A stretch of 64,000 nucleotides of DNA, from the IMG/VR virus record IMGVR_UViG_3300032236_001613, positions 62,001 through 126,000 of that record; one strand, 5' to 3'. The translations under genes were made by a program, and so were the position numbers. The notes beneath the pieces were generated by a model. The model did not search any database. It had not been told where the DNA came from and saw nothing but the letters and a program-made list of their open reading frames with translations. This document shows, piece by piece, positions 1-64,000 of the stretch; the stretch's first letter is position 1; every line of letters starts with the position of its first letter.

Positions 1-132
1 AGTGATGTGATAACGCAAACCGCCCGAGGCAGTGCCATTGCCCGAAAGCATACGAGCTACAGCACGCACACTCTTGAACGTGCGGCGCTCGCCCGAAGGA
101 AAAGTAACGTCAATCTTGATTGCCTTGTTCAT
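1..132 (-). CDS. Partial small protein (runs off left edge); paralog of 10198..10398
   Basis: Manual translation MNKAIKIDVTFPSGERRTFKSVRAVARMLSGNGTASGGLR; GGAG RBS; shares AVARMLSGNGT.SGGLR with 10198..10398. Confidence 0.8.
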   Translation of the reverse strand, partial: MNKAIKIDVTFPSGERRTFKSVRAVARMLSGNGTASGGLRYHIT

Positions 133-239
133 GTCATTTGCTCCTGTTTGTGATGACATTTACTAACTCAACGCATGTAGTCTACAGTCTTTTATCCAAC
201 CTGTCAACTACTTTTTACCAACTTTCTTCAAACAATTTT

Positions 240-314
240 TGGTAGGACCGGAGAGATTCGAACTCTCGACCAACGGATTAAAAGTCCGCTGCTCTACCGC
301 TGAGCTACGATCCC
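240..314 (-). tRNA. tRNA-Lys(UUU)
   Basis: Reverse complement folds to a cloverleaf: acceptor GGGATCG/CGGTCCT, anticodon loop CTTTTAA, T-loop TTCGAAT, encoded CCA. Confidence 0.95.
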
Positions 315-336
315 ATTCGAAACTAGTGTATACTAC

Positions 337-504
337 TTAATAAGCGTCTGTAACCTCGCGGTCCGTACGCCAGTTGTAGCGCAATTCCCGCTCATGGTCC
401 TTGGCACTCTTGTGTGTACGAGGACGGTTAAATGTGTTAAGATTGCGGGCTACAGGATTGCTCTTGCGGCGCCGGTTCTTGTCCAAATAGTTGTGATCGT
501 TCAC
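337..504 (-). CDS. Small basic protein (55 aa, GTG start)
   Basis: Manual translation MNDHNYLDKNRRRKSNPVARNLNTFNRPRTHKSAKDHERELRYNW...; GGAG RBS. Confidence 0.6.
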   Translation of the reverse strand: MNDHNYLDKNRRRKSNPVARNLNTFNRPRTHKSAKDHERELRYNWRTDREVTDAY

Positions 505-641
505 TGTCTGCTCCTGGCAGCGTTTAGTGTCTATACAGTATACGCAGCCCGTGGGGTAAGGTCAACCACTCCCCAAGAAATATTTTTTTAAGCTTGAACT
601 AGGTCGTGGGGCAGGATCCCAAGATTTGGATCTCATGATTC

Positions 642-671
642 TTGACATCTTGTGGGGCAAAATCATATAAT
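642..671 (+). promoter_or_regulatory. Consensus sigma70-type promoter facing against the left-arm genes
   Basis: TTGACA (642-647), 18 nt, TATAAT (666-671). Confidence 0.65.
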
Positions 672-967
672 ATAGGCTGAAATTTGTGGCAAAAGTGCCA
701 CAAAATCGGAGGTTCTCTTGACCATTTCTTGAGATTTTGAGAGGAAAAGTTTAGAAAATTTTGGGCAAAATTGAGGTTGACCTCCTCGGGGATGAGAGGC
801 TATGCTAGAATACTTCTCTCACCTTTCGCCATCATTCTGGCCATTTTTTCGTCATTATTTCAGATGTTTTGGCCATTTTTTCTCATTGTTCTCATCAGAA
901 TTTCTACACACGGAGAGTGTGTATAGATTCAGAGTTTTATCGTTGTTAGTCGATGATGAGTCTACTG

Positions 968-1201
968 TTAATCAAAGTTACCAATGGATAGAGTCACGCT
1001 TGAACGGATTACGCGAGCCAAGAGTAGGATTGCAGCAGTATGTTGGATATCAAGCTGTTGAGTAGTCCAATGATAGTAGTTAACCACAGCCCAGTTCCAT
1101 AGTTGACTAACCAGTACAGCAGCGAATAGTACAGCTACGATTGTTAGAGCTGTGCGTAAGAACAGTTCGTTCCAGGAGGGTAGTTTGTTTGTGTCTAACA
1201 T
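968..1201 (-). CDS. Small membrane protein
   Basis: Hydrophobic segment; TAAGGA RBS; upstream -35/-10 at ~1238-1266. Confidence 0.65.
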   Translation of the reverse strand: MLDTNKLPSWNELFLRTALTIVAVLFAAVLVSQLWNWAVVNYYHWTTQQLDIQHTAAILLLARVIRSSVTLSIGNFD

Positions 1202-1330
1202 AGTGATCGGATCCTTATGTGTTAGTGTGTAGAGAGTATTGTACGAGGGTTAGTTGGAGATGTCAAGTGTTAGTAAAAAATCTGCGCGATACGCTAGTGC
1301 GTAGTATTCTACAGCGGGGTATTATGGTCG

Positions 1331-1603
1331 TTAGGCAAAAGTATGTATCCAACGCCAGTCGCTGTACTTAAGTAGCAATAGAGTGTATTCTGGTGGAGTG
1401 TGTATAGTTAGCAGTTCGATATCGCCTCTTTCTATTAGAGGAGCTGCCACTTTGTATTCGCGTCGTCCAGGAGGGAGTTCTTTAACACAGTAGTGGGCAA
1501 ATGTCAGTTGATGATAGCCGCCCACTTCCTGTATGTAACATAACAAGTGATCGATTTTAAAGTATCTAGGCCAATTAGTTGCGATCATCGCGAGATAGTG
1601 CAA
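1331..1603 (-). CDS. Hypothetical protein
   Basis: ORF in minus-strand run. Confidence 0.5.
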   Translation of the reverse strand: MHYLAMIATNWPRYFKIDHLLCYIQEVGGYHQLTFAHYCVKELPPGRREYKVAAPLIERGDIELLTIHTPPEYTLLLLKYSDWRWIHTFA

Positions 1604-1766
1604 ACAAGCGGTAGATATTGTAGACAGTAATCACTGCTGCTGCTGTAAAAATGATCTTCAGTAGGACTGCGCCCGCAGGTGGGTAGAGGTAAGCCACTAC
1701 GAAAACTGCAAAAATAGTAGCCAATAACAGGGCTGTCTTAGCAGCCGCAACCATATCGATATTCAT
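1575..1766 (-). CDS. Small two-TM membrane protein
   Basis: Two hydrophobic helices; AGGAG RBS. Confidence 0.7.
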   Translation of the reverse strand: MNIDMVAAAKTALLLATIFAVFVVAYLYPPAGAVLLKIIFTAAAVITVYNIYRLFALSRDDRN

Positions 1767-1820
1767 AATCTTCTGCTCCTTTTTAAAGTGTGTACATTAT
1801 ACTAGAGTTAGAGTCGGCTG

Positions 1821-2210
1821 TCAACGACGCTGCAGCAGCTCGGTCAAGCAGCGGGCCAAGTAGTAGTCTTCGTGCTCAATAGCACGTACAGCCAAACTTT
1901 TGACATTAGCCCAAAGATCGGGTTGACTGTCCTCTGCAGCGTAGTGTTCTTCGACCTGCACACCACGAGTCTTCAACTGCTCAATCAACTCTGGATAGGC
2001 TGCGTCGTTGCGAACATAAACACCCTGTTCGCTGTCGTAGACCTGCGTGTTGACTCTAAGCCGCACCGGGTCCAGAGTCTCAGTAACAGCTTTGGACTGC
2101 CGAAGATCCATGCTGGTCAACTCGCGAATGGCCTTAATCACCCGAACACGATAATCGCCCAGACTTTCTGCGGGCATGACGATGGTGATCTCTTTGGGCA
2201 AACGGATCAT
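1821..2210 (-). CDS. Ribosomal protein bL12 (L7/L12) C-terminal-domain-like protein
   Basis: RVRVIKAIRELTSMDLRQSKAVTE resembles bL12 CTD [24 protein letters not shown]; start moved to ATG 2210 (TAAGGAG RBS, promoter at 2238-2266). Confidence 0.65.
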   Translation of the reverse strand: MIRLPKEITIVMPAESLGDYRVRVIKAIRELTSMDLRQSKAVTETLDPVRLRVNTQVYDSEQGVYVRNDAAYPELIEQLKTRGVQVEEHYAAEDSQPDLWANVKSLAVRAIEHEDYYLARCLTELLQRR

Positions 2211-2269
2211 ATCTAGCTCCTTAGTTAGTAAGCCGTTATTATACTGGAGTTTTACCAGAATGTCAAATA

Positions 2270-2430
2270 GACCCGGGCTAACTCTAGACAATTACATTGC
2301 CGAAAGTTTGCTATCTTGTCCAACCCCCGGGCAGCTGGACTCAACAGGGTTATGTACTCATTTCGTAATGCAGAGCAGCGGCTACCAAAACCCTGCTAAC
2401 ACCTTGCCCGGCTCTGTTTTGTCATTACCC
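2270..2430 (-). ncRNA. Candidate structured ncRNA with pseudoknot
   Basis: ORF-free unit between two promoters; nested stems GTAATG/CATTAC and CAGAGC/GCTCTG; loop CAGGGTT can pair with downstream AACCCTG. Confidence 0.45.
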
Positions 2431-2458
2431 GTACATTATAGCAGGTTTTACCAGAATG

Positions 2459-3001
2459 TCAAGCCCGATCTACAGGTTGCCAAATACACTGATCCCAAGT
2501 GGATACTTTGATGTGGTCTTGACTGTCCGTATCGGATTGTGCTAGAAATAGCTCCTCGTATTCGGCCGGATTGTAGGCTATTAGATTGTCTACTTCCATG
2601 CCAAACGGAACGTCGCTTTCTTGATCCTGAAACACCCAACGTCCGGGTTCAATTTCACGCATAGCGAACCGTTCACGAGCTTCTTCGTCAAGTCCTACTA
2701 CACGTAGGCAATGACAGGGCTTGCCGTTTGTAGAGTTGTATAGTGCTTCACTAGTGATCACGTAATAATAGTTAGATCCACTATCTTCCATAGGCTTACG
2801 CTCGCGTACTCGATCGCCGACCTTAAATGGGCTAGGGATCTGTCTGTTCTTTCGAGCAGTAGCAGCCAATTCATCCATTTCTTTTATAAATTCCTTCAAC
2901 TTATCCGTATGCTCTTGTTCTTTTTTTGTAGACTTGATTAACTGGTTGATCAACCAGTATACGATTAATACTCCAATGATACATTGTACGATCATGACCA
3001 T
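2459..3001 (-). CDS. Membrane-anchored hypothetical protein
   Basis: N-terminal TM, FKVGDRVR motif, C-terminal WDQCIWQP shared with 12988..13353. Confidence 0.75.
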   Translation of the reverse strand: MVMIVQCIIGVLIVYWLINQLIKSTKKEQEHTDKLKEFIKEMDELAATARKNRQIPSPFKVGDRVRERKPMEDSGSNYYYVITSEALYNSTNGKPCHCLRVVGLDEEARERFAMREIEPGRWVFQDQESDVPFGMEVDNLIAYNPAEYEELFLAQSDTDSQDHIKVSTWDQCIWQPVDRA

Positions 3002-3004
3002 GGT

Positions 3005-3373
3005 TTATACTCCTCCAAACCAGCTAGTATACCAAGACTTTTTGGGTTTATACTGTTCTTGCTGTTTAGCTTCGCGTGCTATATACTCTTGTTCCTTATA
3101 GGCGGCCAGTTCTCGACGAGCGTCACGGCCATTTTCGATAGCTTGCTCCAAATCTCGTCGGTTTTGATATGCCCGATGATGTAGGTGATCAATTTCTTCG
3201 GCAGCTTCTCTTATTTGTCGTTTGTAGTCTGCTAACAAGGCAGCGGAACGTGCAGTTTCATCTTTAAGTTCTTGGATGTGCAGGCGCTGTAATTCCACAA
3301 TGGTGGTGCTATCTGCCAACATAGTGGCCAATTGGTCTTTGTCCAAATTAAGCAGATCGGGTTTGCTCAACAT
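3005..3373 (-). CDS. Coiled-coil protein
   Basis: Heptad-like helix, aromatic C-terminus KKSWYTSWFGGV; AGGAG RBS. Confidence 0.75.
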   Translation of the reverse strand: MLSKPDLLNLDKDQLATMLADSTTIVELQRLHIQELKDETARSAALLADYKRQIREAAEEIDHLHHRAYQNRRDLEQAIENGRDARRELAAYKEQEYIAREAKQQEQYKPKKSWYTSWFGGV

Positions 3374-3376
3374 TGT

Positions 3377-3574
3377 TTACTCCTTTTCTTTAAACTCGGG
3401 CATATGCTGAGACCAATCATATGTACCTACTTCATGATCCTCAGTCGGTTCTGGCAGTTGGAGTTTCAAAGCTTTGATCTCATCTTTAAGAGCACGGTTC
3501 TTGGCACGCAGGCCTGCTACAGTTTTCTCCAGCTGCTCACTGTACTCTTCGTAACTAAATTTGGGTCGAGACAT
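3377..3574 (-). CDS. Small coiled-coil protein
   Basis: RBS; directly downstream of promoter 3606-3634. Confidence 0.75.
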   Translation of the reverse strand: MSRPKFSYEEYSEQLEKTVAGLRAKNRALKDEIKALKLQLPEPTEDHEVGTYDWSQHMPEFKEKE

Positions 3575-3636
3575 TTCTGTTGCTCCTTACTGTCTAAGTG
3601 CGTATATTATACTAAGGTTTTACCGAAAGGTCAAGT

Positions 3637-3906
3637 CTATTTTTCAGTTTTGATTGCCTTAGCCACCATAGCTTCAATTTCTTTAACCACAGCAGCCAGT
3701 ATTGAACGGTAATATAATGATAGATTGTGTGCTATAACCCACACGATAGCCAATGTCCCGTAGAAGATCTTAGGTGGTTCGTGCCATAGTAAGGCACCTA
3801 GTGAGGTCCATGCAGCAATAGCGATAGCGAGCCGCTGTAGCAGCTCGCTTCGGCTAATGTTAGTAGTTACTCGAACTTCACTCACCATCAAACCCGCTTC
3901 ATGCAA
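3637..3906 (-). CDS. Small membrane protein
   Basis: Two hydrophobic segments; true start may be downstream of the annotated one. Confidence 0.55.
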   Translation of the reverse strand: MHEAGLMVSEVRVTTNISRSELLQRLAIAIAAWTSLGALLWHEPPKIFYGTLAIVWVIAHNLSLYYRSILAAVVKEIEAMVAKAIKTEK

Positions 3907-4727
3907 GTAATTTCAGCGAAGTTCGTCCAACTGTCCGGAAAGGCTACCTTCAAGTCTGCAATCTTAATCACAGCACGACATGACAGCTCCAACATACGCT
4001 CGCTATTATCATGAATGAAGTCAAGAATTGCTTTCTTTTCTTCTTCTTCGAAGCTGTACTTCTGCAGCATACCTGATTCAGTAACGTGACGCAGCCAGAT
4101 CAGCTTTTCACGATCGGTATCCATCTGTAGGTCAATGTAGTGGCAACGCGACTCAATCGCCTTCAAGTGGTTACGGAGTTTCTTAGAGCGCACGAAATCA
4201 AACTTCAAGTTGGTAATGAAGATTGCGCCACCCAAGAACTCAAAGCGATCTGGAATACCTTCACGTCGTAGCAAGCGACTGTCCTTGTTCCATGAAATGA
4301 AACGACGTTCGCTACTGTCAAGAGCGCCTTTAAGAGTGTTCAAGCTCTCTTCTTCTTCAAGTACAGTATCACAGTCGTCAAAGCCGATCACGTTCTTTTC
4401 TTCGCGGAACTCAAAGAGTTTAGCATATAGACCAATGCTAGATGCTGTACCTTTGACAATCTCATAGCGTGGCTTGCGACCGGCCAGTAGATTAAACAGA
4501 TCATCCTTAGCCAGGATTTCGCCTACGCCGTGGCTCTTGCCTACGCCAGCAGGACCTGATACAATAAGAGCACGAACGTGGCCTTGCTTAACGGCGCGGG
4601 TTACGTCGTGGAATACCTTAAAACGATTTTGCAAGCGGGTAAGAATCTGTGCATCAGTTTCTTTAGCAACAGACTTAGCAACGTCGGCAATACGATCCTG
4701 ATCCAATTCAATGGTGCTTTTGGTCAT
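3888..4727 (-). CDS. Phage P-loop (AAA-type) ATPase
   Basis: Walker A GPAGVGKS, Walker B IGFDDCD, sensor-like IFITN, ESRC arginine-finger region. Confidence 0.85.
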   Translation of the reverse strand: MTKSTIELDQDRIADVAKSVAKETDAQILTRLQNRFKVFHDVTRAVKQGHVRALIVSGPAGVGKSHGVGEILAKDDLFNLLAGRKPRYEIVKGTASSIGLYAKLFEFREEKNVIGFDDCDTVLEEEESLNTLKGALDSSERRFISWNKDSRLLRREGIPDRFEFLGGAIFITNLKFDFVRSKKLRNHLKAIESRCHYIDLQMDTDREKLIWLRHVTESGMLQKYSFEEEEKKAILDFIHDNSERMLELSCRAVIKIADLKVAFPDSWTNFAEITCMKRV

Positions 4728-4800
4728 TTAAGGTCCTTAAAAAGTAGAATTAATTACGCATCAACAGGTATATTATACTGCAAAGACCCTAATGGGTCAA

Positions 4801-5082
4801 TTAAGACTTAGTATCTTTGAGTACTCGTTTAATCATCTTCTGAAGCATTTGGTTGTTCGACTCGGAATCTTCTAGTTCGGCAGTCAAACGGGCGACCTGA
4901 GCAGTCAAACGCTCAACTTCGATCTTTTGGCGCTCTAGATCGTTCTGTAACTGCTGCTGTTGGGTTCGCGCATTCTGGGCGTCTAGTTTATATGCGTCAC
5001 GGCTTTTGATAGCTAGGGCTGCTAGCTCCATAAGCGGAGTGTCTGCAGTAGGTACAGGGTTATTGGCGGGTTCTAGTTTCAT
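4801..5082 (-). CDS. Coiled-coil protein
   Basis: Heptad pattern; AAGGA RBS; upstream promoter. Confidence 0.7.
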   Translation of the reverse strand: MKLEPANNPVPTADTPLMELAALAIKSRDAYKLDAQNARTQQQQLQNDLERQKIEVERLTAQVARLTAELEDSESNNQMLQKMIKRVLKDTKS

Positions 5083-5158
5083 AGTATGGACATCCTTCTA
5101 GTGTAGTAATTATCCAGGTAGATAACTATACACTAGAAGTTTTGGATAGTCAACCAGA

Positions 5159-5365
5159 TTATTCTGCAAATTCTTGCTCTTGGTAGTAAGCCAAGAGTTC
5201 GCGTTGAATAGTAGGAATCATCTCACCATCGCTTTCAATAGTAAAGCGGATAGGTGCATGACGCCAACTCTGTGTACGCTGGAACTCAGCGAACAGTTTT
5301 CGATGTCGAGCATTAGTTACATCAAACAATTCGTAAGGACGCATATGCAGATTCAATCGGCTCAT
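5159..5365 (-). CDS. Hypothetical protein
   Basis: AAGGAG RBS, compact operon spacing. Confidence 0.7.
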   Translation of the reverse strand: MSRLNLHMRPYELFDVTNARHRKLFAEFQRTQSWRHAPIRFTIESDGEMIPTIQRELLAYYQEQEFAE

Positions 5366-5380
5366 GGTCGTTCTCCTTAG

Positions 5381-5662
5381 TTAGGCTGCAACGGATTCGG
5401 ATTTCTTCTGTGTCTTAGTGCGCCGGGCTAGGCCGTCTTCAAGAGCTGCACGGACCTCAGCACGCCCATCATCAAAGTCAATGCTGATCAAGTATTCGAT
5501 AGCAGCGATCTTAGTCATGGGTTCGGGCAATTCGATCATATCAATGCAGTCATGATCAGTTTTGGCCAAAACCTTAACGCGAGCTGCATCGGTAGCAAAC
5601 CTGGTTTTGAACTGGCCTTTCAAACGGCTAACGCCGGCGTGTGTAAAAAGTTTATCAGTCAT
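5381..5662 (-). CDS. Hypothetical protein
   Basis: GAGGAG RBS; promoter ~5691-5720. Confidence 0.75.
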   Translation of the reverse strand: MTDKLFTHAGVSRLKGQFKTRFATDAARVKVLAKTDHDCIDMIELPEPMTKIAAIEYLISIDFDDGRAEVRAALEDGLARRTKTQKKSESVAA

Positions 5663-5726
5663 TTTGTCAACTCCTCTGTCTGTGTGCGTGTATTATACGA
5701 AACACAGACAGAGTTGTCAACCATTT

Positions 5727-6011
5727 TTAGTTCAAGCGTGGTGGTTCAGGATCGTATTCATCTTCGGTAGCGTACTGGTCTTCTGGATCGTAAGGCATAG
5801 TAGTCTCCTCTGTATCAGTGTCGTTATCAGTGTCAATCTCTTCCTCGTAGAATTCTCTAGCGGAATCGAGTTCGTCCTCAAAGTCGTCATCGCAGTAGTG
5901 CATAATATCGGCCAAAAGATCTGCAGGGCAAGTCCAAGTGGTGCCGTCGTTGCTAGCCAGCAGATCACGGATACGCTGCACAGCCTGTTGGTGTAGGGTC
6001 AAAGTAGTCAT
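5727..6011 (-). CDS. Acidic hypothetical protein
   Basis: Start moved to ATG 6011 (AAGGAG RBS); D/E-rich tail. Confidence 0.7.
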   Translation of the reverse strand: MTTLTLHQQAVQRIRDLLASNDGTTWTCPADLLADIMHYCDDDFEDELDSAREFYEEEIDTDNDTDTEETTMPYDPEDQYATEDEYDPEPPRLN

Positions 6012-6067
6012 TGTCCGTGCTCCTTTTGTTAAGTGTATATTATACAATCAACTAGGTATTGAGTCAA

Positions 6068-6424
6068 CTATTCGTCATTGTCGCATATTTCGCAAGGTTC
6101 CCAAGGTAATGCTCCGTGTGTGCAAGGTTTAGGGTCAGATTTCTTGGGAAGTGGAAGGTTCTTTAAAGGAGTAGTGCTGAATTCAGCAGATCGAACTACT
6201 CTTTTTAGTTCGTTGTCCCGAACTCTTTTATGAATGGGCTTTTCTTTTGCTGGGGTATCTCTTTCTGGAGGTTTTGAGTTCCTCAGTGTTTGTATCAAAC
6301 TATCTGTGTGAGCTACAGCAGATTGTGCTATCTTTATAGGATCCAATTTTTCGTTTGCTATGTTAGCCAACATTCCTTGCATGGCCATAGCCGCGATTTG
6401 CTCTCGTTTAGTTAAGTGCTTCAT
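6068..6424 (-). CDS. Hypothetical protein
   Basis: LTKRE.IAAMAMQG.LA motif common in small phage proteins; C-terminal CxH..CxxC. Confidence 0.7.
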   Translation of the reverse strand: MKHLTKREQIAAMAMQGMLANIANEKLDPIKIAQSAVAHTDSLIQTLRNSKPPERDTPAKEKPIHKRVRDNELKRVVRSAEFSTTPLKNLPLPKKSDPKPCTHGALPWEPCEICDNDE

Positions 6425-6471
6425 CTCTATATACCTTTGATGATACAGTATACAGAGATTCTAACCTATTG

Positions 6472-6672
6472 TCAATCGGGTTTTTTGAGCCAAAACTCCG
6501 CATCGTGTGCTATGCATTCTAGTGTGCCTGCGCCCGGGTAGTGGCGTAGAATGTGCATAGCACGTTCGCGCAAGTGTCGAGGGACTCTGGGTGTGGCTTT
6601 TGGGTTTAAGAGTTCTACTAAGAAGCGTTCTGCTGCTAGTAGAGCGCGATATCGTTCATCGGGTAGGGTCAT
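6472..6672 (-). CDS. Small conserved phage protein (BPSL0761-like)
   Basis: MTLPDERYRAL...PRVPRHLRERA..ILRHYP pattern recalled from that family. Confidence 0.6.
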   Translation of the reverse strand: MTLPDERYRALLAAERFLVELLNPKATPRVPRHLRERAMHILRHYPGAGTLECIAHDAEFWLKKPD

Positions 6673-6675
6673 TTA

Positions 6676-7305
6676 TTAATCCTCTGTATCAAGTCCGGAT
6701 AATTCTCTCATTCGTCTTGTATTAAAAAATGCAATCATTTCACCTAATTTAGCAGGCAAAGATTCGGACAAGACAAATCTATAGTTTTTGAAAGATACTT
6801 CGTTTCCAAAATATTGATTCATTTCGTCTGCATTTTTAAATGTAACGCGACTCTGTCCAGGACTGTGTATATCATAGACAGAAACATAATGTCCTTGATT
6901 GAATAATCTTTTCCAAATAGCAAACCCTTCATCACTTAACTGGTCGTCGCTGATAATGCATACTGGATAGTGAGTATCTTTGAGTACAGCATTATACAAG
7001 TTACTAGCGTAAGGAGGATGCCCGCTGTAATTAGGATCTTTGCCTACTACGTTTACCAAAAGGTTTTGTGGTTTTTTGGAAAATTCTATAGCTAGAAATA
7101 TATGTGTTTCTGTACCATACCAGTAGTAAATTGTACTTTCTAATTCAATTTTGAACAAGTCTTTAGATAACTTTTTTGGGTGTATTCCAGAAGATAATAG
7201 TTCTTTCACGTTTTGAGAAATTATAGGGTACATATCGCCTATATTATTTCTTTTGGGCATCTCTGTCAACCATGACTGGTTGAAATCAGTTCTACTCGTA
7301 GTCAT
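6676..7305 (-). CDS. AT-rich hypothetical protein, possibly virion-associated
   Basis: 209-aa ORF, markedly AT-richer than neighbours; N-terminal ..WLTE. Confidence 0.75.
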   Translation of the reverse strand: MTTSRTDFNQSWLTEMPKRNNIGDMYPIISQNVKELLSSGIHPKKLSKDLFKIELESTIYYWYGTETHIFLAIEFSKKPQNLLVNVVGKDPNYSGHPPYASNLYNAVLKDTHYPVCIISDDQLSDEGFAIWKRLFNQGHYVSVYDIHSPGQSRVTFKNADEMNQYFGNEVSFKNYRFVLSESLPAKLGEMIAFFNTRRMRELSGLDTED

Positions 7306-7308
7306 TCT

Positions 7309-7491
7309 TCAGCCCAAATCCGTTTTATAGCGAATGTGTACAGCAAAATCATAGGCTGCTTCAGGAGTCAAGCCTTTGGCTACAGCCCACCCAAGAGTCA
7401 AACTAAACCAATCTTGTGAACTGTCTGTATCGATTTCTGATGCTCTATCAGAGCATTCGGTTTTGAACAGTTCGATCAATTGTTCGTTCAT
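7309..7491 (-). CDS. Hypothetical protein (MNE- start family)
   Basis: Stop/start overlap with neighbours. Confidence 0.7.
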   Translation of the reverse strand: MNEQLIELFKTECSDRASEIDTDSSQDWFSLTLGWAVAKGLTPEAAYDFAVHIRYKTDLG

Positions 7492-7697
7492 TATTCAACT
7501 CCGAAATGATGCTTCAAAATACTACCACGGCTAACAAATGGATGATCAGCATCCTTGTCCATAATATAAGCACATTCCTTGACAATCAACTGGGCGAAAT
7601 TTTTAATAAAAACTTCTTCCAAACTGTTGGCAAAATCAAATCCTGGCAGAGGTTTATATCCAGCCTGTTCAGCAAGTTCTCTAATTCGCTCGTTCAT
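7491..7697 (-). CDS. MNERI-family small protein
   Basis: MNERIRELAEQAG..FAQLIVKEC..KHHFGVE. Confidence 0.8.
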   Translation of the reverse strand: MNERIRELAEQAGYKPLPGFDFANSLEEVFIKNFAQLIVKECAYIMDKDADHPFVSRGSILKHHFGVE

Positions 7698-7975
7698 TCT
7701 TCAATTCCGAAATGTTTTAGGATCTCGTCTCGAAGTTCACCGTTGCGAAATTCGGTAGCAAAGTCGTCCACCAAATGCACATAAAGATACTGCATAGCCT
7801 GTTCGGATTTGGGCAGTTTCAGAAATTTCTTGATACGCCGCCGTTCTTCTTTACTATATTCCTTAAGGTGATCCTTATGCACATAAAAGCCATCTGGGTC
7901 GTAATAGTCAAATTCAAATTCCGTGGCAAGATTGTGACAGCGACTTTCCATGCTTTCAACAATATATTCGTTCAT
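7694..7975 (-). CDS. Small protein sharing MNE..HFG.E ends with its neighbours
   Basis: Starts MNEY, ends LKHFGIEE; ATGA overlaps. Confidence 0.75.
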   Translation of the reverse strand: MNEYIVESMESRCHNLATEFEFDYYDPDGFYVHKDHLKEYSKEERRRIKKFLKLPKSEQAMQYLYVHLVDDFATEFRNGELRDEILKHFGIEE

Positions 7976-8178
7976 TCTTTAACTCCAAAATAACGCTTCA
8001 AACGAACAGGATACTCACTTGCGGGAAAACGATGGTCGACAAAATCCTGTATAGTCTTAGCACATTCCATAACAATCAACTCTGCGAACTTTTCAATAGC
8101 CTCTTGATCCCAAGCATCAGGAGTACCGTCGCAATACAAACCTGCTTCCTCAGCGAGAGTGTGAATACGTTCGTTCAT
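7972..8178 (-). CDS. MNERI-family small protein
   Basis: MNERIHTLAEEAG..FAELIVMEC..RYFGVKE. Confidence 0.8.
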   Translation of the reverse strand: MNERIHTLAEEAGLYCDGTPDAWDQEAIEKFAELIVMECAKTIQDFVDHRFPASEYPVRLKRYFGVKE

Positions 8179-8390
8179 TATTCAAAGACCTTAACAACTT
8201 CTTTATGCACCCGCTTGTCTGTCTGTAGGTATTCAACCCAGTTTTCAGCATCTGCGAGGTCGTGAAATTTACCATCTCGCTTAGTAGGATGCCAGATGTT
8301 AATCCAAAACAAGCCTAAACACTTGCTCTGTATCGCATACTGTGGGCGTCCGTAGTAGGCGCCGCTATGCTTAACAATACGGTATTTCAT
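8178..8390 (-). CDS. Hypothetical protein
   Basis: MKYRIV..Y.IQ.K.L.FW pattern; coupled overlaps. Confidence 0.7.
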   Translation of the reverse strand: MKYRIVKHSGAYYGRPQYAIQSKCLGLFWINIWHPTKRDGKFHDLADAENWVEYLQTDKRVHKEVVKVFE

Positions 8391-8632
8391 GCTTCACCTT
8401 CTACTAATGACAAGTTGTATTCACGAATTATAGGCTTTTCATTATTGATAGAGCAAGGATCTTCCATCACGATAAGACGTGTGTCGTCGATAACATAGAT
8501 AACAGTTGGATCTTCTAGCCCTTCAAGAAAAACCCGATGCATCATAGCGTGTTTACTAACGCCCCACCAAGTAGGGTAATCGATCTTTTCCCAATCCAAC
8601 GAAAAAAGAAACAGGATAGGTGGTGCTTTCAT
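8387..8632 (-). CDS. Hypothetical protein
   Basis: ATGA overlaps on both sides. Confidence 0.65.
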   Translation of the reverse strand: MKAPPILFLFSLDWEKIDYPTWWGVSKHAMMHRVFLEGLEDPTVIYVIDDTRLIVMEDPCSINNEKPIIREYNLSLVEGEA

Positions 8633-8976
8633 TCTTCAAACCTTTTCCAAAATTGCTGGTATGCCTCGAACTCTTTAGAAAATGCAGCATCCTTAGCCTT
8701 TTTTTCTTTTGCCAATCGTGCCTTATTAGCCTTGTTTTCTTTCGCTACCCGTGCCTTATATTCGCGGTCATTTTCTTCGCGTCGTTCATAGACGTTGATT
8801 GTATACTGACCAGGAACCTCTTCTGTTTCTTCGTGACGGAAGAAAAGTTCTCGGTTCTTATGAGTCTCCATAAGATCCTGAAGATTCTGGATAACCTGCA
8901 TAGGAGTTTTATTATGAAAGGTATGATACACGTATGCGTTACGAACCCAGCTTTCAATAATTTTACGGTCACTCAC
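8629..8976 (-). CDS. Hypothetical protein
   Basis: First gene after promoter 9006-9033; GTG start with AGGAG RBS. Confidence 0.7.
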   Translation of the reverse strand: MSDRKIIESWVRNAYVYHTFHNKTPMQVIQNLQDLMETHKNRELFFRHEETEEVPGQYTINVYERREENDREYKARVAKENKANKARLAKEKKAKDAAFSKEFEAYQQFWKRFEE

Positions 8977-9029
8977 GGGTCTACTCCTTCTGTTTACATG
9001 CTAACAGTATAGCAGGTTTTACCAAAAAG

Positions 9030-9395
9030 TCAACCTGTAGGATTGTTGGATAGGCAATGCGGGCAGGGCATTACGTCTGTATTCGGCACCAAAATAATCC
9101 CAGCTCCGCCACATTCTGGGCAGGGATCTGAACCCCGCGCACGGATGGCTTTGAAAATTGCCATTTCGGCATCCCACACGGCAACCTCTTCAGCGTTTCC
9201 TTGGTTGCCGCAATCACAACGCTCGCAACTGCACGGACGCTTGTATTTAGGTTCGGCTAACTTCTCACACGCCTCGCGCTCATGGGCAGCGACAAGGTTG
9301 GCAAAGAGTTCAAAAGAGTCCCGTCCTTTAGACGAAAACATATAAAGATCAAACCCTGACTCTTCTACCAGTCTTAGGATGTCATCGCGGGTCAT
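9030..9395 (-). CDS. MTRDDI-type protein with Cys-rich zinc-binding motifs
   Basis: FANLVAAHEREAC motif; CSCERCDC, CPECGGAG, CPHC. Confidence 0.75.
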   Translation of the reverse strand: MTRDDILRLVEESGFDLYMFSSKGRDSFELFANLVAAHEREACEKLAEPKYKRPCSCERCDCGNQGNAEEVAVWDAEMAIFKAIRARGSDPCPECGGAGIILVPNTDVMPCPHCLSNNPTG

Positions 9396-9610
9396 CCGAA
9401 TGATCTCCTTGCATCATGTTCGTTGTCAAACATCTTGCAGCCCCAGTAAGTGAGAGCCTGTGCGTTGAAATAGCCAGGCTCACCCTTAGCCTTGTTCCAT
9501 GCTGCACAGGCTTCTGCAAAACTCTCTGCCTCGTACAGTCCACAAAATTCTGCACCGGAAGAATTACCCGTTGCAGCGTAACCTTCCATCCAGACTTCAT
9601 ATTGTTTCAT
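9392..9610 (-). CDS. Hypothetical protein
   Basis: YEVWMEGYAATG..YWGC pattern; overlap coupling. Confidence 0.7.
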   Translation of the reverse strand: MKQYEVWMEGYAATGNSSGAEFCGLYEAESFAEACAAWNKAKGEPGYFNAQALTYWGCKMFDNEHDARRSFG

Positions 9611-9622
9611 TGGTATCTACTT

Positions 9623-9796
9623 TTAAACGTAGCCCAACCACTGAGCTCCCCAACCTAGTGCACCGATTGCACACAATACGCTACCTAGGCCCAACAAAAT
9701 TCTAGCCCAGATGGGCAATATCTTGAATGCAATAGCTTCATAGCCCAAAGACACAAATAAGAACAAATAACAAATAGCTACAATTAACGGTTTCAT
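9623..9796 (-). CDS. Small membrane protein (57 aa)
   Basis: Manual translation MKPLIVAICYLFLFVSLGYEAIAFKILPIWARILLGLGSVLCAIGALGWGAQWLGYV; AGGAG RBS. Confidence 0.7.
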   Translation of the reverse strand: MKPLIVAICYLFLFVSLGYEAIAFKILPIWARILLGLGSVLCAIGALGWGAQWLGYV

Positions 9797-9839
9797 CTTT
9801 CTGCTCCTTTCAATGTAGAAGTATTATAGCAGATCGAGA

Positions 9840-10145
9840 TTAAGAGAACAACCTCTTATACCAGGGCTGTTCATCATTGACAACTTGTGGTTGTGTATTA
9901 AGAGTGGCGGCGTGCAACTCTCTATTTTGATAGCGCAACCCTTGATTCTCACGAGTGATGTCTAACAAATCATCTCGGCAAGATGCTAGGAGAGTTTCAA
10001 GCTCTTGGTTAAGAGCCTTCAAACGTTCGATAATAGTGCGTTGGCTAACGAACATGGCTTCGTAGTCAGCTAAACGCTGCTCTGCAGTAGGCTGTGTCTT
10101 TTCCAGCTCTTCTTTTTTACGCTGTTCGAATGTAGGTGCTGCCAT
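9840..10145 (-). CDS. Coiled-coil protein
   Basis: Heptads; C-terminus PWYKRLFS; AGGAG RBS. Confidence 0.75.
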   Translation of the reverse strand: MAAPTFEQRKKEELEKTQPTAEQRLADYEAMFVSQRTIIERLKALNQELETLLASCRDDLLDITRENQGLRYQNRELHAATLNTQPQVVNDEQPWYKRLFS

Positions 10146-10156
10146 TTCATGCTCCT

Positions 10157-10187
10157 AAAAAAAATGGGCAGTTTAATGACCTGCCCA
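10157..10187 (-). terminator. Rho-independent terminator
   Basis: TGGGCAG/CTGCCCA stem followed by an 8-T run on the minus strand. Confidence 0.8.
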
Positions 10188-10197
10188 GGTCGGTTAA

Positions 10198-10398
10198 TCA
10201 TCCGGCTACAGCATTGTTCCGGACAATCGACTCGGCTTCGTTACCATAAAGCCCATTAGCAGCCTTGATGGAGATCTGCTCACGCAAACCACCCGACTCA
10301 GTGCCGTTGCCCGAAAGCATACGAGCCACTGCATGGATGCTGTGGAAGCGACGGATAACGCCCGACGGATGGGTAACAAAAATTCGACGATTAGTCAT
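10198..10398 (-). CDS. Small putative DNA-binding protein; paralog of 1..132
   Basis: RRFHSIHAVARMLSGNGTESGGLR; AAGGAG RBS. Confidence 0.75.
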   Translation of the reverse strand: MTNRRIFVTHPSGVIRRFHSIHAVARMLSGNGTESGGLREQISIKAANGLYGNEAESIVRNNAVAG

Positions 10399-10477
10399 TT
10401 CAAACTCCTTGTGTATCTAAAAGGTTTAATCTAACTCAACAGAACTATTATAGCAAAACTCTCAATCTAAGTCAACC

Positions 10478-10759
10478 TCAAACCTTAATAACGCCATGGT
10501 TATAACGAGTCTCCAGTACATCGTAAAACTCGTCAACAGCAGCAAAAAACCGGCAATGACGCGGGCTAGCCAAACGTCCTGCAGCCTTAGCACGCCCATA
10601 GGCCCGATTGAAGTTATCGTGCTCGCTACAAATAGCAACCGCATAATCGATACCTTCGGGCTTTTCAATAAAGGCCACAGTGGCTCCACCACGGCTTTCA
10701 ATCTTTCCGTCCAGATCACGGTTACGATAGTGAATGTACTTGATCTTAGGTGTATTCAT
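10478..10759 (-). CDS. Conserved phage protein
   Basis: GGATVA..YAVAICSEHDNFNRAYGRAKA.GRL pattern; RBS and promoter. Confidence 0.75.
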   Translation of the reverse strand: MNTPKIKYIHYRNRDLDGKIESRGGATVAFIEKPEGIDYAVAICSEHDNFNRAYGRAKAAGRLASPRHCRFFAAVDEFYDVLETRYNHGVIKV

Positions 10760-10815
10760 CTGTCCATCTCCTTTCTGTTTGTGTCTAAGTATTATACTAT
10801 GGTTTTACCAAAAGG

Positions 10816-11355
10816 TCAAGTAATTTTTCTCGAAACAATAAAAGTATCATCTGCACAGTTATATAGCAATGATTCCTTAATTTGTTTCGATACGTTAAAA
10901 GTTTTCGGCATCTCGAACTCATCACTTCCTTGATTATTTTTAGCTCGTGCACCCGTATAACGAGTTTGAGATATTATATTCTTTAGATCATATCCTTTAG
11001 ACTTTGCATATTCTTTAATTTGTCGCTTTAACCACCTAATACCGGCGGTTCCTATGTCTACCCCATTATATTGAGTTCCTAAACTAGTATGAACAATTTT
11101 ATTGTTACTGGGATGGTCAACTGGTGCTATATTTCCAATGTCAATGGATCCATTTTTAGAAAGTGAGAATGACGCAATTACCAATGGTCTATTGCTAGAC
11201 TTTTCAATCACTTTGGCATAATAGTGCCCTGGTATATCCTTAACTTGTTCGAAAGTAATAGATAGCTCTTGTTCTGGATTCTTATACGATTCTAGTATCA
11301 ATATTGAATTAATGTTGATAAAAAAGAATTTGCTTTCTATTTCATGTAGTCTCAT
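10816..11355 (-). CDS. AT-rich late-type protein with capsid-targeting-like N-terminus
   Basis: MRLHEIE start; TAAATA box at 11374-11379; AT-rich. Confidence 0.7.
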   Translation of the reverse strand: MRLHEIESKFFFININSILILESYKNPEQELSITFEQVKDIPGHYYAKVIEKSSNRPLVIASFSLSKNGSIDIGNIAPVDHPSNNKIVHTSLGTQYNGVDIGTAGIRWLKRQIKEYAKSKGYDLKNIISQTRYTGARAKNNQGSDEFEMPKTFNVSKQIKESLLYNCADDTFIVSRKIT

Positions 11356-11384
11356 TCCTACGACCTTTTGCTATATTTAACTCC

Positions 11385-12029
11385 TTAGTGTGCATAGTAG
11401 CTAGTGTTCTGTACGCTGTCGTCCCAGCAGGCGCGGCAGTTACCGCACTCATTGTCTTGAAAGCGGCTAGGGCAATCGTAGCCGTGTGCAGCACCATTCT
11501 TATGCACGGTTGAGGTATGCTCAAAGCCCTTAGGCGGCTCTGCGTCCATTTGCTGGGCACTCATACGGATTACAAGATTGCGTGGACGGCTGCGAAGTCG
11601 AAGGAACTCGCGCACCATACCAAACTCACGGGTAGGCAACCAATGCTCAACCCAAGGAGTCTGCTCTGCTACTTCGGCAATCATCTGCAAGTGATCTACA
11701 CTCTGCAGGTCGCCGCTATCGTGCCAACGGAAGTGTGTTTCACCTTTCAGTAGGCGCACCATAGCAGCAATCCAAGTGTCGCGAGTAACAGTATTGAGCA
11801 GAGCTTCTGCCAAACGAGCATGACGACGGTTGTGTGCTGCCTTAGTGTTGGGTAGTGAATACATTCCGCGCATAGCGTAACACTGGTGGCAGGTGCTGCC
11901 TTCTACTTGGCGCAGGATGCTACCAGTTTGGCAACGGGTAGCACTAAGCCCAAAGCTCTTGCCCGGCATTTTGCTAGGATTGCTGAGTCCACCAACAAAC
12001 TCTGCTGCCTCTGCTTTGGTCCTAAACAT
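11385..12029 (-). CDS. Gp88-like phage protein (Cys-rich)
   Basis: LSNPSKMPG.SF.L.A..C..G..L, C..CYA, FRWHDSGDL, HWLPTRE, C..C..CW; start moved to ATG 12029. Confidence 0.75.
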   Translation of the reverse strand: MFRTKAEAAEFVGGLSNPSKMPGKSFGLSATRCQTGSILRQVEGSTCHQCYAMRGMYSLPNTKAAHNRRHARLAEALLNTVTRDTWIAAMVRLLKGETHFRWHDSGDLQSVDHLQMIAEVAEQTPWVEHWLPTREFGMVREFLRLRSRPRNLVIRMSAQQMDAEPPKGFEHTSTVHKNGAAHGYDCPSRFQDNECGNCRACWDDSVQNTSYYAH

Positions 12030-12083
12030 AGCCAACTCCTTACTGTTACTGTAGGAATAGTATACTATGGTTTTACCAAAAGG

Positions 12084-12527
12084 TCAAGCCAATTCTTTCT
12101 TCTTGGCTCGGACTCGGGCTGTTCCCTTCTTAGTATGACGCACCATGCGAGCGTAACGATGCTGCCCCATCAAGATTTGGATACGACCTTCAAACCCGTC
12201 CTTAATAGGAACGCTCCCAGTTTCAATTTTGAAGTTGTTCTTGTCAAACCACTGAAGCCACTCGTAAAGTTCGGCTTCGGCTTCCTCACCGCGGCTCAAT
12301 ACTGCCACGCAGGGATGCTTATGATAGGCGTTCTCCGGACACCAAACGACGCCATTCTTATCTGCTCGTTTGTAGTCCTCGTCGTACCATGCATAGTCTG
12401 GATAATTACCGTCGACTACAATGCCCACGCAATGCCGCCCGATGCCTACTTCGCCTTCGAGATCCAGTTGACAGTTATTCTTAGCAGCCCAAACCGCCAT
12501 CCAAGTAATCTTTTCATCGCGTGTCAT
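12084..12527 (-). CDS. Hypothetical protein
   Basis: Own promoter and AGGAG RBS. Confidence 0.75.
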   Translation of the reverse strand: MTRDEKITWMAVWAAKNNCQLDLEGEVGIGRHCVGIVVDGNYPDYAWYDEDYKRADKNGVVWCPENAYHKHPCVAVLSRGEEAEAELYEWLQWFDKNNFKIETGSVPIKDGFEGRIQILMGQHRYARMVRHTKKGTARVRAKKKELA

Positions 12528-12581
12528 TGTATTACTCCTTGCTCTAACTATGAGTATATTATAACAGGTTTTACCAAATGG

Positions 12582-12923
12582 TCAAACACAATCTGAGACA
12601 AATTCTGTGTCAGGTGCAACCAGCGTTTCTACAAACCAAGTACCGCCTGTGCCCTGAGTATGCTCTTGTGCGTAGTCTTCTGCAGACTCTACGCTAGGAA
12701 ACGGGCCCGCAAAGTTAAATCCCTTGACAGGATCTCCATGTACTACAACAAGATCCACATTATCATCTTGTCCATCAACATTGGGCGTCCGCATCATGAC
12801 TACAAACCATGCAGCGGCTGTGCAGTACTCCCCGCCATAGTCGTAGGCTGCTTCTTCTTGATCAAAAGGCCCGATAAACTCGAAGCCGCTAGAAAGGTCA
12901 CCAAATAATATAACAAACTGCAT
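12582..12923 (-). CDS. Protein with internal duplication
   Basis: Two copies of V...GD...GF.F.GPF...E.A.DY..E...  WFV. Confidence 0.8.
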   Translation of the reverse strand: MQFVILFGDLSSGFEFIGPFDQEEAAYDYGGEYCTAAAWFVVMMRTPNVDGQDDNVDLVVVHGDPVKGFNFAGPFPSVESAEDYAQEHTQGTGGTWFVETLVAPDTEFVSDCV

Positions 12924-12987
12924 AGACAGTCTCCTTTTGCTATGAGTATATTATAACAGGTTTTACCAAAAAGTCAAGACCTGTGTT

Positions 12988-13353
12988 CTAAAGAGTCAAA
13001 CCTTCGACACCATTTTTCCGAGGTTGCCAGATACACTGGCTCCACTGAACTAGTTCTCGGTCATTCCTGTCATCGTAGGGTTCTAACCATGCCACAGGCA
13101 CCGCGTAAGACATAGGCCTGCCACTATGAGTGGAAGTTCCCCGATCAATCTGCCTACCGTCGGCCAGCACAGCAGTGAGGTCGTGCACGTCACAGGTGAT
13201 GCGTTGCCCGCCTGTTGTCTCTACAGTGGCGTGCCTGGCAGGTGCTCGCACCACAGCGTATTGCAGTTCATCGGGCGGTGGCGTGCCCTGCTGGTCAATC
13301 TGAATCACACGGACCCGTTGTCCAACTTTAAATCCCGTACTCATATTAAACAT
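12988..13353 (-). CDS. Hypothetical protein (FKVGQRV / WSQCIWQP)
   Basis: Own promoter and RBS; motifs shared with 2459..3001. Confidence 0.7.
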   Translation of the reverse strand: MFNMSTGFKVGQRVRVIQIDQQGTPPPDELQYAVVRAPARHATVETTGGQRITCDVHDLTAVLADGRQIDRGTSTHSGRPMSYAVPVAWLEPYDDRNDRELVQWSQCIWQPRKNGVEGLTL

Positions 13354-13405
13354 TTTCTCCTTGCTAGTGTCTGTGTATTATAGCAGGTTTTACCAAGAAG
13401 TCAAG

Positions 13406-13640
13406 TGCTTCTCTCTGCTGGCGGTGTTTGTCATCTCACCACAAACAATTATGTGGTATCCGCATCCCAACACAGAGAGACTTTCGTGTGCCAACGCCCG
13501 TTAGGTTAGACGGCAGTATTGCTACTGGAGACCATTGACAGTCATTCTCGCGAATGATATGTTGTTCTCAAACCACCCGTGGTTGTCACACCACTTCATC
13601 ATGCGGGTCACATTAGTGGCTGACTAAGCCACGTGGTCTT
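13406..13640 (-). ncRNA. Candidate multi-hairpin structured ncRNA
   Basis: ORF-free; GNRA-capped stems TCATTC-GCGA-GAATGA and CAGTA-GCAA-TACTG; 8-bp TCTCTCTG/CAGAGAGA enclosing a 7-bp stem. Confidence 0.6.
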
Positions 13641-13643
13641 TAA

Positions 13644-13928
13644 TTAACTAAAAATGTCAGCCAAAATCTGGTCAATTTCATGCTGACGTGCACGTTCGCC
13701 ATGAACGCGATCCATGAACTCTGACATCATGCCCGGACGATTGTGGACATAGTCCAGCTGGCCGTATGCCGAAATGTCAAAGTAACGGAAGGATGGTGCA
13801 CCAGGATAGTACTTAATCCACTGACCGCGCTGCAGGACCAAACGACCGTCCTGGATAGCACGCCGAGTGGCCGGATCCGAAAGAACCGGAGTAGGAAGAA
13901 ACTGACGACCCTTACGATTGATAACCAT
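13644..13928 (-). CDS. Hypothetical protein
   Basis: Promoter 13978-14006 and AAGGAG RBS. Confidence 0.7.
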   Translation of the reverse strand: MVINRKGRQFLPTPVLSDPATRRAIQDGRLVLQRGQWIKYYPGAPSFRYFDISAYGQLDYVHNRPGMMSEFMDRVHGERARQHEIDQILADIFS

Positions 13929-14002
13929 ATTAATTGCTCCTTACAAAAAAGTGTTTAAACTCTAACTCAACAGAACTATTATACTAAACTTTTACCAAAA
14001 GG

Positions 14003-14164
14003 TCAATAAAGACTTGAAAGATTTTCACGTTGCCAAACCCAGAGATCCTGTATCACATGAAACGCAGGTCCAACAGGGCCAATAGCGACGCCAGTGCGGC
14101 TATCCACTTCAAAAGTCTGCCAACCGCCTACAACACTACGGCAAGTGTATTCTTTGACAAACAT
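14003..14164 (-). CDS. Small hypothetical protein (53 aa)
   Basis: Manual translation MFVKEYTCRSVVGGWQTFEVDSRTG...; AAGGAG RBS. Confidence 0.65.
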   Translation of the reverse strand: MFVKEYTCRSVVGGWQTFEVDSRTGVAIGPVGPAFHVIQDLWVWQRENLSSLY

Positions 14165-14173
14165 GTCTGCTCC

Positions 14174-14326
14174 TTAGAGTTTGATCAGCACATCAGGATA
14201 GGCAGTAGCAAATGTTCGTGTTCGTTCACCACGCGGATCATAGTAATAATCCACTCGTTGACAATAGCGTTTGGCCAGCCACTTCACCACGAACACAGGC
14301 AGTATCACAGTCCATTTTGCTAACAT
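14174..14326 (-). CDS. Small hypothetical protein (50 aa)
   Basis: Manual translation MLAKWTVILPVFVVKWLAKRYC...; AAGGAG RBS, promoter 14353-14380. Confidence 0.65.
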   Translation of the reverse strand: MLAKWTVILPVFVVKWLAKRYCQRVDYYYDPRGERTRTFATAYPDVLIKL

Positions 14327-14376
14327 TGTTTGCTCCTTACTAGTATCTATATAGTATAGCAGGTTTTACCAAAAGG

Positions 14377-14595
14377 TCAACCAACCAAACCCTCATCCAT
14401 CATCTCCAAGAGTTTGATGGTGTATTCTCGCTCGTGACTGTAAGTCCTTGACTCGTTAGCCCATTCCTCACCATAGACAGCGAGGAACTCGTTGTAGATC
14501 TCTCGAAGAGAGATTTGAGGAAAACGGAATGCAACCTCATGGTACAGTTGGCCTTGGTTGACCATCTCGCGCATCTCGATGTTGATCTCTTTCAT
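14377..14595 (-). CDS. Hypothetical protein
   Basis: Own promoter 14620-14647. Confidence 0.7.
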   Translation of the reverse strand: MKEINIEMREMVNQGQLYHEVAFRFPQISLREIYNEFLAVYGEEWANESRTYSHEREYTIKLLEMMDEGLVG

Positions 14596-14649
14596 CTTAC
14601 CCTCGTTTGCTATGAATATATTATAGCAGGTTTTACCAAAAGGTCAAAC

Positions 14650-14844
14650 TTAGAATTGGCGAACGCAGAGTGACTGAATATGCGGAGCAGGCGCATAAAA
14701 ACTATTTTGTTCCTGCTGATGCAGCCATCCAGTACCTGCAGCTAGACAGGCCTCTTTGCTTTCAAAAGGCCCAATCTGGGTTATAGCTGAGCCGCCGCGA
14801 TGGTCACTCGCCGCAATAGTAAGAATCAATAACCAACCTGCCAT
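14650..14844 (-). CDS. Small exported/membrane protein
   Basis: WLLIL..., F.SKEAC..A pattern; GGAG RBS. Confidence 0.7.
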   Translation of the reverse strand: MAGWLLILTIAASDHRGGSAITQIGPFESKEACLAAGTGWLHQQEQNSFYAPAPHIQSLCVRQF

Positions 14845-14845
14845 A

Positions 14846-15046
14846 TTATTTCTCCTTCTTCAATTTAGGAAAGTGATAGGCTAAATTTTCCCAGAGACCT
14901 AGAACTATTGCTGCGGGTATAAACAGCACCATTAGACGGCTCCTGTCTAGGCCTAGCCCTAGTAATGGCATAGTCGTTAGTATCACAATACCTGCTATGA
15001 TCAGAGCCACAACTACGCTCAGTAAAATGACCAATAGAGTCACCAT
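14846..15046 (-). CDS. Small two-TM membrane protein
   Basis: Hydrophobic; 1-nt spacing with neighbours. Confidence 0.7.
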   Translation of the reverse strand: MVTLLVILLSVVVALIIAGIVILTTMPLLGLGLDRSRLMVLFIPAAIVLGLWENLAYHFPKLKKEK

Positions 15047-15047
15047 A

Positions 15048-15251
15048 TTACTTGTCCTTCTTGAAAAGATCCACTACAGACATCAAAATGCTCTTCAGTA
15101 AGAACACTACAAAGCCTACAACCGCGTATGGCAGACAGATGATAAAGCCTATAACAGGCACAGCCATCACAGCAGCTCCTAATGAGAACACGGCAGCGAA
15201 TGCTACTATGCACCATAAAATCAACAGAGTTGAGTAACTAACGGTAATCAT
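15048..15251 (-). CDS. Small two-TM membrane protein
   Basis: Hydrophobic; 1-nt spacing. Confidence 0.7.
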   Translation of the reverse strand: MITVSYSTLLILWCIVAFAAVFSLGAAVMAVPVIGFIICLPYAVVGFVVFLLKSILMSVVDLFKKDK

Positions 15252-15252
15252 A

Positions 15253-15471
15253 TCACTTGACCTTTTTTGGAAAAATCTTTTTCCAAAGCATAATGGGTGA
15301 TGTGATCAGTAACACGCCCAGCATCAATATACCACCCGGAATTAGAATAATCCACAGTATGGGCCTCTGCTTGGTGCCGAAATGTGCGCCAAACTTCATA
15401 GAAACCATGCCGGCTATTCCCAATGCCAAAAACAATACAACCAGCAAGGTTATGAGACTGATAGTAATCAT
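15253..15471 (-). CDS. Small two-TM membrane protein
   Basis: Hydrophobic; AAGGAG RBS. Confidence 0.7.
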   Translation of the reverse strand: MITISLITLLVVLFLALGIAGMVSMKFGAHFGTKQRPILWIILIPGGILMLGVLLITSPIMLWKKIFPKKVK

Positions 15472-15480
15472 AACATCTCC

Positions 15481-15774
15481 TTAAAACGGAATATCGTCGT
15501 CAAGCTGACGAGTAGATGGCCGAGGAGGACCTACGAACTCACTCTTAGCAACAGCCCGATCAACCCAGTATTGTACCTCCTCTTCGGTCATATAACAGGT
15601 TTCTTCAGGATGTGGCTGCGGCTTACCACGATAGTGCGGGTTCTCAATCCACACGTCGTAATCAGTAAGAATCCATTGACTATCCTTGTAACGATCATAA
15701 TCACCTACATTGTAGGCATATTCACGCATGGCTTCAGCTGGAGTGGCTACGCGATCTTCTTCATCATAAAACAT
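15481..15774 (-). CDS. Protein ending in SSB-tail-like DDDIPF
   Basis: C-terminus LDDDIPF; own promoter and RBS. Confidence 0.8.
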   Translation of the reverse strand: MFYDEEDRVATPAEAMREYAYNVGDYDRYKDSQWILTDYDVWIENPHYRGKPQPHPEETCYMTEEEVQYWVDRAVAKSEFVGPPRPSTRQLDDDIPF

Positions 15775-15828
15775 TGAAGACTCCTTACTGTTACTGTAGG
15801 AATAGTATACTACGGTTTTACCAAAAGG

Positions 15829-16095
15829 TCAAGATTTTTTGTATAGAGAGTGAAGGGCTTCGTGCTGCTCCAAAGCTTTCAACTGCTTCTTCACCTGAGT
15901 GAGATAGAGGTAGCGGCGATTGACTTCGGATCGGGCCAACTCACCATCGCAGGTCAAGTTCTCAGGGCTAAGGTCAGACTCTAGATGACCTGCCAGATGC
16001 CGACGGTGTTGCGGATCGTTGAGGTCCAGATCGGCCTCCTTGAAGAAGCGATTGATCTGATTGATGTGATCTAGATATTCAGTGAGTTCTTCCAT
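15829..16095 (-). CDS. Conserved phage protein
   Basis: LSPENLTCDGEL motif; own promoter and RBS. Confidence 0.75.
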   Translation of the reverse strand: MEELTEYLDHINQINRFFKEADLDLNDPQHRRHLAGHLESDLSPENLTCDGELARSEVNRRYLYLTQVKKQLKALEQHEALHSLYKKS

Positions 16096-16152
16096 AGGTT
16101 GCTCCTTGCTAGTGAGTCAGTATTATACTAAGGTTTTACCAAAAGGTCAACA

Positions 16153-16359
16153 TCAATTCACAAGATTTACACGCTCTAAACGGTAAAAGAAATCTTGCTT
16201 AGGGTCAACAATTCCAAACTCCACAAAGTATTCCGAACCTGTAAGTTCGTCATGGCAATGGAACCCGTCATCTTGTGTGTAGTCAATACGAAACACATCA
16301 CCATTCTGTATAAAGAATACTGAGTTCTGTGCAATGTCATGCAATTCGTTATGGTCCAT
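16153..16359 (-). CDS. Hypothetical protein
   Basis: Stop/start overlap. Confidence 0.7.
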   Translation of the reverse strand: MDHNELHDIAQNSVFFIQNGDVFRIDYTQDDGFHCHDELTGSEYFVEFGIVDPKQDFFYRLERVNLVN

Positions 16360-16691
16360 TATGCCTTCTCCTCAGTTTGAGCTTTGAGCTTGGCTAACTT
16401 TTTTTCGAGATTACTGATTTCTTTCAAGCGGGCCTTTTCCTTTCGGATAGCCTCTTTCTTCTTTTCTTCCTCTTCTCGAATTTTACGTTCAGCATCCTGC
16501 TTCTGATGTTCATTCCACCAGTCCAGATGCTGTTTCTTAGTAACTCCGCACTCTGTCCAATCAATGCGATCCACAATAGTAGGATCTGCTCGCATAGCAG
16601 CACAAACTACGGCTTCGAACTGTTTGACACGTTTCTCAAGGTTTCGTGAATTACGTTCTCGATCATAACTATCATCTACATAGCAAGGCAT
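16359..16691 (-). CDS. Hypothetical protein with charged coiled coil
   Basis: MPC start, WW.EH..QD motif; AAGGAG RBS. Confidence 0.75.
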   Translation of the reverse strand: MPCYVDDSYDRERNSRNLEKRVKQFEAVVCAAMRADPTIVDRIDWTECGVTKKQHLDWWNEHQKQDAERKIREEEEKKKEAIRKEKARLKEISNLEKKLAKLKAQTEEKA

Positions 16692-16703
16692 ATCATATTC
16701 TCC

Positions 16704-17057
16704 TTAGTCTGAACTGTCGTAGGCGTTGATCTGACCGCAATGGATACACTTATACTGGTCATAGCCGCGGCCTAGATTCTGTAAGAACTTCCACTCATGC
16801 CCAGAACACTTAGCCGCAGTCTCCTTAGAGACATAACCGTGACCACCACAGTGATCACAGATTTTACGGAAATGACTGTAACGATGACGATTCTCTGGAG
16901 TATCAGGCTTGCCATGCAGGTTGTAGCTGTTGATAGAAAGATTCCACCCACCATGACCACGGCAGCGAGGACACTCTACAGTATAATTAAGCCAAGGCTC
17001 CTTGCGTGGATGATCCAAGAATGCATCTGGATGATCTGGCGTAAGAAAGTCTGACAT
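16704..17057 (-). CDS. Zinc-finger protein (DnaJ-type CxxCxGxG)
   Basis: CPRCRGHG, CDHCGGHG, CIHCG. Confidence 0.8.
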   Translation of the reverse strand: MSDFLTPDHPDAFLDHPRKEPWLNYTVECPRCRGHGGWNLSINSYNLHGKPDTPENRHRYSHFRKICDHCGGHGYVSKETAAKCSGHEWKFLQNLGRGYDQYKCIHCGQINAYDSSD

Positions 17058-17110
17058 ATGTTACTCCTTGCTCTAACTATGAAACTATTATAGCAGGTTT
17101 TACCAAAAGG

Positions 17111-17257
17111 TCAACCGTTATCTGGAACTTCCTTGAAGCCAAATGCCGTAAGGTCATCAAGGTTAATGACTTCCCGGAGATAGTTCAGTAGCATCAGCTC
17201 GGCTGCATCGAGATCTTCTGCATCAAACTCTGTTTCGAAATTGATTTTGAATTTCAT
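17111..17257 (-). CDS. Small acidic protein (48 aa)
   Basis: Manual translation MKFKINFETEFDAEDLDAAELMLLNYLREVINLDDL...; stop lies in the next -35 box. Confidence 0.55.
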   Translation of the reverse strand: MKFKINFETEFDAEDLDAAELMLLNYLREVINLDDLTAFGFKEVPDNG

Positions 17258-17462
17258 AGGCTTCCTCACGGCTCATTTCATTATTGATACGATTGAAAAT
17301 GCAGTAGTCAGACACTCCTGCATCATACCCGGTCTTATAAGCATGACCACATTTGGCGTCGTGCCCGTTAACGGCATCGTAATACTGCTGATCTACACGA
17401 CCTTCTTCACGCCCGTCGAAGTAACCACGAGCATAGGCATAATAGGTGCTATCGTAAGACAT
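17223..17462 (-). CDS. Hypothetical protein
   Basis: YARGYFDGR..YKTGYDAG repeat-like motif; AAGGAG RBS. Confidence 0.7.
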   Translation of the reverse strand: MSYDSTYYAYARGYFDGREEGRVDQQYYDAVNGHDAKCGHAYKTGYDAGVSDYCIFNRINNEMSREEAYEIQNQFRNRV

Positions 17463-17480
17463 TGTGTTGCTCCTTTAATC

Positions 17481-17690
17481 TTATACCAATTTCATATAGT
17501 TAAATTCGGTCTTATTGCAGCGGCTGCAGATTCTGGTTTGATATATCACAAAACTGTAGACTCGACCCTTTCTATGCCAGGTTTCATTAAGAGACATGTT
17601 TGTCTCTTCATGATCCTCTCCATTGAGAAACTCACGAACGTAGTATTCGTTTAGATTAGCCCACTGACTCCACTTGTGTATAATGCACAT
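17481..17690 (-). CDS. Hypothetical protein
   Basis: MCIIHKWSQW..RICSRCNK pattern. Confidence 0.65.
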   Translation of the reverse strand: MCIIHKWSQWANLNEYYVREFLNGEDHEETNMSLNETWHRKGRVYSFVIYQTRICSRCNKTEFNYMKLV

Positions 17691-17747
17691 ATTACTTCAG
17701 CTCCTTGCTCTAACTGTGAATACATTATAGCAGGTTTTACCAAAAAG

Positions 17748-17990
17748 TCAACCTTCTTCGTCTTCTTCCTCGTCGTCTTCGGGCCAATCGTCGTCCTCAT
17801 CGTCTTCCCATTCTCCGTTACAATCTTCTCCCCAGGGTTCGTCGATGACGAGATCTAGGTTCTCGTCAAAAACTTCTTGGTTGACAATGGATACGTTGAC
17901 ATGGTTGTGTTCATAGTTTGCCAAAGCTTCAACATCAGTTTCTGCTTCAACTTCATACTGATGGGTGATTCGAACGTAGAATTTGGGCAT
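17748..17990 (-). CDS. Acidic hypothetical protein
   Basis: Own promoter and RBS; poly-D/E tail. Confidence 0.75.
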   Translation of the reverse strand: MPKFYVRITHQYEVEAETDVEALANYEHNHVNVSIVNQEVFDENLDLVIDEPWGEDCNGEWEDDEDDDWPEDDEEEDEEG

Positions 17991-18041
17991 CTCAATCTCC
18001 TTGTTATTGAAATAGAATTATACTAAGGTTTTACCAAAAGG

Positions 18042-18227
18042 TCAACCAGCTGGCGTTATATTCACAACAGTGAATAGTCCTCCCGGATAGGCTTCGAGAG
18101 CAACTGAAGGAAATAAATCAACGGCAGCATTTAGATCCGCTGCTTCAATCGTTAGACTTTCTAGTCTCCCAGGGTGAGGGAACTCAGGAGGATCTGATAC
18201 TTGAAAAGTTATAGTCCATAGACTCAT
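18042..18227 (-). CDS. Hypothetical protein
   Basis: GGAG RBS, overlap. Confidence 0.6.
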   Translation of the reverse strand: MSLWTITFQVSDPPEFPHPGRLESLTIEAADLNAAVDLFPSVALEAYPGGLFTVVNITPAG

Positions 18228-18460
18228 ATTACTACTCCATGTTCTTTATTGGATAGAATTACTTTTAATGCAATAGAATACGCTTCTTCAGCATCTTCAC
18301 AATTAAACAATTCAGGAAAACTACCCCGATCTAGATAGACATTGCAGATGTACTGGCCAAACCGCCAGTCCCGCTCATCACGACCACGACGATAGTGTGC
18401 GATCCAATAACGGCGCTCGAGGTTCAATAGGTGAACGGTAAGTGTGCGAGAAAACTGCAT
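18224..18460 (-). CDS. Hypothetical protein
   Basis: R.GQ...N.Y.....PELF..ED pattern. Confidence 0.65.
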   Translation of the reverse strand: MQFSRTLTVHLLNLERRYWIAHYRRGRDERDWRFGQYICNVYLDRGSFPELFNCEDAEEAYSIALKVILSNKEHGVVI

Positions 18461-18521
18461 AGATAATATTTACCATGTTTATCAGCCAATATTATAGCAG
18501 CTACTGCCAAACGATCAATAT

Positions 18522-18899
18522 TTACTTACTAGATGTCTGGACGAAGTGAGCTTGAGACCTATAGCCTAGTTCGCGTAGGCTAGTATTAATCAACTGCATG
18601 ACCGTCTTAGAAACGGGCGTGTCTGTTCTTGGAGGTTGAATACTCCAGGGCATTCCTCGCTCTTTGGGTTTCAAAAATGGATATCGATACTTCTCACCAT
18701 TAGGGTAACGAAACTCTTGCCCAGTTTTTTTGAGCAAGGTATTGTAAAGCCAATAAAGCATGTTGCTACGCTGACGTGCACGATCGTAGATATCTTTAGA
18801 AGATTGATCAATCTGTTCGATACCCCGACGCAAGGCACTGAGAGCTAATGCTTGAAGCTCGGGGTCTGGGTTACTTTCTAACAGTTCTTGTATCTGCAT
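18522..18899 (-). CDS. Late protein with capsid-targeting-like N-terminus
   Basis: MQIQELLE; TAAATA 4 nt upstream of ATG. Confidence 0.75.
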   Translation of the reverse strand: MQIQELLESNPDPELQALALSALRRGIEQIDQSSKDIYDRARQRSNMLYWLYNTLLKKTGQEFRYPNGEKYRYPFLKPKERGMPWSIQPPRTDTPVSKTVMQLINTSLRELGYRSQAHFVQTSSK

Positions 18900-18919
18900 A
18901 CTGTATTTATTTGTAGAAA

Positions 18920-19225
18920 GTTGCAGCGTCTTCGCTGGGTACGAAACGCTGCTGCCTCTTGATTTTTTGGAGATAAATCCTTCCAGCCCCGCTGAATCGG
19001 GCTCAAGTTATCCTACTTGTGCGACAAACAATAGAAACTTTCGTTTCTACCCGGCAAAGCCCTCATCATAACGACAATGACTCTACCCGCGGTTATACCG
19101 TTTCATTAGTCCCCTAGGAGCATAGCTAGCATTCAGACCGCTAGACGACACTAAGGGTTTCGCTTTCGGTTCAGGCATATGTAGTTATCAACATCACAGA
19201 CCGCTACAGCGGGGTTTTTGGTTTA
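18920..19225 (-). ncRNA. Candidate ~300-nt structured ncRNA downstream of tRNA-Leu
   Basis: ORF-free; long-range CCCCGCTG/CAGCGGGG, TAGAAAC-GAAA-GTTTCTA hairpin, GCAGCGT/ACGCTGC stem. Confidence 0.55.
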
Positions 19226-19230
19226 ATAGT

Positions 19231-19519
19231 TGGTGCCCTGAGCCGGACTCGAACCGGCACGCCAGTGGCGTCAGATTTTCTTACTACTACAGTTTTCACT
19301 GCCAGCTTGCGCTGTTTGTAGTCTGGACTATACCTTGACCTTAGCTATTGCTTTAGGTCCTTGCCGTCTAGTCTCTACACCTTCCTATTTCTAGGCTTGG
19401 CTCGGTATTAGCAGTTAAGCCTTCACCGAATTTGACAAGTTACATCTTAAAAGTTTCCTAATAAGAGCTCAAATCTTTTCTCTAAGTCTGATGCGTCTAC
19501 CTTGTTCCGCCATCAGGGC
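19231..19519 (-). tRNA. tRNA-Leu(UAA) split by a group I intron (exons 19484-19519 and 19231-19279)
   Basis: Acceptor GCCCTGA/TCAGGGC, anticodon stem TCAGA/TCTGA, loop CT-T^AA-AA after splicing, long variable arm, CCA. Confidence 0.92.
19280..19483 (-). mobile_element. Group I self-splicing intron (IC3-type, 204 nt, no ORF)
   Basis: P AAATTCGGTGAA, Q AATACCGAGC, R GTAGAGACTAGACGG, S AAGGTATAGTCC; follows a U and ends in G; inserted after U34. Confidence 0.9.
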
Positions 19520-19572
19520 AAATTATCAACTAACTATCTATTTAATATACGCTAATTATCTTCAGTTGTCAA

Positions 19573-19715
19573 ATGAGTTTTAGCCTCAGTTTACTATTCT
19601 CTTGCTACCTGATGTAAGTGCTTACAACACTTTTTACTAGTATCACAGGCTACCCGCTTCGAACAAGGTTAGGCTTGTACTTGTACTTGACCCGACGAGC
19701 TGGGCTAAAACTCAT
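19573..19715 (-). ncRNA. Candidate 143-nt rod-shaped ncRNA with its own promoter
   Basis: Perfect 13-bp terminal inverted repeat ATGAGTTTTAGCC; predicted +1 lies 7 nt after TATAAT of TTGACC-17-TATAAT. Confidence 0.6.
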
Positions 19716-19771
19716 AAAACTATTATATGCTAGCACCAGCATAAGGTCAACAATTAACAATAAATACTCCT

Positions 19772-20947
19772 ATGCGCATCCAAGAGCTACTATTAGAATA
19801 CAACCGACAGATTACCCTACAAAAGATAGGCGATCAGCTGACTCAAACAGCAGCTAGAGAACACACTACTGCAGAAGAGGCTATAGCTGCACTGGAAGAA
19901 ATGGATCCAACCGCAAATAAACAGTATACTCCTTGGCTGGCACGACAATACATTAAGCAGCAGTTTAGATTAGAGGACGCAGATAGAATACGCACAGTAC
20001 TAGATAACTTTGGTCAACTTAAATCAAGACTACCTGTTGAACAAAGAGATATAGGACGTATGGATTTTTACCAACTTGATGATTTAATTAATCAAGTATT
20101 AGATGTTAAACTAGAGGTGGATAAGCCTATTGAAGGAGGTACTTTCCCTATAGTTCCTGACTCCCGAGTCTTATACAACGGACCATTAGGGCAATTAGCT
20201 ATACCAGAAACCCGAGAAGCCAGTTGCGAATTAGGTCGTGGTACTGAATGGTGTACGGCTTATACAAAATCAAATAATCAATTTGATAGTTATAATCGAA
20301 GAGGTCCTTTATACGTATGGCGAGACAAAAATGGTGAGAAATATCAATTCCATTTCAGCGGCGGCCTACAAATGATGGATAGTCGAGATCGCCCTATAGA
20401 AAAAGATAAAATAGATTATTTTAGAAAACAGCATCCTGTACTTAAAAAATTGTTTCGACAAATAGAATCTCAAGCGTTAAAAGACCCTATATTAGCAACT
20501 CAGTATGCCGAAAAAGTAATTGGAGGACGTTGGCCCGAAGGCGAGGCCACAATAGCACAAACCTCACAGGCAGCATATTACTACGCTCGAAAAATAATCA
20601 AAAGTCGGTTTCCTGAGGGGGAAGCAGCATTATTAGAACCATCAACTGACATTAATTTTCTAATTTTTTATGCCGAACAAGTAATCAAAGGTCGTTGGCC
20701 TGAAGCTGAAGAAATGATAGCACAAAACCCATCGGCAGCATTTTACTACGCCCGACACATAATCAAAGGTCCTTTTCCTGAGGGGGAAGACGCAATAGCT
20801 CAAGATGACAGGCTCGCTTACAACTATGCTGTAGAAATACTTAAAGATCGTTTCCTAAAAGGAGAAAAGACTCTACAAAAGAGCAATGTTTATTGGTACC
20901 ATTACAAAAAACATTTCGGAATAAAACAACGTAAAGGTAAAACCTAA
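19772..20947 (+). CDS. Putative internal head protein with C-terminal helical repeats; paralog of 23127..24458
   Basis: MRIQELLLE; DPT..K.YT.WL, WCTA..N.F..Y..GP.Y, GEKYQFHF; ~6 repeats of A..YA..IIK.RWPEGE..I. Confidence 0.85.
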   Translation: MRIQELLLEYNRQITLQKIGDQLTQTAAREHTTAEEAIAALEEMDPTANKQYTPWLARQYIKQQFRLEDADRIRTVLDNFGQLKSRLPVEQRDIGRMDFYQLDDLINQVLDVKLEVDKPIEGGTFPIVPDSRVLYNGPLGQLAIPETREASCELGRGTEWCTAYTKSNNQFDSYNRRGPLYVWRDKNGEKYQFHFSGGLQMMDSRDRPIEKDKIDYFRKQHPVLKKLFRQIESQALKDPILATQYAEKVIGGRWPEGEATIAQTSQAAYYYARKIIKSRFPEGEAALLEPSTDINFLIFYAEQVIKGRWPEAEEMIAQNPSAAFYYARHIIKGPFPEGEDAIAQDDRLAYNYAVEILKDRFLKGEKTLQKSNVYWYHYKKHFGIKQRKGKT

Positions 20948-20949
20948 TA

Positions 20950-22125
20950 ATGCGTATCCGAGAACTAATTGATCACTCACACCCTATAGTTTACTTAGAC
21001 ATGGACGGAGTATTGGCAGACTTTGATCACGGTTATCGCGAACTATCTGGGCAAGATCCTAAAGACACATTTATACCTAATCCTAAAGATGATCCTGTGC
21101 TTAGCCGAATGATTGGCACAGATTTCTTTGCTAGATTACCTAAGTACAAGACAGCGGATCGGCTAGTTCAAATGGTGGTGGATCGATTTGGATCTTACTC
21201 TATATGCTCAAGCCCATTACGCGGCGATCATGATAACAGTGAGCACAATAAAAAACAATGGATACAGCAACATCTTAATCCACAACCTGCATCCATAGTT
21301 ATAACTGGTAGAAAAGAAAAATACGCTATACGTAATGGAGTTCCGAACATCTTGATTGACGATAAGTCATCTAATATTGCTAAATGGACTGCTAAAGGTG
21401 GAATAGGCATACTCTATTACGCTCCTAGAGATTCTTTAAATCAAGTGGCTAAAGTTCTTGATCAGTCTTTAAACGAAGAAAAAATCGAGTTCGATCCTGC
21501 TGATCCCGAACATGAAGAACAGTTTCTTAGACCTAAAGAGTTTCGTAAACAGGGCGCATACTCTTATGTAACTCATCATCCTAGTCATGATCCACATATG
21601 GTTCAAAAGACAGATCGTACCGCTTTACCACCTGAACAGAATCCTTTTTATCAATATGCTCGAGCAATTGCTACAGCAGAAAAACGTAACACTAACCCAT
21701 ACTTGCCTAGAGTACGAGTAGTTGATGCCGAAGAAACAGATTGGGGTGGCGTAGTCTTTACTTACGAATGCGAAAGATTACATGACTTTACCGAAGTAGA
21801 ACACCAGTTGGGCGAAGATGTAGTTGTAAACATAGGCAGAAAAATGTTTAATGATTACGACACATTATCACGAAATTACATTAGAGACCACAGAGGTGAT
21901 AACCTCAATGCTTGGGAAGTATTAGCAGGAATATTGCACTTTATGCAAGTAGGACATAAATGGAATTGGGTTAAAGACCCATTATTCAAACAGGCACTAG
22001 ATATTCTAAAGGAAATTGACGAGCAGACTGGTAACTTCTTTCAATGGGATTGGAAGGCAGATAACCTAATGATTAGGTTCACCAGTAAAGGTCCTCAGCT
22101 AGTGCTTACGGATCCGTTAAGTTAA
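20950..22125 (+). CDS. HAD 5'(3')-deoxyribonucleotidase fused to a T7 gp0.7-like protein kinase domain
   Basis: YLDMDGVLADF and LIDDK (HAD); QGAYSYV..K, PYLPRV, WDWKADNLM, LTDP (kinase). Confidence 0.75.
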   Translation: MRIRELIDHSHPIVYLDMDGVLADFDHGYRELSGQDPKDTFIPNPKDDPVLSRMIGTDFFARLPKYKTADRLVQMVVDRFGSYSICSSPLRGDHDNSEHNKKQWIQQHLNPQPASIVITGRKEKYAIRNGVPNILIDDKSSNIAKWTAKGGIGILYYAPRDSLNQVAKVLDQSLNEEKIEFDPADPEHEEQFLRPKEFRKQGAYSYVTHHPSHDPHMVQKTDRTALPPEQNPFYQYARAIATAEKRNTNPYLPRVRVVDAEETDWGGVVFTYECERLHDFTEVEHQLGEDVVVNIGRKMFNDYDTLSRNYIRDHRGDNLNAWEVLAGILHFMQVGHKWNWVKDPLFKQALDILKEIDEQTGNFFQWDWKADNLMIRFTSKGPQLVLTDPLS

Positions 22126-22130
22126 TAAGT

Positions 22131-22208
22131 TGGTGGGACTACTAGGGTACGATCCTAGACTCTCGCCGATTATGAGTCGGGGGTTTTAACCAATTAAACT
22201 ATAGTCCC
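22131..22208 (-). tRNA. tRNA with CAU anticodon (elongator Met or Ile2)
   Basis: Acceptor GGGACTA/TAGTCCC, loop CTCATAA, CCA; atypical T-loop ATCGTAC; paired G1-C72 argues against initiator. Confidence 0.85.
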
Positions 22209-22216
22209 TTAAAAAT

Positions 22217-22363
22217 TTAAGCCTCAGTCAAGTATGCGTATTGATGTCCCGGATACTGTGCATCCAAACGGCGCCTAGCATCCCAATAATCATCAGCTAG
22301 AATACGAACATCAAAGTAATCACTACGATCCAAACTGTAAACTCTAGCCTTGTAAGTACGCAT
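22217..22363 (-). CDS. Small hypothetical protein (48 aa)
   Basis: Manual translation MRTYKARVYSLDRSDYFDVRILADDYWDARRRLDAQYPG...; AAGGA RBS. Confidence 0.65.
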   Translation of the reverse strand: MRTYKARVYSLDRSDYFDVRILADDYWDARRRLDAQYPGHQYAYLTEA

Positions 22364-22467
22364 TGCTGTGTCCTTGTGTGTAACTGTCTAAGTGCAGACT
22401 AATATACACTGATACTAGCAAATGGTCAAGGCCTCTGCAGCGGGGTATTAGGTTATAAATAATAATT

Positions 22468-23130
22468 ATGCGTGCACAAGAAGTATTTGAATCTTATAGA
22501 TGGAGCTGGTCAGACGATGATGCAGAACAGCTCTCTAGTAAGATCCCACCCAAATATCTAGAAAGATTACGTAATCTCACTGTCCGGGATCGACGAGTTA
22601 GCAACTTTATGGATACCCATAACATTAACTTGGTTCAATTTCTCACAAGATTTCAGGAACAAAAGGGTTTAGATCCAGTAAACAAAACTGAGTTAGCATC
22701 TGATTTTATTGTTAAGATTCCGAAAAATAATCCTGAAGGTTTTTATTTTGCAAATAAATCTAATGAAGTTAGAGCCGGTGCCGAATTAGATATTGCAGAT
22801 CAAGCACATACAGATCTATATCGCGTTTATATGAAGACCAAACTTCGCGCAGAAAAGATAAACACTCCATTTACATTAACATTAAAAGAAGCCGCCGACA
22901 TCTTTAAAGCACAGGGAGGCAAATGTGCATTAACTGGAGAAAAGTTAGGAAAAGGACTAGGATCATCACCCAGTATGGATCAACGAGTTCCTAGAGTGAG
23001 AGGCGGCCCTGGTTATACTAAAGACAATGTACAATGGGTTACCGCACAGATTAACTTTGCTAAACAGAATTTAACTAATGAAGAATTTGCAGATCTTTGT
23101 AAAAAAGTTGCTGCACATTCCGGGAATTAG
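22468..23130 (+). CDS. HNH-like (bba-Me) endonuclease domain protein
   Basis: QGGKCALTG..SPSMDQ..GYTKDNVQWV..IN.AK; N-terminus MRAQEVFE. Confidence 0.7.
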   Translation: MRAQEVFESYRWSWSDDDAEQLSSKIPPKYLERLRNLTVRDRRVSNFMDTHNINLVQFLTRFQEQKGLDPVNKTELASDFIVKIPKNNPEGFYFANKSNEVRAGAELDIADQAHTDLYRVYMKTKLRAEKINTPFTLTLKEAADIFKAQGGKCALTGEKLGKGLGSSPSMDQRVPRVRGGPGYTKDNVQWVTAQINFAKQNLTNEEFADLCKKVAAHSGN

Positions 23131-24458
23131 AGTCTGTACCATTTGTCCTTTAACTTTACTAAAAACCTCGATACAGTTTGATACGCATAATGGCCATCAT
23201 ACTCTGTAGGCCCCGATTCCATGTCCCGAATAAGTTCGTTCACAGTATCTTTGAATTGCCTACGATATGTTAAGTCTGCTTGATCTGCGTTGCCTAAGGT
23301 CTTGATTTCATGCTTTCCTGGACCATCCGTGGGTAGATAATAGCGATCAGCTACAACTACTACAGCAGAAAAATCAGGTGGAAATATGGCATATACAAGT
23401 TGGGATGCTTTTTGTCCACGACTGGGTGCAACTCTGAGTGTTTGTAAAAAAGAACCCATATGTACATTAAAAAGTTCTTCAAAAGGATCAACCAACTCCC
23501 ATTCAAACATACCACTTTCTACTAGAATGCAAGAGTACATGCCATTTTCTAATTGACGAGCTTTCCATTTAAGATATTGTTTTGTATGGTTTAATCCATT
23601 ATAAGATGGCTTACGTGGTGGCTTTAACCAACTTAAACGATATTCTTTAGCTTGGTCTGCAAAGATTTTTGATAGCTCAGGAAACCTTCTAACTAGACTG
23701 CTGCCCCACTCACTAATGTCATTATCATGTTCGTCCATAAACTGGTGGCTAGGAAAATGAAACTGGTATTTTTCCCCAGTATGTACAGGCTGTCTAGGTA
23801 TTATAATATACATAGGACCATCTTGGTTATAGCTGTTAAACATGTTGTTGTTTGTAGCAGCTGTACACCAACGAGTGTTCTGCCCATAAAAGCAAGCTGC
23901 TTCTCGATCATTTGGTTTTATAACAATTAGACGATCATCACGAAATACTTCATCGTAATCGCCGCGGGGTGACTTCTGCTTTTGGTCATCTCTACGACTT
24001 CTGACTGCAGAAAAAGCGTTATATAACGTTCTAAAATTATAAGCGTTAATATCTCTAAGATTAGTTAATCTGCGACGTTTGTAGTCATCAAATTTTTCTA
24101 GAGAATCTGTAATCTCAGTAGCTACATCTTCTGCATGCATCGCGTCCTTACAATAGTTTTTTATTAACCATTGAGTGTATTCTTTATGTGGGGTGGGATC
24201 CATTAATTCAAAAATATTTACTAAGATTTTTTTAGACTCAGCTTCGATTGCATGGCGAGGATTATCATAGTCGTTGTGTTCGTCATAGGCCATACATAAA
24301 ATACTGTACCCTCTTTCACTAAGTAGGTCAGCAGATTTTAGACGTTGTATGTGATTATAACTTTCCAATTCAAAGAAATGTTTATACAACTTATCACCAT
24401 AATTCTTAACGGTGATTTCATGATTATATTCGACAAGGAACAGTTCGTTGAGTAACAT
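23127..24458 (-). CDS. Putative internal head protein; paralog of 19772..20947
   Basis: MLLNELFLVE; DPTPHKEYTQWL, WCTAATNNNMFNSYNQDGPMY, GEKYQFHF. Confidence 0.85.
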   Translation of the reverse strand: MLLNELFLVEYNHEITVKNYGDKLYKHFFELESYNHIQRLKSADLLSERGYSILCMAYDEHNDYDNPRHAIEAESKKILVNIFELMDPTPHKEYTQWLIKNYCKDAMHAEDVATEITDSLEKFDDYKRRRLTNLRDINAYNFRTLYNAFSAVRSRRDDQKQKSPRGDYDEVFRDDRLIVIKPNDREAACFYGQNTRWCTAATNNNMFNSYNQDGPMYIIIPRQPVHTGEKYQFHFPSHQFMDEHDNDISEWGSSLVRRFPELSKIFADQAKEYRLSWLKPPRKPSYNGLNHTKQYLKWKARQLENGMYSCILVESGMFEWELVDPFEELFNVHMGSFLQTLRVAPSRGQKASQLVYAIFPPDFSAVVVVADRYYLPTDGPGKHEIKTLGNADQADLTYRRQFKDTVNELIRDMESGPTEYDGHYAYQTVSRFLVKLKDKWYRL

Positions 24459-24460
24459 TA

Positions 24461-24871
24461 TTAGGCCTGATCTGCATCCATCACATCACAAGTAAGTGGC
24501 CAAGGTCCACGATGCGGCGGGCGTTGCATTGCTTTATAATGATCATAATTGGTATTGGCTGCAGCATGATTTTCGATGTTACTTGCTACTGTTTCGGCAA
24601 TGTCTCTATTGCTGTAACTAGCAACTGGTGCCCACCCTTGCCCGTGTGCTTGATGTACACGGCGTGCAGCTTCCCCAGGGCTTAATCTAGTACCTGCTAC
24701 TACAGCTTCGACTACTACTTCAAATGGTGTAACTGCATCATTTAGGATTACTACTGTAAATCCTCCAGGGACGTATAGTGGTACTTCTTGTCTTTGACGA
24801 ACTGTTGGACGATCAACTACTGTATCATCGTCAGTATCTACTGGTGCTTCAACTAATTCTTGTATACGCAT
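24461..24871 (-). CDS. clpS: ATP-dependent Clp protease adaptor ClpS
   Basis: VVILNDAVTPFEVVV, EA.RRVHQAH.QG, AET, PLTC motifs of the ClpS fold. Confidence 0.8.
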   Translation of the reverse strand: MRIQELVEAPVDTDDDTVVDRPTVRQRQEVPLYVPGGFTVVILNDAVTPFEVVVEAVVAGTRLSPGEAARRVHQAHGQGWAPVASYSNRDIAETVASNIENHAAANTNYDHYKAMQRPPHRGPWPLTCDVMDADQA

Positions 24872-24875
24872 ACGA

Positions 24876-25268
24876 TTATGCCACCGTTGGTCTTATGGAT
24901 TTTTGTAATCCTTGTATATTTTTACCTAGATCGTCTTGATCTTTTTGTATTTGTTGACTTTTTTGTACAATTGCATCAAGTTCTTTCTGTTGTTCTGGGT
25001 TGTTAGCTAGTGGTAGACCTTCGGGATTTTTAAGAGCTTGTTTGGCAAGATTGTATCCGCCGGAAAATGCTCCAGCAGCACTGCCCATTTTAGCTGCTCC
25101 TACCTGTGCATTTGCCACAGTAGAACCCAATGCTGATCCAACTTTGCCAGCTAACTTACTAGCAATACCACCACTGCCTGGCGTATCTGTACTACCTGCT
25201 GTCGGAGTTCCAATAGTAGTAGTTCCACCCTGTTCAATTAAGTCAATATAATATCTTAGGTTTTTCAT
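24876..25268 (-). CDS. Gly/Ala-rich putative head protein
   Basis: MKNLRYYIDLIE; late box 5 nt upstream. Confidence 0.75.
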   Translation of the reverse strand: MKNLRYYIDLIEQGGTTTIGTPTAGSTDTPGSGGIASKLAGKVGSALGSTVANAQVGAAKMGSAAGAFSGGYNLAKQALKNPEGLPLANNPEQQKELDAIVQKSQQIQKDQDDLGKNIQGLQKSIRPTVA

Positions 25269-25306
25269 AAAGATATTTAGCTGAGTTTAAACAATAAATA
25301 GATTGT

Positions 25307-25498
25307 ATGCGCATACATGATTTATTAGAAAACTTTGCAGATGGTAAAGGTCCAGGACGTCCAGGCGATAGTCAACGTCATGGTATTCCAAAGAAAGCCA
25401 CAATGGCTCAGCTACAGAAAGCTGCTCGAGCTAAAGGACGTAAAGGACAATTAGCACGTTGGCAAATTAATATGCGTCGTGGTAAGAAGAAAAAGTAA
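25307..25498 (+). CDS. Small basic putative head protein (NFADGK type)
   Basis: MRIHDLLE-NFADGKGPGRPG; K/R-rich; late box. Confidence 0.8.
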   Translation: MRIHDLLENFADGKGPGRPGDSQRHGIPKKATMAQLQKAARAKGRKGQLARWQINMRRGKKKK

Positions 25499-25501
25499 TC
25501 T

Positions 25502-25702
25502 TTATTTTTTTACTAGATTTCTAATATCTTCGACTTTTTCTCTTTCGATTAGATCAATTATAACACCGGTGAGTTCTATTTCTTTCTTAATAAAGAACAT
25601 CTTACGATTAAGTTCTTCTAAGCGTTCTTGATAAAATTTTAATTCTTTTTCTTTTTCTTCTTTTAATTTGTATATGTCTTGAATTAAAATTATATCACTC
25701 AT
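25502..25702 (-). CDS. Small coiled-coil protein
   Basis: ORF coupled to 25708..26280. Confidence 0.7.
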   Translation of the reverse strand: MSDIILIQDIYKLKEEKEKELKFYQERLEELNRKMFFIKKEIELTGVIIDLIEREKVEDIRNLVKK

Positions 25703-25707
25703 TAGGC

Positions 25708-26280
25708 TTATCCCCAGCTAATACTAGCTCCATTTTCTTGAGCAAATTTTACCATTTTGATCAGTGCATCAATATATCTATCAATTTGACTTTGACTACG
25801 ACCCACATCTATCATTCTAGGACCAGTATGTCCGATATGTGTAACACCTTGATCGTCAGTATGCTGGCGGCCCATAGGACCACGTTCATCACTAGGGTCC
25901 TGAGTATATTGGCTAGTATTTTGATTCTTTAACTGGATAAGTCTACGCATAAGCTTAGGTAGATCTTGATGATGTATTATGCCCGAATAGTCAGTATCTG
26001 TAATTCCTAGCATACGTTGTATCTCAAACCCGTTGGAATTACTTACACTTAGTTCAGGAGCACTAGAAACCCATTCTTCGGTTTCTCCCGCACCATCACA
26101 GCGTCTGCATGTTTCTTCGCCGGTACTCCACCGCTGTTTTCCTGTGCCATCACATACAAAACAAGGCTCCATTTGTTTGCTTTGCCATTCCATACTGGAC
26201 CAAACTTTATCCCCGTCATAATCTGTTAATTTTACAGGGTTAAAGGTCATGCCTTCAATTAATAAATCTTTAATACGCAT
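25708..26280 (-). CDS. Zinc-finger (CxxCxGxG x2) putative head protein
   Basis: MRIKDLLIE; CFVCDGTG, CRRCDGAG. Confidence 0.8.
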   Translation of the reverse strand: MRIKDLLIEGMTFNPVKLTDYDGDKVWSSMEWQSKQMEPCFVCDGTGKQRWSTGEETCRRCDGAGETEEWVSSAPELSVSNSNGFEIQRMLGITDTDYSGIIHHQDLPKLMRRLIQLKNQNTSQYTQDPSDERGPMGRQHTDDQGVTHIGHTGPRMIDVGRSQSQIDRYIDALIKMVKFAQENGASISWG

Positions 26281-26304
26281 AAAATTATTTATGCCAAACT
26301 GATC

Positions 26305-27081
26305 TTACTTTGCAGGCGGGGGCGACTGTACAAAAAGTTTCTGTGCAGCGATGCTATCTACAGGCGGCGCAAGTATAGTCCAATCAGATCCTAACACAGG
26401 TGTTAGATGAATATGACTACGAGGTATCCAATACTTATCTACATCAATATCTAACTGATCAACCATATTACTGATAACCGAATCTAAACAAACTAATGCG
26501 TTAGCGTTTTCGATAATAGTCAACCAATCAAAAATACTACCTGTAATGCCTTCTCGAATATCGATGCGTTGCCAATCCGATGGCAAACTTGAAAGGTCAG
26601 GATTAGTTTTAAAGCTGCTGCCTTCCAAATGTGTTACGTAGTAATTGGTATTCTTTACTAGACGATCGTACAATGCGTTTTCGGTTACTGTGTCTCTAGT
26701 AATGCATTCAGATAACTTCCATTTATTTTTAAAAGGAACTCCAGCTTTAGTATACTTAAACTCATCAAATTTCTGTATTTGGAACCAAGGAACGTCGCTG
26801 AGTTCTGGGATTACATTTAGGCTCTGATATAAGCAGACTATTTCATCACAGCCCGCTTTGTTAAGTAGCTTCATCGGATCCTCGTAGAAGAATTTACCAG
26901 CTGCGTCGGTTACCATAGGAATCCAATTTACCCAAGGTGCAGTGTTGATAAAACTTGGTAAAAATTCCTGACAAATTGGCCAATAAATTTGTACACCTTC
27001 GTTGTAATAATAACGTGCAATAGGCAACGCCATGCAAATATCACCTAATCCTCTACTCTGTATAATGCCAAGTTTCTTCAT
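26305..27081 (-). CDS. Glycosyltransferase, GT9/heptosyltransferase-like
   Basis: IIQSRGLGDICMALP, DWL.IIENA..LVCLDS. Confidence 0.7.
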   Translation of the reverse strand: MKKLGIIQSRGLGDICMALPIARYYYNEGVQIYWPICQEFLPSFINTAPWVNWIPMVTDAAGKFFYEDPMKLLNKAGCDEIVCLYQSLNVIPELSDVPWFQIQKFDEFKYTKAGVPFKNKWKLSECITRDTVTENALYDRLVKNTNYYVTHLEGSSFKTNPDLSSLPSDWQRIDIREGITGSIFDWLTIIENANALVCLDSVISNMVDQLDIDVDKYWIPRSHIHLTPVLGSDWTILAPPVDSIAAQKLFVQSPPPAK

Positions 27082-27160
27082 ATGTTCCTCTTAAGTAAAA
27101 TAATATACGTATTTAATATTTGTCTAATATCTAAATTATAATTTTGATATAAATAATTGT

Positions 27161-27424
27161 ATGAGAGCAAGAGACTTCATCACTGAAAAGAAACGTAAAA
27201 TTAAATCGCCTACACGTAGCCAATGCTCAGTAGGCAAATCTACTATGAGCAACGTAAGACGCTCACAGTGTGTTTCACTAGGATATCTAGCACATGATTC
27301 CGATCATACTATGGGTACAGGTACTCAGGGTAAAAAAGGTACAGGAGTACCACTTAGAGGTAAAAAAGCTAAGAGTGAAAAGCATGGTGGTCCTGTTAAA
27401 AACTACGGCGGTAGCCACAGCTAA
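27161..27424 (+). CDS. Small basic putative head protein
   Basis: MRARDFITE; K/R/G-rich; TATAAATA 5 nt upstream. Confidence 0.75.
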   Translation: MRARDFITEKKRKIKSPTRSQCSVGKSTMSNVRRSQCVSLGYLAHDSDHTMGTGTQGKKGTGVPLRGKKAKSEKHGGPVKNYGGSHS

Positions 27425-27457
27425 GTTAAATATTAGGGAACACCCTGATATCTTTAA

Positions 27458-28012
27458 ATGTATAACTTTATAAAATATGTCACTGAAGGCCGCAAAGAAC
27501 GACTAGAACAAGTTACGCTACCCTATGATCGTAATGATTTAGGTAATAGCCTAAGCAAAGATACGCTAGATTTACACTACGGTAAACTTTACAAAGCATA
27601 TGTAGATAGATATAATAAAGGTGAAGGTGACGATGATTTTAACGAAGCTGGTGCTTTCCTACATGCTATATACTTCACACAGTTCCGTTCACTAACTAGC
27701 AATAATCAACCTACAGAGCAAAGTTTAGAATTTGTTGAACAACATTTTAAATCATTTGAAAACTTTAAGAAAGAATTCTTAAAAACTGCTATGGGCATAC
27801 AAGGAGCAGGATGGGTTTACTTAGCCCGTAATGGCGAGCTTAAAACAATTAAGAATCACGAAATTAGAAAAGACATTGTACTATTGATTGATTGGTGGGA
27901 ACATTCGTTTCTGATTGACTTCGGTAGTGACAAAGAGAAATACCTAGAAGGCCAATGGCGCATTATTGATTGGACAAAAATAAACTATCTCTTGACAGGT
28001 ATGTCTAAGTAA
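27458..28012 (+). CDS. sod: Fe/Mn superoxide dismutase
   Basis: Metal ligands LH(YGK), FLH, DWWEH; L..LPY..; G.GW..L. Confidence 0.9.
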   Translation: MYNFIKYVTEGRKERLEQVTLPYDRNDLGNSLSKDTLDLHYGKLYKAYVDRYNKGEGDDDFNEAGAFLHAIYFTQFRSLTSNNQPTEQSLEFVEQHFKSFENFKKEFLKTAMGIQGAGWVYLARNGELKTIKNHEIRKDIVLLIDWWEHSFLIDFGSDKEKYLEGQWRIIDWTKINYLLTGMSK

Positions 28013-28038
28013 AGTATATTACTATACGAGGTAAGAAT

Positions 28039-28374
28039 ATGAAAAAGTTACTTTTAATTCTAGCACTAACAATTCCGTTTGCTACAGCTCACGCCGATCC
28101 TGAACATCATCACGATCGTGATCATCACGAATGGCACGAACGCGGCGGTCATTTTGGCTGGGGTGAATTCGTTGGCGGAATAATCTTAGGTGGCATCATT
28201 GCACATGAAGTAAATGGTCATTACTATGACAACGACGAAGACGAAGTTCGCCGCGTATCTGTATGTAACGATTATCCTGTAGTTGATCAATGGGGACACT
28301 ACGTCTTTGATAATCAGGGACATATGATAATTGAACGTCGTTGCCACGATGAATGGATAAGGGTAAATCGATGA
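28039..28374 (+). CDS. Exported His-rich protein
   Basis: Signal peptide MKKLLLILAL..AHA; GGIILGGII. Confidence 0.75.
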   Translation: MKKLLLILALTIPFATAHADPEHHHDRDHHEWHERGGHFGWGEFVGGIILGGIIAHEVNGHYYDNDEDEVRRVSVCNDYPVVDQWGHYVFDNQGHMIIERRCHDEWIRVNR

Positions 28375-28703
28375 TAACTGTATCTGCTGCTGCTGCAAAA
28401 CGCATTTGGGAAATACTAGAAGAGGAAGGCAATACTGACTTTGCTTTTAGAATTTCTGTAATCGGCGGCGGATGCTCAGGCTTTAAGTATAACTTTTCTA
28501 TTATTGACCCAAAATGGGTTAATTTCGACGACTATCATGTAATTGAAACTAACGGAATAAAGTTAGTAATAGACACAATGAGTATGGAATACCTAGATGG
28601 ATCCACAGTAGATTTTATTAAACGTTTGTTCAGCAGCGAATTTAAAATAAACAATCCTAAAGCTAAACAAAAATGCGGCTGTGGAAATAGTTTCGGCGCA
28701 TGA
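28371..28703 (+). CDS. Iron-sulfur cluster carrier, HesB/IscA/ErpA family
   Basis: GGGCSGFKY and CGCGNSF; start at 28371 (ATGA overlap). Confidence 0.92.
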   Translation: MITVSAAAAKRIWEILEEEGNTDFAFRISVIGGGCSGFKYNFSIIDPKWVNFDDYHVIETNGIKLVIDTMSMEYLDGSTVDFIKRLFSSEFKINNPKAKQKCGCGNSFGA

Positions 28704-28945
28704 AAAAGTATCGTAGGATAGCATCTTGGACTTTGCGTATTAGTCCTAAAAAAGAATACTGTTTTGATGATCTAGGCGAAGTTGTATTATCGCCTAACGT
28801 AGGAACTACATACTTACATTGGTACTCCGTTAAAGGCAATTTAACCGCTACTGCTACATTAGATGAACACATGATAGTGTCCACTCCGGTGAGAGTAGTT
28901 AATAATTCCGAAGATATTACTTTGGTCAACGTCATTGAAATTTAA
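28700..28945 (+). CDS. Hypothetical protein
   Basis: ATGA overlap. Confidence 0.6.
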   Translation: MKKYRRIASWTLRISPKKEYCFDDLGEVVLSPNVGTTYLHWYSVKGNLTATATLDEHMIVSTPVRVVNNSEDITLVNVIEI

Positions 28946-29013
28946 ATTGGTTGACTCTGTTGGTAATTCCATGTATATTAGTACTTTAATTTAATACACA
29001 GGTACTATACTAT

Positions 29014-30321
29014 ATGCATCACATTATTCAAGAACTTGCTGCAGACAATAGCCGCCTAGCTAAGGAAGCTATCCTTAAGCGTGAAGCCAACGCTGGTAAC
29101 GAAGAATTCTTCGAAGGTTGCCGTCTTGCGTTGGATAACCTTATGTCATTTGGTGTTAAGAAGGTTCCTACTTATTCTGGTCCAGATGGGCAAGGATTGC
29201 CGTGGGCTGCATTTACACAACTAGCAAATAGTCTTTATCGACGAGAGCTTACTGGGCATGCTGCCCGTGACGCTATTGAACTAGCAATGAGTGCTAGCAC
29301 CAAGGATCAGTGGAATCACTGGTACCGATTGATTTTGTTAAAAGATCTCAAGTGTGGCGTTAGTGAAAAGACCATTAACAAAGTACTTAAGAATACTAAG
29401 ATTAAGCCTGTGCCAGGATTCTCCTGTATGTTAGCTCACGACGGTGCTAATCATGAAAAGAAAATTGCAGGTAAGAAGTTACTTGAACCTAAGCTTGACG
29501 GTGTGCGTGTACTCACTGTTATTAATACAGTTAATCGCACCGTAACACAATACACTAGAAATGGTAAGATCCTAGAAAACTTTTCGCATATTACACAAGC
29601 TATCGAAGAACATATCGACCAGTTTGGACGTAGCTGTGTCCTTGACGGTGAAATGATTAGTACTAGCTTTCAGGCTCTTATGAAGCAGGTTCATCGCAAG
29701 GAAAATGTACAAGCAGATGATGCTGTGCTAATGTTGTTTGACATTATTCCTCTAACTGAATTCCAACTGGGTAAGAGTGCATTAGGGCAGCGTCGACGTA
29801 GCAATTTGCTTAAATCTTTTAAACCAGTGTTTGACCAAATTGGTAACATTGGTGTTATTCCGCAAACTGAAGTGGACCTTGATAGTTATGTAGGCGAGCT
29901 GCAGTTTAAAGAATTTAACAAAGAAGCTATTGATAATGGCTATGAAGGAATAATGATAAAAGACGTCGACGGAGTTTACGAATGTAAGCGTTCTGTCAAA
30001 TGGCTTAAGCAAAAACCTTATATTGAAGTAAGTCTTGCTGTAGTTGGCCTTGAGGAAGGCACTGGCAAGAATGAAGGACGCTTGGGTGCACTTATCTGTG
30101 AAGGCGAGGACGACGGGAAGCACATTCGAGTTAACGTTGGTAGTGGATTTACTGATGAACAGCGTCGAGAATTTTGGGAAGAACAAGACATCATGATTGA
30201 TCAAGTTGTAGAAATTCGTGCAGATGCTGCTACACTTAATCAAGATAGCGACAACATCTATAGTTTGCGTTTTCCAAGATTTCTACGGTTCCGTGGATTT
30301 AGCGTAGGAGAAAAAATCTAA
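29014..30321 (+). CDS. lig: ATP-dependent DNA ligase
   Basis: EPKLDGVR (motif I), LDGEM, FDI, EGIMIK, WLKQK, C-terminal OB fold SLRFPRF. Confidence 0.95.
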   Translation: MHHIIQELAADNSRLAKEAILKREANAGNEEFFEGCRLALDNLMSFGVKKVPTYSGPDGQGLPWAAFTQLANSLYRRELTGHAARDAIELAMSASTKDQWNHWYRLILLKDLKCGVSEKTINKVLKNTKIKPVPGFSCMLAHDGANHEKKIAGKKLLEPKLDGVRVLTVINTVNRTVTQYTRNGKILENFSHITQAIEEHIDQFGRSCVLDGEMISTSFQALMKQVHRKENVQADDAVLMLFDIIPLTEFQLGKSALGQRRRSNLLKSFKPVFDQIGNIGVIPQTEVDLDSYVGELQFKEFNKEAIDNGYEGIMIKDVDGVYECKRSVKWLKQKPYIEVSLAVVGLEEGTGKNEGRLGALICEGEDDGKHIRVNVGSGFTDEQRREFWEEQDIMIDQVVEIRADAATLNQDSDNIYSLRFPRFLRFRGFSVGEKI

Positions 30322-30542
30322 TGACTGAAGAAGCAGCAAAATACAATGTTAATCGTCCGCAGGTTAAAACTGTTAAAACCAAAGAAGAACAGTATCTATC
30401 AATTCTTAAAGAATTTGCTGATGAATATAATATAATAGGATGTTATCCTGCAATTACTAAAGAAGAAATTGCAGATAGGCTCAATCCAATTGCTAAAAAA
30501 ATCTATAAAATTTTGGACAAACTGGAGCGCGGTAATGGATGA
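30321..30542 (+). CDS. Hypothetical protein
   Basis: TAATG coupling. Confidence 0.6.
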   Translation: MTEEAAKYNVNRPQVKTVKTKEEQYLSILKEFADEYNIIGCYPAITKEEIADRLNPIAKKIYKILDKLERGNG

Positions 30543-30723
30543 GCTTGATTCTTATCACACGCACGAAGCACTAGATCGTATAAATTGTGTGCTAATTATG
30601 ATAGAGGAACTGCTAAGAAAGCATCCCTATATTGAACAAAATGAAGATATTAAAGAATCTGTTGATCATGCAGCCGATCATCTCAGCAGAGCTTATCAAC
30701 TAATCGGCCAACGACATTTATAA
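30535..30723 (+). CDS. Small conserved phage protein
   Basis: HEALDR..L.KHP..AYQ.IG; start at ATG 30535. Confidence 0.7.
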
Positions 30724-30740
30724 AGGAGATCGTAAGTAAA

Positions 30741-30959
30741 GTGGCAAAAGAATCAGCAATTGAATTAGAAGGGTTTGTAGAAGAAGTGTTGCCGAATGCA
30801 ACATTTAAGATTAAAGTTAACGAAAAGCACAGCTTGCTTGCTGTGATTTCTGGCAAAATGCGCCAGAACAAAATCCAGATTCTCACTGGTGATCGTGTGC
30901 GGGTTGAAGTTTCCCCCTATGATCTAACACGTGGTCGAGTAGTTTATCGAGAGAAATAA
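30741..30959 (+). CDS. infA: Translation initiation factor IF-1
   Basis: [40 protein letters not shown]. Confidence 0.97.
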
Positions 30960-30960
30960 G

Positions 30961-30992
30961 AAAAAGCGCAGTGTAAAAACTGCGCTTTTTTT
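30961..30992. terminator. Bidirectional rho-independent terminator
   Basis: AAAAAGCGCAGT-GTAAAA-ACTGCGCTTTTT between convergent infA and HNH. Confidence 0.9.
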
Positions 30993-31512
30993 ATGGGCTG
31001 ATATATTTTACCCAAACTGGATGGATGCGATCGTCATCCACTGACAGTTTGCGCTTTTCTGCGACTAATTGGTGATAAGTGGGCTTAACCGGCGTCTTCT
31101 TAGGACGAATGCGGTGATCGTTACCTTTAGTTGAGTTACATTTTCCACATGCGCAGACAGTATTCTCGTATGTGTTTTTACCACCATGACTTAATGGTAA
31201 TACATGATCGAGTGTAGCATCTTTGCGACTAACGTCTACGCCGCAGTATTGGCAGATGTAACCATCGCGTAGAAACACATTCTGCTTACTCCAGCGAATG
31301 CTTGCTTTGCGTTTTTCATATTCTTTTAAAATAACTACTGCTGGTACGCGAGTTTCCCAATTTACGCTGCGAACAATCCAGTCTTCGTGCCATTCAAGCA
31401 CTACGACCTTGTCCAGAACTAATTGAAGAATTGCTTCTTTCCAGCTCATGGTACTGAGTGGAATCATTGAAACAGGGCTACCGTCAGTGTTAAGTTTTAA
31501 CGTTGCTGCCAT
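30991..31512 (-). CDS. HNH endonuclease (McrA-like)
   Basis: RD...CQYCG..TLDHVLP.S.GG...N.V.AC..CN..K. Confidence 0.9.
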   Translation of the reverse strand: MAATLKLNTDGSPVSMIPLSTMSWKEAILQLVLDKVVVLEWHEDWIVRSVNWETRVPAVVILKEYEKRKASIRWSKQNVFLRDGYICQYCGVDVSRKDATLDHVLPLSHGGKNTYENTVCACGKCNSTKGNDHRIRPKKTPVKPTYHQLVAEKRKLSVDDDRIHPVWVKYISP

Positions 31513-31643
31513 ATTATACCTATATTTAGCTGTTTTGAAACATAGATTTATTATAACTAGGAATTACCAAAACAGCAACCAAAACTTTACCAACGCCTTT
31601 GAATAAATATCCATATACGGTACAACGGTAGGACCTTTAAAAC

Positions 31644-33041
31644 ATGAGTATACAATATATTAATACAGGAACAGCTCCAAACTCTGGTAACGGAGACGTT
31701 CTGAGAACAGCATTTAACAAAGTAAATGCTAATTTTAAAGAAATTACTACCTATATTGTACAGAGTTCAACGCCGCCTGCTACTACAGGAACTACAGTAT
31801 TATGGTATGATACAGTAGGCGGAAGAATGTATACCTACCTCGGTGGATCTTGGGTTGATACTAGCCCTATATTCTTGTATCCATATGGTAATACCGGAAC
31901 AGCAGGTGTAGTTAAAGTTGACGGAACTACTTTAGTTACTGTTGGAAATACCGGTACTATTGCAGTAAATGTCAATGCTTTTCCTAGTAACATTATTCCA
32001 GCAAGAGATTCTACATATGATTTAGGATCAACATCAACTCAATGGCGTAGCATCTATGTTAGCACAGGCAGTATCTACGTTGGTAAATCGGTAATTAATG
32101 CCGAAAGTGCAGATGGTCCTTTACATATTGCATCACCTCAAGGGGTTATGATTGATAATACTGCAACATTTAACGACGATCTTATCGTAACCGGAAATAT
32201 AAGATTCTTAGGATCCTCAACACAGGGAAATTCCGGAATATTCTTTGGTGACCAGTACGGTATTAACGCATTATATGCAGGTGTACAGGCAGGATATACT
32301 CCCTTGCCGGCAACAGTATTTCAAGCTAGTGCTAATATTGGCGGGTACATTCAAAATAATTTCCAGAACATTAATGCAGGACCACAAGCCTCGACTGAAT
32401 GGGTAGCAACTGCTGATAACGGAACAGACAGTATCAATTATGTTGACTTAGGGATTGCTGGGAGCACATGGGATGGATCACAGGCTAATAGTCTCGGAAC
32501 TGCTGCACAGCCAAACGATGCATGGCTATACACATTAGGTAATCCTACTAACGGTACCGGCGGCAATTTACTAGTAGGAACTGCACAAAACGGCAAGAGT
32601 GTTTTAATTATAGCAGGAAGTGCAGGACCAACTAGTGTAGTAGCAACTTTTAATAGCTCAGGATTGAGTCTTAATAACAATTCTATACTTGAGTTTGCCG
32701 ACACAACTGTACAAACAACTGCATGGACTGGCAATGTTATTACAAGCTGGCAAGCAACTCCAACTACTGCTACTTACGTAGTTGCTGCAACTGATTCAGT
32801 AATATTAGTTGACAATAATGGGCAAACAGCAAATGTAACTTTACCTACTAATTCGCCACAAGGCAAACAGTTTACTATTAAGAAAATTAATGGTGCAGGG
32901 CAGAACCTTAATGTAAGTATCACAGGCGGAGCATTAATTGATGGTATTAACAGCACAGTTACTATCGCTACTGCAACCGGATACTTAACAGTGATTGCTG
33001 ATAGTAATAGTGCTTACTGGATAATTAATGAATTATTATAA
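31644..33041 (+). CDS. Baseplate-attached fibre protein
   Basis: N-terminus INTG..PNSGNGDVLRTAFNKVNANF resembles T4 gp9/gp10 N-termini. Confidence 0.75.
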   Translation: MSIQYINTGTAPNSGNGDVLRTAFNKVNANFKEITTYIVQSSTPPATTGTTVLWYDTVGGRMYTYLGGSWVDTSPIFLYPYGNTGTAGVVKVDGTTLVTVGNTGTIAVNVNAFPSNIIPARDSTYDLGSTSTQWRSIYVSTGSIYVGKSVINAESADGPLHIASPQGVMIDNTATFNDDLIVTGNIRFLGSSTQGNSGIFFGDQYGINALYAGVQAGYTPLPATVFQASANIGGYIQNNFQNINAGPQASTEWVATADNGTDSINYVDLGIAGSTWDGSQANSLGTAAQPNDAWLYTLGNPTNGTGGNLLVGTAQNGKSVLIIAGSAGPTSVVATFNSSGLSLNNNSILEFADTTVQTTAWTGNVITSWQATPTTATYVVAATDSVILVDNNGQTANVTLPTNSPQGKQFTIKKINGAGQNLNVSITGGALIDGINSTVTIATATGYLTVIADSNSAYWIINELL

Positions 33042-33056
33042 TAGGAACGTAATTTA

Positions 33057-36000
33057 ATGGCTGTACTTAGCTTTCCAAAAACAAGAACCGACGGTAGTCC
33101 TTTACAAATTGGTGATCAATATACTGGAGGTAATGGCGTATTATATACCTACGATGGCGTTAAATGGATTGGCCACTCTCCTGCAGTAAATCCCGGCGCT
33201 AACTCGATCGCTAACAACAGCTTTGTTGTACAGGTCGACACTAGCGGAAACCTTGTTATTCCTAATAGCGCAACTATTGTTTATGAAAGCGGAGTTCCTG
33301 TTACTAGTAATGTATTAGTTAACAATTCGTTTACAGTATTTTTAAGTTCTACAGGCACTTTATCATTTATTAATACCAGTGGGCATGTTATCGATTCTCT
33401 TATTACTAATGCTGGTGCAAGTCAAAATGATCTCGAAATATCAGCTGACAATAATATAATACTTGCAACAAATGTTGCAACTACACTTTCAAATTTTTGG
33501 ACATTTTCAACTACTGGCTCATTAACATTCCCAAATAATACAGTACAAAATACTGCGTGGACAGGAACTATGGCGTGGACCCAGGTAACTGGCAATCCAC
33601 CGTTAGGTTATACTGGTAGTATTGGCTACATCGGTCCTCTTGGCTATGTCGGTAGCCAAGGAGATATCGGGTACACTGGTTCAACAGGATATAGCGGATT
33701 CGACGGATACACAGGTAGCCAAGGAGACATTGGGTATACTGGTAGTGCTAGTGATGTAATTGGTTACACAGGCAGCTATGGAGACTTGGGTTATACAGGT
33801 AGTAAAGGTGCTGGATATACTGGTAGTGCTGGTAATGATGCTGTTGGATATTCAGGTAGTATTGGTTATACAGGCAGTTCAGGTATCGGATATGCCGGCA
33901 GTAATGGTGCTAATGGATATGTCGGCAGTATTGGATACATTGGATCATTTGGTTATACTGGAAGTATCGGATACACTGGTTCAATTGGCTATAATGGAAG
34001 TATTGGCTATACTGGAAGTATAGGATATACAGGTTCGGTTGGATATACTGGAAGTATTGGTTATACTGGAAGTATTGGATACACCGGTTCAATTGGCTAT
34101 AGTGGCAGTATCGGATACACTGGATCATTTGGATATAGTGGCAGTATTGGGTACAACGGTTCAATCGGTTATGTAGGTAGTGCAGGTTCATCAGGAGTGT
34201 TAAACCTCAGTGCCGGAACAGGAATAACCGGAAGCATTAATACCGCTACACAAACATTAAACATAAGTGCTACTGGTGTACAAACAATAAATGGAACAAA
34301 TAACCAAATTACAGTTACTCCAGGTGTTGGGGGTGCTGTTACATTAAGTACTCCTCAGAATTTAAATACTACTGCATCTGTTACGTTCCAAAATCTTACA
34401 GTTAATAATCTAACTGTAAACTCCACCCTTACTGTTGCAACTAACGCTAGTGTTGCAAATAAAGTTATTAATCTTGCTTATAGTGCTACAAACGTAACGC
34501 AGATCGACGGCGGCGGAATTGTTCTAGGTACTGGAACATTCCAACAGAGCATTTTATACAGTCAAGCAAATAGCTACTGGAATTTCCAAGGTGCTGGAAT
34601 TAACGTAAATCAGATCTCAGCTTCAACTGCTACTATTGTTGGTCAATTAGGTGTTAGTGGAAATGTTAACCTAAATACACAATACCGAACTATCAACTAT
34701 CCTAATGCTGCTTTACAAATAGATAGTAGTGCTAATACTTCTACACAACTTATTGCACAGAATCATTTTACTGGAACTCAAGCATCAAACGATATTGTAA
34801 TCGTAAACGATAAAGGAAACAACAGTCAAAACTATATTGATATAGGAATCAACAGTAGTGTCTATGCCGATCCTAACTGGACTTCAAATGGACCGAATGA
34901 TGGTTACTTATTCGTCGATGGTGGTAATCTTACTATTGGTACAGATACCCCAGGAACTTGGGTAAGATTCTTTACCGAAGGCACATTAGCAAATAACATT
35001 GCTGTAGATATTTCAACTACAAACATTACATTATATAATAGTGTTGGCATTGTATTTCCAGATTTAACTAGACAAACATCAGCATGGAATACTTCAACTT
35101 CTGTAAAATGGACTCAAATTACAGGTGCTCCTAATGTTACAGGATATACTGGATCATTAGGCTATACAGGTAGTAAAGGTTATACTGGTAGTATTGGCTA
35201 TTATGGATCGATTGGTTACACTGGTAGCATTGGTTATATTGGTAGTATTGGTTATACTGGTAGTATTGGCTATTATGGATCAATTGGTTACACTGGTAGT
35301 ATCGGTTACACCGGTAGTATTGGCTATTATGGATCAATTGGTTACACTGGTAGTATCGGTTACACCGGTAGTATTGGCTATTATGGATCGATTGGTTACA
35401 CTGGTAGTATCGGTTACACCGGTAGCATTGGCTATGTAGGTAGCTCAGGCATCGGCTATTATGGATCAATCGGTTACGTGGGTAGCTCAGGTGGTGGTTA
35501 TACTGGTAGTATCGGTTATGTAGGTAGTTCTGGAATCGGTTACTATGGATCCATTGGTTACGTAGGTAGCTCAGGTGGTGGTTATACTGGTAGTATTGGT
35601 TATGTAGGTAGCTCAGGTGGTGGTTATACTGGTAGTATCGGTTATGTAGGTAGTTCTGGAATCGGTTACTATGGATCCATTGGTTACGTAGGTAGCTCAG
35701 GTGGTGGTTATACTGGTAGTATCGGTTACGTAGGTAGCTCAGGCGGCGGTTATACTGGTAGTATTGGGTACTATGGATCGATTGGTTATACTGGATCTGC
35801 AAGCACTGCTGCTGGTTATTCAGGAAGCATCGGCTATGTAGGTAGTTCCGGAATTGGTTACTATGGATCAATTGGCTACGTAGGTAGCTCAGGGGTTAGC
35901 TACACTGGATCAATTGGCTACGTAGGTAGCTCAGGGGTTAGCTACACTGGATCAATTGGTTATACCGGATCTGCAAGTACTGTTGCTGGCTATTCAGGAA

Positions 36001-36236
36001 GCATCGGCTACGTAGGAAGCATAGGCGGAGGCTACACCGGTTCAATTGGCTATGTTGGATCATTTGGTTACTATGGATCGATCGGCTACGTAGGTAGCAC
36101 AGGTAGCGGATACACTGGTTCAAACGGCTATGTTGGATCGCAAGGTATTACCGGACCTATCGGATATGTAGGTAGTATCGGGCAGGCGCCTATAGGATTA
36201 ATATTAGCAACTGTAATGGGATATAATTTATTATAA
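33057..36236 (+). CDS. Collagen-like tail fibre protein
   Basis: Two long (G-X-Y)n GYTGSI tracts flanking a beta-rich module. Confidence 0.85.
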   Translation: MAVLSFPKTRTDGSPLQIGDQYTGGNGVLYTYDGVKWIGHSPAVNPGANSIANNSFVVQVDTSGNLVIPNSATIVYESGVPVTSNVLVNNSFTVFLSSTGTLSFINTSGHVIDSLITNAGASQNDLEISADNNIILATNVATTLSNFWTFSTTGSLTFPNNTVQNTAWTGTMAWTQVTGNPPLGYTGSIGYIGPLGYVGSQGDIGYTGSTGYSGFDGYTGSQGDIGYTGSASDVIGYTGSYGDLGYTGSKGAGYTGSAGNDAVGYSGSIGYTGSSGIGYAGSNGANGYVGSIGYIGSFGYTGSIGYTGSIGYNGSIGYTGSIGYTGSVGYTGSIGYTGSIGYTGSIGYSGSIGYTGSFGYSGSIGYNGSIGYVGSAGSSGVLNLSAGTGITGSINTATQTLNISATGVQTINGTNNQITVTPGVGGAVTLSTPQNLNTTASVTFQNLTVNNLTVNSTLTVATNASVANKVINLAYSATNVTQIDGGGIVLGTGTFQQSILYSQANSYWNFQGAGINVNQISASTATIVGQLGVSGNVNLNTQYRTINYPNAALQIDSSANTSTQLIAQNHFTGTQASNDIVIVNDKGNNSQNYIDIGINSSVYADPNWTSNGPNDGYLFVDGGNLTIGTDTPGTWVRFFTEGTLANNIAVDISTTNITLYNSVGIVFPDLTRQTSAWNTSTSVKWTQITGAPNVTGYTGSLGYTGSKGYTGSIGYYGSIGYTGSIGYIGSIGYTGSIGYYGSIGYTGSIGYTGSIGYYGSIGYTGSIGYTGSIGYYGSIGYTGSIGYTGSIGYVGSSGIGYYGSIGYVGSSGGGYTGSIGYVGSSGIGYYGSIGYVGSSGGGYTGSIGYVGSSGGGYTGSIGYVGSSGIGYYGSIGYVGSSGGGYTGSIGYVGSSGGGYTGSIGYYGSIGYTGSASTAAGYSGSIGYVGSSGIGYYGSIGYVGSSGVSYTGSIGYVGSSGVSYTGSIGYTGSASTVAGYSGSIGYVGSIGGGYTGSIGYVGSFGYYGSIGYVGSTGSGYTGSNGYVGSQGITGPIGYVGSIGQAPIGLILATVMGYNLL

Positions 36237-36249
36237 CGGAGATTTAAAA

Positions 36250-37011
36250 ATGTCAGGTAATTCAAACCCAATTTATTCGAGGGTAGGTGATATACAAGGA
36301 GCCTATGCATTAATTAATGCGGCTAACGATTATACAGGTACAGGGCCTAATAATATACCTATCTTCACATCAGACTATACTAACGGCGGCTATGTACAGC
36401 GTTTGAGATTCAAAGCTTTAGGCACAAACATAGCTACTGTAGCAAGGATTTTTATCAACGATAATGATTTAGGGGCGCAAGGAGCTCTATATCAAACCTC
36501 ACCATTAACAACTGCTACTAACTTTAGTGCTACTCCTAGCACGACAGGTGGAACATTATATCCTGGAACTTTTTATGGAAAGATACAAGTAGTTGACCAA
36601 TGGGGCGGAGTAACAGCATTTTCTACAGAAACTAGTGCTGTTGTTGCAGGTTCAGGTGCCGGAAGTATTACTTGGAATTGGGGGGCTGTATCTGGTGCTG
36701 CATCGTACAGACTGTACACAGGACCTGTATCAAATTCTGAGGTTGTATTTTTTACAACTACTACCAATGTATATACACAAACAAATGCAGTAGTACCTGG
36801 AGAAATAGCTAGCCCGGCAGATTATCAAATTAACAACTATTTTGTTGGTGAGATTTCTTTACCTGCTACAACAATATCAGCAACTGCTGCAACTCCTGAT
36901 ATTGATTATCCTATGAACTTGGCGTTACCTCCGGGATATAGAATTTTAGTAGGGCTCGGAACAGCAGTAGCTGCTGGGTGGAGTGTAACTGCAATAGGCG
37001 GAAAATACTAA
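36250..37011 (+). CDS. Tail-associated protein with FN3-like segment
   Basis: ITWNWGAVSGAASYRLY; Thr-rich. Confidence 0.7.
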   Translation: MSGNSNPIYSRVGDIQGAYALINAANDYTGTGPNNIPIFTSDYTNGGYVQRLRFKALGTNIATVARIFINDNDLGAQGALYQTSPLTTATNFSATPSTTGGTLYPGTFYGKIQVVDQWGGVTAFSTETSAVVAGSGAGSITWNWGAVSGAASYRLYTGPVSNSEVVFFTTTTNVYTQTNAVVPGEIASPADYQINNYFVGEISLPATTISATAATPDIDYPMNLALPPGYRILVGLGTAVAAGWSVTAIGGKY

Positions 37012-37985
37012 TGTTAGATGTTTTTAATATACCCGGTGCTACTAAATCCGATGTACAGACGTTTACTGCAAACTCAACTGTAGCAGGCGGCAGCTGGTAT
37101 ACATGGCGTAAACCTAGAGGTATTTCTTTCATACATCTCTTCCTTTTAGGAGGCGGTGGTGGCGGAGGAAGTGGATTCATAGGTGCTGCTAGTAATGCTG
37201 CCGGCGGCGGCGGAGGTGGGTCATCCGCTCAAGCTAATATGATATTTCCTGCATGGGCTTTGCCAGATATTCTTTACATTTCCGTAGGAAGTGGAGGAGC
37301 TGGCGGCAATGCTGGTAACGGCGGTAATGGAATAGCCAGTTATGTATCAATTGATCCTAGCATTACCGTAAATAATCTGTTATCTATCGCAAGCGGAGGC
37401 GTAGGTGGTGGTGCTGGTAGTGCAACTACAGCTGGAGCAGTAGGTACCGCAGGTGCTGCATCTGCATCTACCGCAGCATATCTAGCAGGATTAGGATTTT
37501 TCTTTGGCGGAAATACTGCTGCAAACTTTAATCTTATTGGATCAGCTGGAATTATCGGAGCAGCGATCGGCGGTATTGCAGGTGGAAATTTAACGTTACC
37601 CGGAGCTTCAAACACTAACGCAGGATTAATTGTTACAGGTGGGGCGTCTGGAGCTTCTCTAGGTGCCGCTGCAAGCACAGGATTTGCTGGTGGTAATATC
37701 ACAGGTGCTGGGATTTTTCCAACAAGTAGCGGTGGAGCTGCAGGCGGAACAACAACAGCTCCGGGCGGGAATGGAGCTGGCGGGTTTTCACCTATTAAAG
37801 GATTACTTTACTTTTATGGCGGCACTGGAGGGGCTAGTGGTGGCGGTGCTGGAGGCAACGGCGGAGTTGGTGGTAATGGAGCGAACGGAGCAGGCGGTGG
37901 CGGTGGCGGTGCTGGATTAACTGGTACGACTGGCGGACAAGGTGGCCGAGGCGGCGATGGGATTGCAATTTTAACTGCTTGGTAA
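37011..37985 (+). CDS. Glycine-rich tail fibre tip-type protein
   Basis: W.KP.G...I....GGGGGGG..GGGGGS; ends GGRGGDG.A..W; start at 37011. Confidence 0.8.
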   Translation: MLDVFNIPGATKSDVQTFTANSTVAGGSWYTWRKPRGISFIHLFLLGGGGGGGSGFIGAASNAAGGGGGGSSAQANMIFPAWALPDILYISVGSGGAGGNAGNGGNGIASYVSIDPSITVNNLLSIASGGVGGGAGSATTAGAVGTAGAASASTAAYLAGLGFFFGGNTAANFNLIGSAGIIGAAIGGIAGGNLTLPGASNTNAGLIVTGGASGASLGAAASTGFAGGNITGAGIFPTSSGGAAGGTTTAPGGNGAGGFSPIKGLLYFYGGTGGASGGGAGGNGGVGGNGANGAGGGGGGAGLTGTTGGQGGRGGDGIAILTAW

Positions 37986-38002
37986 ACATATAGGAACAAA
38001 AG

Positions 38003-40168
38003 ATGTCATTATTATTTCCCACAAGTCCAAACGTAGGTGATACATACCGTGCAGATAACGGTGTAGTTTATACTTGGACTGGTGATCGTTGGAGTGCTGC
38101 ACAAACAGTACAAAATCTCGGACAAACTATTCCAGTAGCATATGGTGCTCAGATCGTTAACAACGGTTATTCATTAAATGTTGACACAGGTGGAACTGTA
38201 ACTCTTCCAATAAGCACACAATCGGCTATCAAAATAGAAAGCGGCGATATTTCTCTTAGAGCAGGATTTCATACTTGGATCGCTGATTCGGTGCAAGGAG
38301 GAACATATGCTAAAGCAGTTACCTTAGATAGCCAAGGAAACACTATTATTATTGGTGTTGATGATCAAGGCAATCAACCTGGGTACATGATAAAATTAGA
38401 CACCCGTGGGAATGTCATATGGCGTCAAGATATAACAGCTAATGTCGCTACCAGCTCTACTGCATGGTGGGAAGGATATGGGTTATGCGTTGACAATTCT
38501 GACAATATATATTCAACTATTAACTATCAATATGGGACTAACGCAGACAATAGCCCTAATAGAGAAATTGAATTAATAAAATTTGATCCTAATGGAAATA
38601 TTGTGTGGAGTAGTAGTTTTGGATTCTACGGAACAGACTTAGGATTCAGTCTTGCTCACGACGGCAACACAGGCATTGTGTTAGCAGGTCAAACACAGGC
38701 TTTAGATACCAGTACATATGATATATTTGTTGCTAAATTTGATCAATTTTCCGGAACAGCAACATGGCAGACTATTATAGGTAATATAGGCTCCGACGAA
38801 AACGAATACGGCATGGCAGTAAACACTAATACCGGTAAGATATTAGTAGTAGGATCTAGCAATGCTCTTATTAACGGCAATAATAATTCATCTTCTATGA
38901 TTGTTGTAGTACAGCTTGACGGCGTAACAGGAGCAGCAGATTGGCAAAACTCCTATGCCAGTTCATTGACTAATTATAATAGCTATGCTACAGATGCTGC
39001 TGCAGAACCCGGCGGTGGATGGTATGTTTACGGCGTACATAATGTTGCTAATTATAATTCTGCTGTATCAACTGCAAGGTTAGATTCTACAGGTAACATT
39101 ATATGGAGTTACTTATACGACGAAGGATGTTTAAATATCTCTGCTGCGATTGATACAGACGAACAGGGAAATTTATACGTAAACTATTTTACATTTGTAC
39201 CTATTAAAAATCAATACTATTTTGGTATAGGTTTTGGAAAATATACTCCCGATGGAACGTTTATATGGCAACGGTATTTAACTAACACAACAACAGATGT
39301 TCTCACAGTTGGTGATTTATGGTTCAGTGGTCCAGATCCATGGACAGATAGATTAGGTCAAACACTGGCAGTAAGAAACGGGCGTCTTGCAATGACTGGG
39401 GTTACATTCAACGGCTACAGCGAGACTAATCCAAAAACATTTGTACTTAATACCGAGGTTAACGGTGAACTTATTGATACAGGCAATTACAGAACAGTAA
39501 CCAGCAATTTTGTTCCTACTCCTGATACCTATATTGTAACCGCGTCGAATTATACCGTAACAAATATTACCGGCGGTAATGGTCCTTTATTTGCAGCAAG
39601 TGCAGACAATTCGATTGTAACAACCGCAACCACTATTACTTTAAATACCTATACTGATTATACTACATGGAAATTTAAACATACTGGCGGATTAGAGTTC
39701 CCTGATAAAACTGTACAAACTACAGCTTATCCTGGACAGAACCGTGTGTGGAGAAGCCCTAGCCCGAGTGAGTGGAGTATCACTGAGTGGGATTCAGGAG
39801 GAGTATTTAACTATGATGGAACAACTCCTACTATCTGGTTTGATCCTCGCAATTGTCCTGCTACTACAGATACCTATCTATTTCGAGGAGCAATAATTAG
39901 CTATCATGCTTATATCTTAGGCTCCGGTACTTGGATTGGAACCATACATTTAGCTTGCGATTATCCTACAGGAAATTGGTCAGCAACACATGCTGAAAAT
40001 GCCAATATAAATGGTGTTAATGTCAACGAACCTACTTATCAGTTTTGGGTCACAGATGCTAACTATCCTTACGCATTAACATTTGGAAATACAGTTGCTG
40101 CACAAACTGCAACAACATATATACAGTGGACTGCTAAAATGTTCTACGGCAATGACTACAACTATTAA
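38003..40168 (+). CDS. Tail adhesin with beta-propeller-like repeats
   Basis: DSQGN/DNSDN/DEQGN..W repeats; FP..P..GD.Y N-terminus. Confidence 0.75.
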   Translation: MSLLFPTSPNVGDTYRADNGVVYTWTGDRWSAAQTVQNLGQTIPVAYGAQIVNNGYSLNVDTGGTVTLPISTQSAIKIESGDISLRAGFHTWIADSVQGGTYAKAVTLDSQGNTIIIGVDDQGNQPGYMIKLDTRGNVIWRQDITANVATSSTAWWEGYGLCVDNSDNIYSTINYQYGTNADNSPNREIELIKFDPNGNIVWSSSFGFYGTDLGFSLAHDGNTGIVLAGQTQALDTSTYDIFVAKFDQFSGTATWQTIIGNIGSDENEYGMAVNTNTGKILVVGSSNALINGNNNSSSMIVVVQLDGVTGAADWQNSYASSLTNYNSYATDAAAEPGGGWYVYGVHNVANYNSAVSTARLDSTGNIIWSYLYDEGCLNISAAIDTDEQGNLYVNYFTFVPIKNQYYFGIGFGKYTPDGTFIWQRYLTNTTTDVLTVGDLWFSGPDPWTDRLGQTLAVRNGRLAMTGVTFNGYSETNPKTFVLNTEVNGELIDTGNYRTVTSNFVPTPDTYIVTASNYTVTNITGGNGPLFAASADNSIVTTATTITLNTYTDYTTWKFKHTGGLEFPDKTVQTTAYPGQNRVWRSPSPSEWSITEWDSGGVFNYDGTTPTIWFDPRNCPATTDTYLFRGAIISYHAYILGSGTWIGTIHLACDYPTGNWSATHAENANINGVNVNEPTYQFWVTDANYPYALTFGNTVAAQTATTYIQWTAKMFYGNDYNY

Positions 40169-40178
40169 GGATTAACAG

Positions 40179-41159
40179 ATGACTACTAGAAATTTAAAGA
40201 ATTTTAATGCTAATCAAATAGGGGTATGGGCCGGAGTCAATCCTGTACTTGAGGCAGGATCTTTATCTTGGGATAGTGCTAATGGGTTACGATTACATGA
40301 TGGTGTAACGCCTGGTGGTAATCTAGTCAGCAGTGGTGGAGTAGGCGGACCGATATCTCAACTAACAAGTGGCACAGCCAGTGTCACATTAAACAGTAAT
40401 GTGTATGGCGGTGGACAAAATATATTAAACATAAGCTCGGCAACTTATCTATTATTTAACGGCAGTGGGGATGGCAATCCTAATGAGTTTTTTGCTATTG
40501 GTTTACTACCGGGTGGATTAGAAAACGCAAATACGTCAAGTTTCATCTATAGTGCTAATCAATCATTTAATATTACATTAGTTACTCAACCTCTTAACTC
40601 GCCGCCACTTGCTGCTAACACTTGGACTTATAATGTAGATGGAACAATTACGCTGCCTCTATCAAATTCCGTATCAACTTCGACGATTGTTACCAGTTTA
40701 GGCGAAGGTCCTGACGCTAACTGGAACGATGGTGACGGGCAACCATGGGCAATACGTAATTACACAGGCGGTATAACACTTACATATACTACCGGCACTA
40801 ATCAATACGGAACCGGCGGTTTAATCTGGTTTGATACTTTTAACAATACAGTGCAGTCTCTCCCTCCAGCACCTGCAGGAATGGTTATAAAAGGATTTAT
40901 ACTTGATTATCATTTGATTACAAAATGGGCGGTGAGTTTGAATCCGTTATACGGGGACTTTGAAACCGGAACTATACATAATGTTTTAGGTACCATGACG
41001 CATACTAAAGCCACACAGCCTTGGGGAAATAATGATGTCTTTACAGTAGTTGCTAGCGACACTAATGGAGTATTAAGTTTTTCCCATACACAGGATTGTG
41101 AATTGAAAATTATGTGGACCGCTAAAGTATTCTACCACTATAACGAGAATTACTGCTAA
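40179..41159 (+). CDS. Tail fibre/adhesin protein
   Basis: LSWDSANGLRLHDGVTPGG (Mtd-N-like); C-terminus resembles that of 38003..40168. Confidence 0.7.
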   Translation: MTTRNLKNFNANQIGVWAGVNPVLEAGSLSWDSANGLRLHDGVTPGGNLVSSGGVGGPISQLTSGTASVTLNSNVYGGGQNILNISSATYLLFNGSGDGNPNEFFAIGLLPGGLENANTSSFIYSANQSFNITLVTQPLNSPPLAANTWTYNVDGTITLPLSNSVSTSTIVTSLGEGPDANWNDGDGQPWAIRNYTGGITLTYTTGTNQYGTGGLIWFDTFNNTVQSLPPAPAGMVIKGFILDYHLITKWAVSLNPLYGDFETGTIHNVLGTMTHTKATQPWGNNDVFTVVASDTNGVLSFSHTQDCELKIMWTAKVFYHYNENYC

Positions 41160-41180
41160 TCAAGGAACCAGGAAAGTAAC

Positions 41181-43307
41181 ATGTTAAAACAAATAAATTA
41201 TTCAACAGTAAACTTATATAACGATAATATTGTACTGCCTAACGGAACCTTGGTAATCAATAATGCTAATCAATTAAGGTTGCATGATGGTACCGCAGCA
41301 GGCGGTAACCCTGTAGGTGGCGGTAATGGGTACGAATTAACTTCCGGAACTTACGCAGTATCATTGAGTGGCGATACAGGTATATTAACTTTAAGTACAG
41401 CATCAACTATCTTAGGGGCGGGTTTAGATCCCAATGTCTATATTGAAACATTTACTACAAGTACAACTAGTATCTGGACCTTTGGTACTAATGGTGTATT
41501 AACATTACCTGAGTTAAATCCTATTATTAAAGGTAGTGGTACAGGTACGGATGTTACTGTCGTTGCTACTACTGGTTCTAATACAAGCACCTGGGTATTT
41601 TCAGCAGATGGTAAACTGATGTTCCCTAATAAAGGGCAGATAACAATGCCCACTTATGGACCATACGCAATTATAGATGGCAATCTTGACACTCCTACTC
41701 TAGGAACTGGTGTACTTTACGTTGCTAGTCCGTTGCCTCTAGACACATTATTACAAGTCGGTGACTTAGTTACTGATTCCAACAACCTTCAAACTAACAT
41801 AGTTTCTCCAGGTGTTACTTCCAACAACGACGGTACCTATAATATCTACGTGTATAACAGTTATGTAAGTGTTGCTCAAGGATCATTGACATTTGGCAAT
41901 AACCCAGTATGGCAATTTAAAAATGGCGGAACACTGGCATTGCCAAACGGCAGTAGTATAGATGCTGGTGTTGATGGTCAAGGCATTGGCCTAATCACTG
42001 ATCGTGGCACGATACGATTTGGTAATAGACCAGAGTTAATTGGTGGGCCAAGTCATTACCATATCATGCGAGATCCTAATGCTGACATAGATCTATACTT
42101 TGGTGATGACTATAACTATTTGTTACAGCCTACCGGGGGTGGTATAACAATTGGCAGTAATATTCGTTCAGGTACCGGCACACAATATACCTGGATGTAC
42201 GGCATAGACGGCATCTTGACAGTTCCGGGAACTATCTGGGCTCGTGCCAGTGACAACGGCAGCATTGTATTCAGTAGCGACGGAACAACCGATCACGGCA
42301 GTATCAAAGTCGATGGCGGTCATAACATGATCACCAGCGCAGCAAGCAACTACTATGTCAAGAGAGCTGGACAGGATAGATTTGCCATAACTGATACTGA
42401 TACTACCTTGATGGCCGGCGCCAATCTTGTATTAAAATCAAACAAATCTTCCGCAGAGAAAGTATGGACCTTTGGCACTAACGGCGATTTAACATTGCCG
42501 AATAGCACAGTTATCGGTGACATTATTGGTTCGGTTACACACGTTGCTGTTTGTACCGTAACTACTGGGGACGGTTATAACGGATTTTTCTCTGGGTTTG
42601 ATTTTGGTGCACTGCCTCAAATTGACGGTACGTGGACCGTAAATGGCCCAGGTGTTACCAACGGTGTGATTGACGGGCTTGATTATTATCTGCATCTAGT
42701 TCAGCTTCTAGTGTCGGGTGGTCAGCAATTCCAATCAGGTGGAACATATACATTTAGCAGTATGCCTGTTTATTCTATTGGTTCTAAAATTAGTGTTACT
42801 GGTATAACCTCTACTAGTACTTGGGACTTTTACACTAACGGAGCACTGAAGTTCCCAGACAGTACAGTGCAAACCACAGCTTGGACTGGCAAATTAACTA
42901 ATAACGGGCACGATGTGACGCTAGCATCTAATGGAGCACTATCATTGCCAGGCAATATTACTATCAATGCCAACGTGGAAACAAACGCAAGCGCATCGGT
43001 GGGTTCTTTAGCAGGAGCACCTGCTACTATTTGGACAGCTAGTACGTCTAGTGTTATTGGAGCACAAATTGTTTGTCGTTCAAATGTCAATTACGGACAA
43101 TATGTAGAAATGCTAACAGCAAATATTGTTCAAGATATTAATGGTAATGTTAATGTACTTGTTACAGGACAGGTAGGGTCAACCTCTACCGGATATGGAC
43201 CAACTACAATCACCGCAGGCATCAACAGTGGTACTTTATATGCTGTTGCACAACCAGCTGGAAGCAATGATTCTAACTTTGTTGTTAGTGTAACTGAGTT
43301 TTACTAA
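41181..43307 (+). CDS. Tail fibre protein
   Basis: LRLHDGT.AGG N-terminus; repeated W.F..DG.L..P segments. Confidence 0.75.
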   Translation: MLKQINYSTVNLYNDNIVLPNGTLVINNANQLRLHDGTAAGGNPVGGGNGYELTSGTYAVSLSGDTGILTLSTASTILGAGLDPNVYIETFTTSTTSIWTFGTNGVLTLPELNPIIKGSGTGTDVTVVATTGSNTSTWVFSADGKLMFPNKGQITMPTYGPYAIIDGNLDTPTLGTGVLYVASPLPLDTLLQVGDLVTDSNNLQTNIVSPGVTSNNDGTYNIYVYNSYVSVAQGSLTFGNNPVWQFKNGGTLALPNGSSIDAGVDGQGIGLITDRGTIRFGNRPELIGGPSHYHIMRDPNADIDLYFGDDYNYLLQPTGGGITIGSNIRSGTGTQYTWMYGIDGILTVPGTIWARASDNGSIVFSSDGTTDHGSIKVDGGHNMITSAASNYYVKRAGQDRFAITDTDTTLMAGANLVLKSNKSSAEKVWTFGTNGDLTLPNSTVIGDIIGSVTHVAVCTVTTGDGYNGFFSGFDFGALPQIDGTWTVNGPGVTNGVIDGLDYYLHLVQLLVSGGQQFQSGGTYTFSSMPVYSIGSKISVTGITSTSTWDFYTNGALKFPDSTVQTTAWTGKLTNNGHDVTLASNGALSLPGNITINANVETNASASVGSLAGAPATIWTASTSSVIGAQIVCRSNVNYGQYVEMLTANIVQDINGNVNVLVTGQVGSTSTGYGPTTITAGINSGTLYAVAQPAGSNDSNFVVSVTEFY

Positions 43308-43310
43308 GTT

Positions 43311-44138
43311 ATGGCAATAACAATACGATCAGCACAAACTATCCGCAACGGTGTTACACTACAAGGTGCTCTAAGACCCGACCCTACCATACATAGAAGC
43401 TATCGATATTGGAAATTTTCTGTAACACGTATAGCCGATGCATCTGCTGAAAATAACGATAATTGGCAAATATCTGAATTAGTATTAAAACGTTACGGAC
43501 AACGTATAGATTATACCGGTGCTACAGCATCAAGTACTCCTGGGTTTAATACCTCACCTAGCGAAACTCCTGATCACGCAATTGACAATGACCCTACTAC
43601 AAAACTTTGTATGCAGCCAAGTAGTGGTCAAAGCGGATTGGGATGGCCGTTAATCATCGACTTTGGACGAACAGTTACAGCAGATAGTATGAGTTATTTT
43701 ACTGCCGATGATGTACCTGCAAGAGATCCGGTTGATTGGATATTGTGGGGGAGTGGTGATGGCACAAATTGGAATCCAGTGTTCTGGACAACAGGATATA
43801 CTCCTCCAGTAGATAGATATGTAGAAACTTCCGAGTTTTATTTTAACCCACCATTTGTTAATCATATCACAGTTCCTACAGCTACCGGTGGAATCTCAGG
43901 AACTAATGTTTATCAGGCCTGGACCGCACCCAATGCTAACGGCGACGCATCAATACCTGTAGGTGCTACAGCATTTGGTACTAATCTAAATGATCACATA
44001 GGTGGTATCTATACTGTAACTGGCAATGTGTTAGAAGGCGGCTATCAAAAAATTACTGTAACAGACGGAATAAACAGCACGATCATTAATGTGACAAATG
44101 TGGGTTCTAACGAACCATTTGAAGTATATTGGAATTAA
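43311..44138 (+). CDS. Discoidin/F5/8-type carbohydrate-binding protein
   Basis: QISEL, AID....TK, IIDFG, RDP.DW.L.GS.DG.NW. Confidence 0.7.
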   Translation: MAITIRSAQTIRNGVTLQGALRPDPTIHRSYRYWKFSVTRIADASAENNDNWQISELVLKRYGQRIDYTGATASSTPGFNTSPSETPDHAIDNDPTTKLCMQPSSGQSGLGWPLIIDFGRTVTADSMSYFTADDVPARDPVDWILWGSGDGTNWNPVFWTTGYTPPVDRYVETSEFYFNPPFVNHITVPTATGGISGTNVYQAWTAPNANGDASIPVGATAFGTNLNDHIGGIYTVTGNVLEGGYQKITVTDGINSTIINVTNVGSNEPFEVYWN

Positions 44139-44141
44139 ATT

Positions 44142-44969
44142 ATGGGACTAATAATCAATTCAGGATTTACAATAGGACCTAGTGTTATTCTCAATGGTGG
44201 GTTACCAACTGCTATTATTCCTAACGGACTTACATCAGCAACCGCAGCTCCAAATGCCTACATAATCAAACAAGCATATCCAAATAGTACAGATGGATTA
44301 TATTGGTTACAAAATGCCAACATTAATGGTGGAGCACCATTTCAAGCGTATTGTGATATGACTACACAAGGCGGAGGTTGGACACTGATATTACAAAACA
44401 ATTATAGTGATTGGGGATACTCTGAGACTTTACTACGCAACCAAACTTCTGCTCCTACAACATTAGTTCCGAATGGTGCCTATGGCAGTGATGGATCGGC
44501 AAACTATAGTATTGTTGGCTGGGCAGATTATATTAAACGCAGCGCCAGCGGGTTTGATTTTATGATAGAAATAGGCAGTCGAGGAGGAATCGGAGGTATC
44601 TGGACTGCTAACGAAGCTTATAGTTTTACCGGTCGAGTTGATGTACCTACACTTCAAACACAAGGTTCACCGGTATACTTTGGTGGTAACACACAAGATG
44701 TTATTACAGGAACTGCCGGATTTCGTCAGAACATTACAGAAGTACACAAATTTGGTAATTGGAATTATAGCGACAGCGGGATGGAGCATCGTATGCCCTG
44801 GTATAATCCCGGAGATATAGGTATACCTGGTGTACTTACAACTACTCACGACGACCCTGGTGATTGGTGGGGTACATTAGTAGAATATTATGGTAGTGGA
44901 TTTACTCCTAGTCCGTGGGACCAATCGGTAGCTTTCCAATCGACAGTAGTCTGGTACTGGGTGCGTTAA
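44142..44969 (+). CDS. Fibrinogen C-terminal-like lectin domain protein
   Basis: DG.YW...YCDMTTQGGGWTLI. Confidence 0.8.
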   Translation: MGLIINSGFTIGPSVILNGGLPTAIIPNGLTSATAAPNAYIIKQAYPNSTDGLYWLQNANINGGAPFQAYCDMTTQGGGWTLILQNNYSDWGYSETLLRNQTSAPTTLVPNGAYGSDGSANYSIVGWADYIKRSASGFDFMIEIGSRGGIGGIWTANEAYSFTGRVDVPTLQTQGSPVYFGGNTQDVITGTAGFRQNITEVHKFGNWNYSDSGMEHRMPWYNPGDIGIPGVLTTTHDDPGDWWGTLVEYYGSGFTPSPWDQSVAFQSTVVWYWVR

Positions 44970-45601
44970 TGAAAATTCGCCCTGCTAACACAAGAGGCTA
45001 CCTAAACGTAGGTTGGATAGAATCGCGTAGAACATTCAGCAACAATAGCTACTGGGATCCTAAGTATACAAACTGGTGGGATCTCAAAGTAATTAATGAC
45101 GATATACAACAGCCCGGCAACTGTGTGCCTAATCATGAGCACCGTAACTTTGACATATTAGGATATATGGTCGAAGGTGAATTAGAGCATAAAGATAGTT
45201 TAGGCAATGTGGCCCGTGCAAAGCCCGGACAAATACAGCATATGTGGTGCGGTAAGAGTATATGGCATACAGAAGCTTGTGTCAGCAATATTCCTGCAAG
45301 ATATCTACAAATTTGGATTACTCCTAAACAGGAACACTTTAACACCAATCCTTACTATGAGATAATAGAAAAAACTACAGACTATGGACCCATTGTAATC
45401 GACTTAAAGCAGGATATGCAAATAAATGCAGGCATTATTAAAGGTCAACATACTTTAAATGTAAAAAATCAAGCCTACTTATATGTTATATCTGGAACTG
45501 TTACTGGCAGTAATTTTATATTAAAAGAAGGCGATGGTGCTGAATTATATAGCAATCTTACAGCAACATTTGATGCGCATATACTACTGTTTGAAGAATA
45601 G
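44969..45601 (+). CDS. Pirin-family cupin
   Basis: SR.TFS...Y, L.VINDD, H.H.NF.I..Y..EG.LEH.DS.GN, G.IWH.E, LQIWI; start at 44969. Confidence 0.9.
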   Translation: MKIRPANTRGYLNVGWIESRRTFSNNSYWDPKYTNWWDLKVINDDIQQPGNCVPNHEHRNFDILGYMVEGELEHKDSLGNVARAKPGQIQHMWCGKSIWHTEACVSNIPARYLQIWITPKQEHFNTNPYYEIIEKTTDYGPIVIDLKQDMQINAGIIKGQHTLNVKNQAYLYVISGTVTGSNFILKEGDGAELYSNLTATFDAHILLFEE

Positions 45602-45637
45602 TTTTTAAGTATAAATATAGAATAATAAGGAAAAATA

Positions 45638-45874
45638 ATGGCGCTTAACCATATTTCTACAGCAACTTCAAGTACTGCAATAGCTACTAAACTCTATCGC
45701 AGAGACTTAAAGTTGAACTTAGCACAAACTAAGCGTCAGAGCAGTACCGCTACGTGGCATAGAGTATTAAATATAATATCAGGAACGCATGTTGCTTATG
45801 TTAGTACATCAACTGCTACTGTTAGAGGAACCACTAGCCCTACTGTTGGGCATCCGTGGACATTAGGAGTATAA
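45638..45874 (+). CDS. Small late protein
   Basis: TATAAATA at 45610 and AAGGA RBS. Confidence 0.7.
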   Translation: MALNHISTATSSTAIATKLYRRDLKLNLAQTKRQSSTATWHRVLNIISGTHVAYVSTSTATVRGTTSPTVGHPWTLGV

Positions 45875-45877
45875 GGC

Positions 45878-46090
45878 ATGAGGGCAGCAGAGTTTATGAG
45901 AGCTATTGCAGACGTTATCGACAAGCTCGATGGCAAAGAATCTGAGCCCGAAGTTAAAGGTCCTTTAGAGCGTGATGTATTTGTTCCCCCTTTACAGACT
46001 AAAATTGAAATAATGAAGAAAATGGCCGATGTGCCACAGAAGAACGCAGATTTATTAGCGGCGGATGACGACGATCCACTAGATGGCTAA
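45878..46090 (+). CDS. Small late protein
   Basis: MRAAEF start; FVPPLQ.K.E motif. Confidence 0.7.
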   Translation: MRAAEFMRAIADVIDKLDGKESEPEVKGPLERDVFVPPLQTKIEIMKKMADVPQKNADLLAADDDDPLDG

Positions 46091-46100
46091 GGAGTGATCC

Positions 46101-49100
46101 GTGGCCTATACACAGGATTTTTTTACCAGTAGACGAAATTACGGCGATGGCACTACCCGAATAGGGGAAGTAGGCCGCCTCTGGTATGATCCTATTACCA
46201 ATACTATTAGAGTTAGTGACGGTGTTACTCCCGGTGGCATTATTGTTACAGGTGGAGGCGGCGGTGGCGGAACTACTACTATTGTGTCTGGTACTGCTCC
46301 TGGAGTACAGCCTACCGGAACACTTTGGTGGAATACTACTGATGGTAATTTATATGTAAGCTATCAAGGAACATGGGTTGATGCATCTGCGCAGTATGTA
46401 TTAGCTGCCGCCACCACAAGCACATTAGGTGGAGTTAAAATCGGAGCAGGAATCACTGTTGCTCCTGATGGAACTATATCTGTTACAGGAGTATCTGGTA
46501 ATGGTTATACCGGATCACAAGGTGCTACAGGATATATCGGAAGTGCAGGTGTTGATGGTATTAATGGGTATACTGGGTCTGCTGGTATTGATGGAGTCAA
46601 TGGGTATGTAGGCAGTACAGGATATACCGGTAGCTCAAGTGCTGCTATTGTTTCCGATACTAATCCCGGAACAGAAGCCACAGGCACATTCTGGTGGAAT
46701 ACAATTGATGGCAACTTATATATCAATTACCAAAACACTTGGGTAGATGCAGTTGCGCAATATGTATTATCAACAGCTACTACAAGTACGTTAGGCGGAG
46801 TTAAAATTGGCAGCGGCATTAGTATTACCGCTGACGGTACTATATCTGTTACAGGCGGGGCAGGTAATGGATATACTGGTTCTGCAGGAATTAATGGTAT
46901 AAGTGGATATACTGGATCTGCAGGTGTTGATGGTGTAGCTGGTTATACCGGCAGTACAGGATATACCGGTAGCTCAAGTGCTGCTATTGTTTCCGATACT
47001 AATCCAGGGCCAGAATCAACCGGAACGTTCTGGTGGAATACTATTGATGGCAATCTATACATTAACTATCAAAATACTTGGGTCGATGCTGTTGCGCAGT
47101 ATGTATTATCGACAGCTACTACAAGTACATTAGGCGGCGTTAAAATTGGTAGCGGCATTAGTATTACTAGTGACGGCACTATATCTGTTATTGGTGGAGT
47201 AGGAAACGGATATACCGGATCCGCGGGTACTAATGGAACTTCTGGATATATTGGTAGTGCCGGTGTTGCCGGATACATTGGTTCTGCTGGCATAGGTTAT
47301 GTAGGTAGTTCAGGTATCGATGGTATTAATGGATATACTGGTTCTGCTGGTATTGATGGAACCCTTGGATATGTCGGTAGTATAGGTTACGTAGGATCAG
47401 TTGGCACAGTAATCGTATCAGACACTGCGCCTGTGTCCGAATCAACAGGAACACTATGGTGGAATAGTATTGATGGCAATTTGTATGTAGAATACCAAGG
47501 AACTTGGGTAGATGCCGTTTCACAATTTGTATTAACAACTGCTACTACAAGTACATTAGGTGGGGTTAAAATTGGTAGTGGTATTAGCATTACCGGCGAT
47601 GGCACAATATCTGTTATAGGTGCGATTGGCTACGTAGGTAGTGCCGGTATTGACGGAATAACTGGGTACACTGGTTCTCAGGGAAATATCGGTTATTATG
47701 GAAGCAAAGGGTATACAGGCAGTGTAGGATACATTGGAAGCAAAGGGTATACTGGTAGTAAGGGGTATACTGGTTCACAAGGTGATATTGGTTATGTAGG
47801 TTCGCAAGGCAATATCGGTTATGTAGGTAGTGCAGGCATCGATGGTTATATTGGTTCTCAAGGTGATATTGGTTATGTAGGTAGTGCAGGTATCGATGGT
47901 TATATTGGTTCACAAGGCGATATTGGCTATATTGGTAGTGCAGGTATCGATGGTTATATTGGTTCGCAAGGTGATATTGGTTATGTAGGTAGTGCAGGTA
48001 TCGATGGTTACGTAGGTTCACAAGGTGATATTGGTTATGTAGGTAGTGCAGGTATCGATGGTTATATTGGTTCGCAAGGTGATATAGGTTATGTAGGTAG
48101 TGCAGGTATCGATGGTTATATTGGTTCACAAGGTGATATTGGTTATGTAGGTAGTATAGGCTACTTTGGAAGTATTGGATACAACGGAAGTAAGGGTTAT
48201 ACAGGTAGCATCGGTTATGTGGGCAGCATCGGTTATGTGGGCAGCATTGGATACAGCGGCTCTGCAGGTAGCTTCAACCCTATCATTTCAGACACTCCTA
48301 TCACCTACAATACAAGCCAACTATGGTGGAACAGTATTGACGGCAACTTATACATAGGATTTGAAAACTATTGGGTTCCTGCTGTACAAACTACAATAGG
48401 TCCGCAAGGATTAATAGGTTACATCGGTTCGCGAGGTATACAAGGGCCTATAGGACCTAATATTCCAGCAAGTGCTAGCCAACTGGGCAGCGTGATTATA
48501 GGCAATAATATCAACGTTGACGTTAATGGTGTTATTAGTATTCCTCAAAATGTTAATACGAGTGCTACTGTTATTTTTGATCAATTAACAGTTAACAACC
48601 TTAGTGTGTTAGGAACATTTACAAATGTTATACCCGCCGAGATACTAGGATACAGACTCTATCTTGCTAGTAGTGCTACTAACACTTCTACTATTAATAA
48701 CGGTGGTATACAGTTAGGCAGCACCACTACCGGTATACGTAGCTTACTATGGAATTACAACAACGGCAATGACTATTGGTATACAGATACTACTACCGGA
48801 TTCCAAACCGAGCACTTAGTAGCCGGATATAGTATTTTAAATAGTTTACAAGTCACTAACAAAGCCAACTTTGGCTTTGTAAACTTGTCATTAACTTACA
48901 CAAATGCTGTTATACAGATAGATAGTTATGGTGACAATTACACGCAGGTTATACTGCAAAATCACAGTTCCGGTACTAACGCTTCTGGCGACTTTATTGT
49001 AACTAATGATGCGGGCAACGATGCCATGCATTATATTGACTTAGGTATTAACAGTAGCAATTACAATACCAGCACTTGGACTGTTAACGGTCCCGACGAT

Positions 49101-51524
49101 GGTTACTTGTATGTGGATGCAGGTAACTTAAGTATTGGTACAGACACTCCAGGCAAGGGTTTACAATTCTTTACCGAAGGTACAATGTCTGAAAACATTG
49201 TGGCTACTATTACTACTGGTAGTTTAAATGTCAACAACATTAATACACTTAATAGTTCAACACTATCTCTTAACTTAGCAAATAATGGTAGTGTTAGTGT
49301 TAATACCATAAACATCCCCGTTGGAACTATTTTAGGTAGTACCACTGCTACGATATATACATTGGCCAGTTTAACATTAACTAATGTTATTGCGCATAGT
49401 ACATTGACTACAGACACATTATCTGCAGGACAGTATGGATTATTAAATGGTATTGCTGCTCCATATGCTGTTTATGAATTTACACAAACTCCTACACCTG
49501 CTCTACAAGTAGGCGACATACTAAGTGGTGCGGGCATACCTAACATATTACCTGGAGGTGTTATAGGATATACCGGTACTGTGGTATTAGCAGTCTGCAC
49601 CGGAACATATAGTAATTTGATTGTAGGCTATAGTGATTATAGTTATAGTGCAATTAGTTTACCTGCACCGGGTGTTTCAGTCTTAGTAGGACGCAATACA
49701 CTAAATGCCAATCTAGCTGTCACTACTCCGCCTATTACAGACGTTGGATTATTCCCGGGAGTTGCTGGAAACATTATTGCGGGACGCAATATATTACCAT
49801 TAGTTAATGATACCTACGACTTAGGGTCGCCTGCTATGCGGTGGCGTCATATATGGTTTGGTGCTGGTACAATTTATATCTTGGACGAAACATTAGGTAC
49901 CGACACTGCTATCGGTGCTAAAGATGGACTAGTATACTTACAAGGCGGTGTAGGATTAACTGTAGGTGAATTTACATTAGTTGACAACCAAATTAAAATT
50001 GCCAATCCCGCTCGTGATATCTTAGTAGGTACAACTACTGCCACAGGCAGTGTTATATTCAATCGTCCGATTAGAGTTAATGCTCCTGCTGGCAATACCG
50101 CATTTGTTGTGGATAGATTGGGTTTAACCACTATCAATCCCCCAATATCATTATCAAATACACAGTCAGCATTAAGTATTATTGGTAATGCTAGTGGTAT
50201 ACAACAGCCTCGTAACTTTAACAATACTATGTTACAAATTACAGGAGCAGATAGTACTGCTACTCGTATAAGTTTGGATGCATTTGGTACAGGATCGTAT
50301 CCTGTTATTGCTGGTAGACAAGCTGGCGGTACCGTTACTGCTCCTACTCAAACTAAGAACGGCGATACACTATTACGGTTTAGTTCTCAAGGATGGGGTA
50401 CTACTGGGTATGTTACTACAATCGGCCGCATTAATGTGCAGGCTGTGCAGGATTTTACTGACACTGCTGCAGGTACTAGAATACGTTTTCAAGTAACTCC
50501 TGTAAACACAAACAGTATACAAACTGTTACAGCAGATATTACTGCTACAGGATTAAGTTTAGTTGGTAACTCTATCGGTGGAATCACCTTTAGAGATAAT
50601 ACATTCCAGTATACAGCGTTTACAACATCAAGTGCTGTAACTAGCATTCGTGCAGGAACTGGCACACACGTTAGTTCCACAACCGGCGATGTTACTGTTT
50701 GGGTAGATTTATTAAGCGGCCCTACAGGTTACACAGGTAGTGTTGGTTATACTGGAAGTATCGGATATACTGGATCAAAAGGTTATACTGGCAGTATTGG
50801 CTATACTGGCAGTATTGGTTACACAGGCAGTATTGGCTATATTGGCAGTATTGGCTATATTGGCAGTATTGGCTATATTGGCAGTATTGGTTCAATCGGA
50901 TATACAGGAAGTGTTGGTTATACTGGTTCAATCGGATATACAGGAAGTGTTGGTTATACTGGTTCAATCGGATATACAGGAAGTGTTGGTTATACTGGTA
51001 GTGTTGGCTATACTGGTAGCATAGGTTATACTGGTTCTGCTAGCACAGTGCAGGGCCCACAAGGTTACGTTGGTAGCATAGGATATACAGGTAGTTTTCC
51101 CGGGTCATATGTCAGTAGTATCACAGCAGGTACAGGCACAGCAGTATCAACATCAACAGGTGCTGTTACAGTCTGGGCAATACCGCAGGCAATTACTAGC
51201 ACCGGAACTACATCAGCTACTAACATCACAGTAAACCTATCTGGTCCAACTTTTGTATATTGGCAACCCACAGCTAATGGCAATAGAACTATAACACTAA
51301 CTGGATTTTCGCCTGGTAGAAAAATTGAAATGTTTATTACCCCTCATACTGTTAATGACATTTTTACAGTAAGCGGAGTTACTACTAGTCAATGCAGTAA
51401 CGGTAAAAATACTTTTACAATGAATGGAGTCGGAGCATCGCAACAAAACAGTTTTATGCTACAGATTTATTGTACCACTAATGCAATAGGCGGTGTTTGG
51501 ATTTATGGCAATGGTAGTTTGTAA
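46101..51524 (+). CDS. Long collagen-like tail fibre (1807 aa)
   Basis: Repeated GT.WWN..DGNLY..YQ.TWVDA..ATTSTLGGVKIG.GI modules separated by G-X-Y tracts. Confidence 0.85.
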   Translation: MAYTQDFFTSRRNYGDGTTRIGEVGRLWYDPITNTIRVSDGVTPGGIIVTGGGGGGGTTTIVSGTAPGVQPTGTLWWNTTDGNLYVSYQGTWVDASAQYVLAAATTSTLGGVKIGAGITVAPDGTISVTGVSGNGYTGSQGATGYIGSAGVDGINGYTGSAGIDGVNGYVGSTGYTGSSSAAIVSDTNPGTEATGTFWWNTIDGNLYINYQNTWVDAVAQYVLSTATTSTLGGVKIGSGISITADGTISVTGGAGNGYTGSAGINGISGYTGSAGVDGVAGYTGSTGYTGSSSAAIVSDTNPGPESTGTFWWNTIDGNLYINYQNTWVDAVAQYVLSTATTSTLGGVKIGSGISITSDGTISVIGGVGNGYTGSAGTNGTSGYIGSAGVAGYIGSAGIGYVGSSGIDGINGYTGSAGIDGTLGYVGSIGYVGSVGTVIVSDTAPVSESTGTLWWNSIDGNLYVEYQGTWVDAVSQFVLTTATTSTLGGVKIGSGISITGDGTISVIGAIGYVGSAGIDGITGYTGSQGNIGYYGSKGYTGSVGYIGSKGYTGSKGYTGSQGDIGYVGSQGNIGYVGSAGIDGYIGSQGDIGYVGSAGIDGYIGSQGDIGYIGSAGIDGYIGSQGDIGYVGSAGIDGYVGSQGDIGYVGSAGIDGYIGSQGDIGYVGSAGIDGYIGSQGDIGYVGSIGYFGSIGYNGSKGYTGSIGYVGSIGYVGSIGYSGSAGSFNPIISDTPITYNTSQLWWNSIDGNLYIGFENYWVPAVQTTIGPQGLIGYIGSRGIQGPIGPNIPASASQLGSVIIGNNINVDVNGVISIPQNVNTSATVIFDQLTVNNLSVLGTFTNVIPAEILGYRLYLASSATNTSTINNGGIQLGSTTTGIRSLLWNYNNGNDYWYTDTTTGFQTEHLVAGYSILNSLQVTNKANFGFVNLSLTYTNAVIQIDSYGDNYTQVILQNHSSGTNASGDFIVTNDAGNDAMHYIDLGINSSNYNTSTWTVNGPDDGYLYVDAGNLSIGTDTPGKGLQFFTEGTMSENIVATITTGSLNVNNINTLNSSTLSLNLANNGSVSVNTINIPVGTILGSTTATIYTLASLTLTNVIAHSTLTTDTLSAGQYGLLNGIAAPYAVYEFTQTPTPALQVGDILSGAGIPNILPGGVIGYTGTVVLAVCTGTYSNLIVGYSDYSYSAISLPAPGVSVLVGRNTLNANLAVTTPPITDVGLFPGVAGNIIAGRNILPLVNDTYDLGSPAMRWRHIWFGAGTIYILDETLGTDTAIGAKDGLVYLQGGVGLTVGEFTLVDNQIKIANPARDILVGTTTATGSVIFNRPIRVNAPAGNTAFVVDRLGLTTINPPISLSNTQSALSIIGNASGIQQPRNFNNTMLQITGADSTATRISLDAFGTGSYPVIAGRQAGGTVTAPTQTKNGDTLLRFSSQGWGTTGYVTTIGRINVQAVQDFTDTAAGTRIRFQVTPVNTNSIQTVTADITATGLSLVGNSIGGITFRDNTFQYTAFTTSSAVTSIRAGTGTHVSSTTGDVTVWVDLLSGPTGYTGSVGYTGSIGYTGSKGYTGSIGYTGSIGYTGSIGYIGSIGYIGSIGYIGSIGSIGYTGSVGYTGSIGYTGSVGYTGSIGYTGSVGYTGSVGYTGSIGYTGSASTVQGPQGYVGSIGYTGSFPGSYVSSITAGTGTAVSTSTGAVTVWAIPQAITSTGTTSATNITVNLSGPTFVYWQPTANGNRTITLTGFSPGRKIEMFITPHTVNDIFTVSGVTTSQCSNGKNTFTMNGVGASQQNSFMLQIYCTTNAIGGVWIYGNGSL

Positions 51525-51579
51525 GGTGAGTGCCATTGTTATAGTTAGAAGATATAGGTAATGAGGAGTTAAATACGGC

Positions 51580-54500
51580 ATGTCATTAAATTTTCCACCA
51601 GGCGCTACAACAGGAACTACTTACAATGGGTATACCTACGATGGCACTAAATGGGTGTCCACTAGCACTATACCTACTAATCAAAGTTTATATACTACTG
51701 ACGTAGTTACGTTTGCTGGGATTAATGCTACAGGCGATATTATACCTGCAGCCGATAATACATATAACTTAGGATCGCCAGCAAATAAATGGAAGCACGT
51801 ATTTGTAACTAGTGGATCTATATATCTCGGCGATGTTAAATTAAGTACACAAAATGGTCAACTAGTAATACAAAATGTCAGCTATACATATAATACTGTA
51901 ACCAACATTATTAATACCGAAACTGTTATTAATACCTATGCTGCTCCTACTATTGTTCCGTTTTTTACAGTTACCAATGCTTTTGTCGCCGGTAATATAA
52001 TAACTACATCTACAGATGCCAGTACAACCACAGTAACAGCTAATGCACTATATGTAGCAGGTGGCGTAGGTATTGGAAAATCACTTTATGTAACTGGTCC
52101 TGCTATATTTAAAAATGATGTAGTATTTGGTGGATCAACTAATTACGTCTACAGCACTAATACAGTTTATACAGATAATATTCTAGAATTACATGCTCCT
52201 CCCGGAGGAGTCAACGGGCAGTGGACATTTAATGACGGCAAAGACATAGGATTAAGATTCCATTATTACAGTAATACTGATACTAATGCAGCTTTAGTAT
52301 TAGCACAAGATTCTGGAAATTTAGAGTGGTATAGTTCAGGTGCTGAGGGTAGTTCTACTTTTGTTGGCGTTACTTATGGTAACATCAAAGCTGGCGGAAT
52401 AATTCTAGTTAATAGTACAGCATCTGTTAATACACAAACCGGTGCATTAGTTGTTGCCGGTGGTGTAGGTGTTGGTGGAGACATCAATATCGGAGGTTCT
52501 ATTTACATTAACGGATCTGCAGTAGGCTATGGCTATACTGGATCGTTAGGATACGTAGGTAGTATAGGTTATGCAGGATCACAAGGTATCACCGGGTATA
52601 CAGGCAGTACTGGATATACAGGTAGTATAGGTTATGTAGGCAGTATTGGTTATACAGGTAGTACAGGATATACTGGTAGCATTGGTTACATAGGATCAAT
52701 AGGTTATACCGGTAGCTTTGGATATGTAGGCAGTGCAGGATTGATTGCTAATCCATATTCAGGTATTTTAACAATAACTAATACCACAAATTCTATTGGA
52801 GCTACTACAGGCGCTTTAGTAATTACTGGCGGGTTAGGGGTTGGCAAAGACGTTAACATTGGCGGTAACTTAAATGTTAATGCAATTACTGCTACTAATT
52901 TAACTCTTAAAAATAATCGAATTGTCTTAGGCAATGGAACTCCCGTTAATACTACTGTGTCGAACGCAATAATGATCGGTAACGGTGCAGGTTCTGGTAT
53001 TACATCCGGTGACCCTAATCTTATTGTTATAGGATATGGTGCATACCAAATTGGATCAGGTTCGACCGCAATTAGTAATAATATTGCTATAGGCACAGCT
53101 GCTTTACAAGGAGGTAATTTAGCAGGTTCGGCCGGAGCCAATATAGCAATTGGTTATAATGCTTTCTCATTTGGGCCTACCGGAGATTATAATATTGCGT
53201 TAGGTACTAACGTTGGTGCTAATATGACTCAAGCTACTTACCTAGTAGCTGTAGGATTTAACGCTGCTTATGGACTTTCTGCAAAAAGTACAACCGCAAC
53301 ATCAGTTGGAAACATAGCAATAGGATATAAAGCATTATATGCATCAGCGTTTCAAGCTGACGGTATAGTTGCTATTGGTCCAAATGCTGGTTACAATAGT
53401 GCACAAGGTAATTTCTCTATTGTCATAGGAAATTCAGCAACTAGTGTAGCAAACTCCATAGTTTTAAATGCTTCAGGAACTAAGGCTGTAAGAGGAACAG
53501 TATCTGGATTTTATGTTAATCCGGTGAGAGCAGACAGCAGCACCAGTGCTACAACTTGGGCTGTATTTTATAATCCAGCAACATATGAACTTACAACAGC
53601 TAGCACATTTGTTGGATATTATGGTAGTATCGGATATAATGGAAGTATTGGATATGTAGGTAGCGCGGGTACTAATGGATATAATGGAAGTATTGGGTAT
53701 ACCGGAAGTATCGGTTATATAGGATCTTTAGGATATACTGGTAGTCGTGGTTATACAGGAAGTATCGGGTATACCGGCAGTGCCGGAGCAGCAAGTACTG
53801 TACCAGGTCCAAAAGGCGATATCGGTTACACGGGCAGCGTGGCAACCCCATATCAACTAGTAAACAGTGATTATACACTTCAACTGAGTAATGCCGGTGA
53901 TGTAACTATCAATAATACAGGTATTAACGGATCAGGATTATACTTTGACGGAACTACTAATCTTTTGATAAGTCCTGGTATACAGTTTGGCACATCAGCA
54001 TTTACAATGGAAGTATGGTTTCAAATTGATCCCGGATATACTGACCAGTACGCACTTATTGGTCCACCTAGTTCCAACGTGGGGTCGTTAGGAGCAAGAG
54101 GAGATGAAAACGGAGCAGGAATTACTTATGATGCGGGGAACGGAAGTACCCAATTTGTTTATGCTCAAGGAGCAATCACTACCGGAGTACCGCATCATAT
54201 AGCCTTTGTTAGAGATAGTAGCAACAACTGTCAGGTATTCTTAGATGGTGTTGCCTGTACCACCGGAGTTCAAACTATCCCCGATGACCTAACTTCAAAC
54301 GTAACAGATACACACGAAATAGGCGGGTGGAACGATGGTACTTATGGTCAATATTATCTGCATGGCTTCATCACCGGAGTCAAAATAGTAGTAGGCAATA
54401 ACTTATATAACCCTAATGCTAGCAATATAACTGTACCTTCGTTGCCATTTACAAATAGTACCGGAACTCAATTATTGATTAATCCTACAGATTCTGTATC

Positions 54501-57500
54501 AGCATTCACTGACGCTAGCGGCAATAATACTATTACAGGAACAGCAATATATGATGTAATAAATGGTCTCATAATTTGGGATATAGCTAGTACCGGTATT
54601 ACGTTCCCTGATCATACAATACAGACTACCGCATGGAATTCCTTAGCTAATGTAGCATGGAGTCAAATAACAGGTGCTCCTGATGTAACCGGATATACTG
54701 GATCAACTGGTGATCAAGGTTATACCGGTAGTATAGGATATACTGGTAGCCGAGGATATACTGGTAGCCGAGGTTATACTGGAAGTATCGGTTATGTAGG
54801 CAGTATTGGATATACTGGAAGTATCGGTTATGTAGGCAGTATTGGATATACTGGAAGTATTGGTTATACTGGAAGTATTGGATATACTGGAAGTATTGGT
54901 TATACTGGAAGTATTGGTTATACTGGATCAGCTAGTACAGCTACAGGATATACCGGTAGTGTTGGTAATACAGGATATACCGGAAGCATTCCAGGATCTT
55001 ATGTCAGTAGTATAACAGCAGGTACAGACACTGTAGTGAATACAACTACCGGAGCTGTTACTATATGGGATAATAGCACTTTGCAAAGTGTGGTTAATCG
55101 AGGATCAAGTGTATCAGGCGTTACTCCAACATTTAATTCAGGTATTAGCGTTCCTGGAACAAGCACATTAGGTGGTGGTATCAATTTAAGTGGGAATCTT
55201 GCAAGCTCACCAATTAATATGAGTGCCTCGTACGGAGGACCATTTATAGCCGCATATGGGACACTTAACGGCTCTGGAAATATTTACTCACTGCAATACC
55301 AACATACTCTTGCACCAACTACGACAACAGTTGCTGCGTATTACGGAAATTTATTCTTACCAACGTTAGGAAATACTACTACCTATACTACCATGTATGG
55401 AACATTTGCTCGAGTTGATATGAATGCAAGTGCTGTGTCAGGATCAGTTAATACATGGTATGGTATGTTTTCTGCAAGTCCAAGTAGAAATGCTGCAGCT
55501 GATGTAAGATTTACCAATCATATAGGATATTATGCACAAGATCCTACCGGTATTACTGCAACTAACGTTTATGGATTTCAATCTGCTATAAATCTTGCTT
55601 CGGGAGTTAACAAGTATAATTTCTATGCTAGCGGAACAGCTCCGAATTATTTTGGAGGAACCAGTACATTTGCTAATTCTGCCTTAGCAACTTCTACCGC
55701 AACCGGCGCATTAGTTGTTACAGGTGGTGTTGGAATTGGTGGTAATATATGGGCAGGTGACTCTTATATAGGTGCCACTAATTCAAACTATTTTCAAATT
55801 ATTGGTGCTGTAAGTGCAAGTGCTACAGGTCCATCGATATTAGCTGCAGGAACAGACACTAGTATTAACCTTACTATCGAATCTAAAGGAAACGGAGTTA
55901 TTAAACTTGGTGCAGTAAATAATAATCCTACTGTACTTACTATAACGCCAACCGCTAGTGGATCAAACTATAACAATCTAAATATCACTAACGGTGTTGC
56001 TGGAGGAGTTAGCGGTCCTACGATCAATGCGTTTGGCAGTATCGATGCTAATATTGATATAAATTTAACACCTAAAGGTCTTGGAAAAATATATATCAAT
56101 GCTACAGCAACTTCTACCTCAACAAATACAGGTGCATTAGTTGTTGCAGGCGGTGTTGGAATTGGTGGCAACTTAAACGTCGGAGGAACAGGAACAATTG
56201 GATCCTCAAACGCAAACTACGTTGCCATTTCAGGTGCTTCAACTACACTCGAGCCAGCAATTGTTGCAACTGGATCTGATGCTAATATTCCGATACTGCT
56301 ACAGACTAAAGGAACTGGCAGCATTGACTTATCGGCAGGAACAGGAGGTTTCAATTTAAGTAATGGTACTTCGGTAACATCGCTAACTCGTAATTCTCCA
56401 GGTACCGGTTATACATCTACTCCTACAATAACAATTTCTGCGCCAACAACTCCAGGTGGTATAACAGCACTTGTTGCACCTATACCTATCGGCATTGTTG
56501 CTACACCGACTGTAGCATCATCAGGTACAGGGTATACTAATGGCGAGGTACTAAGTGTTTTAGGGGGTACATACACAACTAGTGCAACGATCACAGTAAC
56601 TGCAGTAGGTGGCAACGTCACAGGAGTGTCTGCATATACTAGCGGTGCATACTTTAACTATCCAGGTCCAAATCCTGTTGCAACTGTGTCAACACTCACC
56701 GGTAGTAGTGCAACATTTACGTTGGTATTTGGTGTAGGCAACGTCTATACAATCACTCAAGCAGGATCAGGATATGTTGAGCAACCGACCGTTACCGTCA
56801 GTGGCGGCGGTGGCAGTGGCGCTTCATTTTATGCAACTGTTAGCTCTCCAATAATTATTAAGAGCATCGGTGCATCTGCTGCTACTGCTATTGACTTTCA
56901 AGGACCCTATAATGGTCCAGCTAATATTTCACTTTTAAGACTTCGAGATATTGCTAACGCTGATTCATATATTCAAATACAAAACGGCTCTAGTAATAGT
57001 GGATTCCCGTTAATTGCTGCACAAGGTAATGCTAATTCAAATTTATCTTTATTTGCAAACGGTACAGGTATTGTTACTATCGGTTCAGGCGGAACTAGTC
57101 AAACCGGCCAGTTGAGAATTACAAACACTACAGGAGCGGTTAATCAATTATATATCACTGGGGCAACGACAGGTAATGGTCCGATTATTTCTGCTGGCGG
57201 AACAGATGCAAATATTGGTCTCAACATTGTTACAAAAGGCACTGGTGCTATTTCATTAAGGACAGGGGTAACTTCGACAACGCAGTTGCAAGTGATAGAC
57301 AACGTCGGTTCAGTTAACTACGTTACCGTCAAGGGTTCTCCAAGTGGAGCAGGGCCAACTATTAGCGTAGGTGGATCCGATACAACTGCACCGATTAGTC
57401 TTGCTCCTAAAGGCGATGGTGTTGTTTATATAGGCGGATCTAGCAGCAGTGTTACTAATACTGTGCGTATTGTTCCAAGCGGTGTAGATGCTTTGCGTAT

Positions 57501-58917
57501 AAGCGCAAATAATTCTGCAGTAAACTATTTGCAAGTCAATGCGGCTACTACCAGTTTTAGCCCAGCTTTTATTGCACGTGGCTCGGATGCTAATATCGGA
57601 ATTAATTTTGGTGCGCTTAATGCAGGTAATTTAAACTTTTATTCATCAGGCGATCCAAATGCCGGGACGGGAAAACTACAATTCCAAGTAACACCTACTG
57701 CAACTGCGACTAATTACATGGCAGTCACGGGAGCAATTGCAGGAAATGGTCCGACGATATCTGCTCAAGGATCCGATACAATAATTAATCTTAATGTAAC
57801 TCCTAAAGGAAACGGATCTGTTGTTATACCAAGTACTTCTGCAACAATTAATACTACTACAGGAGCATTAGTTATTACAGGCGGGGTTGGCATAGGACAG
57901 AATCTTAATGTCGGCGGATTAACTAATATCAGCTATACCGGTAGCGCAGATAGCAGTTTACAAATTACTGGTTACAATTCTAAGGGCGGCACAGGTTATC
58001 ACGATTTCTTAAGAGTAACAAACGGTTACACTAGTGCTACTAACATTAACAAATACTTCCGCTTAAACAGCACCGGTAGTTTAGAAATACTGCGTAGCGA
58101 TTATGGCGCTATAATATTATCATTAACTGATACCGGAGGACTTACATTTGGTACAGCTACGGTTTCTAACAATGATGCTACAAATAACTATTTAATATTT
58201 AACGGCACCGCGGCTAATACCGGCAGCGGACTTATGTTATACGACGACGGCAATTCGCATATACACGCTAGAGGTAACGGCGGATCGCTGTGGCTTAATG
58301 CTAATAATGGTGCTATCATCTTAGGTAATCAAGCACCGGTAAATGGTGGGTCGCCTGCCTCAGCTATCCTGATGGGAAACTCAACTACTATACGAGCCTA
58401 TGCTAACATCAACGGTAATAAGTCATATGCTATAAGTGGGTATGGTTATTTGTCAACCGGTGGCGCCGGAACTGTCCCTGGTGGTTCTGGAACCGTTCCG
58501 TACAGTCTGTATTGTTCTGATCGTATACAAGCAGCCGAAGTTGACGCTACATCCGACGAACGTGCTAAGGATATACAAGGAACTATTCCTTTAGAAAAGG
58601 CTTTGCTGTTTATTCAAGAAGTAGACGGTATCCTATATACTTGGAATCCAGATGCTGTGGAGCATGATGATCGTGGATTAAAAGCAGGGTTTGGGGCACA
58701 ATCTGTACACAAAGCAGGCTTCGAACACATGCTAGGTATTATTCCCAACGAGAAGATGAAAGAACAAGTGGACGAGGACGGATGGGTGCATCCCGAAGGT
58801 TACCAGTTAACTATGGGGTACAATCAAGCCATTCCGTATCATCATACTGTTATTAAACATCTGTTAGATCGTATTGAGAAATTAGAACAATTGGTAGAAA
58901 AACTACAGGGCAATTGA
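51580..58917 (+). CDS. Long tail fibre (2445 aa) with LamG-like domain and C-terminal intramolecular chaperone (peptidase S74)
   Basis: FTMEVWF..HHIA.VR (ConA/LamG); TSDERAKD..W..GF.AQ..coiled coil; TGALVV.GGVGIG x6. Confidence 0.88.
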   Translation: MSLNFPPGATTGTTYNGYTYDGTKWVSTSTIPTNQSLYTTDVVTFAGINATGDIIPAADNTYNLGSPANKWKHVFVTSGSIYLGDVKLSTQNGQLVIQNVSYTYNTVTNIINTETVINTYAAPTIVPFFTVTNAFVAGNIITTSTDASTTTVTANALYVAGGVGIGKSLYVTGPAIFKNDVVFGGSTNYVYSTNTVYTDNILELHAPPGGVNGQWTFNDGKDIGLRFHYYSNTDTNAALVLAQDSGNLEWYSSGAEGSSTFVGVTYGNIKAGGIILVNSTASVNTQTGALVVAGGVGVGGDINIGGSIYINGSAVGYGYTGSLGYVGSIGYAGSQGITGYTGSTGYTGSIGYVGSIGYTGSTGYTGSIGYIGSIGYTGSFGYVGSAGLIANPYSGILTITNTTNSIGATTGALVITGGLGVGKDVNIGGNLNVNAITATNLTLKNNRIVLGNGTPVNTTVSNAIMIGNGAGSGITSGDPNLIVIGYGAYQIGSGSTAISNNIAIGTAALQGGNLAGSAGANIAIGYNAFSFGPTGDYNIALGTNVGANMTQATYLVAVGFNAAYGLSAKSTTATSVGNIAIGYKALYASAFQADGIVAIGPNAGYNSAQGNFSIVIGNSATSVANSIVLNASGTKAVRGTVSGFYVNPVRADSSTSATTWAVFYNPATYELTTASTFVGYYGSIGYNGSIGYVGSAGTNGYNGSIGYTGSIGYIGSLGYTGSRGYTGSIGYTGSAGAASTVPGPKGDIGYTGSVATPYQLVNSDYTLQLSNAGDVTINNTGINGSGLYFDGTTNLLISPGIQFGTSAFTMEVWFQIDPGYTDQYALIGPPSSNVGSLGARGDENGAGITYDAGNGSTQFVYAQGAITTGVPHHIAFVRDSSNNCQVFLDGVACTTGVQTIPDDLTSNVTDTHEIGGWNDGTYGQYYLHGFITGVKIVVGNNLYNPNASNITVPSLPFTNSTGTQLLINPTDSVSAFTDASGNNTITGTAIYDVINGLIIWDIASTGITFPDHTIQTTAWNSLANVAWSQITGAPDVTGYTGSTGDQGYTGSIGYTGSRGYTGSRGYTGSIGYVGSIGYTGSIGYVGSIGYTGSIGYTGSIGYTGSIGYTGSIGYTGSASTATGYTGSVGNTGYTGSIPGSYVSSITAGTDTVVNTTTGAVTIWDNSTLQSVVNRGSSVSGVTPTFNSGISVPGTSTLGGGINLSGNLASSPINMSASYGGPFIAAYGTLNGSGNIYSLQYQHTLAPTTTTVAAYYGNLFLPTLGNTTTYTTMYGTFARVDMNASAVSGSVNTWYGMFSASPSRNAAADVRFTNHIGYYAQDPTGITATNVYGFQSAINLASGVNKYNFYASGTAPNYFGGTSTFANSALATSTATGALVVTGGVGIGGNIWAGDSYIGATNSNYFQIIGAVSASATGPSILAAGTDTSINLTIESKGNGVIKLGAVNNNPTVLTITPTASGSNYNNLNITNGVAGGVSGPTINAFGSIDANIDINLTPKGLGKIYINATATSTSTNTGALVVAGGVGIGGNLNVGGTGTIGSSNANYVAISGASTTLEPAIVATGSDANIPILLQTKGTGSIDLSAGTGGFNLSNGTSVTSLTRNSPGTGYTSTPTITISAPTTPGGITALVAPIPIGIVATPTVASSGTGYTNGEVLSVLGGTYTTSATITVTAVGGNVTGVSAYTSGAYFNYPGPNPVATVSTLTGSSATFTLVFGVGNVYTITQAGSGYVEQPTVTVSGGGGSGASFYATVSSPIIIKSIGASAATAIDFQGPYNGPANISLLRLRDIANADSYIQIQNGSSNSGFPLIAAQGNANSNLSLFANGTGIVTIGSGGTSQTGQLRITNTTGAVNQLYITGATTGNGPIISAGGTDANIGLNIVTKGTGAISLRTGVTSTTQLQVIDNVGSVNYVTVKGSPSGAGPTISVGGSDTTAPISLAPKGDGVVYIGGSSSSVTNTVRIVPSGVDALRISANNSAVNYLQVNAATTSFSPAFIARGSDANIGINFGALNAGNLNFYSSGDPNAGTGKLQFQVTPTATATNYMAVTGAIAGNGPTISAQGSDTIINLNVTPKGNGSVVIPSTSATINTTTGALVITGGVGIGQNLNVGGLTNISYTGSADSSLQITGYNSKGGTGYHDFLRVTNGYTSATNINKYFRLNSTGSLEILRSDYGAIILSLTDTGGLTFGTATVSNNDATNNYLIFNGTAANTGSGLMLYDDGNSHIHARGNGGSLWLNANNGAIILGNQAPVNGGSPASAILMGNSTTIRAYANINGNKSYAISGYGYLSTGGAGTVPGGSGTVPYSLYCSDRIQAAEVDATSDERAKDIQGTIPLEKALLFIQEVDGILYTWNPDAVEHDDRGLKAGFGAQSVHKAGFEHMLGIIPNEKMKEQVDEDGWVHPEGYQLTMGYNQAIPYHHTVIKHLLDRIEKLEQLVEKLQGN

Positions 58918-58964
58918 TTTCTAAATTCCTTTCTGCTATTATATGCGTATATTAAATACGGCAT

Positions 58965-61900
58965 ATGAAAAAGATCAAAATAGCGATTATAGACTGCGTA
59001 GGTCTTAACTACGATGGAACAACTTTACAGAAAAAAGGCATCGGCGGCTCAGAAAGTTCAATCATTTCTGTAGCAAAAGAACTAGTTGCACTAGACTTTG
59101 AAGTCTCAATTTTTAATGATTGTAACAGCCCAGATACTAAGCCCGGTATTTACGATGGTGTTAACTACTATCCTATTAGAACACTAGGTCAACGTGAGTT
59201 TGGCTTTGATATTGTTATCAGTCAAAGAACAGTAATACCATTTACTCCGCTTGAACTTTATGATCAAGTACGTCAGCCACCTCCTAGAGATTTTGATCCA
59301 AATATTTTCCGTCAAGTACAACGAACCGAACAGTTAAAGATCTTATGGCAGCAGGATACGTTTATTTGGGGTGATGCCTTACTTGAACAGTTATGTGTTA
59401 AAGGCTACATTGATGAGATTTTTAATCTCAGCGATTGGCACATTAGTTACACTACACATTCTAGTCACGGACCACGACGTAACTTTGAAGTATTAAAACG
59501 TTATATCTATCATACACGCAATGCTATTAATCGTTGGATAGATTGGGTTGATATTAAAAAGAAAGATCCTAACCTATTTGTCTATAATGCTTCGATTACT
59601 AAAGGTATGGTGCCTTTAGTACAAAAGATCTGGCCTAGACTTAAACAACATTTACCTAATGCTAAACTAAAAATTATCGGCGGTTATTATCGTTTCAATA
59701 ACGAACCAGTAAACGAGGCACAACAGAATTGGATTAACTTACAGAATTCTGTAGCACATGATAAGTCTGTCGAGTTTACAGGAATTATTCCGCAACCTAA
59801 GATTGCGGAAATTATGGCCGAAGCCAGTTACAATCTCTATCCCGGTGCATTTCCTGAAACATCAGGTATCAGCATTATCGAAAGTATCAACTATAATACA
59901 CCTATAATCGGTACACGCTTCGGTGCCATGGAAGAATCTGCAGCCGAAACAGCAGGTTACTATATCGATTTTCCAGTAGAGCCTAACGGACTATTTCCTA
60001 ATATTAACACCGACGATCAGGTTAATCGCTATGTTGATTTAGCATTGCGTGTTATAAGAGATCCTTACCTACATCAACAAAAGCAATATGCTTGCAATGC
60101 AGCTAAAGATGTTAGTACTTGGGATACAGTTGCATTACAATGGAAACAGCATTTTTATTATAAATTAGGATTAGAATTATCTGCCGAGGAACAACAGGCA
60201 GTCGATTGGATTAACTATCGTGTGCACAAAGTATTTGGTAAACGATTTGCTAATCCTGAAGAAGTTGTTGTTACCCAAAAACCCGAAAAGGTAACTGCAT
60301 TACCCGGACCACGTCCTAAGATTGCATTCGTTGATATTGTTGGCATGGCATACGATGGCGACACTCTTAATCGCAAGGGCATGGGCGGTAGCGAAAGTGC
60401 GGTTATTCTTAACAGTCGAGAACTAGCTAAAATTGGGCTTGATGTTACTGTGTTTAACGCTTGTAACGAAGATGGTAGTAGTCCTGGTATGTATGATGGG
60501 GTCACTTATCGACCTCTTGCAGATTTACAATCAACTACTGATGTTTTTGATGTAGTTATAAGCAGTCGTGTAGTTACACCTTTTATTACAGAACCATGGT
60601 ATAATTATCCCCAAACAACAAATAGAAAAATTGATTATCGTTGTTTTGAAAATATGCGTCGTAACGCAAAACTAAAAGTGTTTTGGATGCACGATACATT
60701 CTGTTGGGGCGATGACATTCTAGAAGATCTTGTTTGGACAGGTGCTATTGACGAAGTATGGACACTAAGTGACTTCCATGCATTCTATGTAATGAATGCT
60801 GCACATCCGCGCATGCGCATGATGGAAGTTATGCGTAGTCGCACATGGACTACTAGAAACGGATTAGTAAAATACTTTACTGAAGTAGACATTGCTGCCA
60901 AAGACCCTAACTTGTTTATATTCAACGCTAATATGAGCAAGGGCCTCGATCCTTTATTAAATCTTGTTTGGCCTCGAGTTGTAAAACAAATACCTAAAGC
61001 ACGTTTAACCGTAATTGGCGGCCATTATAAACTAGGTGCAGCATTTGCGCATAATGATGAAGAATCTGAGTTTATGAAGTTAGCTGGGCCGCACATGAAC
61101 AACCCTTCTATTACGTTTACAGGAATCATTAGTCAAAGAGAAGTTGCTGAAATTTCTGCAAAGGCTAGTTACTTCCTGTATCCAACTGCATTTCCTGAAA
61201 CTTACAGCATTAGCACACTAGAATCTCTGTACGCTAATACTCCTATGATCAGCTGTAGATTCGGTGCATTAGAAGAAACTGCTAGCCCCGAAGGCTACTT
61301 GATTGACTATTCCACAACACCGAATAGTTTATTTCCAAACGTTAATCCAGAAGAGCAAGCAGACCGTCTAGTTGAATTAGTTGTTAATGCATACAATAAT
61401 CCTAAAGAACACCAACGCAGAATGAAGGCATTAGATGTTATTAAAGATTTAGCCGGGTGGGATGTTGTTGCATTAGAATGGAAACAGCATATTTACAATA
61501 AGTTAGGCTTGTACTTAAGCCGTAGCGAAAGTCAGCAAGCTACTTACACTAAAAGCAAATATAGAAAAATCTTTAACCGTCGTATGACTACTGCTGAAGA
61601 ATGGCTCGTTCCTCCACAGGAATTATCCGATCAACAGAAGATGGTTATTATTAGTCCTTTTTACAATGCTGAACCTTACATCGAACGTTGTATTGCTAGC
61701 GTAGCAGCACAAGACTACGATCGTTACGAGCATTGGTTAATTGACGATGCTAGTACCGATAACGGATTTAAAGTTGCAGAAGATTATATCAATCAGCTAC
61801 CTGAAGAAATACAAAGTAAATTTAGACTAATCCGTAATGATGAAAACCAAGGTGCAGTCTATAATCATATGAGTGTTATTAGAGATTTAGATCCTAATGA

Positions 61901-63050
61901 TGTTATTATGATGTTAGACGGCGACGACAGTTTAATTAATCGTCCTGATGTATTAAGATACTTTAATGCTGTTCATTGGCATCACGATTTTACTTATGGG
62001 TCATGCTGGAGTATGGTTGATCAAATTCCATTAATCAGTCAGCCTTATCCTCCAGAAGTTATTGAATCTAGAGATTATAAAAACTATCATTTTAATTGGA
62101 AGATTCCGTATACTCATTTGAGAACAATGAAAGCCAAACTATTGTTAGAAGTTCCTAACGAGGCTTTCCAAGATAATCAAGGCAATTGGTTTAAAGCCGG
62201 CGGAGATAACTCTACGTTCTATAACGCATTGTATAATTGTGATCCTGATCGGATTTATGTGGTTCCTGATATTGTTTATAACTACAACGATGCAAGTCCT
62301 ATTAACGATTATAAGGTTAATAGAGAAGAGCAAGATCGAGCTATTTCGGTTATTTTTGGAAATAATGATCCTATTGATCGTGCACCAAAAAAACCCGAAA
62401 CAGTTAGCCAACCAATTGCATTATCAGCTCCTGCTGTAAATATCGGCCCGGCTAAACGTATTTTAATAGCTATTCCAACTAACAGAAATATTGAAGCTCA
62501 GACTTTTAAAAGTATATACGATTTAATTATACCCGACGGATACGTTGCTGAGTTTCAGTATTTCTGGGGATATCAAGTAGATCAAGTACGTAATCTAATT
62601 GCACACTGGACGATACACAATGGATACGATTACTTGTTTGCTGTTGATAGCGATATTTCGTTTGCACCAGACACATTAGTAAAACTATTATCGCATAATC
62701 GAGATATTGTTTCAGGTATATATATTCAACGCATTCCAGGAACACATATTATTGAAATTATGCGTAAAAATCCGCATGGTGGTGTTAGCCATGTTGATTG
62801 GAATACTATTAAAGGGCAAGGCTTAGTACCAATTGACGGATGTGGATTTGGTTGCGTACTAGTTAAATCTGAAGTGTTTAAAGCTATACCATATCCTCAC
62901 TTCCTATATCATAGTGCAATTGATCATAAAAATACTTTAAGTGAAGATGTTCATTTCTGTAATCAAGCTAGAGATAGAGGATTTACACTTTGGGCAGATA
63001 CTAGTGTAATTTGCGATCACACTGGATCTTGGACATTTAAGGTAAACTAA
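58965..63050 (+). CDS. Four-domain glycosyltransferase (GT4-like x2, GT2, GT-A)
   Basis: Duplicated KIA..D..G..YDG..L..KG.GGSES; P.YNAE.YI..C..S..DDASTD..LDGDD; VDSD..GFGC.L..EDVHFC. Confidence 0.9.
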   Translation: MKKIKIAIIDCVGLNYDGTTLQKKGIGGSESSIISVAKELVALDFEVSIFNDCNSPDTKPGIYDGVNYYPIRTLGQREFGFDIVISQRTVIPFTPLELYDQVRQPPPRDFDPNIFRQVQRTEQLKILWQQDTFIWGDALLEQLCVKGYIDEIFNLSDWHISYTTHSSHGPRRNFEVLKRYIYHTRNAINRWIDWVDIKKKDPNLFVYNASITKGMVPLVQKIWPRLKQHLPNAKLKIIGGYYRFNNEPVNEAQQNWINLQNSVAHDKSVEFTGIIPQPKIAEIMAEASYNLYPGAFPETSGISIIESINYNTPIIGTRFGAMEESAAETAGYYIDFPVEPNGLFPNINTDDQVNRYVDLALRVIRDPYLHQQKQYACNAAKDVSTWDTVALQWKQHFYYKLGLELSAEEQQAVDWINYRVHKVFGKRFANPEEVVVTQKPEKVTALPGPRPKIAFVDIVGMAYDGDTLNRKGMGGSESAVILNSRELAKIGLDVTVFNACNEDGSSPGMYDGVTYRPLADLQSTTDVFDVVISSRVVTPFITEPWYNYPQTTNRKIDYRCFENMRRNAKLKVFWMHDTFCWGDDILEDLVWTGAIDEVWTLSDFHAFYVMNAAHPRMRMMEVMRSRTWTTRNGLVKYFTEVDIAAKDPNLFIFNANMSKGLDPLLNLVWPRVVKQIPKARLTVIGGHYKLGAAFAHNDEESEFMKLAGPHMNNPSITFTGIISQREVAEISAKASYFLYPTAFPETYSISTLESLYANTPMISCRFGALEETASPEGYLIDYSTTPNSLFPNVNPEEQADRLVELVVNAYNNPKEHQRRMKALDVIKDLAGWDVVALEWKQHIYNKLGLYLSRSESQQATYTKSKYRKIFNRRMTTAEEWLVPPQELSDQQKMVIISPFYNAEPYIERCIASVAAQDYDRYEHWLIDDASTDNGFKVAEDYINQLPEEIQSKFRLIRNDENQGAVYNHMSVIRDLDPNDVIMMLDGDDSLINRPDVLRYFNAVHWHHDFTYGSCWSMVDQIPLISQPYPPEVIESRDYKNYHFNWKIPYTHLRTMKAKLLLEVPNEAFQDNQGNWFKAGGDNSTFYNALYNCDPDRIYVVPDIVYNYNDASPINDYKVNREEQDRAISVIFGNNDPIDRAPKKPETVSQPIALSAPAVNIGPAKRILIAIPTNRNIEAQTFKSIYDLIIPDGYVAEFQYFWGYQVDQVRNLIAHWTIHNGYDYLFAVDSDISFAPDTLVKLLSHNRDIVSGIYIQRIPGTHIIEIMRKNPHGGVSHVDWNTIKGQGLVPIDGCGFGCVLVKSEVFKAIPYPHFLYHSAIDHKNTLSEDVHFCNQARDRGFTLWADTSVICDHTGSWTFKVN

Positions 63051-63052
63051 TA

Positions 63053-63763
63053 ATGAAAATAGCTATTTTGGTTAGTGGTCAGCCAAGATTCCACAAAATG
63101 TCTTTCTACGATCACCTTACAAAGTTTAAAGGCTATAGTCAAGTTGATTGGTTTTTTTACATTTGGAAAAATAACGAAAACATCAAAAACATTCCGCCTG
63201 AATGGATCAATATTTCCGATGTTAATTGGGCTGTTGAAAAAATTAAAAAAAATCTACCTGTTAGCCATATACTTTCACGTTTTCATTTAGGAATGTATAA
63301 TATTCACGAATATCATACGTTGCCGTCAATTGGCTCAATAAATGCTATTAATTTACAATTTTATAGTTTAAAACAAGCCGATTTACTCCGTCAAGAAACA
63401 GAACAAACGTGGGGAAATTACGATTTAGTTGTTAGAACTAGGCTAGACAGAGAAATTACAAAAGAGATTAATCTAATAGAATTAAAAAACAAATTAGATT
63501 ATAACCCAAATCTCGTTTTCACACCAAATAATTACAAACATTATTATAATGAATATGGTATGTGTGACGCTTTTGCTATAACTTCTTCTAAAAATATGTC
63601 AATCTATAGTGATTTAATTAATTTTATTCCATCTTACTATCAGCAAGGGCTATATCCTCATCCTGAATCTTTGTTAAATTATCATTTAATAAAAAACTCT
63701 TTAGAATTAGACGAAACTTTGGAAATTAACCAATCATATAGCTACGAGTATGTAGACTGGTAA
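63053..63763 (+). CDS. Putative glycosyltransferase-related protein
   Basis: MKIAILVSGQPR..YDLVVRTRLD..D.FA..PE.LL. Confidence 0.6.
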   Translation: MKIAILVSGQPRFHKMSFYDHLTKFKGYSQVDWFFYIWKNNENIKNIPPEWINISDVNWAVEKIKKNLPVSHILSRFHLGMYNIHEYHTLPSIGSINAINLQFYSLKQADLLRQETEQTWGNYDLVVRTRLDREITKEINLIELKNKLDYNPNLVFTPNNYKHYYNEYGMCDAFAITSSKNMSIYSDLINFIPSYYQQGLYPHPESLLNYHLIKNSLELDETLEINQSYSYEYVDW

Positions 63764-63778
63764 TCATATAAATACAGG

Positions 63779-64000
63779 ATGTTACTACGTGAATTATTTG
63801 AAGACTCAAAAAACCCCGATTTAATAGAAATTTTTCGAAAATTTTTTCCTTTAGCTATGAAAGAAATTGGGCTAAAGGATTTACCCAAAATTGAATTAGT
63901 TGACCGTGTTCAAGACAGAGTTCAACCAACGTTTGGTAAATTTGTTAATAATACCAATACAATATATTTAGGAATTCTAAATCGTCATCCTTTAGATATA
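63779..64000 (+). CDS. Partial late protein with capsid-targeting-like N-terminus (runs off right edge)
   Basis: MLLRELFED..PTFG.F..I.L.I.NRHPLDI; TATAAATA 4 nt upstream. Confidence 0.75.
   Translation, partial: MLLRELFEDSKNPDLIEIFRKFFPLAMKEIGLKDLPKIELVDRVQDRVQPTFGKFVNNTNTIYLGILNRHPLDI

What the first reader, a model, noticed from the sequence alone, without database searches (positions are those of the whole stretch)
2238..18045. Conserved palindromic operator embedded in the early promoter spacer
Seen: the normally free -35/-10 spacer is conserved. TTGACC-TTTT-GGTAAA is an imperfect inverted repeat (TT[G/T]ACC-N4-GGT[A/C]AA) overlapping -35, with a nested GGT-AAA-ACC dyad. Other left-arm promoters (4771-4800, ~5691-5720, ~6039-6067, ~10446-10475) lack it, defining two regulons. 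Inference: binding site for a dimeric phage repressor/activator that switches off one early class, or a recombinase site.
Basis: partly seen in the sequence, partly recalled or inferred. Interest (0 to 1): 0.6.

Follow-up and report, generated by a model that had tools for sequence, protein, structure and literature searches.

The report
Conserved spacer box in phage promoters

Summary
TTGACCTTTTGGTAAA (up to 2 mismatches) occurs 17 times, all on the minus strand at window 2251-18045, against 0.07 expected. Each copy is a complete sigma70-type promoter in front of a small ORF. About ten promoters in the same region lack the motif.

The window belongs to a 328 kb T4-superfamily jumbo phage from freshwater, with a Gp23-type capsid protein and no RNA polymerase, sigma factor, AsiA or MotA of its own.

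The proposed palindrome is not the conserved feature. Across 90 related viral loci (520 promoters), 36% carry an oriented, asymmetric box, (T)GGTAAAACC, 3-5 bp from each hexamer. The TTTT, the C of TTGACC and any dyad symmetry are not conserved.

The near-identity of the whole 29 bp core in this genome fits PeSL-like promoter cassettes that recombine. Homology with a 326 kb relative and with contigs from other lakes breaks exactly at the upstream edge of the -35.

Promoter class is specific to gene family (p = 5.5e-10), which gives moderate support to "two regulons".

My best guess, at about 0.4 confidence, is a recognition site for an unidentified trans-acting factor. I found no candidate protein and no RNA data. 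It is a new variant of a known kind.

The parts
18017..18045 (-). box promoter (TTGACC, spacer 17, TATAAT; box GGTAAAACC at 18027-18035) before the ORF at 17748-17990
17724..17751 (-). box promoter (TTGACT, spacer 16, TGC-TATAAT) before the ORF at 17481-17690
17087..17114 (-). box promoter (spacer 16, TGn) before the ORF at 16704-17057
   Evidence: orthologous module in the 326 kb relative ends at this -35
16122..16150 (-). box promoter (spacer 17) before the ORF at 15829-16095, an 88 aa family found in 22 related loci
15804..15832 (-). box promoter (spacer 17, TATACT) before the operon starting at 15481-15774
14620..14647 (-). box promoter (spacer 16, TGn) before the ORF at 14377-14595
14353..14380 (-). 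box promoter (spacer 16, TGn, TATACT) before the ORF at 14174-14326
   Evidence: contigs from another lake diverge just beyond 14382
13978..14006 (-). box promoter with variant box GGTAAAAGT (spacer 17) before the ORF at 13644-13928
13377..13404 (-). box promoter (TTGACT, TTCT, spacer 16) before the ORF at 12988-13353
   Evidence: loose ends beyond 13404
12950..12977 (-). box promoter (spacer 16, TGT) before the ORF at 12582-12923
12558..12585 (-). box promoter (spacer 16, TGT) before the ORF at 12084-12527
   Evidence: loose ends beyond 12585
12059..12087 (-). box promoter (spacer 17, TATACT) before the ORF at 11385-12029 (Pfam GP88)
   Evidence: homology with the relative ends at 12087
10791..10819 (-). 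box promoter (spacer 17) before the ORF at 10478-10759
   Evidence: homology with the relative ends at 10820
9006..9033 (-). box promoter (TTGACT, spacer 16, TATACT) before the ORF at 8629-8976
3606..3634 (-). box promoter (TTTC variant, spacer 17) before the ORF at 3377-3574
2435..2462 (-). box promoter (TTGACA, TTCT, spacer 16, TGn) with no ORF downstream; it precedes a predicted structured RNA of about 165 nt (2262-2428)
2238..2266 (-). box promoter with variant box GGTAAAACT (TTGACA, spacer 17) before the ORF at 1821-2210
4772..4800 (-). plain (box-less) consensus promoter before the AAA ATPase ORF at 3888-4727, a gene family never found behind a box promoter (0 of 14)
5692..5720 (-). plain promoter before the conserved two-gene module at 5381-5662 and 5159-5365; the first gene's family is never behind a box promoter (0 of 16)
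6039..6067 (-). plain promoter before the ORF at 5727-6011
10447..10475 (-). plain promoter (with TGn) before the ORF at 10198-10398; the only plain promoter inside the 9-18 kb run of box promoters
330..19750 (-). hyperplastic early region: about 50 small, mostly orphan ORFs on the minus strand, driven by about 27 consensus sigma70-type promoters

Best explanation
Shown: the 17 repeats are host-sigma70-type early promoters of a freshwater T4-superfamily jumbo phage. Each heads a small gene cassette in a hyperplastic early region. Two layers of conservation overlap. Layer 1 (shown): an oriented 9-10 bp box, (T)GGTAAAACC, sits at about -26 to -17. It lies 4 (+/-1) bp after the -35 and 4 (+/-1) bp before the -10. 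It is conserved across a whole lineage of uncultured relatives in roughly a third of their consensus promoters, while the bases around it vary freely, so the box itself is under selection. Layer 2 (shown for the boundaries, inferred for the cause): within this genome the rest of the spacer (TTTT, TGC or nTAG) and part of the leader are also near-identical. The likely reason is that the promoter cores are the homology at which promoter-plus-gene modules are exchanged and homogenised, as described for PeSL cassettes of T4-type phages. Inferred mechanism for the box: it is the recognition site of a sequence-specific trans-acting factor that binds asymmetrically between the two sigma contacts. That factor is most likely a phage protein of unrecognised fold made early or carried in the virion. 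It would set a subset of early promoters apart from the plain ones. [quoted passage not shown] Keeping them active once the host polymerase is modified is the alternative.
For: The promoters are real and clustered. The phage is T4-type with no RNAP, sigma, AsiA or MotA of its own, so early transcription must use the host holoenzyme. The box is conserved across the lineage: at least 119 viral stretches carry the full architecture, many with 3-8 copies. In 90 loci, 188 of 520 non-redundant promoters carry it, with N3-5 flanks randomised. An unbiased spacer profile recovers it. Its position is tightly confined: (d1,d2) = (4,4) 120, (3,5) 33, (5,3) 16, (4,3) 12. It is absent as a clustered feature from 185,579 bacterial species genomes, where there are 61 scattered single hits. 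85 of 92 sources form one gene-sharing network. The cultured relatives GAP32 and CBB have a different conserved spacer word at the same register, as expected for lineage-specific factor-site pairs. Promoter class is specific to gene family (16/1, 0/16, 0/14; chi2 = 77, p = 5.5e-10). Cassette boundaries fall at the -35 edge in a 326 kb relative and in contigs from four other freshwater studies. The preceding ORF stops at the TGA inside the -35 in 11 of 17 cases. Literature: PeSL cassettes (PMC2839356, PMC4122927); T4 early promoters carry unexplained extra consensus and the early shut-off mechanism is unknown (PMC2988021).
Against: No binding protein was identified. The 50 early ORFs have no HTH or repressor family. 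The genome has no GntR, HTH_39, GIY-YIG, sigma70, AsiA or MotA match. The two most conserved early proteins give confident models with no informative fold match. No RNA data exist for this phage, so neither promoter activity nor different kinetics is shown. The family-specific promoter class could reflect linkage by descent, because a promoter and its gene are inherited together. The tight positional window and fixed orientation fit a direct RNA polymerase contact equally well. Box promoters are, if anything, closer to consensus than plain ones (TGn 67% vs 40%).
Confidence: 0.4

Rival explanations
1. The box is a cis-only promoter element. It is read directly by the host RNA polymerase holoenzyme (sigma region 3 or the beta-prime zipper contacting the spacer), or it acts through the shape of its A-tract. 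It makes these promoters stronger or faster than plain consensus promoters, with no extra protein involved.
For: Orientation is fixed, the sequence is asymmetric and the position is confined to +/-1 bp relative to both hexamers. The box co-occurs with the fullest set of polymerase elements (TGn 67% vs 40%, GG before the -35 73% vs 47%). No binding protein was found. T4 early promoters are known to carry extra consensus thought to optimise polymerase contacts (PMC2988021).
Against: Bacterial RNA polymerase is highly conserved, yet related phages of enterobacteria use a different spacer word at the same place. No bacterial genome shows clustered use of the architecture. Only about a third of the lineage's promoters have the box, and its presence follows gene family. 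The box slides by a base relative to the -10, unlike the extended -10 element.
Confidence: 0.25
2. There is no regulatory function. The box is a passenger: part of an ancestral promoter copy that spread by duplication and is kept alike by recombination or gene conversion between cassettes, serving only as homology for shuffling (PeSL-like) or homing.
For: Module boundaries lie at the promoter cores. The whole 29 bp core, including bases that are free in relatives, is homogenised in this genome. Several gene families carry box and plain promoters about 50:50, showing frequent promoter swapping. PeSL precedent: PMC2839356, PMC4122927.
Against: Across the lineage the bases on both sides of the box are randomised and its position shifts by a base, yet the 9-mer stays intact, including its centre (AAA in 55 of 59). 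Homology-driven conservation would preserve contiguous stretches and not one internal word. Diverged box-like promoters also exist elsewhere in the genome on the other strand (genome 154666, 197711, 209807, 214844).
Confidence: 0.15
3. The box is bound by a host GntR/FadR-type regulator such as PdhR, whose 9 bp core is GGT-N3-ACC. A subset of phage early genes would then be gated by the host's metabolic state.
For: The E. coli PdhR box is AATTGGTnnnACCAATT, with GGTnnnACC needed for tight binding, and natural sites read TGGTaaaACC (grcA, fliA, wcaA, fadI; PMC7660256). In this phage the left flank TTTTGGT matches TTGGT. The phage has no GntR-family gene, so the protein would have to be the host's. 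The closest cultured relatives by capsid protein infect Proteobacteria.
Against: The centre of a GntR site is normally free, whereas here it is fixed as AAA. The right flank shows no symmetric A. The orientation bias is unexplained for a symmetric dimer. The host is unknown.
Confidence: 0.1
4. One reading: the imperfect palindrome TTGACC-N4-GGTAAA, which overlaps the -35, is the operator of a dimeric phage repressor or activator, or a site for a site-specific recombinase.
For: The dyad is present in this genome and extends to GGTT-g-ACC-TTTT-GGT-aa-AACC in copies preceded by GG. It overlaps the core promoter.
Against: The pairing positions are not conserved in relatives: the -35 ends in C in 14 of 188, and the loop length and sequence vary. 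GG and CC do not covary (odds ratio 1.04). Box promoters show no excess complementarity (6.4% vs 4.3% in shuffles). No recombinase or HTH gene was found.
Confidence: 0.05

Closest known systems
PeSL (promoter-early stem-loop) cassettes of T4-type phages (Arbiol et al. 2010, PMC2839356; Comeau et al. 2014, PMC4122927)
   Same: Both occur in T4-type phages. Both are repeated near-consensus sigma70 early promoters concentrated in hyperplastic regions, each directly upstream of an orphan ORF. Conservation extends beyond the hexamers, and the motifs sit at insertion, deletion and replacement boundaries between related phages. Box-less promoters of this lineage do have stem-loops flanking the -35.
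   Different: The box promoters have no convincing stem-loop or terminator. Their extra conserved part is a fixed, oriented sequence word inside the spacer, shared across distantly related members of the lineage. PeSL stems vary in sequence while keeping their pairing.
T4 middle promoters and the MotA box (sigma appropriation by AsiA and MotA; PMC2988021)
   Same: Both are a phage-lineage-specific 9 bp word placed at a nearly fixed distance (+/-1) upstream of a sigma70 -10 element. Both define a promoter class within the prereplicative genes of a T4-type phage.
   Different: The MotA box is centred at -30 and replaces the -35. Here the box is centred near -21 and the consensus -35 is kept. No AsiA or MotA homologue is encoded.
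GntR/FadR-family operators such as the PdhR box AATTGGTnnnACCAATT (PMC7660256)
   Same: The 9 bp core GGT-N3-ACC is identical, and natural PdhR sites read TGGTaaaACC.
   Different: The centre is fixed, the flanks are asymmetric and the orientation is fixed. The phage has no GntR-family gene and the host is unknown.
Conserved-spacer RpoD-like promoters of the giant phages GAP32 and CBB (found here; promoters listed but the spacer not discussed in PMC5259590)
   Same: These are related giant T4-superfamily phages (capsid protein 67-68% identical). A subset of consensus promoters near small early genes carries a conserved spacer word beginning 4 bp after the -35.
   Different: The word is different (GTTAGAGTACTT), runs right up to the -10, and occurs in only 3-5 copies per genome.

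Membership tests
PeSL cassettes of T4-type phages | Host genome is a T4-type phage | tested here: met
   Gp23 major capsid protein, PF07068, E = 1.2e-79. It is 67-71% identical to the capsid proteins of GAP32, CBB, Vibrio phage 2.275.O and others.
PeSL cassettes of T4-type phages | Repeated sigma70-like early promoter motif concentrated in a hyperplastic region, upstream of orphan ORFs | tested here: met
   About 27 consensus promoters on the minus strand of window 330-19750, each before a small ORF. Of the 50 ORFs, 49 have no informative family.
PeSL cassettes of T4-type phages | A stable stem-loop next to or overlapping the promoter | tested here: not met
   Box promoters: complementarity of 6 bp or more between upstream sequence and spacer in 6.4%, against 4.3% in shuffles. 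The only fold is a weak interrupted 3+4 bp hairpin. Box-less promoters of relatives do meet this feature.
PeSL cassettes of T4-type phages | Motifs lie at indel or replacement boundaries between related phages | tested here: met
   Homology patches with the 326 kb relative are shuffled and end at the -35 edge (10820, 12087, 17116). Contigs from other lakes diverge just beyond 12585, 13404, 14382 and 17751-17753.
PeSL cassettes of T4-type phages | Mini-circle formation by recombination between flanking motifs | not testable with these tools
   Needs inverse PCR on infected cells.
Palindromic operator of a dimeric repressor or activator | Dyad symmetry maintained across copies and relatives | tested here: not met
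   the centre is fixed, the flanks are asymmetric, the -35 ends in C in 14 of 188, and GG and CC do not covary.
Palindromic operator of a dimeric repressor or activator | A cognate DNA-binding protein is encoded | tested here: inconclusive
   No recognisable family in the early region or genome. Most early proteins are orphans, so a novel fold is not excluded. About 320 ORFs outside the early region were not scanned one by one.
GntR/FadR (PdhR-type) operator | GGT-N3-ACC core | tested here: met
   GGTAAAACC in 15 of 17 copies. PdhR sites with the same 9-mer are listed in PMC7660256.
GntR/FadR (PdhR-type) operator | Symmetric flanks (AATT...AATT) and a sequence-free centre | tested here: not met
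   T before GGT in 80% with no matching A after ACC; centre AAA in 55 of 59.
GntR/FadR (PdhR-type) operator | A GntR-family regulator is available | not testable with these tools
   None in the phage. The host is unknown.
T4 MotA-box middle promoter | Box centred at -30 that replaces the -35 element | tested here: not met
   The box spans about -25 to -17 and the consensus TTGACn is retained.
T4 MotA-box middle promoter | AsiA and MotA are encoded | tested here: not met
   PF09010 and PF09158 give no match at E <= 1.
Site-specific recombinase site | A recombinase or integrase gene is associated with the sites | tested here: inconclusive
   No recombinase or GIY-YIG family among the 50 early ORFs or in the genome-wide PF01541 scan. 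Other nuclease families were not searched.

The most novel reading that the evidence does not exclude
The box is the operator of a new, lineage-specific phage transcription factor of unknown fold. This factor would split host-sigma70-dependent early promoters of giant T4-related phages into two temporal regulons. That would give the first concrete cis element for the selective shut-off (or prolongation) of early transcription, a step whose mechanism is still unknown even in T4.
Probability: 0.3. Interest if true: 0.7.

Novelty: new variant of a known kind. Interest (0 to 1): 0.55.

Why it matters
T4-type phages take over the host with batteries of very strong early promoters. How these are later switched off is unresolved, and so is the reason they carry consensus beyond the sigma70 elements. 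This lineage offers a sharply defined 9-10 bp spacer word that marks about a third of such promoters and tracks particular gene families. It can be tested with simple reporter, in vitro transcription and pull-down experiments. The same promoters also give natural, population-level evidence from several lakes that promoter cores are the joints at which early gene cassettes are exchanged in giant phages.

Tried and rejected
- Near and distant DNA searches of cultured phages with the early region and with a 44 nt promoter gave no meaningful match.
- A scan of 185,579 bacterial species genomes for the full architecture gave only 61 scattered single hits and no clustered locus, so there is no host clue and no evidence for a host promoter type.
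- Pfam and PHROGs scans of 50 early ORFs found no regulator.
- Genome-wide searches for Sigma70_r2, RNAP beta, GntR, HTH_39, GIY-YIG, AsiA and the MotA C-domain were all negative.
- Guilt by association found a winged-helix HTH_39 family in 19 related loci, but it is absent from this genome, so I rejected it as the universal factor.
- AlphaFold models of the two most conserved early proteins (window 5381-5662 and 5159-5365) reached pLDDT 83 but had no informative match by Foldseek or VIA-align, best Z 4.4.
- The hairpin hypothesis for the box was rejected.
- Rfam found nothing at the ORF-less promoter.
- No public RNA runs hold this phage. The laid runs were contigs only, and joints with short sides between promoter cores are ambiguous because the cores are repeats, so I did not count them.
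- A one-call Pfam scan of all remaining ORFs (about 320) was not attempted because it would have needed a very long list of typed references.


Full report
**1. The observation**

The 16-mer TTGACCTTTTGGTAAA occurs 17 times with at most 2 mismatches (9 exact). All copies are on the minus strand between window 2251 and 18045. Chance expectation is 0.07, and none of 100 shuffles reaches 17. The window is bases 62001-126000 of a 328,068 bp virus record, and every copy in that genome lies in this 16 kb stretch.

Read on the minus strand, each copy has this layout:
- TTGACn, then TTTTGGTAAAACC, then either TGC/TGT (16 bp spacer, which creates an extended -10 TGn) or nTAG (17 bp spacer), then TATAAT or TATACT.
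- A 20-35 nt leader, an AAGGAG Shine-Dalgarno and the start codon of a small ORF follow.
- The one exception is the copy at 2462-2435, which has no ORF behind it.

Conservation begins abruptly at the first T of the -35. Pairwise identity is 26% in the 40 nt upstream and 86% across the -35 and the next 16 nt, then falls through the leader.

More plain ones lie at 565, 1266, 1824, 6475, 19572 and 19750. An independent consensus scan finds 70 promoter-like sites in the first 20 kb against 35.4 +/- 6.2 in shuffles, and the best ones are almost all on the minus strand.

**2. What the genome is**

- It encodes a T4-type major capsid protein (PF07068, E = 1.2e-79). This protein is 67-71% identical to those of Vibrio phage 2.275.O, Sinorhizobium phage Phosso, Cronobacter phage GAP32, Pectobacterium phage CBB and Xanthomonas phage XaC1, giant phages of 349-469 kb that infect Proteobacteria.
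- It has no match to RNA polymerase beta, sigma70 region 2, AsiA or the MotA C-domain. Early transcription must therefore use the host sigma70 holoenzyme.
- Public runs that contain the stretch are freshwater metagenomes, and none is RNA.
- The roughly 50 small ORFs of the region are orphans apart from an AAA ATPase and a GP88-family protein.
- This is the hyperplastic early region typical of T4-type phages.

**3. What is actually conserved**

The same architecture is found in many other viral contigs. A scan with TTGACNTTTTGGTAAAACC found 13 of them, including a 326,658 bp relative. Many hold 3-8 copies within a few kb.

From 90 such loci (790 kb) I collected 520 non-redundant promoters defined only by their two hexamers. 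Of these, 188 (36%) have GGTAAA in the spacer.
- The bases between the -35 and the box are free (ACT, AAGT, GTCT and so on), so the TTTT of this genome is not conserved.
- The -35 ends in A in 148 of the 188 and in C in only 14.
- What is conserved is (T)GGTAAAACC. In promoters picked for GGTAAA alone, the next three bases are A, C and C in 95%, 90% and 90%, and T precedes GGT in 80%.
- A profile built without selecting on the box recovers it.
- The centre is fixed: 55 of 59 GGT-NNN-ACC instances read AAA.
- There is no symmetric A after ACC.
- The geometry is tight. Distance from the -35 and distance to the -10 are (4,4) in 120 promoters, (3,5) in 33, (5,3) in 16 and (4,3) in 12.
- The orientation is the same in all 188. 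The 11 spacers with the reverse word GGTTTTACC have it at other positions, where it forms one arm of a hairpin.

The element is therefore an oriented, asymmetric word at about -25 to -17, and not a dyad.

**4. Hairpin or dyad tests**

In this genome the copies preceded by GG can fold as GGTT-g-ACC-TTTT-GGT-aa-AACC. The comparative data do not support this as a selected structure:
- GG before the -35 is a general feature of the lineage's promoters, present in 73% with the box and 47% without.
- GG shows no association with the CC of the box (odds ratio 1.04, p = 1).
- Box promoters show no excess complementarity between upstream sequence and spacer (6.4% against 4.3% in shuffles). Box-less promoters do (16.6% against 8.7%).

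The box-less promoters of relatives are classic PeSLs: inverted repeats of different sequence flank the -35. Examples are TAACCC...GGGTTA, GGGCAnTGC-TTGACA-GCAnTGCCC-TTTT and GTCTTTGG...CCAAAAGAC.

**5. Cassette behaviour**

- Compared with the 326 kb relative, the early region shares only patches, in shuffled order. Several patches end exactly at the upstream edge of a -35 (window 10820, 12087, 17116).
- Contigs from four other freshwater studies match promoter-plus-gene modules and then continue as unlike sequence immediately beyond 12585, 13404, 14382 and 17751-17753.
- A clean 638 bp indel (14837 to 15476, three small ORFs) is present in three of those runs.
- Joints with short sides between cores were not counted, because the cores are repeats.
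- In 11 of the 17 copies the preceding ORF ends with the TGA inside TTGAC.

This matches the PeSL model of modular shuffling (PMC2839356, PMC4122927). It also explains why the whole core, including bases that are free in relatives, is homogenised within this genome.

**6. Phage-determined or host-determined?**

- In one genome for each of 185,579 bacterial and archaeal species, the full architecture occurs 61 times. The hits are single copies scattered over many phyla, with no second relaxed copy nearby.
- 85 of the 92 box-bearing sources, including this window, form one gene-sharing network. The seven outside it have single hits.
- The cultured relatives GAP32 and CBB have their own conserved spacer, TTGACA-N4-(G)GTTAGAGTACTT-TATAAT, in 3-5 promoters near the genome end. 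The CBB paper does not discuss it (PMC5259590).

A lineage-specific word at the same register fits a lineage-specific factor better than a universal polymerase preference, though it does not prove one.

**7. Two regulons?**

I clustered the ORFs of all loci and classified the promoter in front of each family member. Promoter class is strongly non-random across families (chi2 = 77.1, df 16, p = 5.5e-10).
- A 121 aa family is behind a box promoter in 16 of 17 cases.
- The basic protein family of window 5381-5662 is behind a plain promoter in 16 of 16 cases.
- The AAA ATPase family is behind a plain promoter in 14 of 14 cases.
- Five families are mixed at about 50:50.

The caveat is that a promoter and its gene are inherited together, so this is moderate support only.

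**8. Search for a binding protein**

- A literature search for the 9-mer led to the E. coli PdhR box AATTGGTnnnACCAATT. Its 9 bp core GGTnnnACC is required for tight binding, and natural sites read TGGTaaaACC (PMC7660256). The phage has no GntR-family gene, so only a host protein could act this way. The fixed centre and asymmetric flanks argue against it.
- A winged-helix HTH_39 family recurs in 19 related loci but is absent from this genome.
- The two most conserved early proteins that this phage shares with the lineage (5381-5662 and 5159-5365) gave confident models (pLDDT 83.2 and 82.7) with no informative structural match, best Z 4.4.

No candidate can therefore be named.

**9. Verdict**

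The palindromic-operator reading is not supported in its specifics.

The best description is a PeSL-like family of mobile early promoter cassettes carrying a new, oriented spacer box. Its function is not established. My estimates are:
- about 0.4 for a site for an unidentified trans-acting factor, most simply one that selectively shuts off early promoters, a step that is unexplained even in T4 (PMC2988021);
- about 0.25 for a direct RNA polymerase or DNA-shape element;
- about 0.15 for a functionless passenger of recombination;
- about 0.1 for a host PdhR-type regulator;
- about 0.05 for the original dimer-palindrome idea.

Noticed in passing
window about 19235-19537, minus strand (intron 19308-19493): A tRNA-Leu(UAA)-like gene with a long variable arm and an encoded CCA is split in its anticodon loop by a group I intron (Rfam RF00028, 64.3 bits). 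It has its own promoter at 19572-19544. ARAGORN did not report it. Group I introns at this tRNA position are best known from cyanobacteria and plastids (my own knowledge), which may be a hint about the host or the origin of the gene.
   Followed up: partly
window 2262-2428, minus strand: The box promoter at 2462-2435 has no ORF. The roughly 165 nt it would transcribe, up to the next promoter, fold at -59.3 kcal/mol (z = -3.05, 0 of 200 shuffles as stable) and have no Rfam match. This is a candidate phage small RNA.
   Followed up: partly
window, the 17 box promoters (for example 12084-12087, 12582-12585, 14377-14380): In 11 of 17 cases the stop codon of the preceding ORF is the TGA inside the -35 hexamer TTGAC. 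The same holds for 37% of box promoters and 13% of plain promoters in relatives. Genes therefore abut the promoter core with no room for a terminator.
   Followed up: yes
window 5381-5662 and 5159-5365, minus strand: A two-gene early module is conserved in 15-20 related loci and is always behind a plain promoter. In relatives the first protein carries a Lys/Ala/Pro-rich linker and an acidic C-terminal tip (...EDAPF/Y) resembling the SSB C-terminal tip; this phage's copy lacks the tail. The AlphaFold models are confident, but no known fold matched.
   Followed up: partly
window 14838-15475: A 638 bp segment holding three small ORFs is missing, replaced by 13 other letters, in contigs from three other freshwater metagenome studies. 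This is a natural cassette indel that does not sit at a promoter.
   Followed up: partly
NC_019401.1 (GAP32) 11183-14753; NC_041878.1 (CBB) 6000-13155 and 361923-369078: The cultured giant phages GAP32 and CBB have 3-5 consensus promoters with their own conserved spacer, TTGACA-N4-(G)GTTAGAGTACTT-TATAAT. The CBB paper does not discuss this.
   Followed up: partly
related loci such as L211, L243, L252, L197 and L013: Box-less promoters of the lineage are embedded in inverted repeats that flank the -35 (TAACCC...GGGTTA; GGGCAnTGC-TTGACA-GCAnTGCCC-TTTT; GTCTTTGG...CCAAAAGAC). The stems differ in sequence while the structure is kept, so these are genuine PeSL-type promoter-terminator composites.
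   Followed up: partly
related loci, for example L221:1914-2276: A basic 121 aa protein family with a GIY-YIG-like motif by eye, but no Pfam support, sits behind a box promoter in 16 of 17 loci. It is absent from this genome.
   Followed up: partly
genome 154666, 197711, 209807 and 214844 (plus strand, outside the window): Four diverged plus-strand promoters elsewhere in the genome keep TTGACn-N4/5-GGTAAA at the same register, in front of larger genes. One precedes a 389 aa ORF that is followed two genes later by a protein that looks ClpP-like by eye.
   Followed up: no
window 19772-20947 and 20950-22125, plus strand: Two tandem 391 aa ORFs, probably paralogues (the first matches phrog_28193, of unknown function), start the plus-strand arm right after the early region.
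   Followed up: no

What the first reader, a model, noticed from the sequence alone, without database searches (positions are those of the whole stretch)
2238..18045. Promoter-anchored gene-cassette array: upstream stop codons are the TGA inside the next promoter's -35 box
Seen: 17 near-identical promoters punctuate the arm. In 12 genes the TGA stop is exactly the TGA of the next TTGAC hexamer (stops at 2459, 6472, 9030, 10816, 12084, 12582, 14003, 14377, 15829, 17111, 17748, 18042). Unrelated genes also share promoter+UTR+RBS blocks: 12035-12088 vs 15780-15833 are 53/54 identical, and 12532-12585, 17061-17114 and 17701-17751 are closely related. Known: repeated early promoters mark recombination-prone accessory regions in T4-like phages, and integrons capture ORFs at fixed sites. 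Inference: genes are gained or shuffled by crossover at or near the -35 box, so each incoming ORF gets a stop codon and expression signals. This would be an integron-like plug-in array built from promoters.
Basis: partly seen in the sequence, partly recalled or inferred. Interest (0 to 1): 0.85.

Follow-up and report, generated by a model that had tools for sequence, protein, structure and literature searches.

The report
Hyper-compact, shuffled early-gene array of jumbo phage
In the early-gene arm of an uncultivated 328-kb freshwater phage, genes are packed so tightly that each stop codon sits inside the next gene's promoter, ribosome-binding site or start codon, and whole genes are swapped at these junctions; this is a tighter variant of the gene shuffling already known in T4-type phages.

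Summary
The minus strand of window 337-19750 carries about 29 consensus sigma-70 promoters. Seventeen share the spacer motif GGTAAAAC. All 12 listed ORFs end at the TGA inside the next TTGAC, and a 13th does so at 1821.

- **General compaction.** The stop/-35 overlap is one case of a wider rule. Stops are also embedded in the next Shine-Dalgarno site (TAAGGAG) or start codon (ATGA, TAATG).
- **Family-wide pattern.** Across about 80 related contigs, roughly a quarter of promoter-proximal genes stop in the -35 TGA. An equal share read deeper into the promoter.
- **Junction-dependent stops.** Orthologues of one gene use whichever embedded stop fits the signal that follows.
- **Breakpoints.** Against relatives 90-97% identical in aligned segments, 20 of 25 indel or replacement breakpoints lie at gene junctions (p = 5e-8). 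They split 10:10 between promoter and promoterless junctions, falling at the -35 edge, spacer, -10, Shine-Dalgarno site and start or stop codons.
- **Not an integron.** I found no integrase, attC-like repeats, stem-loops or terminators at the promoter blocks.

The best reading is a hyperplastic, host-RNA-polymerase-transcribed early region. Genes turn over by short-homology recombination at repeated expression signals, as with T4-type PeSLs but without the stem-loop and AT-rich parts. Extreme compaction accounts for the shared TGA.

The parts
337..19750 (-). Early-gene array: about 57 small, mostly ORFan genes, all on the minus strand, from the head promoters (19722-19750, 19544-19572) down to tRNA-Lys (240-314). 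It continues past the left end of the window.
   Evidence: ORF lists and gene calls; promoters; few Pfam or PHROG matches
18017..18045 (-). GGTAAAAC-class promoter; TGA 18042-18044 in its -35 is the stop of gene 18042..18227
17724..17751 (-). GGTAAAAC-class promoter; the -35 TGA 17748-17750 stops gene 17748..17990
17087..17114 (-). GGTAAAAC-class promoter; the -35 TGA 17111-17113 stops gene 17111..17257, which is conserved in L097
16122..16150 (-). GGTAAAAC-class promoter; the upstream gene 16153..16359 has its own TGA 2 nt before TTGAC, in frame with the -35 TGA
15804..15832 (-). GGTAAAAC-class promoter; the -35 TGA 15829-15831 stops gene 15829..16095. Part of block 15780-15833, which is 53/54 identical to 12035-12088.
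14620..14647 (-). GGTAAAAC-class promoter; the TAA of gene 14650..14844 lies 2 nt upstream, in frame with the -35 TGA
14353..14380 (-). GGTAAAAC-class promoter; the -35 TGA 14377-14379 stops gene 14377..14595. L097 carries two copies of this promoter flanking an extra ORF.
   Evidence: junctions 9, 10
13978..14006 (-). GGTAAAAC-class promoter; the -35 TGA 14003-14005 stops gene 14003..14164
13377..13404 (-). GGTAAAAC-class promoter preceded by conserved non-coding DNA (13405-13643). Homology with L097 breaks inside its spacer, at 13390.
   Evidence: (junction 11)
12950..12977 (-). GGTAAAAC-class promoter; the TAG of gene 12988..13353 lies 10 nt upstream
12558..12585 (-). GGTAAAAC-class promoter; the -35 TGA 12582-12584 stops gene 12582..12923. 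Homology with L097 starts exactly at the first T of TTGAC.
   Evidence: junction 12
12059..12087 (-). GGTAAAAC-class promoter; the -35 TGA 12084-12086 stops gene 12084..12527. Part of block 12035-12088.
10791..10819 (-). GGTAAAAC-class promoter; the -35 TGA 10816-10818 stops the inserted gene 10816..11355. Its leader differs from that of L097 although the flanks are 94% identical.
   Evidence: (junction 14)
9006..9033 (-). GGTAAAAC-class promoter; the -35 TGA 9030-9032 stops gene 9030..9395
3606..3634 (-). GGTAAAAC-class promoter; the TAG of gene 3637..3906 lies 2 nt upstream, in frame with the -35 TGA
2435..2462 (-). GGTAAAAC-class promoter; the -35 TGA 2459-2461 stops gene 2459..3001. It drives a 162-nt ORF-less, structured transcript candidate (2267-2428).
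2238..2266 (-). GGTAAAAC-class promoter of gene 1821..2210; non-coding DNA lies upstream
6447..6475 (-). Generic consensus promoter; the -35 TGA 6472-6474 stops gene 6472..6672. In L098 homology ends right after this TTGAC.
6039..6067 (-). Generic promoter; the TAG of gene 6068..6424 abuts TTGAC. In L098 homology resumes at its -10, so cassette 6048-6470 is a promoter-to-promoter indel.
1796..1824 (-). Generic perfect promoter; the -35 TGA 1821-1823 stops gene 1821..2210.
   Evidence: breakpoint in the spacer against L019
10447..10475 (-). Generic promoter; the TGA of gene 10478..10759 lies 2 nt upstream, in frame
4772..4800 (-). Generic promoter of the conserved ATPase-like gene 3888..4727; the TAA of gene 4801..5082 abuts TTGAC
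5125..5153 (-). Generic promoter; here TAA lies 5 nt upstream, but at least 16 diverged orthologues of gene 5159..5365 end in a TGA inside a TTGA(C/T) motif
5692..5720 (-). Generic perfect promoter; the TAA of gene 5727..6011 lies 6 nt upstream
18491..18518 (-). Promoter with TTGATC as its -35; the TAA of gene 18522..18899 lies 3 nt upstream
10820..11382 (-). Insertion hot spot between the GP88-like gene and promoter 10791-10819. The window holds a 179-aa ORF, L097, L098 and L108 hold a roughly 75-aa membrane-like ORF, and L099 is empty. Both inserted ORFs stop in the -35 TGA.
   Evidence: (junctions 13, 14)
12550..12978 (-). Promoter-to-promoter cassette (promoter, gene 12582..12923, next promoter). 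It is found at 87% identity at a different place in L018 (7082-7510) and is replaced by other DNA in L097.
14858..15475 (-). Three small membrane-protein-like genes absent from L097. The indel is bounded on both sides by AAGGAGA, so it runs from one Shine-Dalgarno site to another with no promoter involved.
   Evidence: junctions 7, 8
17476..18015 (-). Two genes with an internal promoter, absent from L097. The breakpoints lie after the -10 of promoter 18017-18045 and at the AAGGAG of gene 17223..17462.
   Evidence: junctions 3, 4
15476..15483 (-). Example of a stop embedded in the next Shine-Dalgarno site (TAAGGAG). Others lie at about 16704, 14174 and 11385. Six ATGA and three TAATG stop/start overlaps also occur, for example at 8629, 8387, 7972, 7694 and 16359.

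Best explanation
This is the host-RNA-polymerase-transcribed early, hyperplastic arm of an uncultivated jumbo phage of about 328 kb (IMG/VR contig 3300032236_001613). About 29 consensus sigma-70 promoters drive one to six small, mostly ORFan genes each.

The arm has almost no spacer DNA. Each ORF ends in a stop codon that is part of the next expression signal: T-TGA-C of the -35, TAA-GGAG of the Shine-Dalgarno site, or A-TGA / TAA-TG at the next start codon. These promoters lack the AT-rich upstream element and the terminator hairpin found in T4-type promoter cassettes. The first fixed base after an ORF is therefore the -35, and TTGAC happens to contain TGA in the one frame that adds no residues to the protein. 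That is why the overlap is so frequent.

Genes are gained, lost and moved one ORF or one cassette at a time. I infer that this happens by short-homology recombination between the repeated signals, namely the 28-54-nt promoter-leader-SD blocks and the 7-8-nt AAGGAG sites, with selection keeping ORFs intact. When a crossover falls in the spacer or -10, the -35 and its TGA stay with the upstream ORF, while the -10, leader and SD go with the downstream ORF.

Shown: the anatomy, the statistics, the family-wide pattern and the breakpoint positions. Inferred: promoter activity, the recombination mechanism, and compaction as the cause of the overlap.
For: - Anatomy and statistics.
- General stop-in-next-signal rule: one search shows 13 stops in a -35, 4 in TAAGGAG, 6 in ATGA and 3 in TAATG, with the rest 0-10 nt away.
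- Junction-dependent stops: orthologues of gene 15829..16095 end in a -35 TGA, TAAGGAG, TAATG or TAAnATG according to what follows.
- Family-wide counts: of 521 promoter-proximal gene ends, 115 are in the -35 TGA and 128 lie deeper in the promoter. By homology cluster the classes are 56, 58, 66 and 58.
- Long-term stability: the -35-embedded stop of the gene 5159 family is kept in at least 16 diverged relatives.
- Turnover: ORFan content, shuffled order in L032, a relocated cassette, and 25 breakpoints against relatives 90-97% identical in aligned segments, of which 20 lie in junction zones covering 27% of the sequence (p = 5e-8).
- Breakpoints inside promoters that both partners share.
- SD-to-SD deletion bounded by AAGGAGA: junctions 7 and 8.
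- Block exchange: identical promoter-leader blocks at non-orthologous sites and a leader swapped between 94%-identical flanks.
- Precedent for promoter-mediated shuffling in T4-type phages: PMC2839356 and PMC4122927.
- Distant kinship: the array's ATPase-like protein has homologues in PA5oct (44%) and in T4-like phages (about 35%).
Against: - No transcription start or expression data exist, so the promoters are consensus predictions.
- Breakpoints at gene boundaries could result from random illegitimate recombination filtered by selection. I did not test microhomology against a simulated null.
- The 13:0 frame bias in this genome is stronger than the family-wide 115:128 split. Compaction alone explains that only if C-terminal extensions of 4 or more residues are selected against.
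- The 53/54-identical blocks are each 54/54 conserved in L097. Their identity may therefore reflect selection rather than recent exchange.
- The adjacency-conservation test was crude, because gene and promoter calls were automatic.
Confidence: 0.7

Rival explanations
1. The array is a promoter-built, integron-like plug-in system: crossovers occur specifically at or near the -35 box, and the -35 TGA is an adaptive device that gives any incoming ORF a stop codon and expression signals.
For: - Three homology blocks against L097 start exactly at or 1 nt before the first T of TTGAC (14380, 12585, 10820), and two end in or just after the -35 or spacer (13390, 6471).
- At the hot spot upstream of promoter 10791-10819, two unrelated inserted ORFs both stop at the -35 TGA. 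In L097 the upstream gene stops in a second TTGATC copy left of the insert.
- All 13 promoter-overlapping genes use the TGA frame.
Against: - Half of the junction breakpoints lie at promoterless junctions, at the Shine-Dalgarno site or at start or stop codons.
- Promoter junctions are no less conserved than others across the family.
- Stops are equally often embedded in the Shine-Dalgarno site or start codon, and family-wide many genes read past the -35.
- No integrase or attC-like repeats were found.
- Because all promoters share the consensus, homology ending at the -35 edge cannot locate the crossover there.
Confidence: 0.15
2. Compaction only. The repeated promoters play no part in recombination. 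Indels arise by random illegitimate recombination or replication slippage, selection keeps only those that respect ORF boundaries, and small deletions have trimmed every spacer until stops merged with the next signal.
For: - Equal use of promoter and promoterless junctions.
- The general stop-in-next-signal rule.
- A broad family-wide spread of stop positions from 60 nt upstream to 20 nt inside promoters, which looks like intermediate stages.
- Five intragenic breakpoints.
Against: - Breakpoints inside promoters where both partners keep a complete hybrid promoter.
- A deletion bounded by the direct repeat AAGGAGA.
- A duplicated promoter flanking an extra ORF in L097 (junctions 9 and 10).
- A cassette moved with both flanking promoters.
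- A leader block swapped between near-identical flanks.
- Experimental precedent for promoter-mediated exchange and mini-circles in T4-type phages (PMC2839356).
Confidence: 0.15

Closest known systems
PeSLs (promoter-early stem-loops), the mobile regulatory cassettes of T4-type phages (Arbiol et al. 2010, PMC2839356; Comeau et al. 2014, PMC4122927)
   Same: Both are strong sigma-70-type early promoters repeated many times in a hyperplastic region of small ORFans, ending in a Shine-Dalgarno site and start codon. In both, indels and replacements between close relatives are bounded by the repeats, and cassettes carry their own expression signals. The phage also shares an ATPase-like protein with T4-like and PA5oct-like phages.
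   Different: - There is no stem-loop or terminator in or next to the blocks.
[quoted passage not shown] The upstream ORF runs into the -35 instead of stopping about 8-17 nt before it, as in RB49.
- A different conserved spacer motif (GGTAAAAC) is present.
- Shine-Dalgarno sites and start or stop codons serve as joints as often as promoters do.
- Mini-circles were not tested.
Integron gene-cassette arrays
   Same: An array of small, mostly unknown-function ORFs, all in one orientation, with ORF-sized gain and loss at fixed junction types.
   Different: No IntI-type recombinase was found at the array head or in the window proteins scanned. There are no attC-like imperfect inverted repeats. Each unit has its own promoter rather than one common Pc.
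Overlapping stop/start translational coupling (ATGA, TAATG) in compact phage and bacterial operons
   Same: Both share nucleotides between the end of one gene and the signal for the next. The same array uses ATGA six times and TAATG three times.
   Different: Here the shared signal is often a transcriptional element, the -35 hexamer. One such case is annotated in RB49 (gene 59 / gene 32 early promoter). I did not find it described as a systematic feature, but I ran only one such literature search.
Morons of lambdoid phages (an inserted gene with its own promoter and terminator)
   Same: Accessory genes inserted between existing genes, each with its own promoter.
   Different: There are no flanking terminators. 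The insertions form a dense array in an early arm rather than being scattered through a late operon. This comparison rests on general knowledge and was not tested further.

Membership tests
PeSL (T4-type promoter-early stem-loop cassette) | Repeated strong sigma-70-like early promoter located in a hyperplastic region next to ORFans | tested here: met
   About 29 consensus promoters on one strand in 19 kb. Most neighbouring ORFs have no homologue or family match.
PeSL (T4-type promoter-early stem-loop cassette) | Stable stem-loop (terminator or attenuator) within or overlapping the promoter motif | tested here: not met
   Six blocks fold at only -2.6 to -4.7 kcal/mol, with z-scores of +0.65 to -1.17. 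None of the 22 terminator-like sites lies in a promoter block. RB49 promoters show the GGGGATC...GATCCCC hairpin.
PeSL (T4-type promoter-early stem-loop cassette) | [quoted passage not shown] | tested here: not met
   The sequence upstream of TTGAC is unrelated coding sequence. The stop lies in the -35 in 13 cases and 0-10 nt upstream in 10. RB49 stops lie about 8-17 nt upstream in A-rich DNA (PMC2839356 Fig. 2 legend).
PeSL (T4-type promoter-early stem-loop cassette) | Indels and replacements between close relatives bounded by the repeats | tested here: met
   Ten of 25 breakpoints against L097, L098, L099 and L108 fall in promoter junctions, including promoter-to-promoter indels 6048-6470 and 12586-13390. 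Ten others are at promoterless junctions.
PeSL (T4-type promoter-early stem-loop cassette) | Excised mini-circles carrying one chimeric repeat | not testable with these tools
   This needs reads or PCR from the source samples.
Integron | IntI tyrosine recombinase next to the array head | tested here: not met
   The ORFs flanking the array head (19772-22125) and the other window ORFs I scanned show no recombinase domain. Only part of the 64 kb window of a 328 kb genome was scanned.
Integron | attC-type imperfect inverted repeats bounding each cassette | tested here: not met
   Only one inverted repeat of 14 nt or more within 120 nt exists in 20 kb, and it is not at a junction.
Integron | Promoterless cassettes expressed from a common promoter | tested here: not met
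   A consensus promoter precedes about half of the genes.

The most novel reading that the evidence does not exclude
The junction grammar is itself adaptive. In this jumbo-phage family every ORF end is fused to a short universal signal (TTGAC, AAGGAG or ATG). Any ORF can then be cut and pasted by microhomology without a scar, always gaining a stop codon and expression signals. This would be a recombinase-independent gene-cassette system in which expression signals double as recombination joints. The conserved GGTAAAAC spacer could be a preferred crossover site or a regulator-binding site.
Probability: 0.2. Interest if true: 0.65.

Novelty: new variant of a known kind. Interest (0 to 1): 0.45.

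Why it matters
Hyperplastic early regions are where phages keep and exchange host-takeover and anti-defence genes, and how they turn over so fast without breaking expression is only partly understood. The ATPase-like gene of this array has at least 273 related stretches in IMG/VR, so the phage belongs to a large uncultivated jumbo-phage family. In that family, gene exchange happens at single-ORF resolution at promoters and ribosome-binding sites alike, without the stem-loop and AT-rich parts of T4 PeSLs. Stop codons are routinely shared with the -35 hexamer.

The practical consequences are as follows:
- Gene callers and promoter finders should expect ORF ends inside promoters.
- The promoter-leader blocks are ready-made markers for cassette boundaries in metagenomes.
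- The family offers many natural replicates for measuring recombination at short repeats.

Tried and rejected
- **Cultured relatives.** A nucleotide search of cultured phages found no relative, only a 76-nt match. Relatives came from IMG/VR and metagenome scans instead.
- **Adjacency conservation.** A test of about 1700 junctions showed no lower conservation at promoter junctions. Gene and promoter calls were automatic, and loci include regions outside the array, so I used it only as weak evidence.
- **Family-wide breakpoint mapping.** At 75% identity or more this mostly measured fading similarity, with a peak at the conserved -10. I redid it at 88% or more.
- **Integron reading.** Rejected: no integrase and no attC-like repeats.
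- **PeSL membership in the strict sense.** Rejected: no stem-loops.
- **Recoded TGA.** Rejected: long plus-strand ORFs of up to 2445 aa are uninterrupted under code 11, and ORFs ending at the -35 TGA are followed by an SD and ATG.
- **Non-coding stretches.** Rfam gave no family for the two non-coding stretches.
- **Literature.** One search for a described stop/-35 overlap found nothing specific; two earlier attempts were rejected for their syntax.
- **PA5oct neighbourhood.** The region around the PA5oct homologue is organised in longer operons and was not analysed further.

Full report
**What is there**

All genes between window 337 and about 19000 lie on the minus strand. A search for TTGAC-N18-TATAAT with up to one mismatch gives 24 matches, against 2.95 +/- 1.7 in shuffles; 20 are on the minus strand below 20 kb. 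Exactly 17 minus-strand promoters carry the spacer core GGTAAAA. Aligned on the -35, these 17 share TTGAC, then cttttGGTAAAACC, then TATAAT, a 15-25-nt leader, AAGGAG and ATG. The sequence upstream of TTGAC is unrelated coding DNA. About 12 further consensus promoters without the spacer motif lie on the same strand. The array therefore has about 29 predicted promoters for about 57 genes. Few of the proteins scanned match Pfam or PHROGs. The matches are an ATPase-like protein (3888..4727, phrog_1250), a GP88-like protein (11385..12029) and a zinc-finger-like protein.

**The observation**

Each of the 12 listed coordinates is the low end of a minus-strand ORF whose TGA is bases 2-4 of TTGAC. A 13th case lies at 1821-1823. 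The shortest ORF, 17111..17257, is 96% identical at protein level in relative L097 and also ends in the -35 there.

The blocks 12035-12088 and 15780-15833 are 53/54 identical. Identity starts 1 nt before TTGAC and ends right after AAGGAGT. The blocks at 12585, 17114 and 17751 form a second related group.

All 13 genes that run into a promoter use the TGA frame (p = 6e-7). Of 22 stops that lie within 13 nt of a -35, 18 are in that frame (p = 4e-6). Four of them are stops placed exactly 2 nt before TTGAC (3637, 10478, 14650, 16153).

**Origin and relatives**

The window is part of IMG/VR contig 3300032236_001613 (328,068 bp). Cultured phages hold no nucleotide relative. The ATPase-like protein has 273 related stretches in IMG/VR, several on contigs of 200-327 kb. 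Its nearest cultured homologues are Pseudomonas jumbo phage PA5oct (44%) and T4-like phages (about 35%). Metagenome contigs L097, L098, L099 and L108 are 90-97% identical to the array over most aligned segments.

**The stop/-35 overlap is a family trait and part of a wider rule**

I collected 617 distinct promoter contexts from the related loci. In 521 of them an upstream ORF ends nearby, and 115 of those stop at the -35 TGA. This is by far the most common single position. Another 128 stop deeper inside the promoter, with a second peak at a TGA in the spacer. Collapsed to homology clusters, the classes are 56 (in the -35), 58 (deeper), 66 (0-10 nt upstream) and 58 (11-27 nt upstream).

Inside the window, stops that are not in a -35 are often embedded in the next Shine-Dalgarno site (TAAGGAG, four cases) or in the next start codon (ATGA six times, TAATG three times). 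Otherwise they lie a few bases (mostly 1-18 nt) before the next start codon.

Orthologues of gene 15829..16095 end in a -35 TGA, in TAAGGAG, in TAATG or in TAAnATG, depending on what follows them. Orthologues of gene 5159..5365 end in a TGA inside a TTGA(C/T) motif in at least 16 diverged relatives, although the promoter scan recognised a full promoter at only 12 of them. The overlap can therefore be stable over long periods.

In RB49, the archetype of T4-type promoter cassettes, clear PeSL-type promoters mostly have a TAA about 8-17 nt upstream in A-rich DNA. Only one clear case has the stop in the -35 (gene 59 before the gene 32 promoter, which is annotated that way in GenBank). The overlap is therefore not a universal property of compact phages. 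It goes with promoters that have no AT-rich upstream element.

**Gene turnover**

Most array genes have no homologue in the loci fetched around the ATPase-like gene of about 80 relatives. In the 326-kb relative L032, the array between the same boundaries measures 13.4 kb instead of 19.2 kb. The shared segments are 67-91% identical and lie in a different order. The cassette 12550-12978 (promoter, gene, next promoter) occurs at 87% identity at another place in L018.

Against L097, L098, L099 and L108 I read 25 genuine breakpoints base by base:

| Position of breakpoint | Window coordinates |
|---|---|
| First T of TTGAC, or 1 nt before it | 14380, 12585, 10820 |
| In or just after the -35 or spacer | 13390, 6471 |
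| At the -10 | 18016, 6047 |
| At AAGGAG | 17475, 15476, 14857, 10162, 7511 |
| At start or stop codons | 16354, 14324, 11389, 10200 |
| Inside genes | 9261, 9149, 8655, 8061, 7603 |

Twenty of the 25 lie in junction zones that make up 27% of the sequence (p = 5e-8). They split 10:10 between promoter and promoterless junctions, and the array has 26 and 28 of those.

A family-wide set of high-identity breakpoints gives the same picture. The 5' ends fall 15 at promoter junctions and 14 at promoterless junctions, and the 3' ends 13 and 10. [quoted passage not shown]

At the hot spot before promoter 10791-10819 there are three states: empty (L099), a roughly 75-aa ORF (L097, L098, L108) and a 179-aa ORF (the window). 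Both inserted ORFs stop at the -35 TGA.

The two 53/54-identical blocks are each 54/54 conserved in L097. Selection on the whole block therefore contributes to their identity. The leader of promoter 10791-10819, however, has been swapped between flanks that are 94% identical.

**What it is not**

The promoter blocks do not fold into stem-loops. Terminator-like sites are not enriched (22 against 14.8 +/- 4.4), and none lies at a block. There are no recurrent inverted repeats. No recombinase domain appears at the array head or in the window proteins I scanned. TGA is a genuine stop codon here: long ORFs are uninterrupted under code 11, and an SD and ATG follow each embedded stop.

**Interpretation**

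The best-supported reading is a hyper-compact early arm transcribed by the host RNA polymerase. Its genes turn over by recombination at short repeated expression signals. The principle is the one described for PeSLs in T4-type phages (PMC2839356, PMC4122927). Here the stem-loop and AT-rich parts are missing, and ribosome-binding sites serve as joints as often as promoters do.

The shared TGA follows from compaction. TTGAC is the first fixed element after an ORF, and it offers a stop in the one frame that costs no extra residues. When a crossover falls in the spacer or -10, the -35 and its TGA travel with the upstream ORF.

The evidence does not support -35 specificity, an integron analogy, or a special role for the embedded stop. 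The evidence does not exclude that the uniform junction grammar itself helps scarless ORF exchange. I give that reading a probability of about 0.2.

**Limits**

Promoters are predicted by consensus only. Breakpoints inside a shared promoter cannot be placed more precisely than the promoter itself. I did not test microhomology against a simulated null. Related contigs are not phylogenetically independent, although collapsing to homology clusters gave the same proportions.

Noticed in passing
window 19204-19535 (-), intron 19308-19493: A tRNA-Leu(UAA)-like gene at the head of the array is split in its anticodon loop by a group I intron (Rfam RF00028, 64.3 bits). Relatives L097 (1917-2000) and L032 (4589-4672) carry an intron-less tRNA-Leu(taa) at the same place, after the equivalent promoter. 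I read the exon halves by eye only.
   Followed up: partly
window 2267-2428 (-): A 162-nt stretch without an ORF lies between two GGTAAAAC promoters and is driven by promoter 2435-2462. It folds at -58.3 kcal/mol with z = -3.0 and has no Rfam match. It is a candidate small RNA.
   Followed up: partly
window 13405-13643 (-): A non-coding stretch upstream of promoter 13377-13404 is conserved at 84% in L032 and lies within a 95%-identical segment in L097, but sits at a different array position in L032. Its fold is only weakly better than shuffles (z = -1.7).
   Followed up: partly
the 17 promoters listed in parts; related loci L018-L109: The spacer motif GGTAAAAC sits at a fixed distance (9-11 nt) after TTGAC. 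It occurs in 0-75% of promoters per related contig and in 95 of 611 overall. The family consensus also has GG directly before TTGAC. It may be a regulator-binding site or a promoter subclass.
   Followed up: partly
window 10150-10197 (-): After gene 10198..10398 there is a hairpin followed by a run of eight T that looks like an intrinsic terminator. I read it by eye, and the scan did not list it. L099 has a different hairpin plus T-run at the same place, followed by a 700-nt insert.
   Followed up: no
window 7309-8632 (-): A tandem run of small genes (60-93 aa) joined by ATGA or TAATG overlaps, with near-identical junction sequences. At least two are paralogues (7491..7697 and 7972..8178). Relatives differ by unequal exchanges within this run.
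   Followed up: partly
window 1-133 (-) and 10198..10398 (-): The gene cut by the left end of the window is a paralogue of gene 10198..10398 (window 4-64 is 85% identical to the equivalent of about 10273-10333). The array therefore continues beyond the window.
   Followed up: no
window 506-967: A 463-nt gap in the minus-strand genes holds a perfect plus-strand promoter (642-671, 12/12 matches) and further plus-strand promoter-like sites. In L018 the same gap holds extra cassettes. Its function is unknown.
   Followed up: no
L018 7474-7620: In this relative a roughly 40-aa ORF starts right after the -10 box with no Shine-Dalgarno site, so it may be a leaderless mRNA.
   Followed up: no
window 20950-22125, 24461-24871 (-), 27458-28012, 29014-30321, 30991-31512 (-): Beyond the array the phage encodes an NT5C-type deoxyribonucleotidase, a ClpS-like adaptor, an Fe/Mn superoxide dismutase, an ATP-dependent DNA ligase and an HNH endonuclease. 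ORFs of 1807, 2445 and 1361 aa follow at 46-63 kb.
   Followed up: no
L111 (RB49) 27004-27009: The GenBank annotation of RB49 places the stop of gene 59 inside the annotated -35 signal of the early promoter of gene 32. This is a single precedent for the overlap in a T4-type phage.
   Followed up: yes

What the first reader, a model, noticed from the sequence alone, without database searches (positions are those of the whole stretch)
2270..2430. ORF-free promoter cassette encoding a pseudoknotted RNA
Seen: a full early promoter (2435-2462) is followed by ~165 nt with no ORF before the next promoter. The predicted 5' end starts nested stems (2423-2428/2365-2370 and 2411-2416/2371-2376). The enclosed loop (2389-2395) is complementary to 2345-2351, giving a pseudoknot, and another 7-bp stem follows (2334-2340/2318-2324). 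Inference: a small ribozyme, riboswitch-like RNA or anti-defence decoy RNA.
Basis: partly seen in the sequence, partly recalled or inferred. Interest (0 to 1): 0.6.

Follow-up and report, generated by a model that had tools for sequence, protein, structure and literature searches.

The report
Non-coding module between two phage promoters
In a 328-kb freshwater jumbo phage, one of the many promoter-headed early gene slots holds 165 bases of moderately structured non-coding sequence instead of a gene; close relatives carry ordinary genes or nothing at the same place, and nothing supports a ribozyme, riboswitch or decoy.

Summary
A perfect sigma-70-type promoter (2435-2462, - strand) is followed by 164 nt with no usable ORF, then by a near-identical promoter (2238-2266) that heads a 129-aa gene. 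Of the 16 promoters of this motif in the 328-kb genome, only this one lacks an SD and ORF within 50 nt.

The structural case is weak:
- Stems of 6-7 bp are at chance level.
- Two of the four stems have about zero probability in the folding ensemble.
- The fold z-score (-2.6) is matched by 4% of local windows.
- Rfam and ARAGORN find nothing there.

The 164 nt occur only in three near-identical haplotypes of this phage. There are no paralogues and no remote homologues, by BLAST, covariance model and exact-word scans. No pair shows compensatory change.

In relatives with 84-97% identical flanks the slot holds a 132-aa gene, a 146-aa gene, or is absent with its neighbours. Every breakpoint lies at the promoters.

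Best reading: a lineage-restricted non-coding module in a promoter-delimited, recombination-shuffled early region (PeSL-like). It is read from P1 as a structured leader running into the next gene. A dedicated small RNA is not excluded, because substitutions are few and mostly unpaired. Ribozyme, riboswitch and decoy are unsupported.

The parts
2435..2462 (-). Promoter P1: TTGACA, 16 nt, TATAAT with an extended -10 TG. The predicted transcription start is near 2428.
   Evidence: It is identical in haplotypes L093 and L103. The start site is inferred from spacing and not measured.
2267..2430 (-). Non-coding module, 164 nt, 50% G+C. It has no SD or start-codon ORF, and no terminator before P2.
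2406..2415 (-). 5' arm of the closing helix. It pairs with 2269-2278 and is built on the near-palindromic GCCGGGC / GCCCGGG motifs.
   Evidence: MFE and RNAalifold consensus. The pairs are invariant in the 3 haplotypes, so they are uninformative.
2367..2403 (-). Hairpin A of the consensus fold.
   Evidence: The only change in it (G2379 to U in L093) falls on an unpaired bulge.
2348..2366 (-). Single-stranded linker and variation hot spot. L093 has two 1-nt insertions and one substitution here, and L103 has one substitution.
2311..2347 (-).
   Evidence: In L093 one G-U becomes A-U and one C-G becomes a C/A mismatch.
2280..2308 (-). Hairpin D. It is kept in the MFE of both the window and L093.
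   Evidence: The L103 change G2295 to A lies in its loop.
2269..2278 (-). 3' arm of the closing helix, containing a CCCGGG site.
2238..2266 (-). Promoter P2, heading the 129-aa gene. Its -35 end (2266) is where homology to every relative lacking the module resumes.
1821..2210 (-). Downstream gene of 129 aa with a strong SD. It has a sub-threshold resemblance to the ribosomal L7/L12 C-terminal domain.
   Evidence: 24.6 bits against a cut-off of 25.9
2459..3001 (-). Upstream gene of 180 aa, an ORFan. Its TGA stop lies inside the -35 hexamer of P1.
2176..2511 (+). Antisense open frame of 111 aa, called as 83 aa by gene finders. Judged spurious.
   Evidence: It is split by a +2 frameshift in L093. 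Besides its own near-identical copy, the only hits among 1.84 billion representatives are two weak partial matches (E 4e-5 and 6e-4) to much longer proteins. No Pfam or PHROG hit. No match in related genomes.

Best explanation
The 164 nt are the content of one exchangeable slot in the phage's hyperplastic early region.

That region is a tandem series of small modules. Each module is a near-identical strong sigma-70-type promoter, a short leader with SD, and a small ORFan gene. Recombination between the repeated promoter sequences inserts, deletes and swaps modules between co-circulating phages (shown by comparison).

In this lineage the slot between the 180-aa and 129-aa genes carries a non-coding filler instead of a gene. 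Its 5' end still looks like a standard leader with a degraded SD (ACAAAACAGAG...CAAGGTG). A 47-codon frame without a start codon runs to the next promoter. It may therefore be the wreck of a former small gene or a recombination by-product (inferred).

Host RNA polymerase should transcribe it early from P1. There is no terminator, so the transcript runs through P2 into the 129-aa gene. The module thus acts as a long, moderately structured 5' leader rather than a discrete catalytic or ligand-sensing RNA (inferred).
For: 1. It is the only one of 16 motif promoters without SD and ORF.
2. No terminator-like site lies between 2200 and 2470.
3. Relatives with 84-90% identical flanks have a 132-aa ORF between the same two promoters. 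Homology is lost just after P1's -10 (about 2432) and resumes at the first base of P2's -35.
4. Other close relatives join the promoter at 3634 directly to P2, so the whole block 3605..2267 is absent. Others carry a 146-aa gene.
5. Contigs from other lake metagenomes diverge at 2266 and at 2433/2435, and a further one at 2228 just downstream of P2.
6. The module is found only in three haplotypes that are 94-100% identical in the flanks. There is no paralogue or remote homologue by BLAST, tblastx or covariance model, in the phage's own genome, in related jumbo-phage genomes (five searched by BLAST, four by the covariance model) or in 96 related loci. Five exact-word scans of IMG/VR and JGI contigs also found nothing.
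7. The fold is only in the top 4-5% of the local background. There is no compensatory pair, and one change breaks the most stable hairpin.
8. The leader-like 5' end and the start-less 47-codon frame are visible.
Against: The module has been kept in three diverged haplotypes, and with few changes. Against L093 it shows 4 substitutions in 164 nt, while third codon positions of the neighbouring 180-aa gene show 21 in 181 (Fisher p=0.001). Once a hyperdivergent patch is excluded, p is only 0.16.

Six of the 8 mutational events fall in unpaired parts of the consensus fold (binomial p=0.05).

Structure is strand-specific: z = -2.6 against -0.8. G+C is 50% in a 37% G+C genome.

No intact homologue of a supposed former gene exists. 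No RNA data are available.
Confidence: 0.5

Rival explanations
1. It is a genuine lineage-specific small structured RNA, made early from its own consensus promoter. It would act in trans, as an sRNA regulator, protein sponge or anti-defence decoy, or in cis as a regulatory leader. Its ends would be defined by processing rather than by a terminator.
For: It has a dedicated 12/12 promoter with an extended -10. The fold is strand-specific, z = -2.59, and persists in the longer read-through transcript. There are fewer substitutions than at neighbouring third codon positions, and most fall in loops or the linker. G+C is 50%. Both possible protein frames are broken in L093.
Against: There is no Rfam match and no homologue beyond near-identical strains. 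Sister lineages dispense with it. No terminator is present. Four percent of local windows fold as well. No compensatory change was found, and one substitution disrupts hairpin C and changes the MFE architecture in L093. No mimicry or repeat feature was found.
Confidence: 0.3
2. The specific reading of the first reader: an H-type pseudoknotted ribozyme or riboswitch formed by stems 2423-2428/2365-2370, 2411-2416/2371-2376 and 2389-2395/2345-2351.
For: All the complementarities are exact and are retained in the three haplotypes.
Against: The retained pairs never vary, so they carry no information. Stems 1 and 2 have probability 0.00, and enforcing them costs about 9.6 kcal/mol before any pseudoknot gain. 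Six-bp stems are expected about 6.5 times by chance in this sequence. The L093 insertion bulges stem 1. No ribozyme or riboswitch family matches at E<=10. P2 sits between the element and the next gene, so it could only gate read-through from P1.
Confidence: 0.04
3. It encodes a protein after all. Candidates are the 83/111-aa antisense frame (2176..2511, +) or a micropeptide on the - strand (the 30-aa TTG frame 2344..2252, or peptides of 9-12 aa).
For: The + frame is open for 111 codons and gene finders call it. L093 and L103 each have GGAG-like changes 11-12 nt upstream of the TTG at 2344.
Against: Two 1-nt insertions in L093 shift both the + frame and the 47-codon - frame. All three substitutions inside the 30-aa frame are non-synonymous (worked by hand). 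The + frame runs against all early transcription, and its ATG and SD are by-products of the reverse complement of the promoter. There is no Pfam, PHROG or protein-library family.
Confidence: 0.05
4. It is a DNA-level element, such as binding sites for an early phage or host protein. It would be built on three copies of the palindromic GCC(C)GGG motif at about 2406-2412, 2325-2332 and 2272-2279.
For: Two of the genome's 11 CCCGGG sites lie 54 nt apart here, with a third near-copy. Palindromes by themselves generate much of the predicted RNA pairing.
Against: CCCGGG is neither avoided nor enriched genome-wide (11 observed, 13.5 expected). The region is locally G+C-rich. No partner protein or analogous array was found elsewhere in the genome.
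Confidence: 0.06

Closest known systems
PeSL (promoter-early stem-loop) cassettes and modular shuffling in T4-type phages (Arbiol et al. 2010, PMC2839356; Comeau et al. 2014, PMC4122927)
   Same: Many copies of a strong sigma-70-like early promoter motif sit in a hyperplastic region of small ORFan genes. Insertions, deletions and replacements between close relatives have their endpoints in the repeated motifs (abstract read).
   Different: No conserved stem-loop terminator accompanies the promoter. Upstream flanks are unrelated, and terminator-like sites occur at chance level (10 found against 9.6 expected). The phage is an uncultivated 328-kb freshwater jumbo phage that was not shown to be T4-type. 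The module in question carries no gene. Mini-circles were not tested.
Stable non-coding RNAs encoded by phages, such as T4 species 1 and 2 (RNA C and D) in the tRNA cluster, and sRNAs seen in dRNA-seq or ONT-cappable-seq maps of Pseudomonas phages (PMC8244752, PMC10914365; T4 from my own knowledge)
   Same: Structured, non-coding sequence of about 120-170 nt under early transcription, with no assigned function.
   Different: Those RNAs were detected as discrete transcripts, and the T4 ones are conserved across relatives. Here there are no RNA data, no defined 3' end and no conservation beyond one lineage.
RNA decoys of phage defence: CRISPR-repeat mimics (Racr) and pseudo-ToxI antitoxin repeats (from my own knowledge)
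   Different: Those elements are recognised by sequence or structure mimicry of a host repeat, often in tandem copies. No tandem or direct repeat family and no Rfam match were found here. The host is unknown, so mimicry could not be tested.
Phage morons (promoter-bounded accessory inserts between conserved genes; from my own knowledge)
   Same: An independently promoted insert between two genes that are adjacent in relatives.
   Different: Morons are defined by a protein-coding gene and usually by their own terminator. Both are absent here.

Membership tests
Any Rfam ribozyme, riboswitch, leader or sRNA family | A covariance-model match at or above the family's gathering score | tested here: not met
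   The whole window at gathering thresholds gives only 2 tRNAs and a group I intron, all elsewhere. The interval 2100-2600 at E<=10 gives only a 14.6-bit chance hit on the other strand, outside the interval.
tRNA / tmRNA | Cloverleaf or tmRNA detected by ARAGORN or Rfam | tested here: not met
   ARAGORN finds only tRNA-Lys (240-314) and tRNA-Met (22131-22208).
Conserved structured RNA (generic) | Compensatory base-pair changes among homologues | tested here: inconclusive
Only 3 haplotypes exist. One change is G-U to A-U and one breaks a pair.
Conserved structured RNA (generic) | Folding energy well below shuffled and local background | tested here: inconclusive
   z = -2.59 with 3 of 200 shuffles as good, but 4% of 171 local windows are as low.
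   The complementarity is present. Nested stems 1 and 2 have probability 0.00, and the loop helix 0.18 as a competing nested helix. ViennaRNA cannot score pseudoknots.
PeSL modular-shuffling cassette | A repeated strong sigma-70-like early promoter motif in a hyperplastic region | tested here: met
   The window has 17 copies against 0.06 expected. Genome-wide there are 16, all within window 2266-18045 on the - strand.
PeSL modular-shuffling cassette | A stem-loop terminator as part of the repeated motif | tested here: not met
   The sequence upstream of the -35 is not conserved. Terminator-like sites number 10 against 9.6 in shuffles, with none next to these promoters.
PeSL modular-shuffling cassette | Indel and replacement endpoints between close relatives fall in the motifs | tested here: met
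   Homology breaks just after the -10 of P1 (about 2432) and at 2266 (the -35 of P2) in L089-L092 and L104-L113, and in metagenome contigs.
Protein-coding early module | SD plus start codon within about 50 nt of the -10, and a frame preserved in relatives | tested here: not met
   There is no SD or start. Both long frames are shifted in L093, and no homologues exist.
Independent sRNA gene | Own promoter and own intrinsic terminator or processed 3' end | tested here: inconclusive
   A promoter is present but there is no intrinsic terminator. Processing cannot be tested, because no RNA run holds the phage.

The most novel reading that the evidence does not exclude
A freshwater jumbo phage lineage has swapped a small early gene for a strongly transcribed structured RNA of about 165 nt. 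The fold would be a closing helix plus three hairpins with a free variable linker. The RNA would be cut out of the early read-through transcript and act in trans on the host, for example as a decoy or sponge against a defence or RNA-binding factor. That would make it an RNA 'moron' carried by promoter-mediated module exchange.
Probability: 0.15. Interest if true: 0.6.

Novelty: new variant of a known kind. Interest (0 to 1): 0.28.

Why it matters
The practical message is a caution. In phage early regions built from repeated promoter modules, a gene-less module with some predicted stems is not in itself evidence of a ribozyme or riboswitch.

The locus does give a very clean natural example of promoter-to-promoter module exchange outside the T4-type phages. 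At least four alternative contents of one slot co-circulate in lakes, and every junction lies at the promoters.

If the non-coding module proved to be a processed, functional RNA, it would show that such shuffling also spreads RNA genes. That would be of moderate interest for phage-host RNA biology.

Tried and rejected
- **Rfam and ARAGORN.** Rfam at gathering and at E<=10, and ARAGORN, find nothing in the interval.
- **Phage GenBank collection.** blastn of 1800-3000 gave no match.
- **Neighbouring proteins in IMG/VR.** The search for related loci with the 129-aa and 180-aa proteins found nothing.
- **Similarity searches.** BLAST and tblastx of the module against the phage's own genome and 80 related loci matched only the promoters.
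- **Related genomes.** BLAST in 5 related jumbo-phage records, and a covariance model in the phage's own genome, 4 related records and 96 loci, hit only the module itself and its two haplotypes.
- **Exact-word scans.** Three words in IMG/VR gave 0 hits (and the pattern). Two words in JGI metagenome contigs gave 0 hits and 5 hits; the 5 share only the 20-mer and are chance matches.
- **Deletion remnant of the relatives' 132-aa gene.** Rejected: there is no similarity at either end or inside.
- **Antisense 111-aa ORF as a gene.** Rejected.
- **47-codon - strand frame as a decayed gene with living homologues.** None found.
- **L10/L12-type leader for the L7/L12-like downstream gene.** There is no Rfam leader hit, homologues of that gene in other phages lack the element, and the Pfam hit is itself below threshold.
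- **Occlusion of the downstream SD by the module in the read-through transcript.** Not seen.
- **RNA evidence.** No RNA run holds the phage, and the four DNA runs laid were contigs only.

No alternative genetic code was used.

Full report
**Context**

The window is bases 62001-126000 of a 328,068-bp IMG/VR virus record, about 92% complete. The record is held by freshwater and lake metagenomes from several studies.

Window 1-19000 is an early-type region read on the - strand. It is a tandem series of small ORFs, each preceded by a near-identical promoter, and it is richer in G+C (about 45%) than the 37% G+C genome.

The motif TTGACnTTtTGGTAAAAC...TATAAT occurs 17 times in the window with 3 or fewer mismatches, all on the - strand, against 0.06 expected. 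A stricter genome-wide scan finds 16 copies, all between window 2266 and 18045.

**Check of the observation**

P1 (2462..2435) is a 12/12 sigma-70-type promoter with a 16-nt spacer and a TG extended -10. P2 (2266..2238) is also 12/12, and its first 18 bases are identical to those of P1.

In 15 of the 16 motif promoters an SD and an ORF of 46-216 codons start 21-49 nt after the -10. After P1 there is nothing until the 129-aa gene behind P2, 224 nt away. The - strand of 2267-2430 carries stops in all frames. Its only start-codon frame of 20 aa or more is a 30-aa TTG frame with no SD. 'ORF-free promoter cassette' is therefore correct, and it is unique in this genome.

I reject it as a gene for four reasons:
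- Two 1-nt insertions in haplotype L093 split it.
- It opposes all early transcription.
- Its ATG and GGAG are simply the reverse complement of the promoter.
- HMMER against 1.84 billion representatives returns its own near-identical copy plus only two weak partial hits to much longer proteins, and Pfam, PHROGs and related genomes give nothing.

**Is the structure more than chance?**

- The - strand folds at -58.3 kcal/mol, z = -2.59, with 3 of 200 shuffles as good. The + strand gives z = -0.82.
- Among 171 same-size - strand windows across the early region, mean z is -0.49 and 4% reach -2.59.
- Helices of 6 bp or more with at most one G-U number 11, against 6.5 +/- 2.4 in shuffles; 6% of shuffles have as many.
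- The MFE and the three-haplotype RNAalifold consensus agree on a different architecture:
  - a closing helix, 2415-2406 with 2278-2269
  - hairpin A, 2403-2367
  - a 19-nt open linker
  - hairpin C, 2347-2311
  - hairpin D, 2308-2280
Forcing stems 1 and 2 costs about 9.6 kcal/mol.
- Part of the pairing comes from three copies of the palindromic GCC(C)GGG motif. Two of the genome's 11 CCCGGG sites lie here.
- Rfam finds nothing at gathering scores or at E<=10, and ARAGORN finds nothing.

**Relatives**

The neighbouring 279-aa gene (phrog_1250) has 272 relatives in IMG/VR. None of the 80 loci fetched holds the module, by BLAST, tblastx or covariance model. Related full-length jumbo-phage records also lack it: five searched by BLAST and four by the covariance model. 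The phage's own genome has no second copy. Exact-word scans of IMG/VR and JGI metagenome contigs gave nothing beyond five chance 20-mers.

Through the flanking proteins I recovered close relatives from assemblies. Three haplotypes carry the module:
- The window type (L094 and L095 are 100% identical).
- L093, about 94% identical in the flanks. The module has 4 substitutions and two 1-nt insertions.
- L103, 97.3% identical in the flanks. The module has 2 substitutions.

All other close relatives lack it:
- L089-L092 and L104 have a 132-aa ORFan with a normal leader and SD between the same two promoters.
- L106-L111 join the promoter at 3634 directly to P2, so the 65-, 122- and 180-aa genes and the module are all missing.
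- L112 and L113 have a 146-aa gene.

In every case homology to the window resumes at base 2266, the first T of P2's -35. On the other side it ends just after P1's -10 or within the promoter and leader at 3634-3582.

Contigs from other runs also run on into unrelated sequence at 2266 and at 2433/2435, and one at 2228 just downstream of P2. One such loose end reads as a standard leader with SD, which indicates yet another gene behind P1.

This is the signature of recombination between repeated promoter motifs. It was described for PeSL cassettes of T4-type phages (PMC2839356, read; PMC4122927). Here, however, there is no conserved stem-loop terminator.

**What the few variants say**

There are eight mutational events in the module. 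Six lie in unpaired parts of the consensus fold: four in the linker 2356-2366, one in a bulge of hairpin A and one in the loop of hairpin D. One turns a G-U into A-U. One turns a central C-G of hairpin C into a C/A mismatch and changes L093's MFE architecture. Two of 8 events in the 60% of bases that are paired gives binomial p=0.05.

No pair changes on both sides.

Against L093 the module has 2.4% substitutions, while third codon positions of the 180-aa gene show 11.6% (p=0.001). That gene contains a hyperdivergent patch at 2485-2570. Without it the contrast is 2.4% against 5.9% (p=0.16). Against L103 the module is no different from its flanks.

This is a hint of constraint and no more. Mosaicism is an equally good explanation.

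**Origin**

The first 30 nt after P1 resemble the standard leader of the other modules (compare ...ACAAACAGAAAGGAG... at 10819 and 9033), with an inserted GCCGGGC and an SD degraded to AAGGTG.

A stop-to-stop frame of 47 codons (2395..2255) follows. It has no start codon and ends at the TAA in P2's spacer. This fits the wreck of a former small gene. However, the frame is not beyond chance, it is frameshifted in L093, and no homologue exists among 5.8 billion clustered proteins. Nor is the module a deletion derivative of the relatives' 132-aa gene.

**Mechanism, with shown and inferred steps**

Shown:
- The slot is promoter-bounded, exchangeable and dispensable in sister lineages.
- Its content here is non-coding.
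- There is no intrinsic terminator before P2.
- The core fold persists in the longer P1 read-through transcript and does not engage the downstream SD.

Inferred:
- Host sigma-70 polymerase fires P1 early.
- The transcript runs through P2 into the 129-aa gene, so the module serves as a structured 5' leader or filler.

I put 0.5 on this. The other readings are:
- a genuine processed small RNA with a trans or cis role: 0.3
- a hidden peptide: about 0.05
- a DNA-level palindrome array: about 0.06

No RNA data exist for this phage, so expression itself is unverified.

**Verdict**

The element is best filed as a gene-less module of a PeSL-like promoter-shuffled early region. That makes it a new variant of a known kind of genome architecture, not a new RNA class. 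Interest is modest, at 0.28. The clean population-level picture of module exchange is the more solid and reusable result.

Noticed in passing
window 5085-5150 (- strand): A long, near-perfect hairpin (about 19 bp inner stem) overlaps the promoter-like site 5153..5125 between two small early genes. The 164-nt window around it has z = -5.3 to -5.8, by far the most structured stretch of the early region. It could be an operator-like palindrome or an RNA processing or termination signal.
   Followed up: partly
window 19308-19493 (- strand): Rfam group I catalytic intron match (64.3 bits, above the gathering score) at the boundary between the early region and the next gene block. The host gene and any homing endonuclease were not examined.
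   Followed up: no
window 240-314 and 22131-22208 (- strand): tRNA-Lys(UUU) and tRNA-Met(CAU) genes. The tRNA-Lys lies in the early - strand region.
   Followed up: no
window 2459-2462; L092 1211-1213: The upstream genes (the 180-aa gene here, the 132-aa gene in relatives) use the TGA inside the -35 hexamer TTGACA of the next promoter as their stop codon. Gene ends and promoter recombination sites are therefore fused.
   Followed up: partly
window 1821-2210 (- strand): The 129-aa early gene has a sub-threshold match to the ribosomal protein L7/L12 C-terminal domain (PF00542, 24.6 bits against a cut-off of 25.9, residues 15-47). A 35%-identical homologue sits in another 326-kb jumbo phage (L023 7262-7627) behind a different gene.
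   Followed up: partly
window 2485-2570: A patch of about 25% divergence between the window and haplotype L093 (also seen in runs X3 and X4) at the 3' end of the 180-aa gene, within flanks that are otherwise 94-97% identical. This looks like a small recombinant tract from a more distant lineage.
   Followed up: partly
window 46101-63050 (+ strand): Three consecutive giant ORFs of 1807, 2445 and 1361 aa. They were not analysed.
   Followed up: no
window 3582-3634 and 2238-2266; L106-L111: In six close relatives the 279-aa and 89-aa genes are followed directly by the 129-aa gene. The whole 1.3-kb block of three ORFans plus the non-coding module (3605..2267) is an insertion or deletion bounded by two copies of the promoter motif.
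   Followed up: yes
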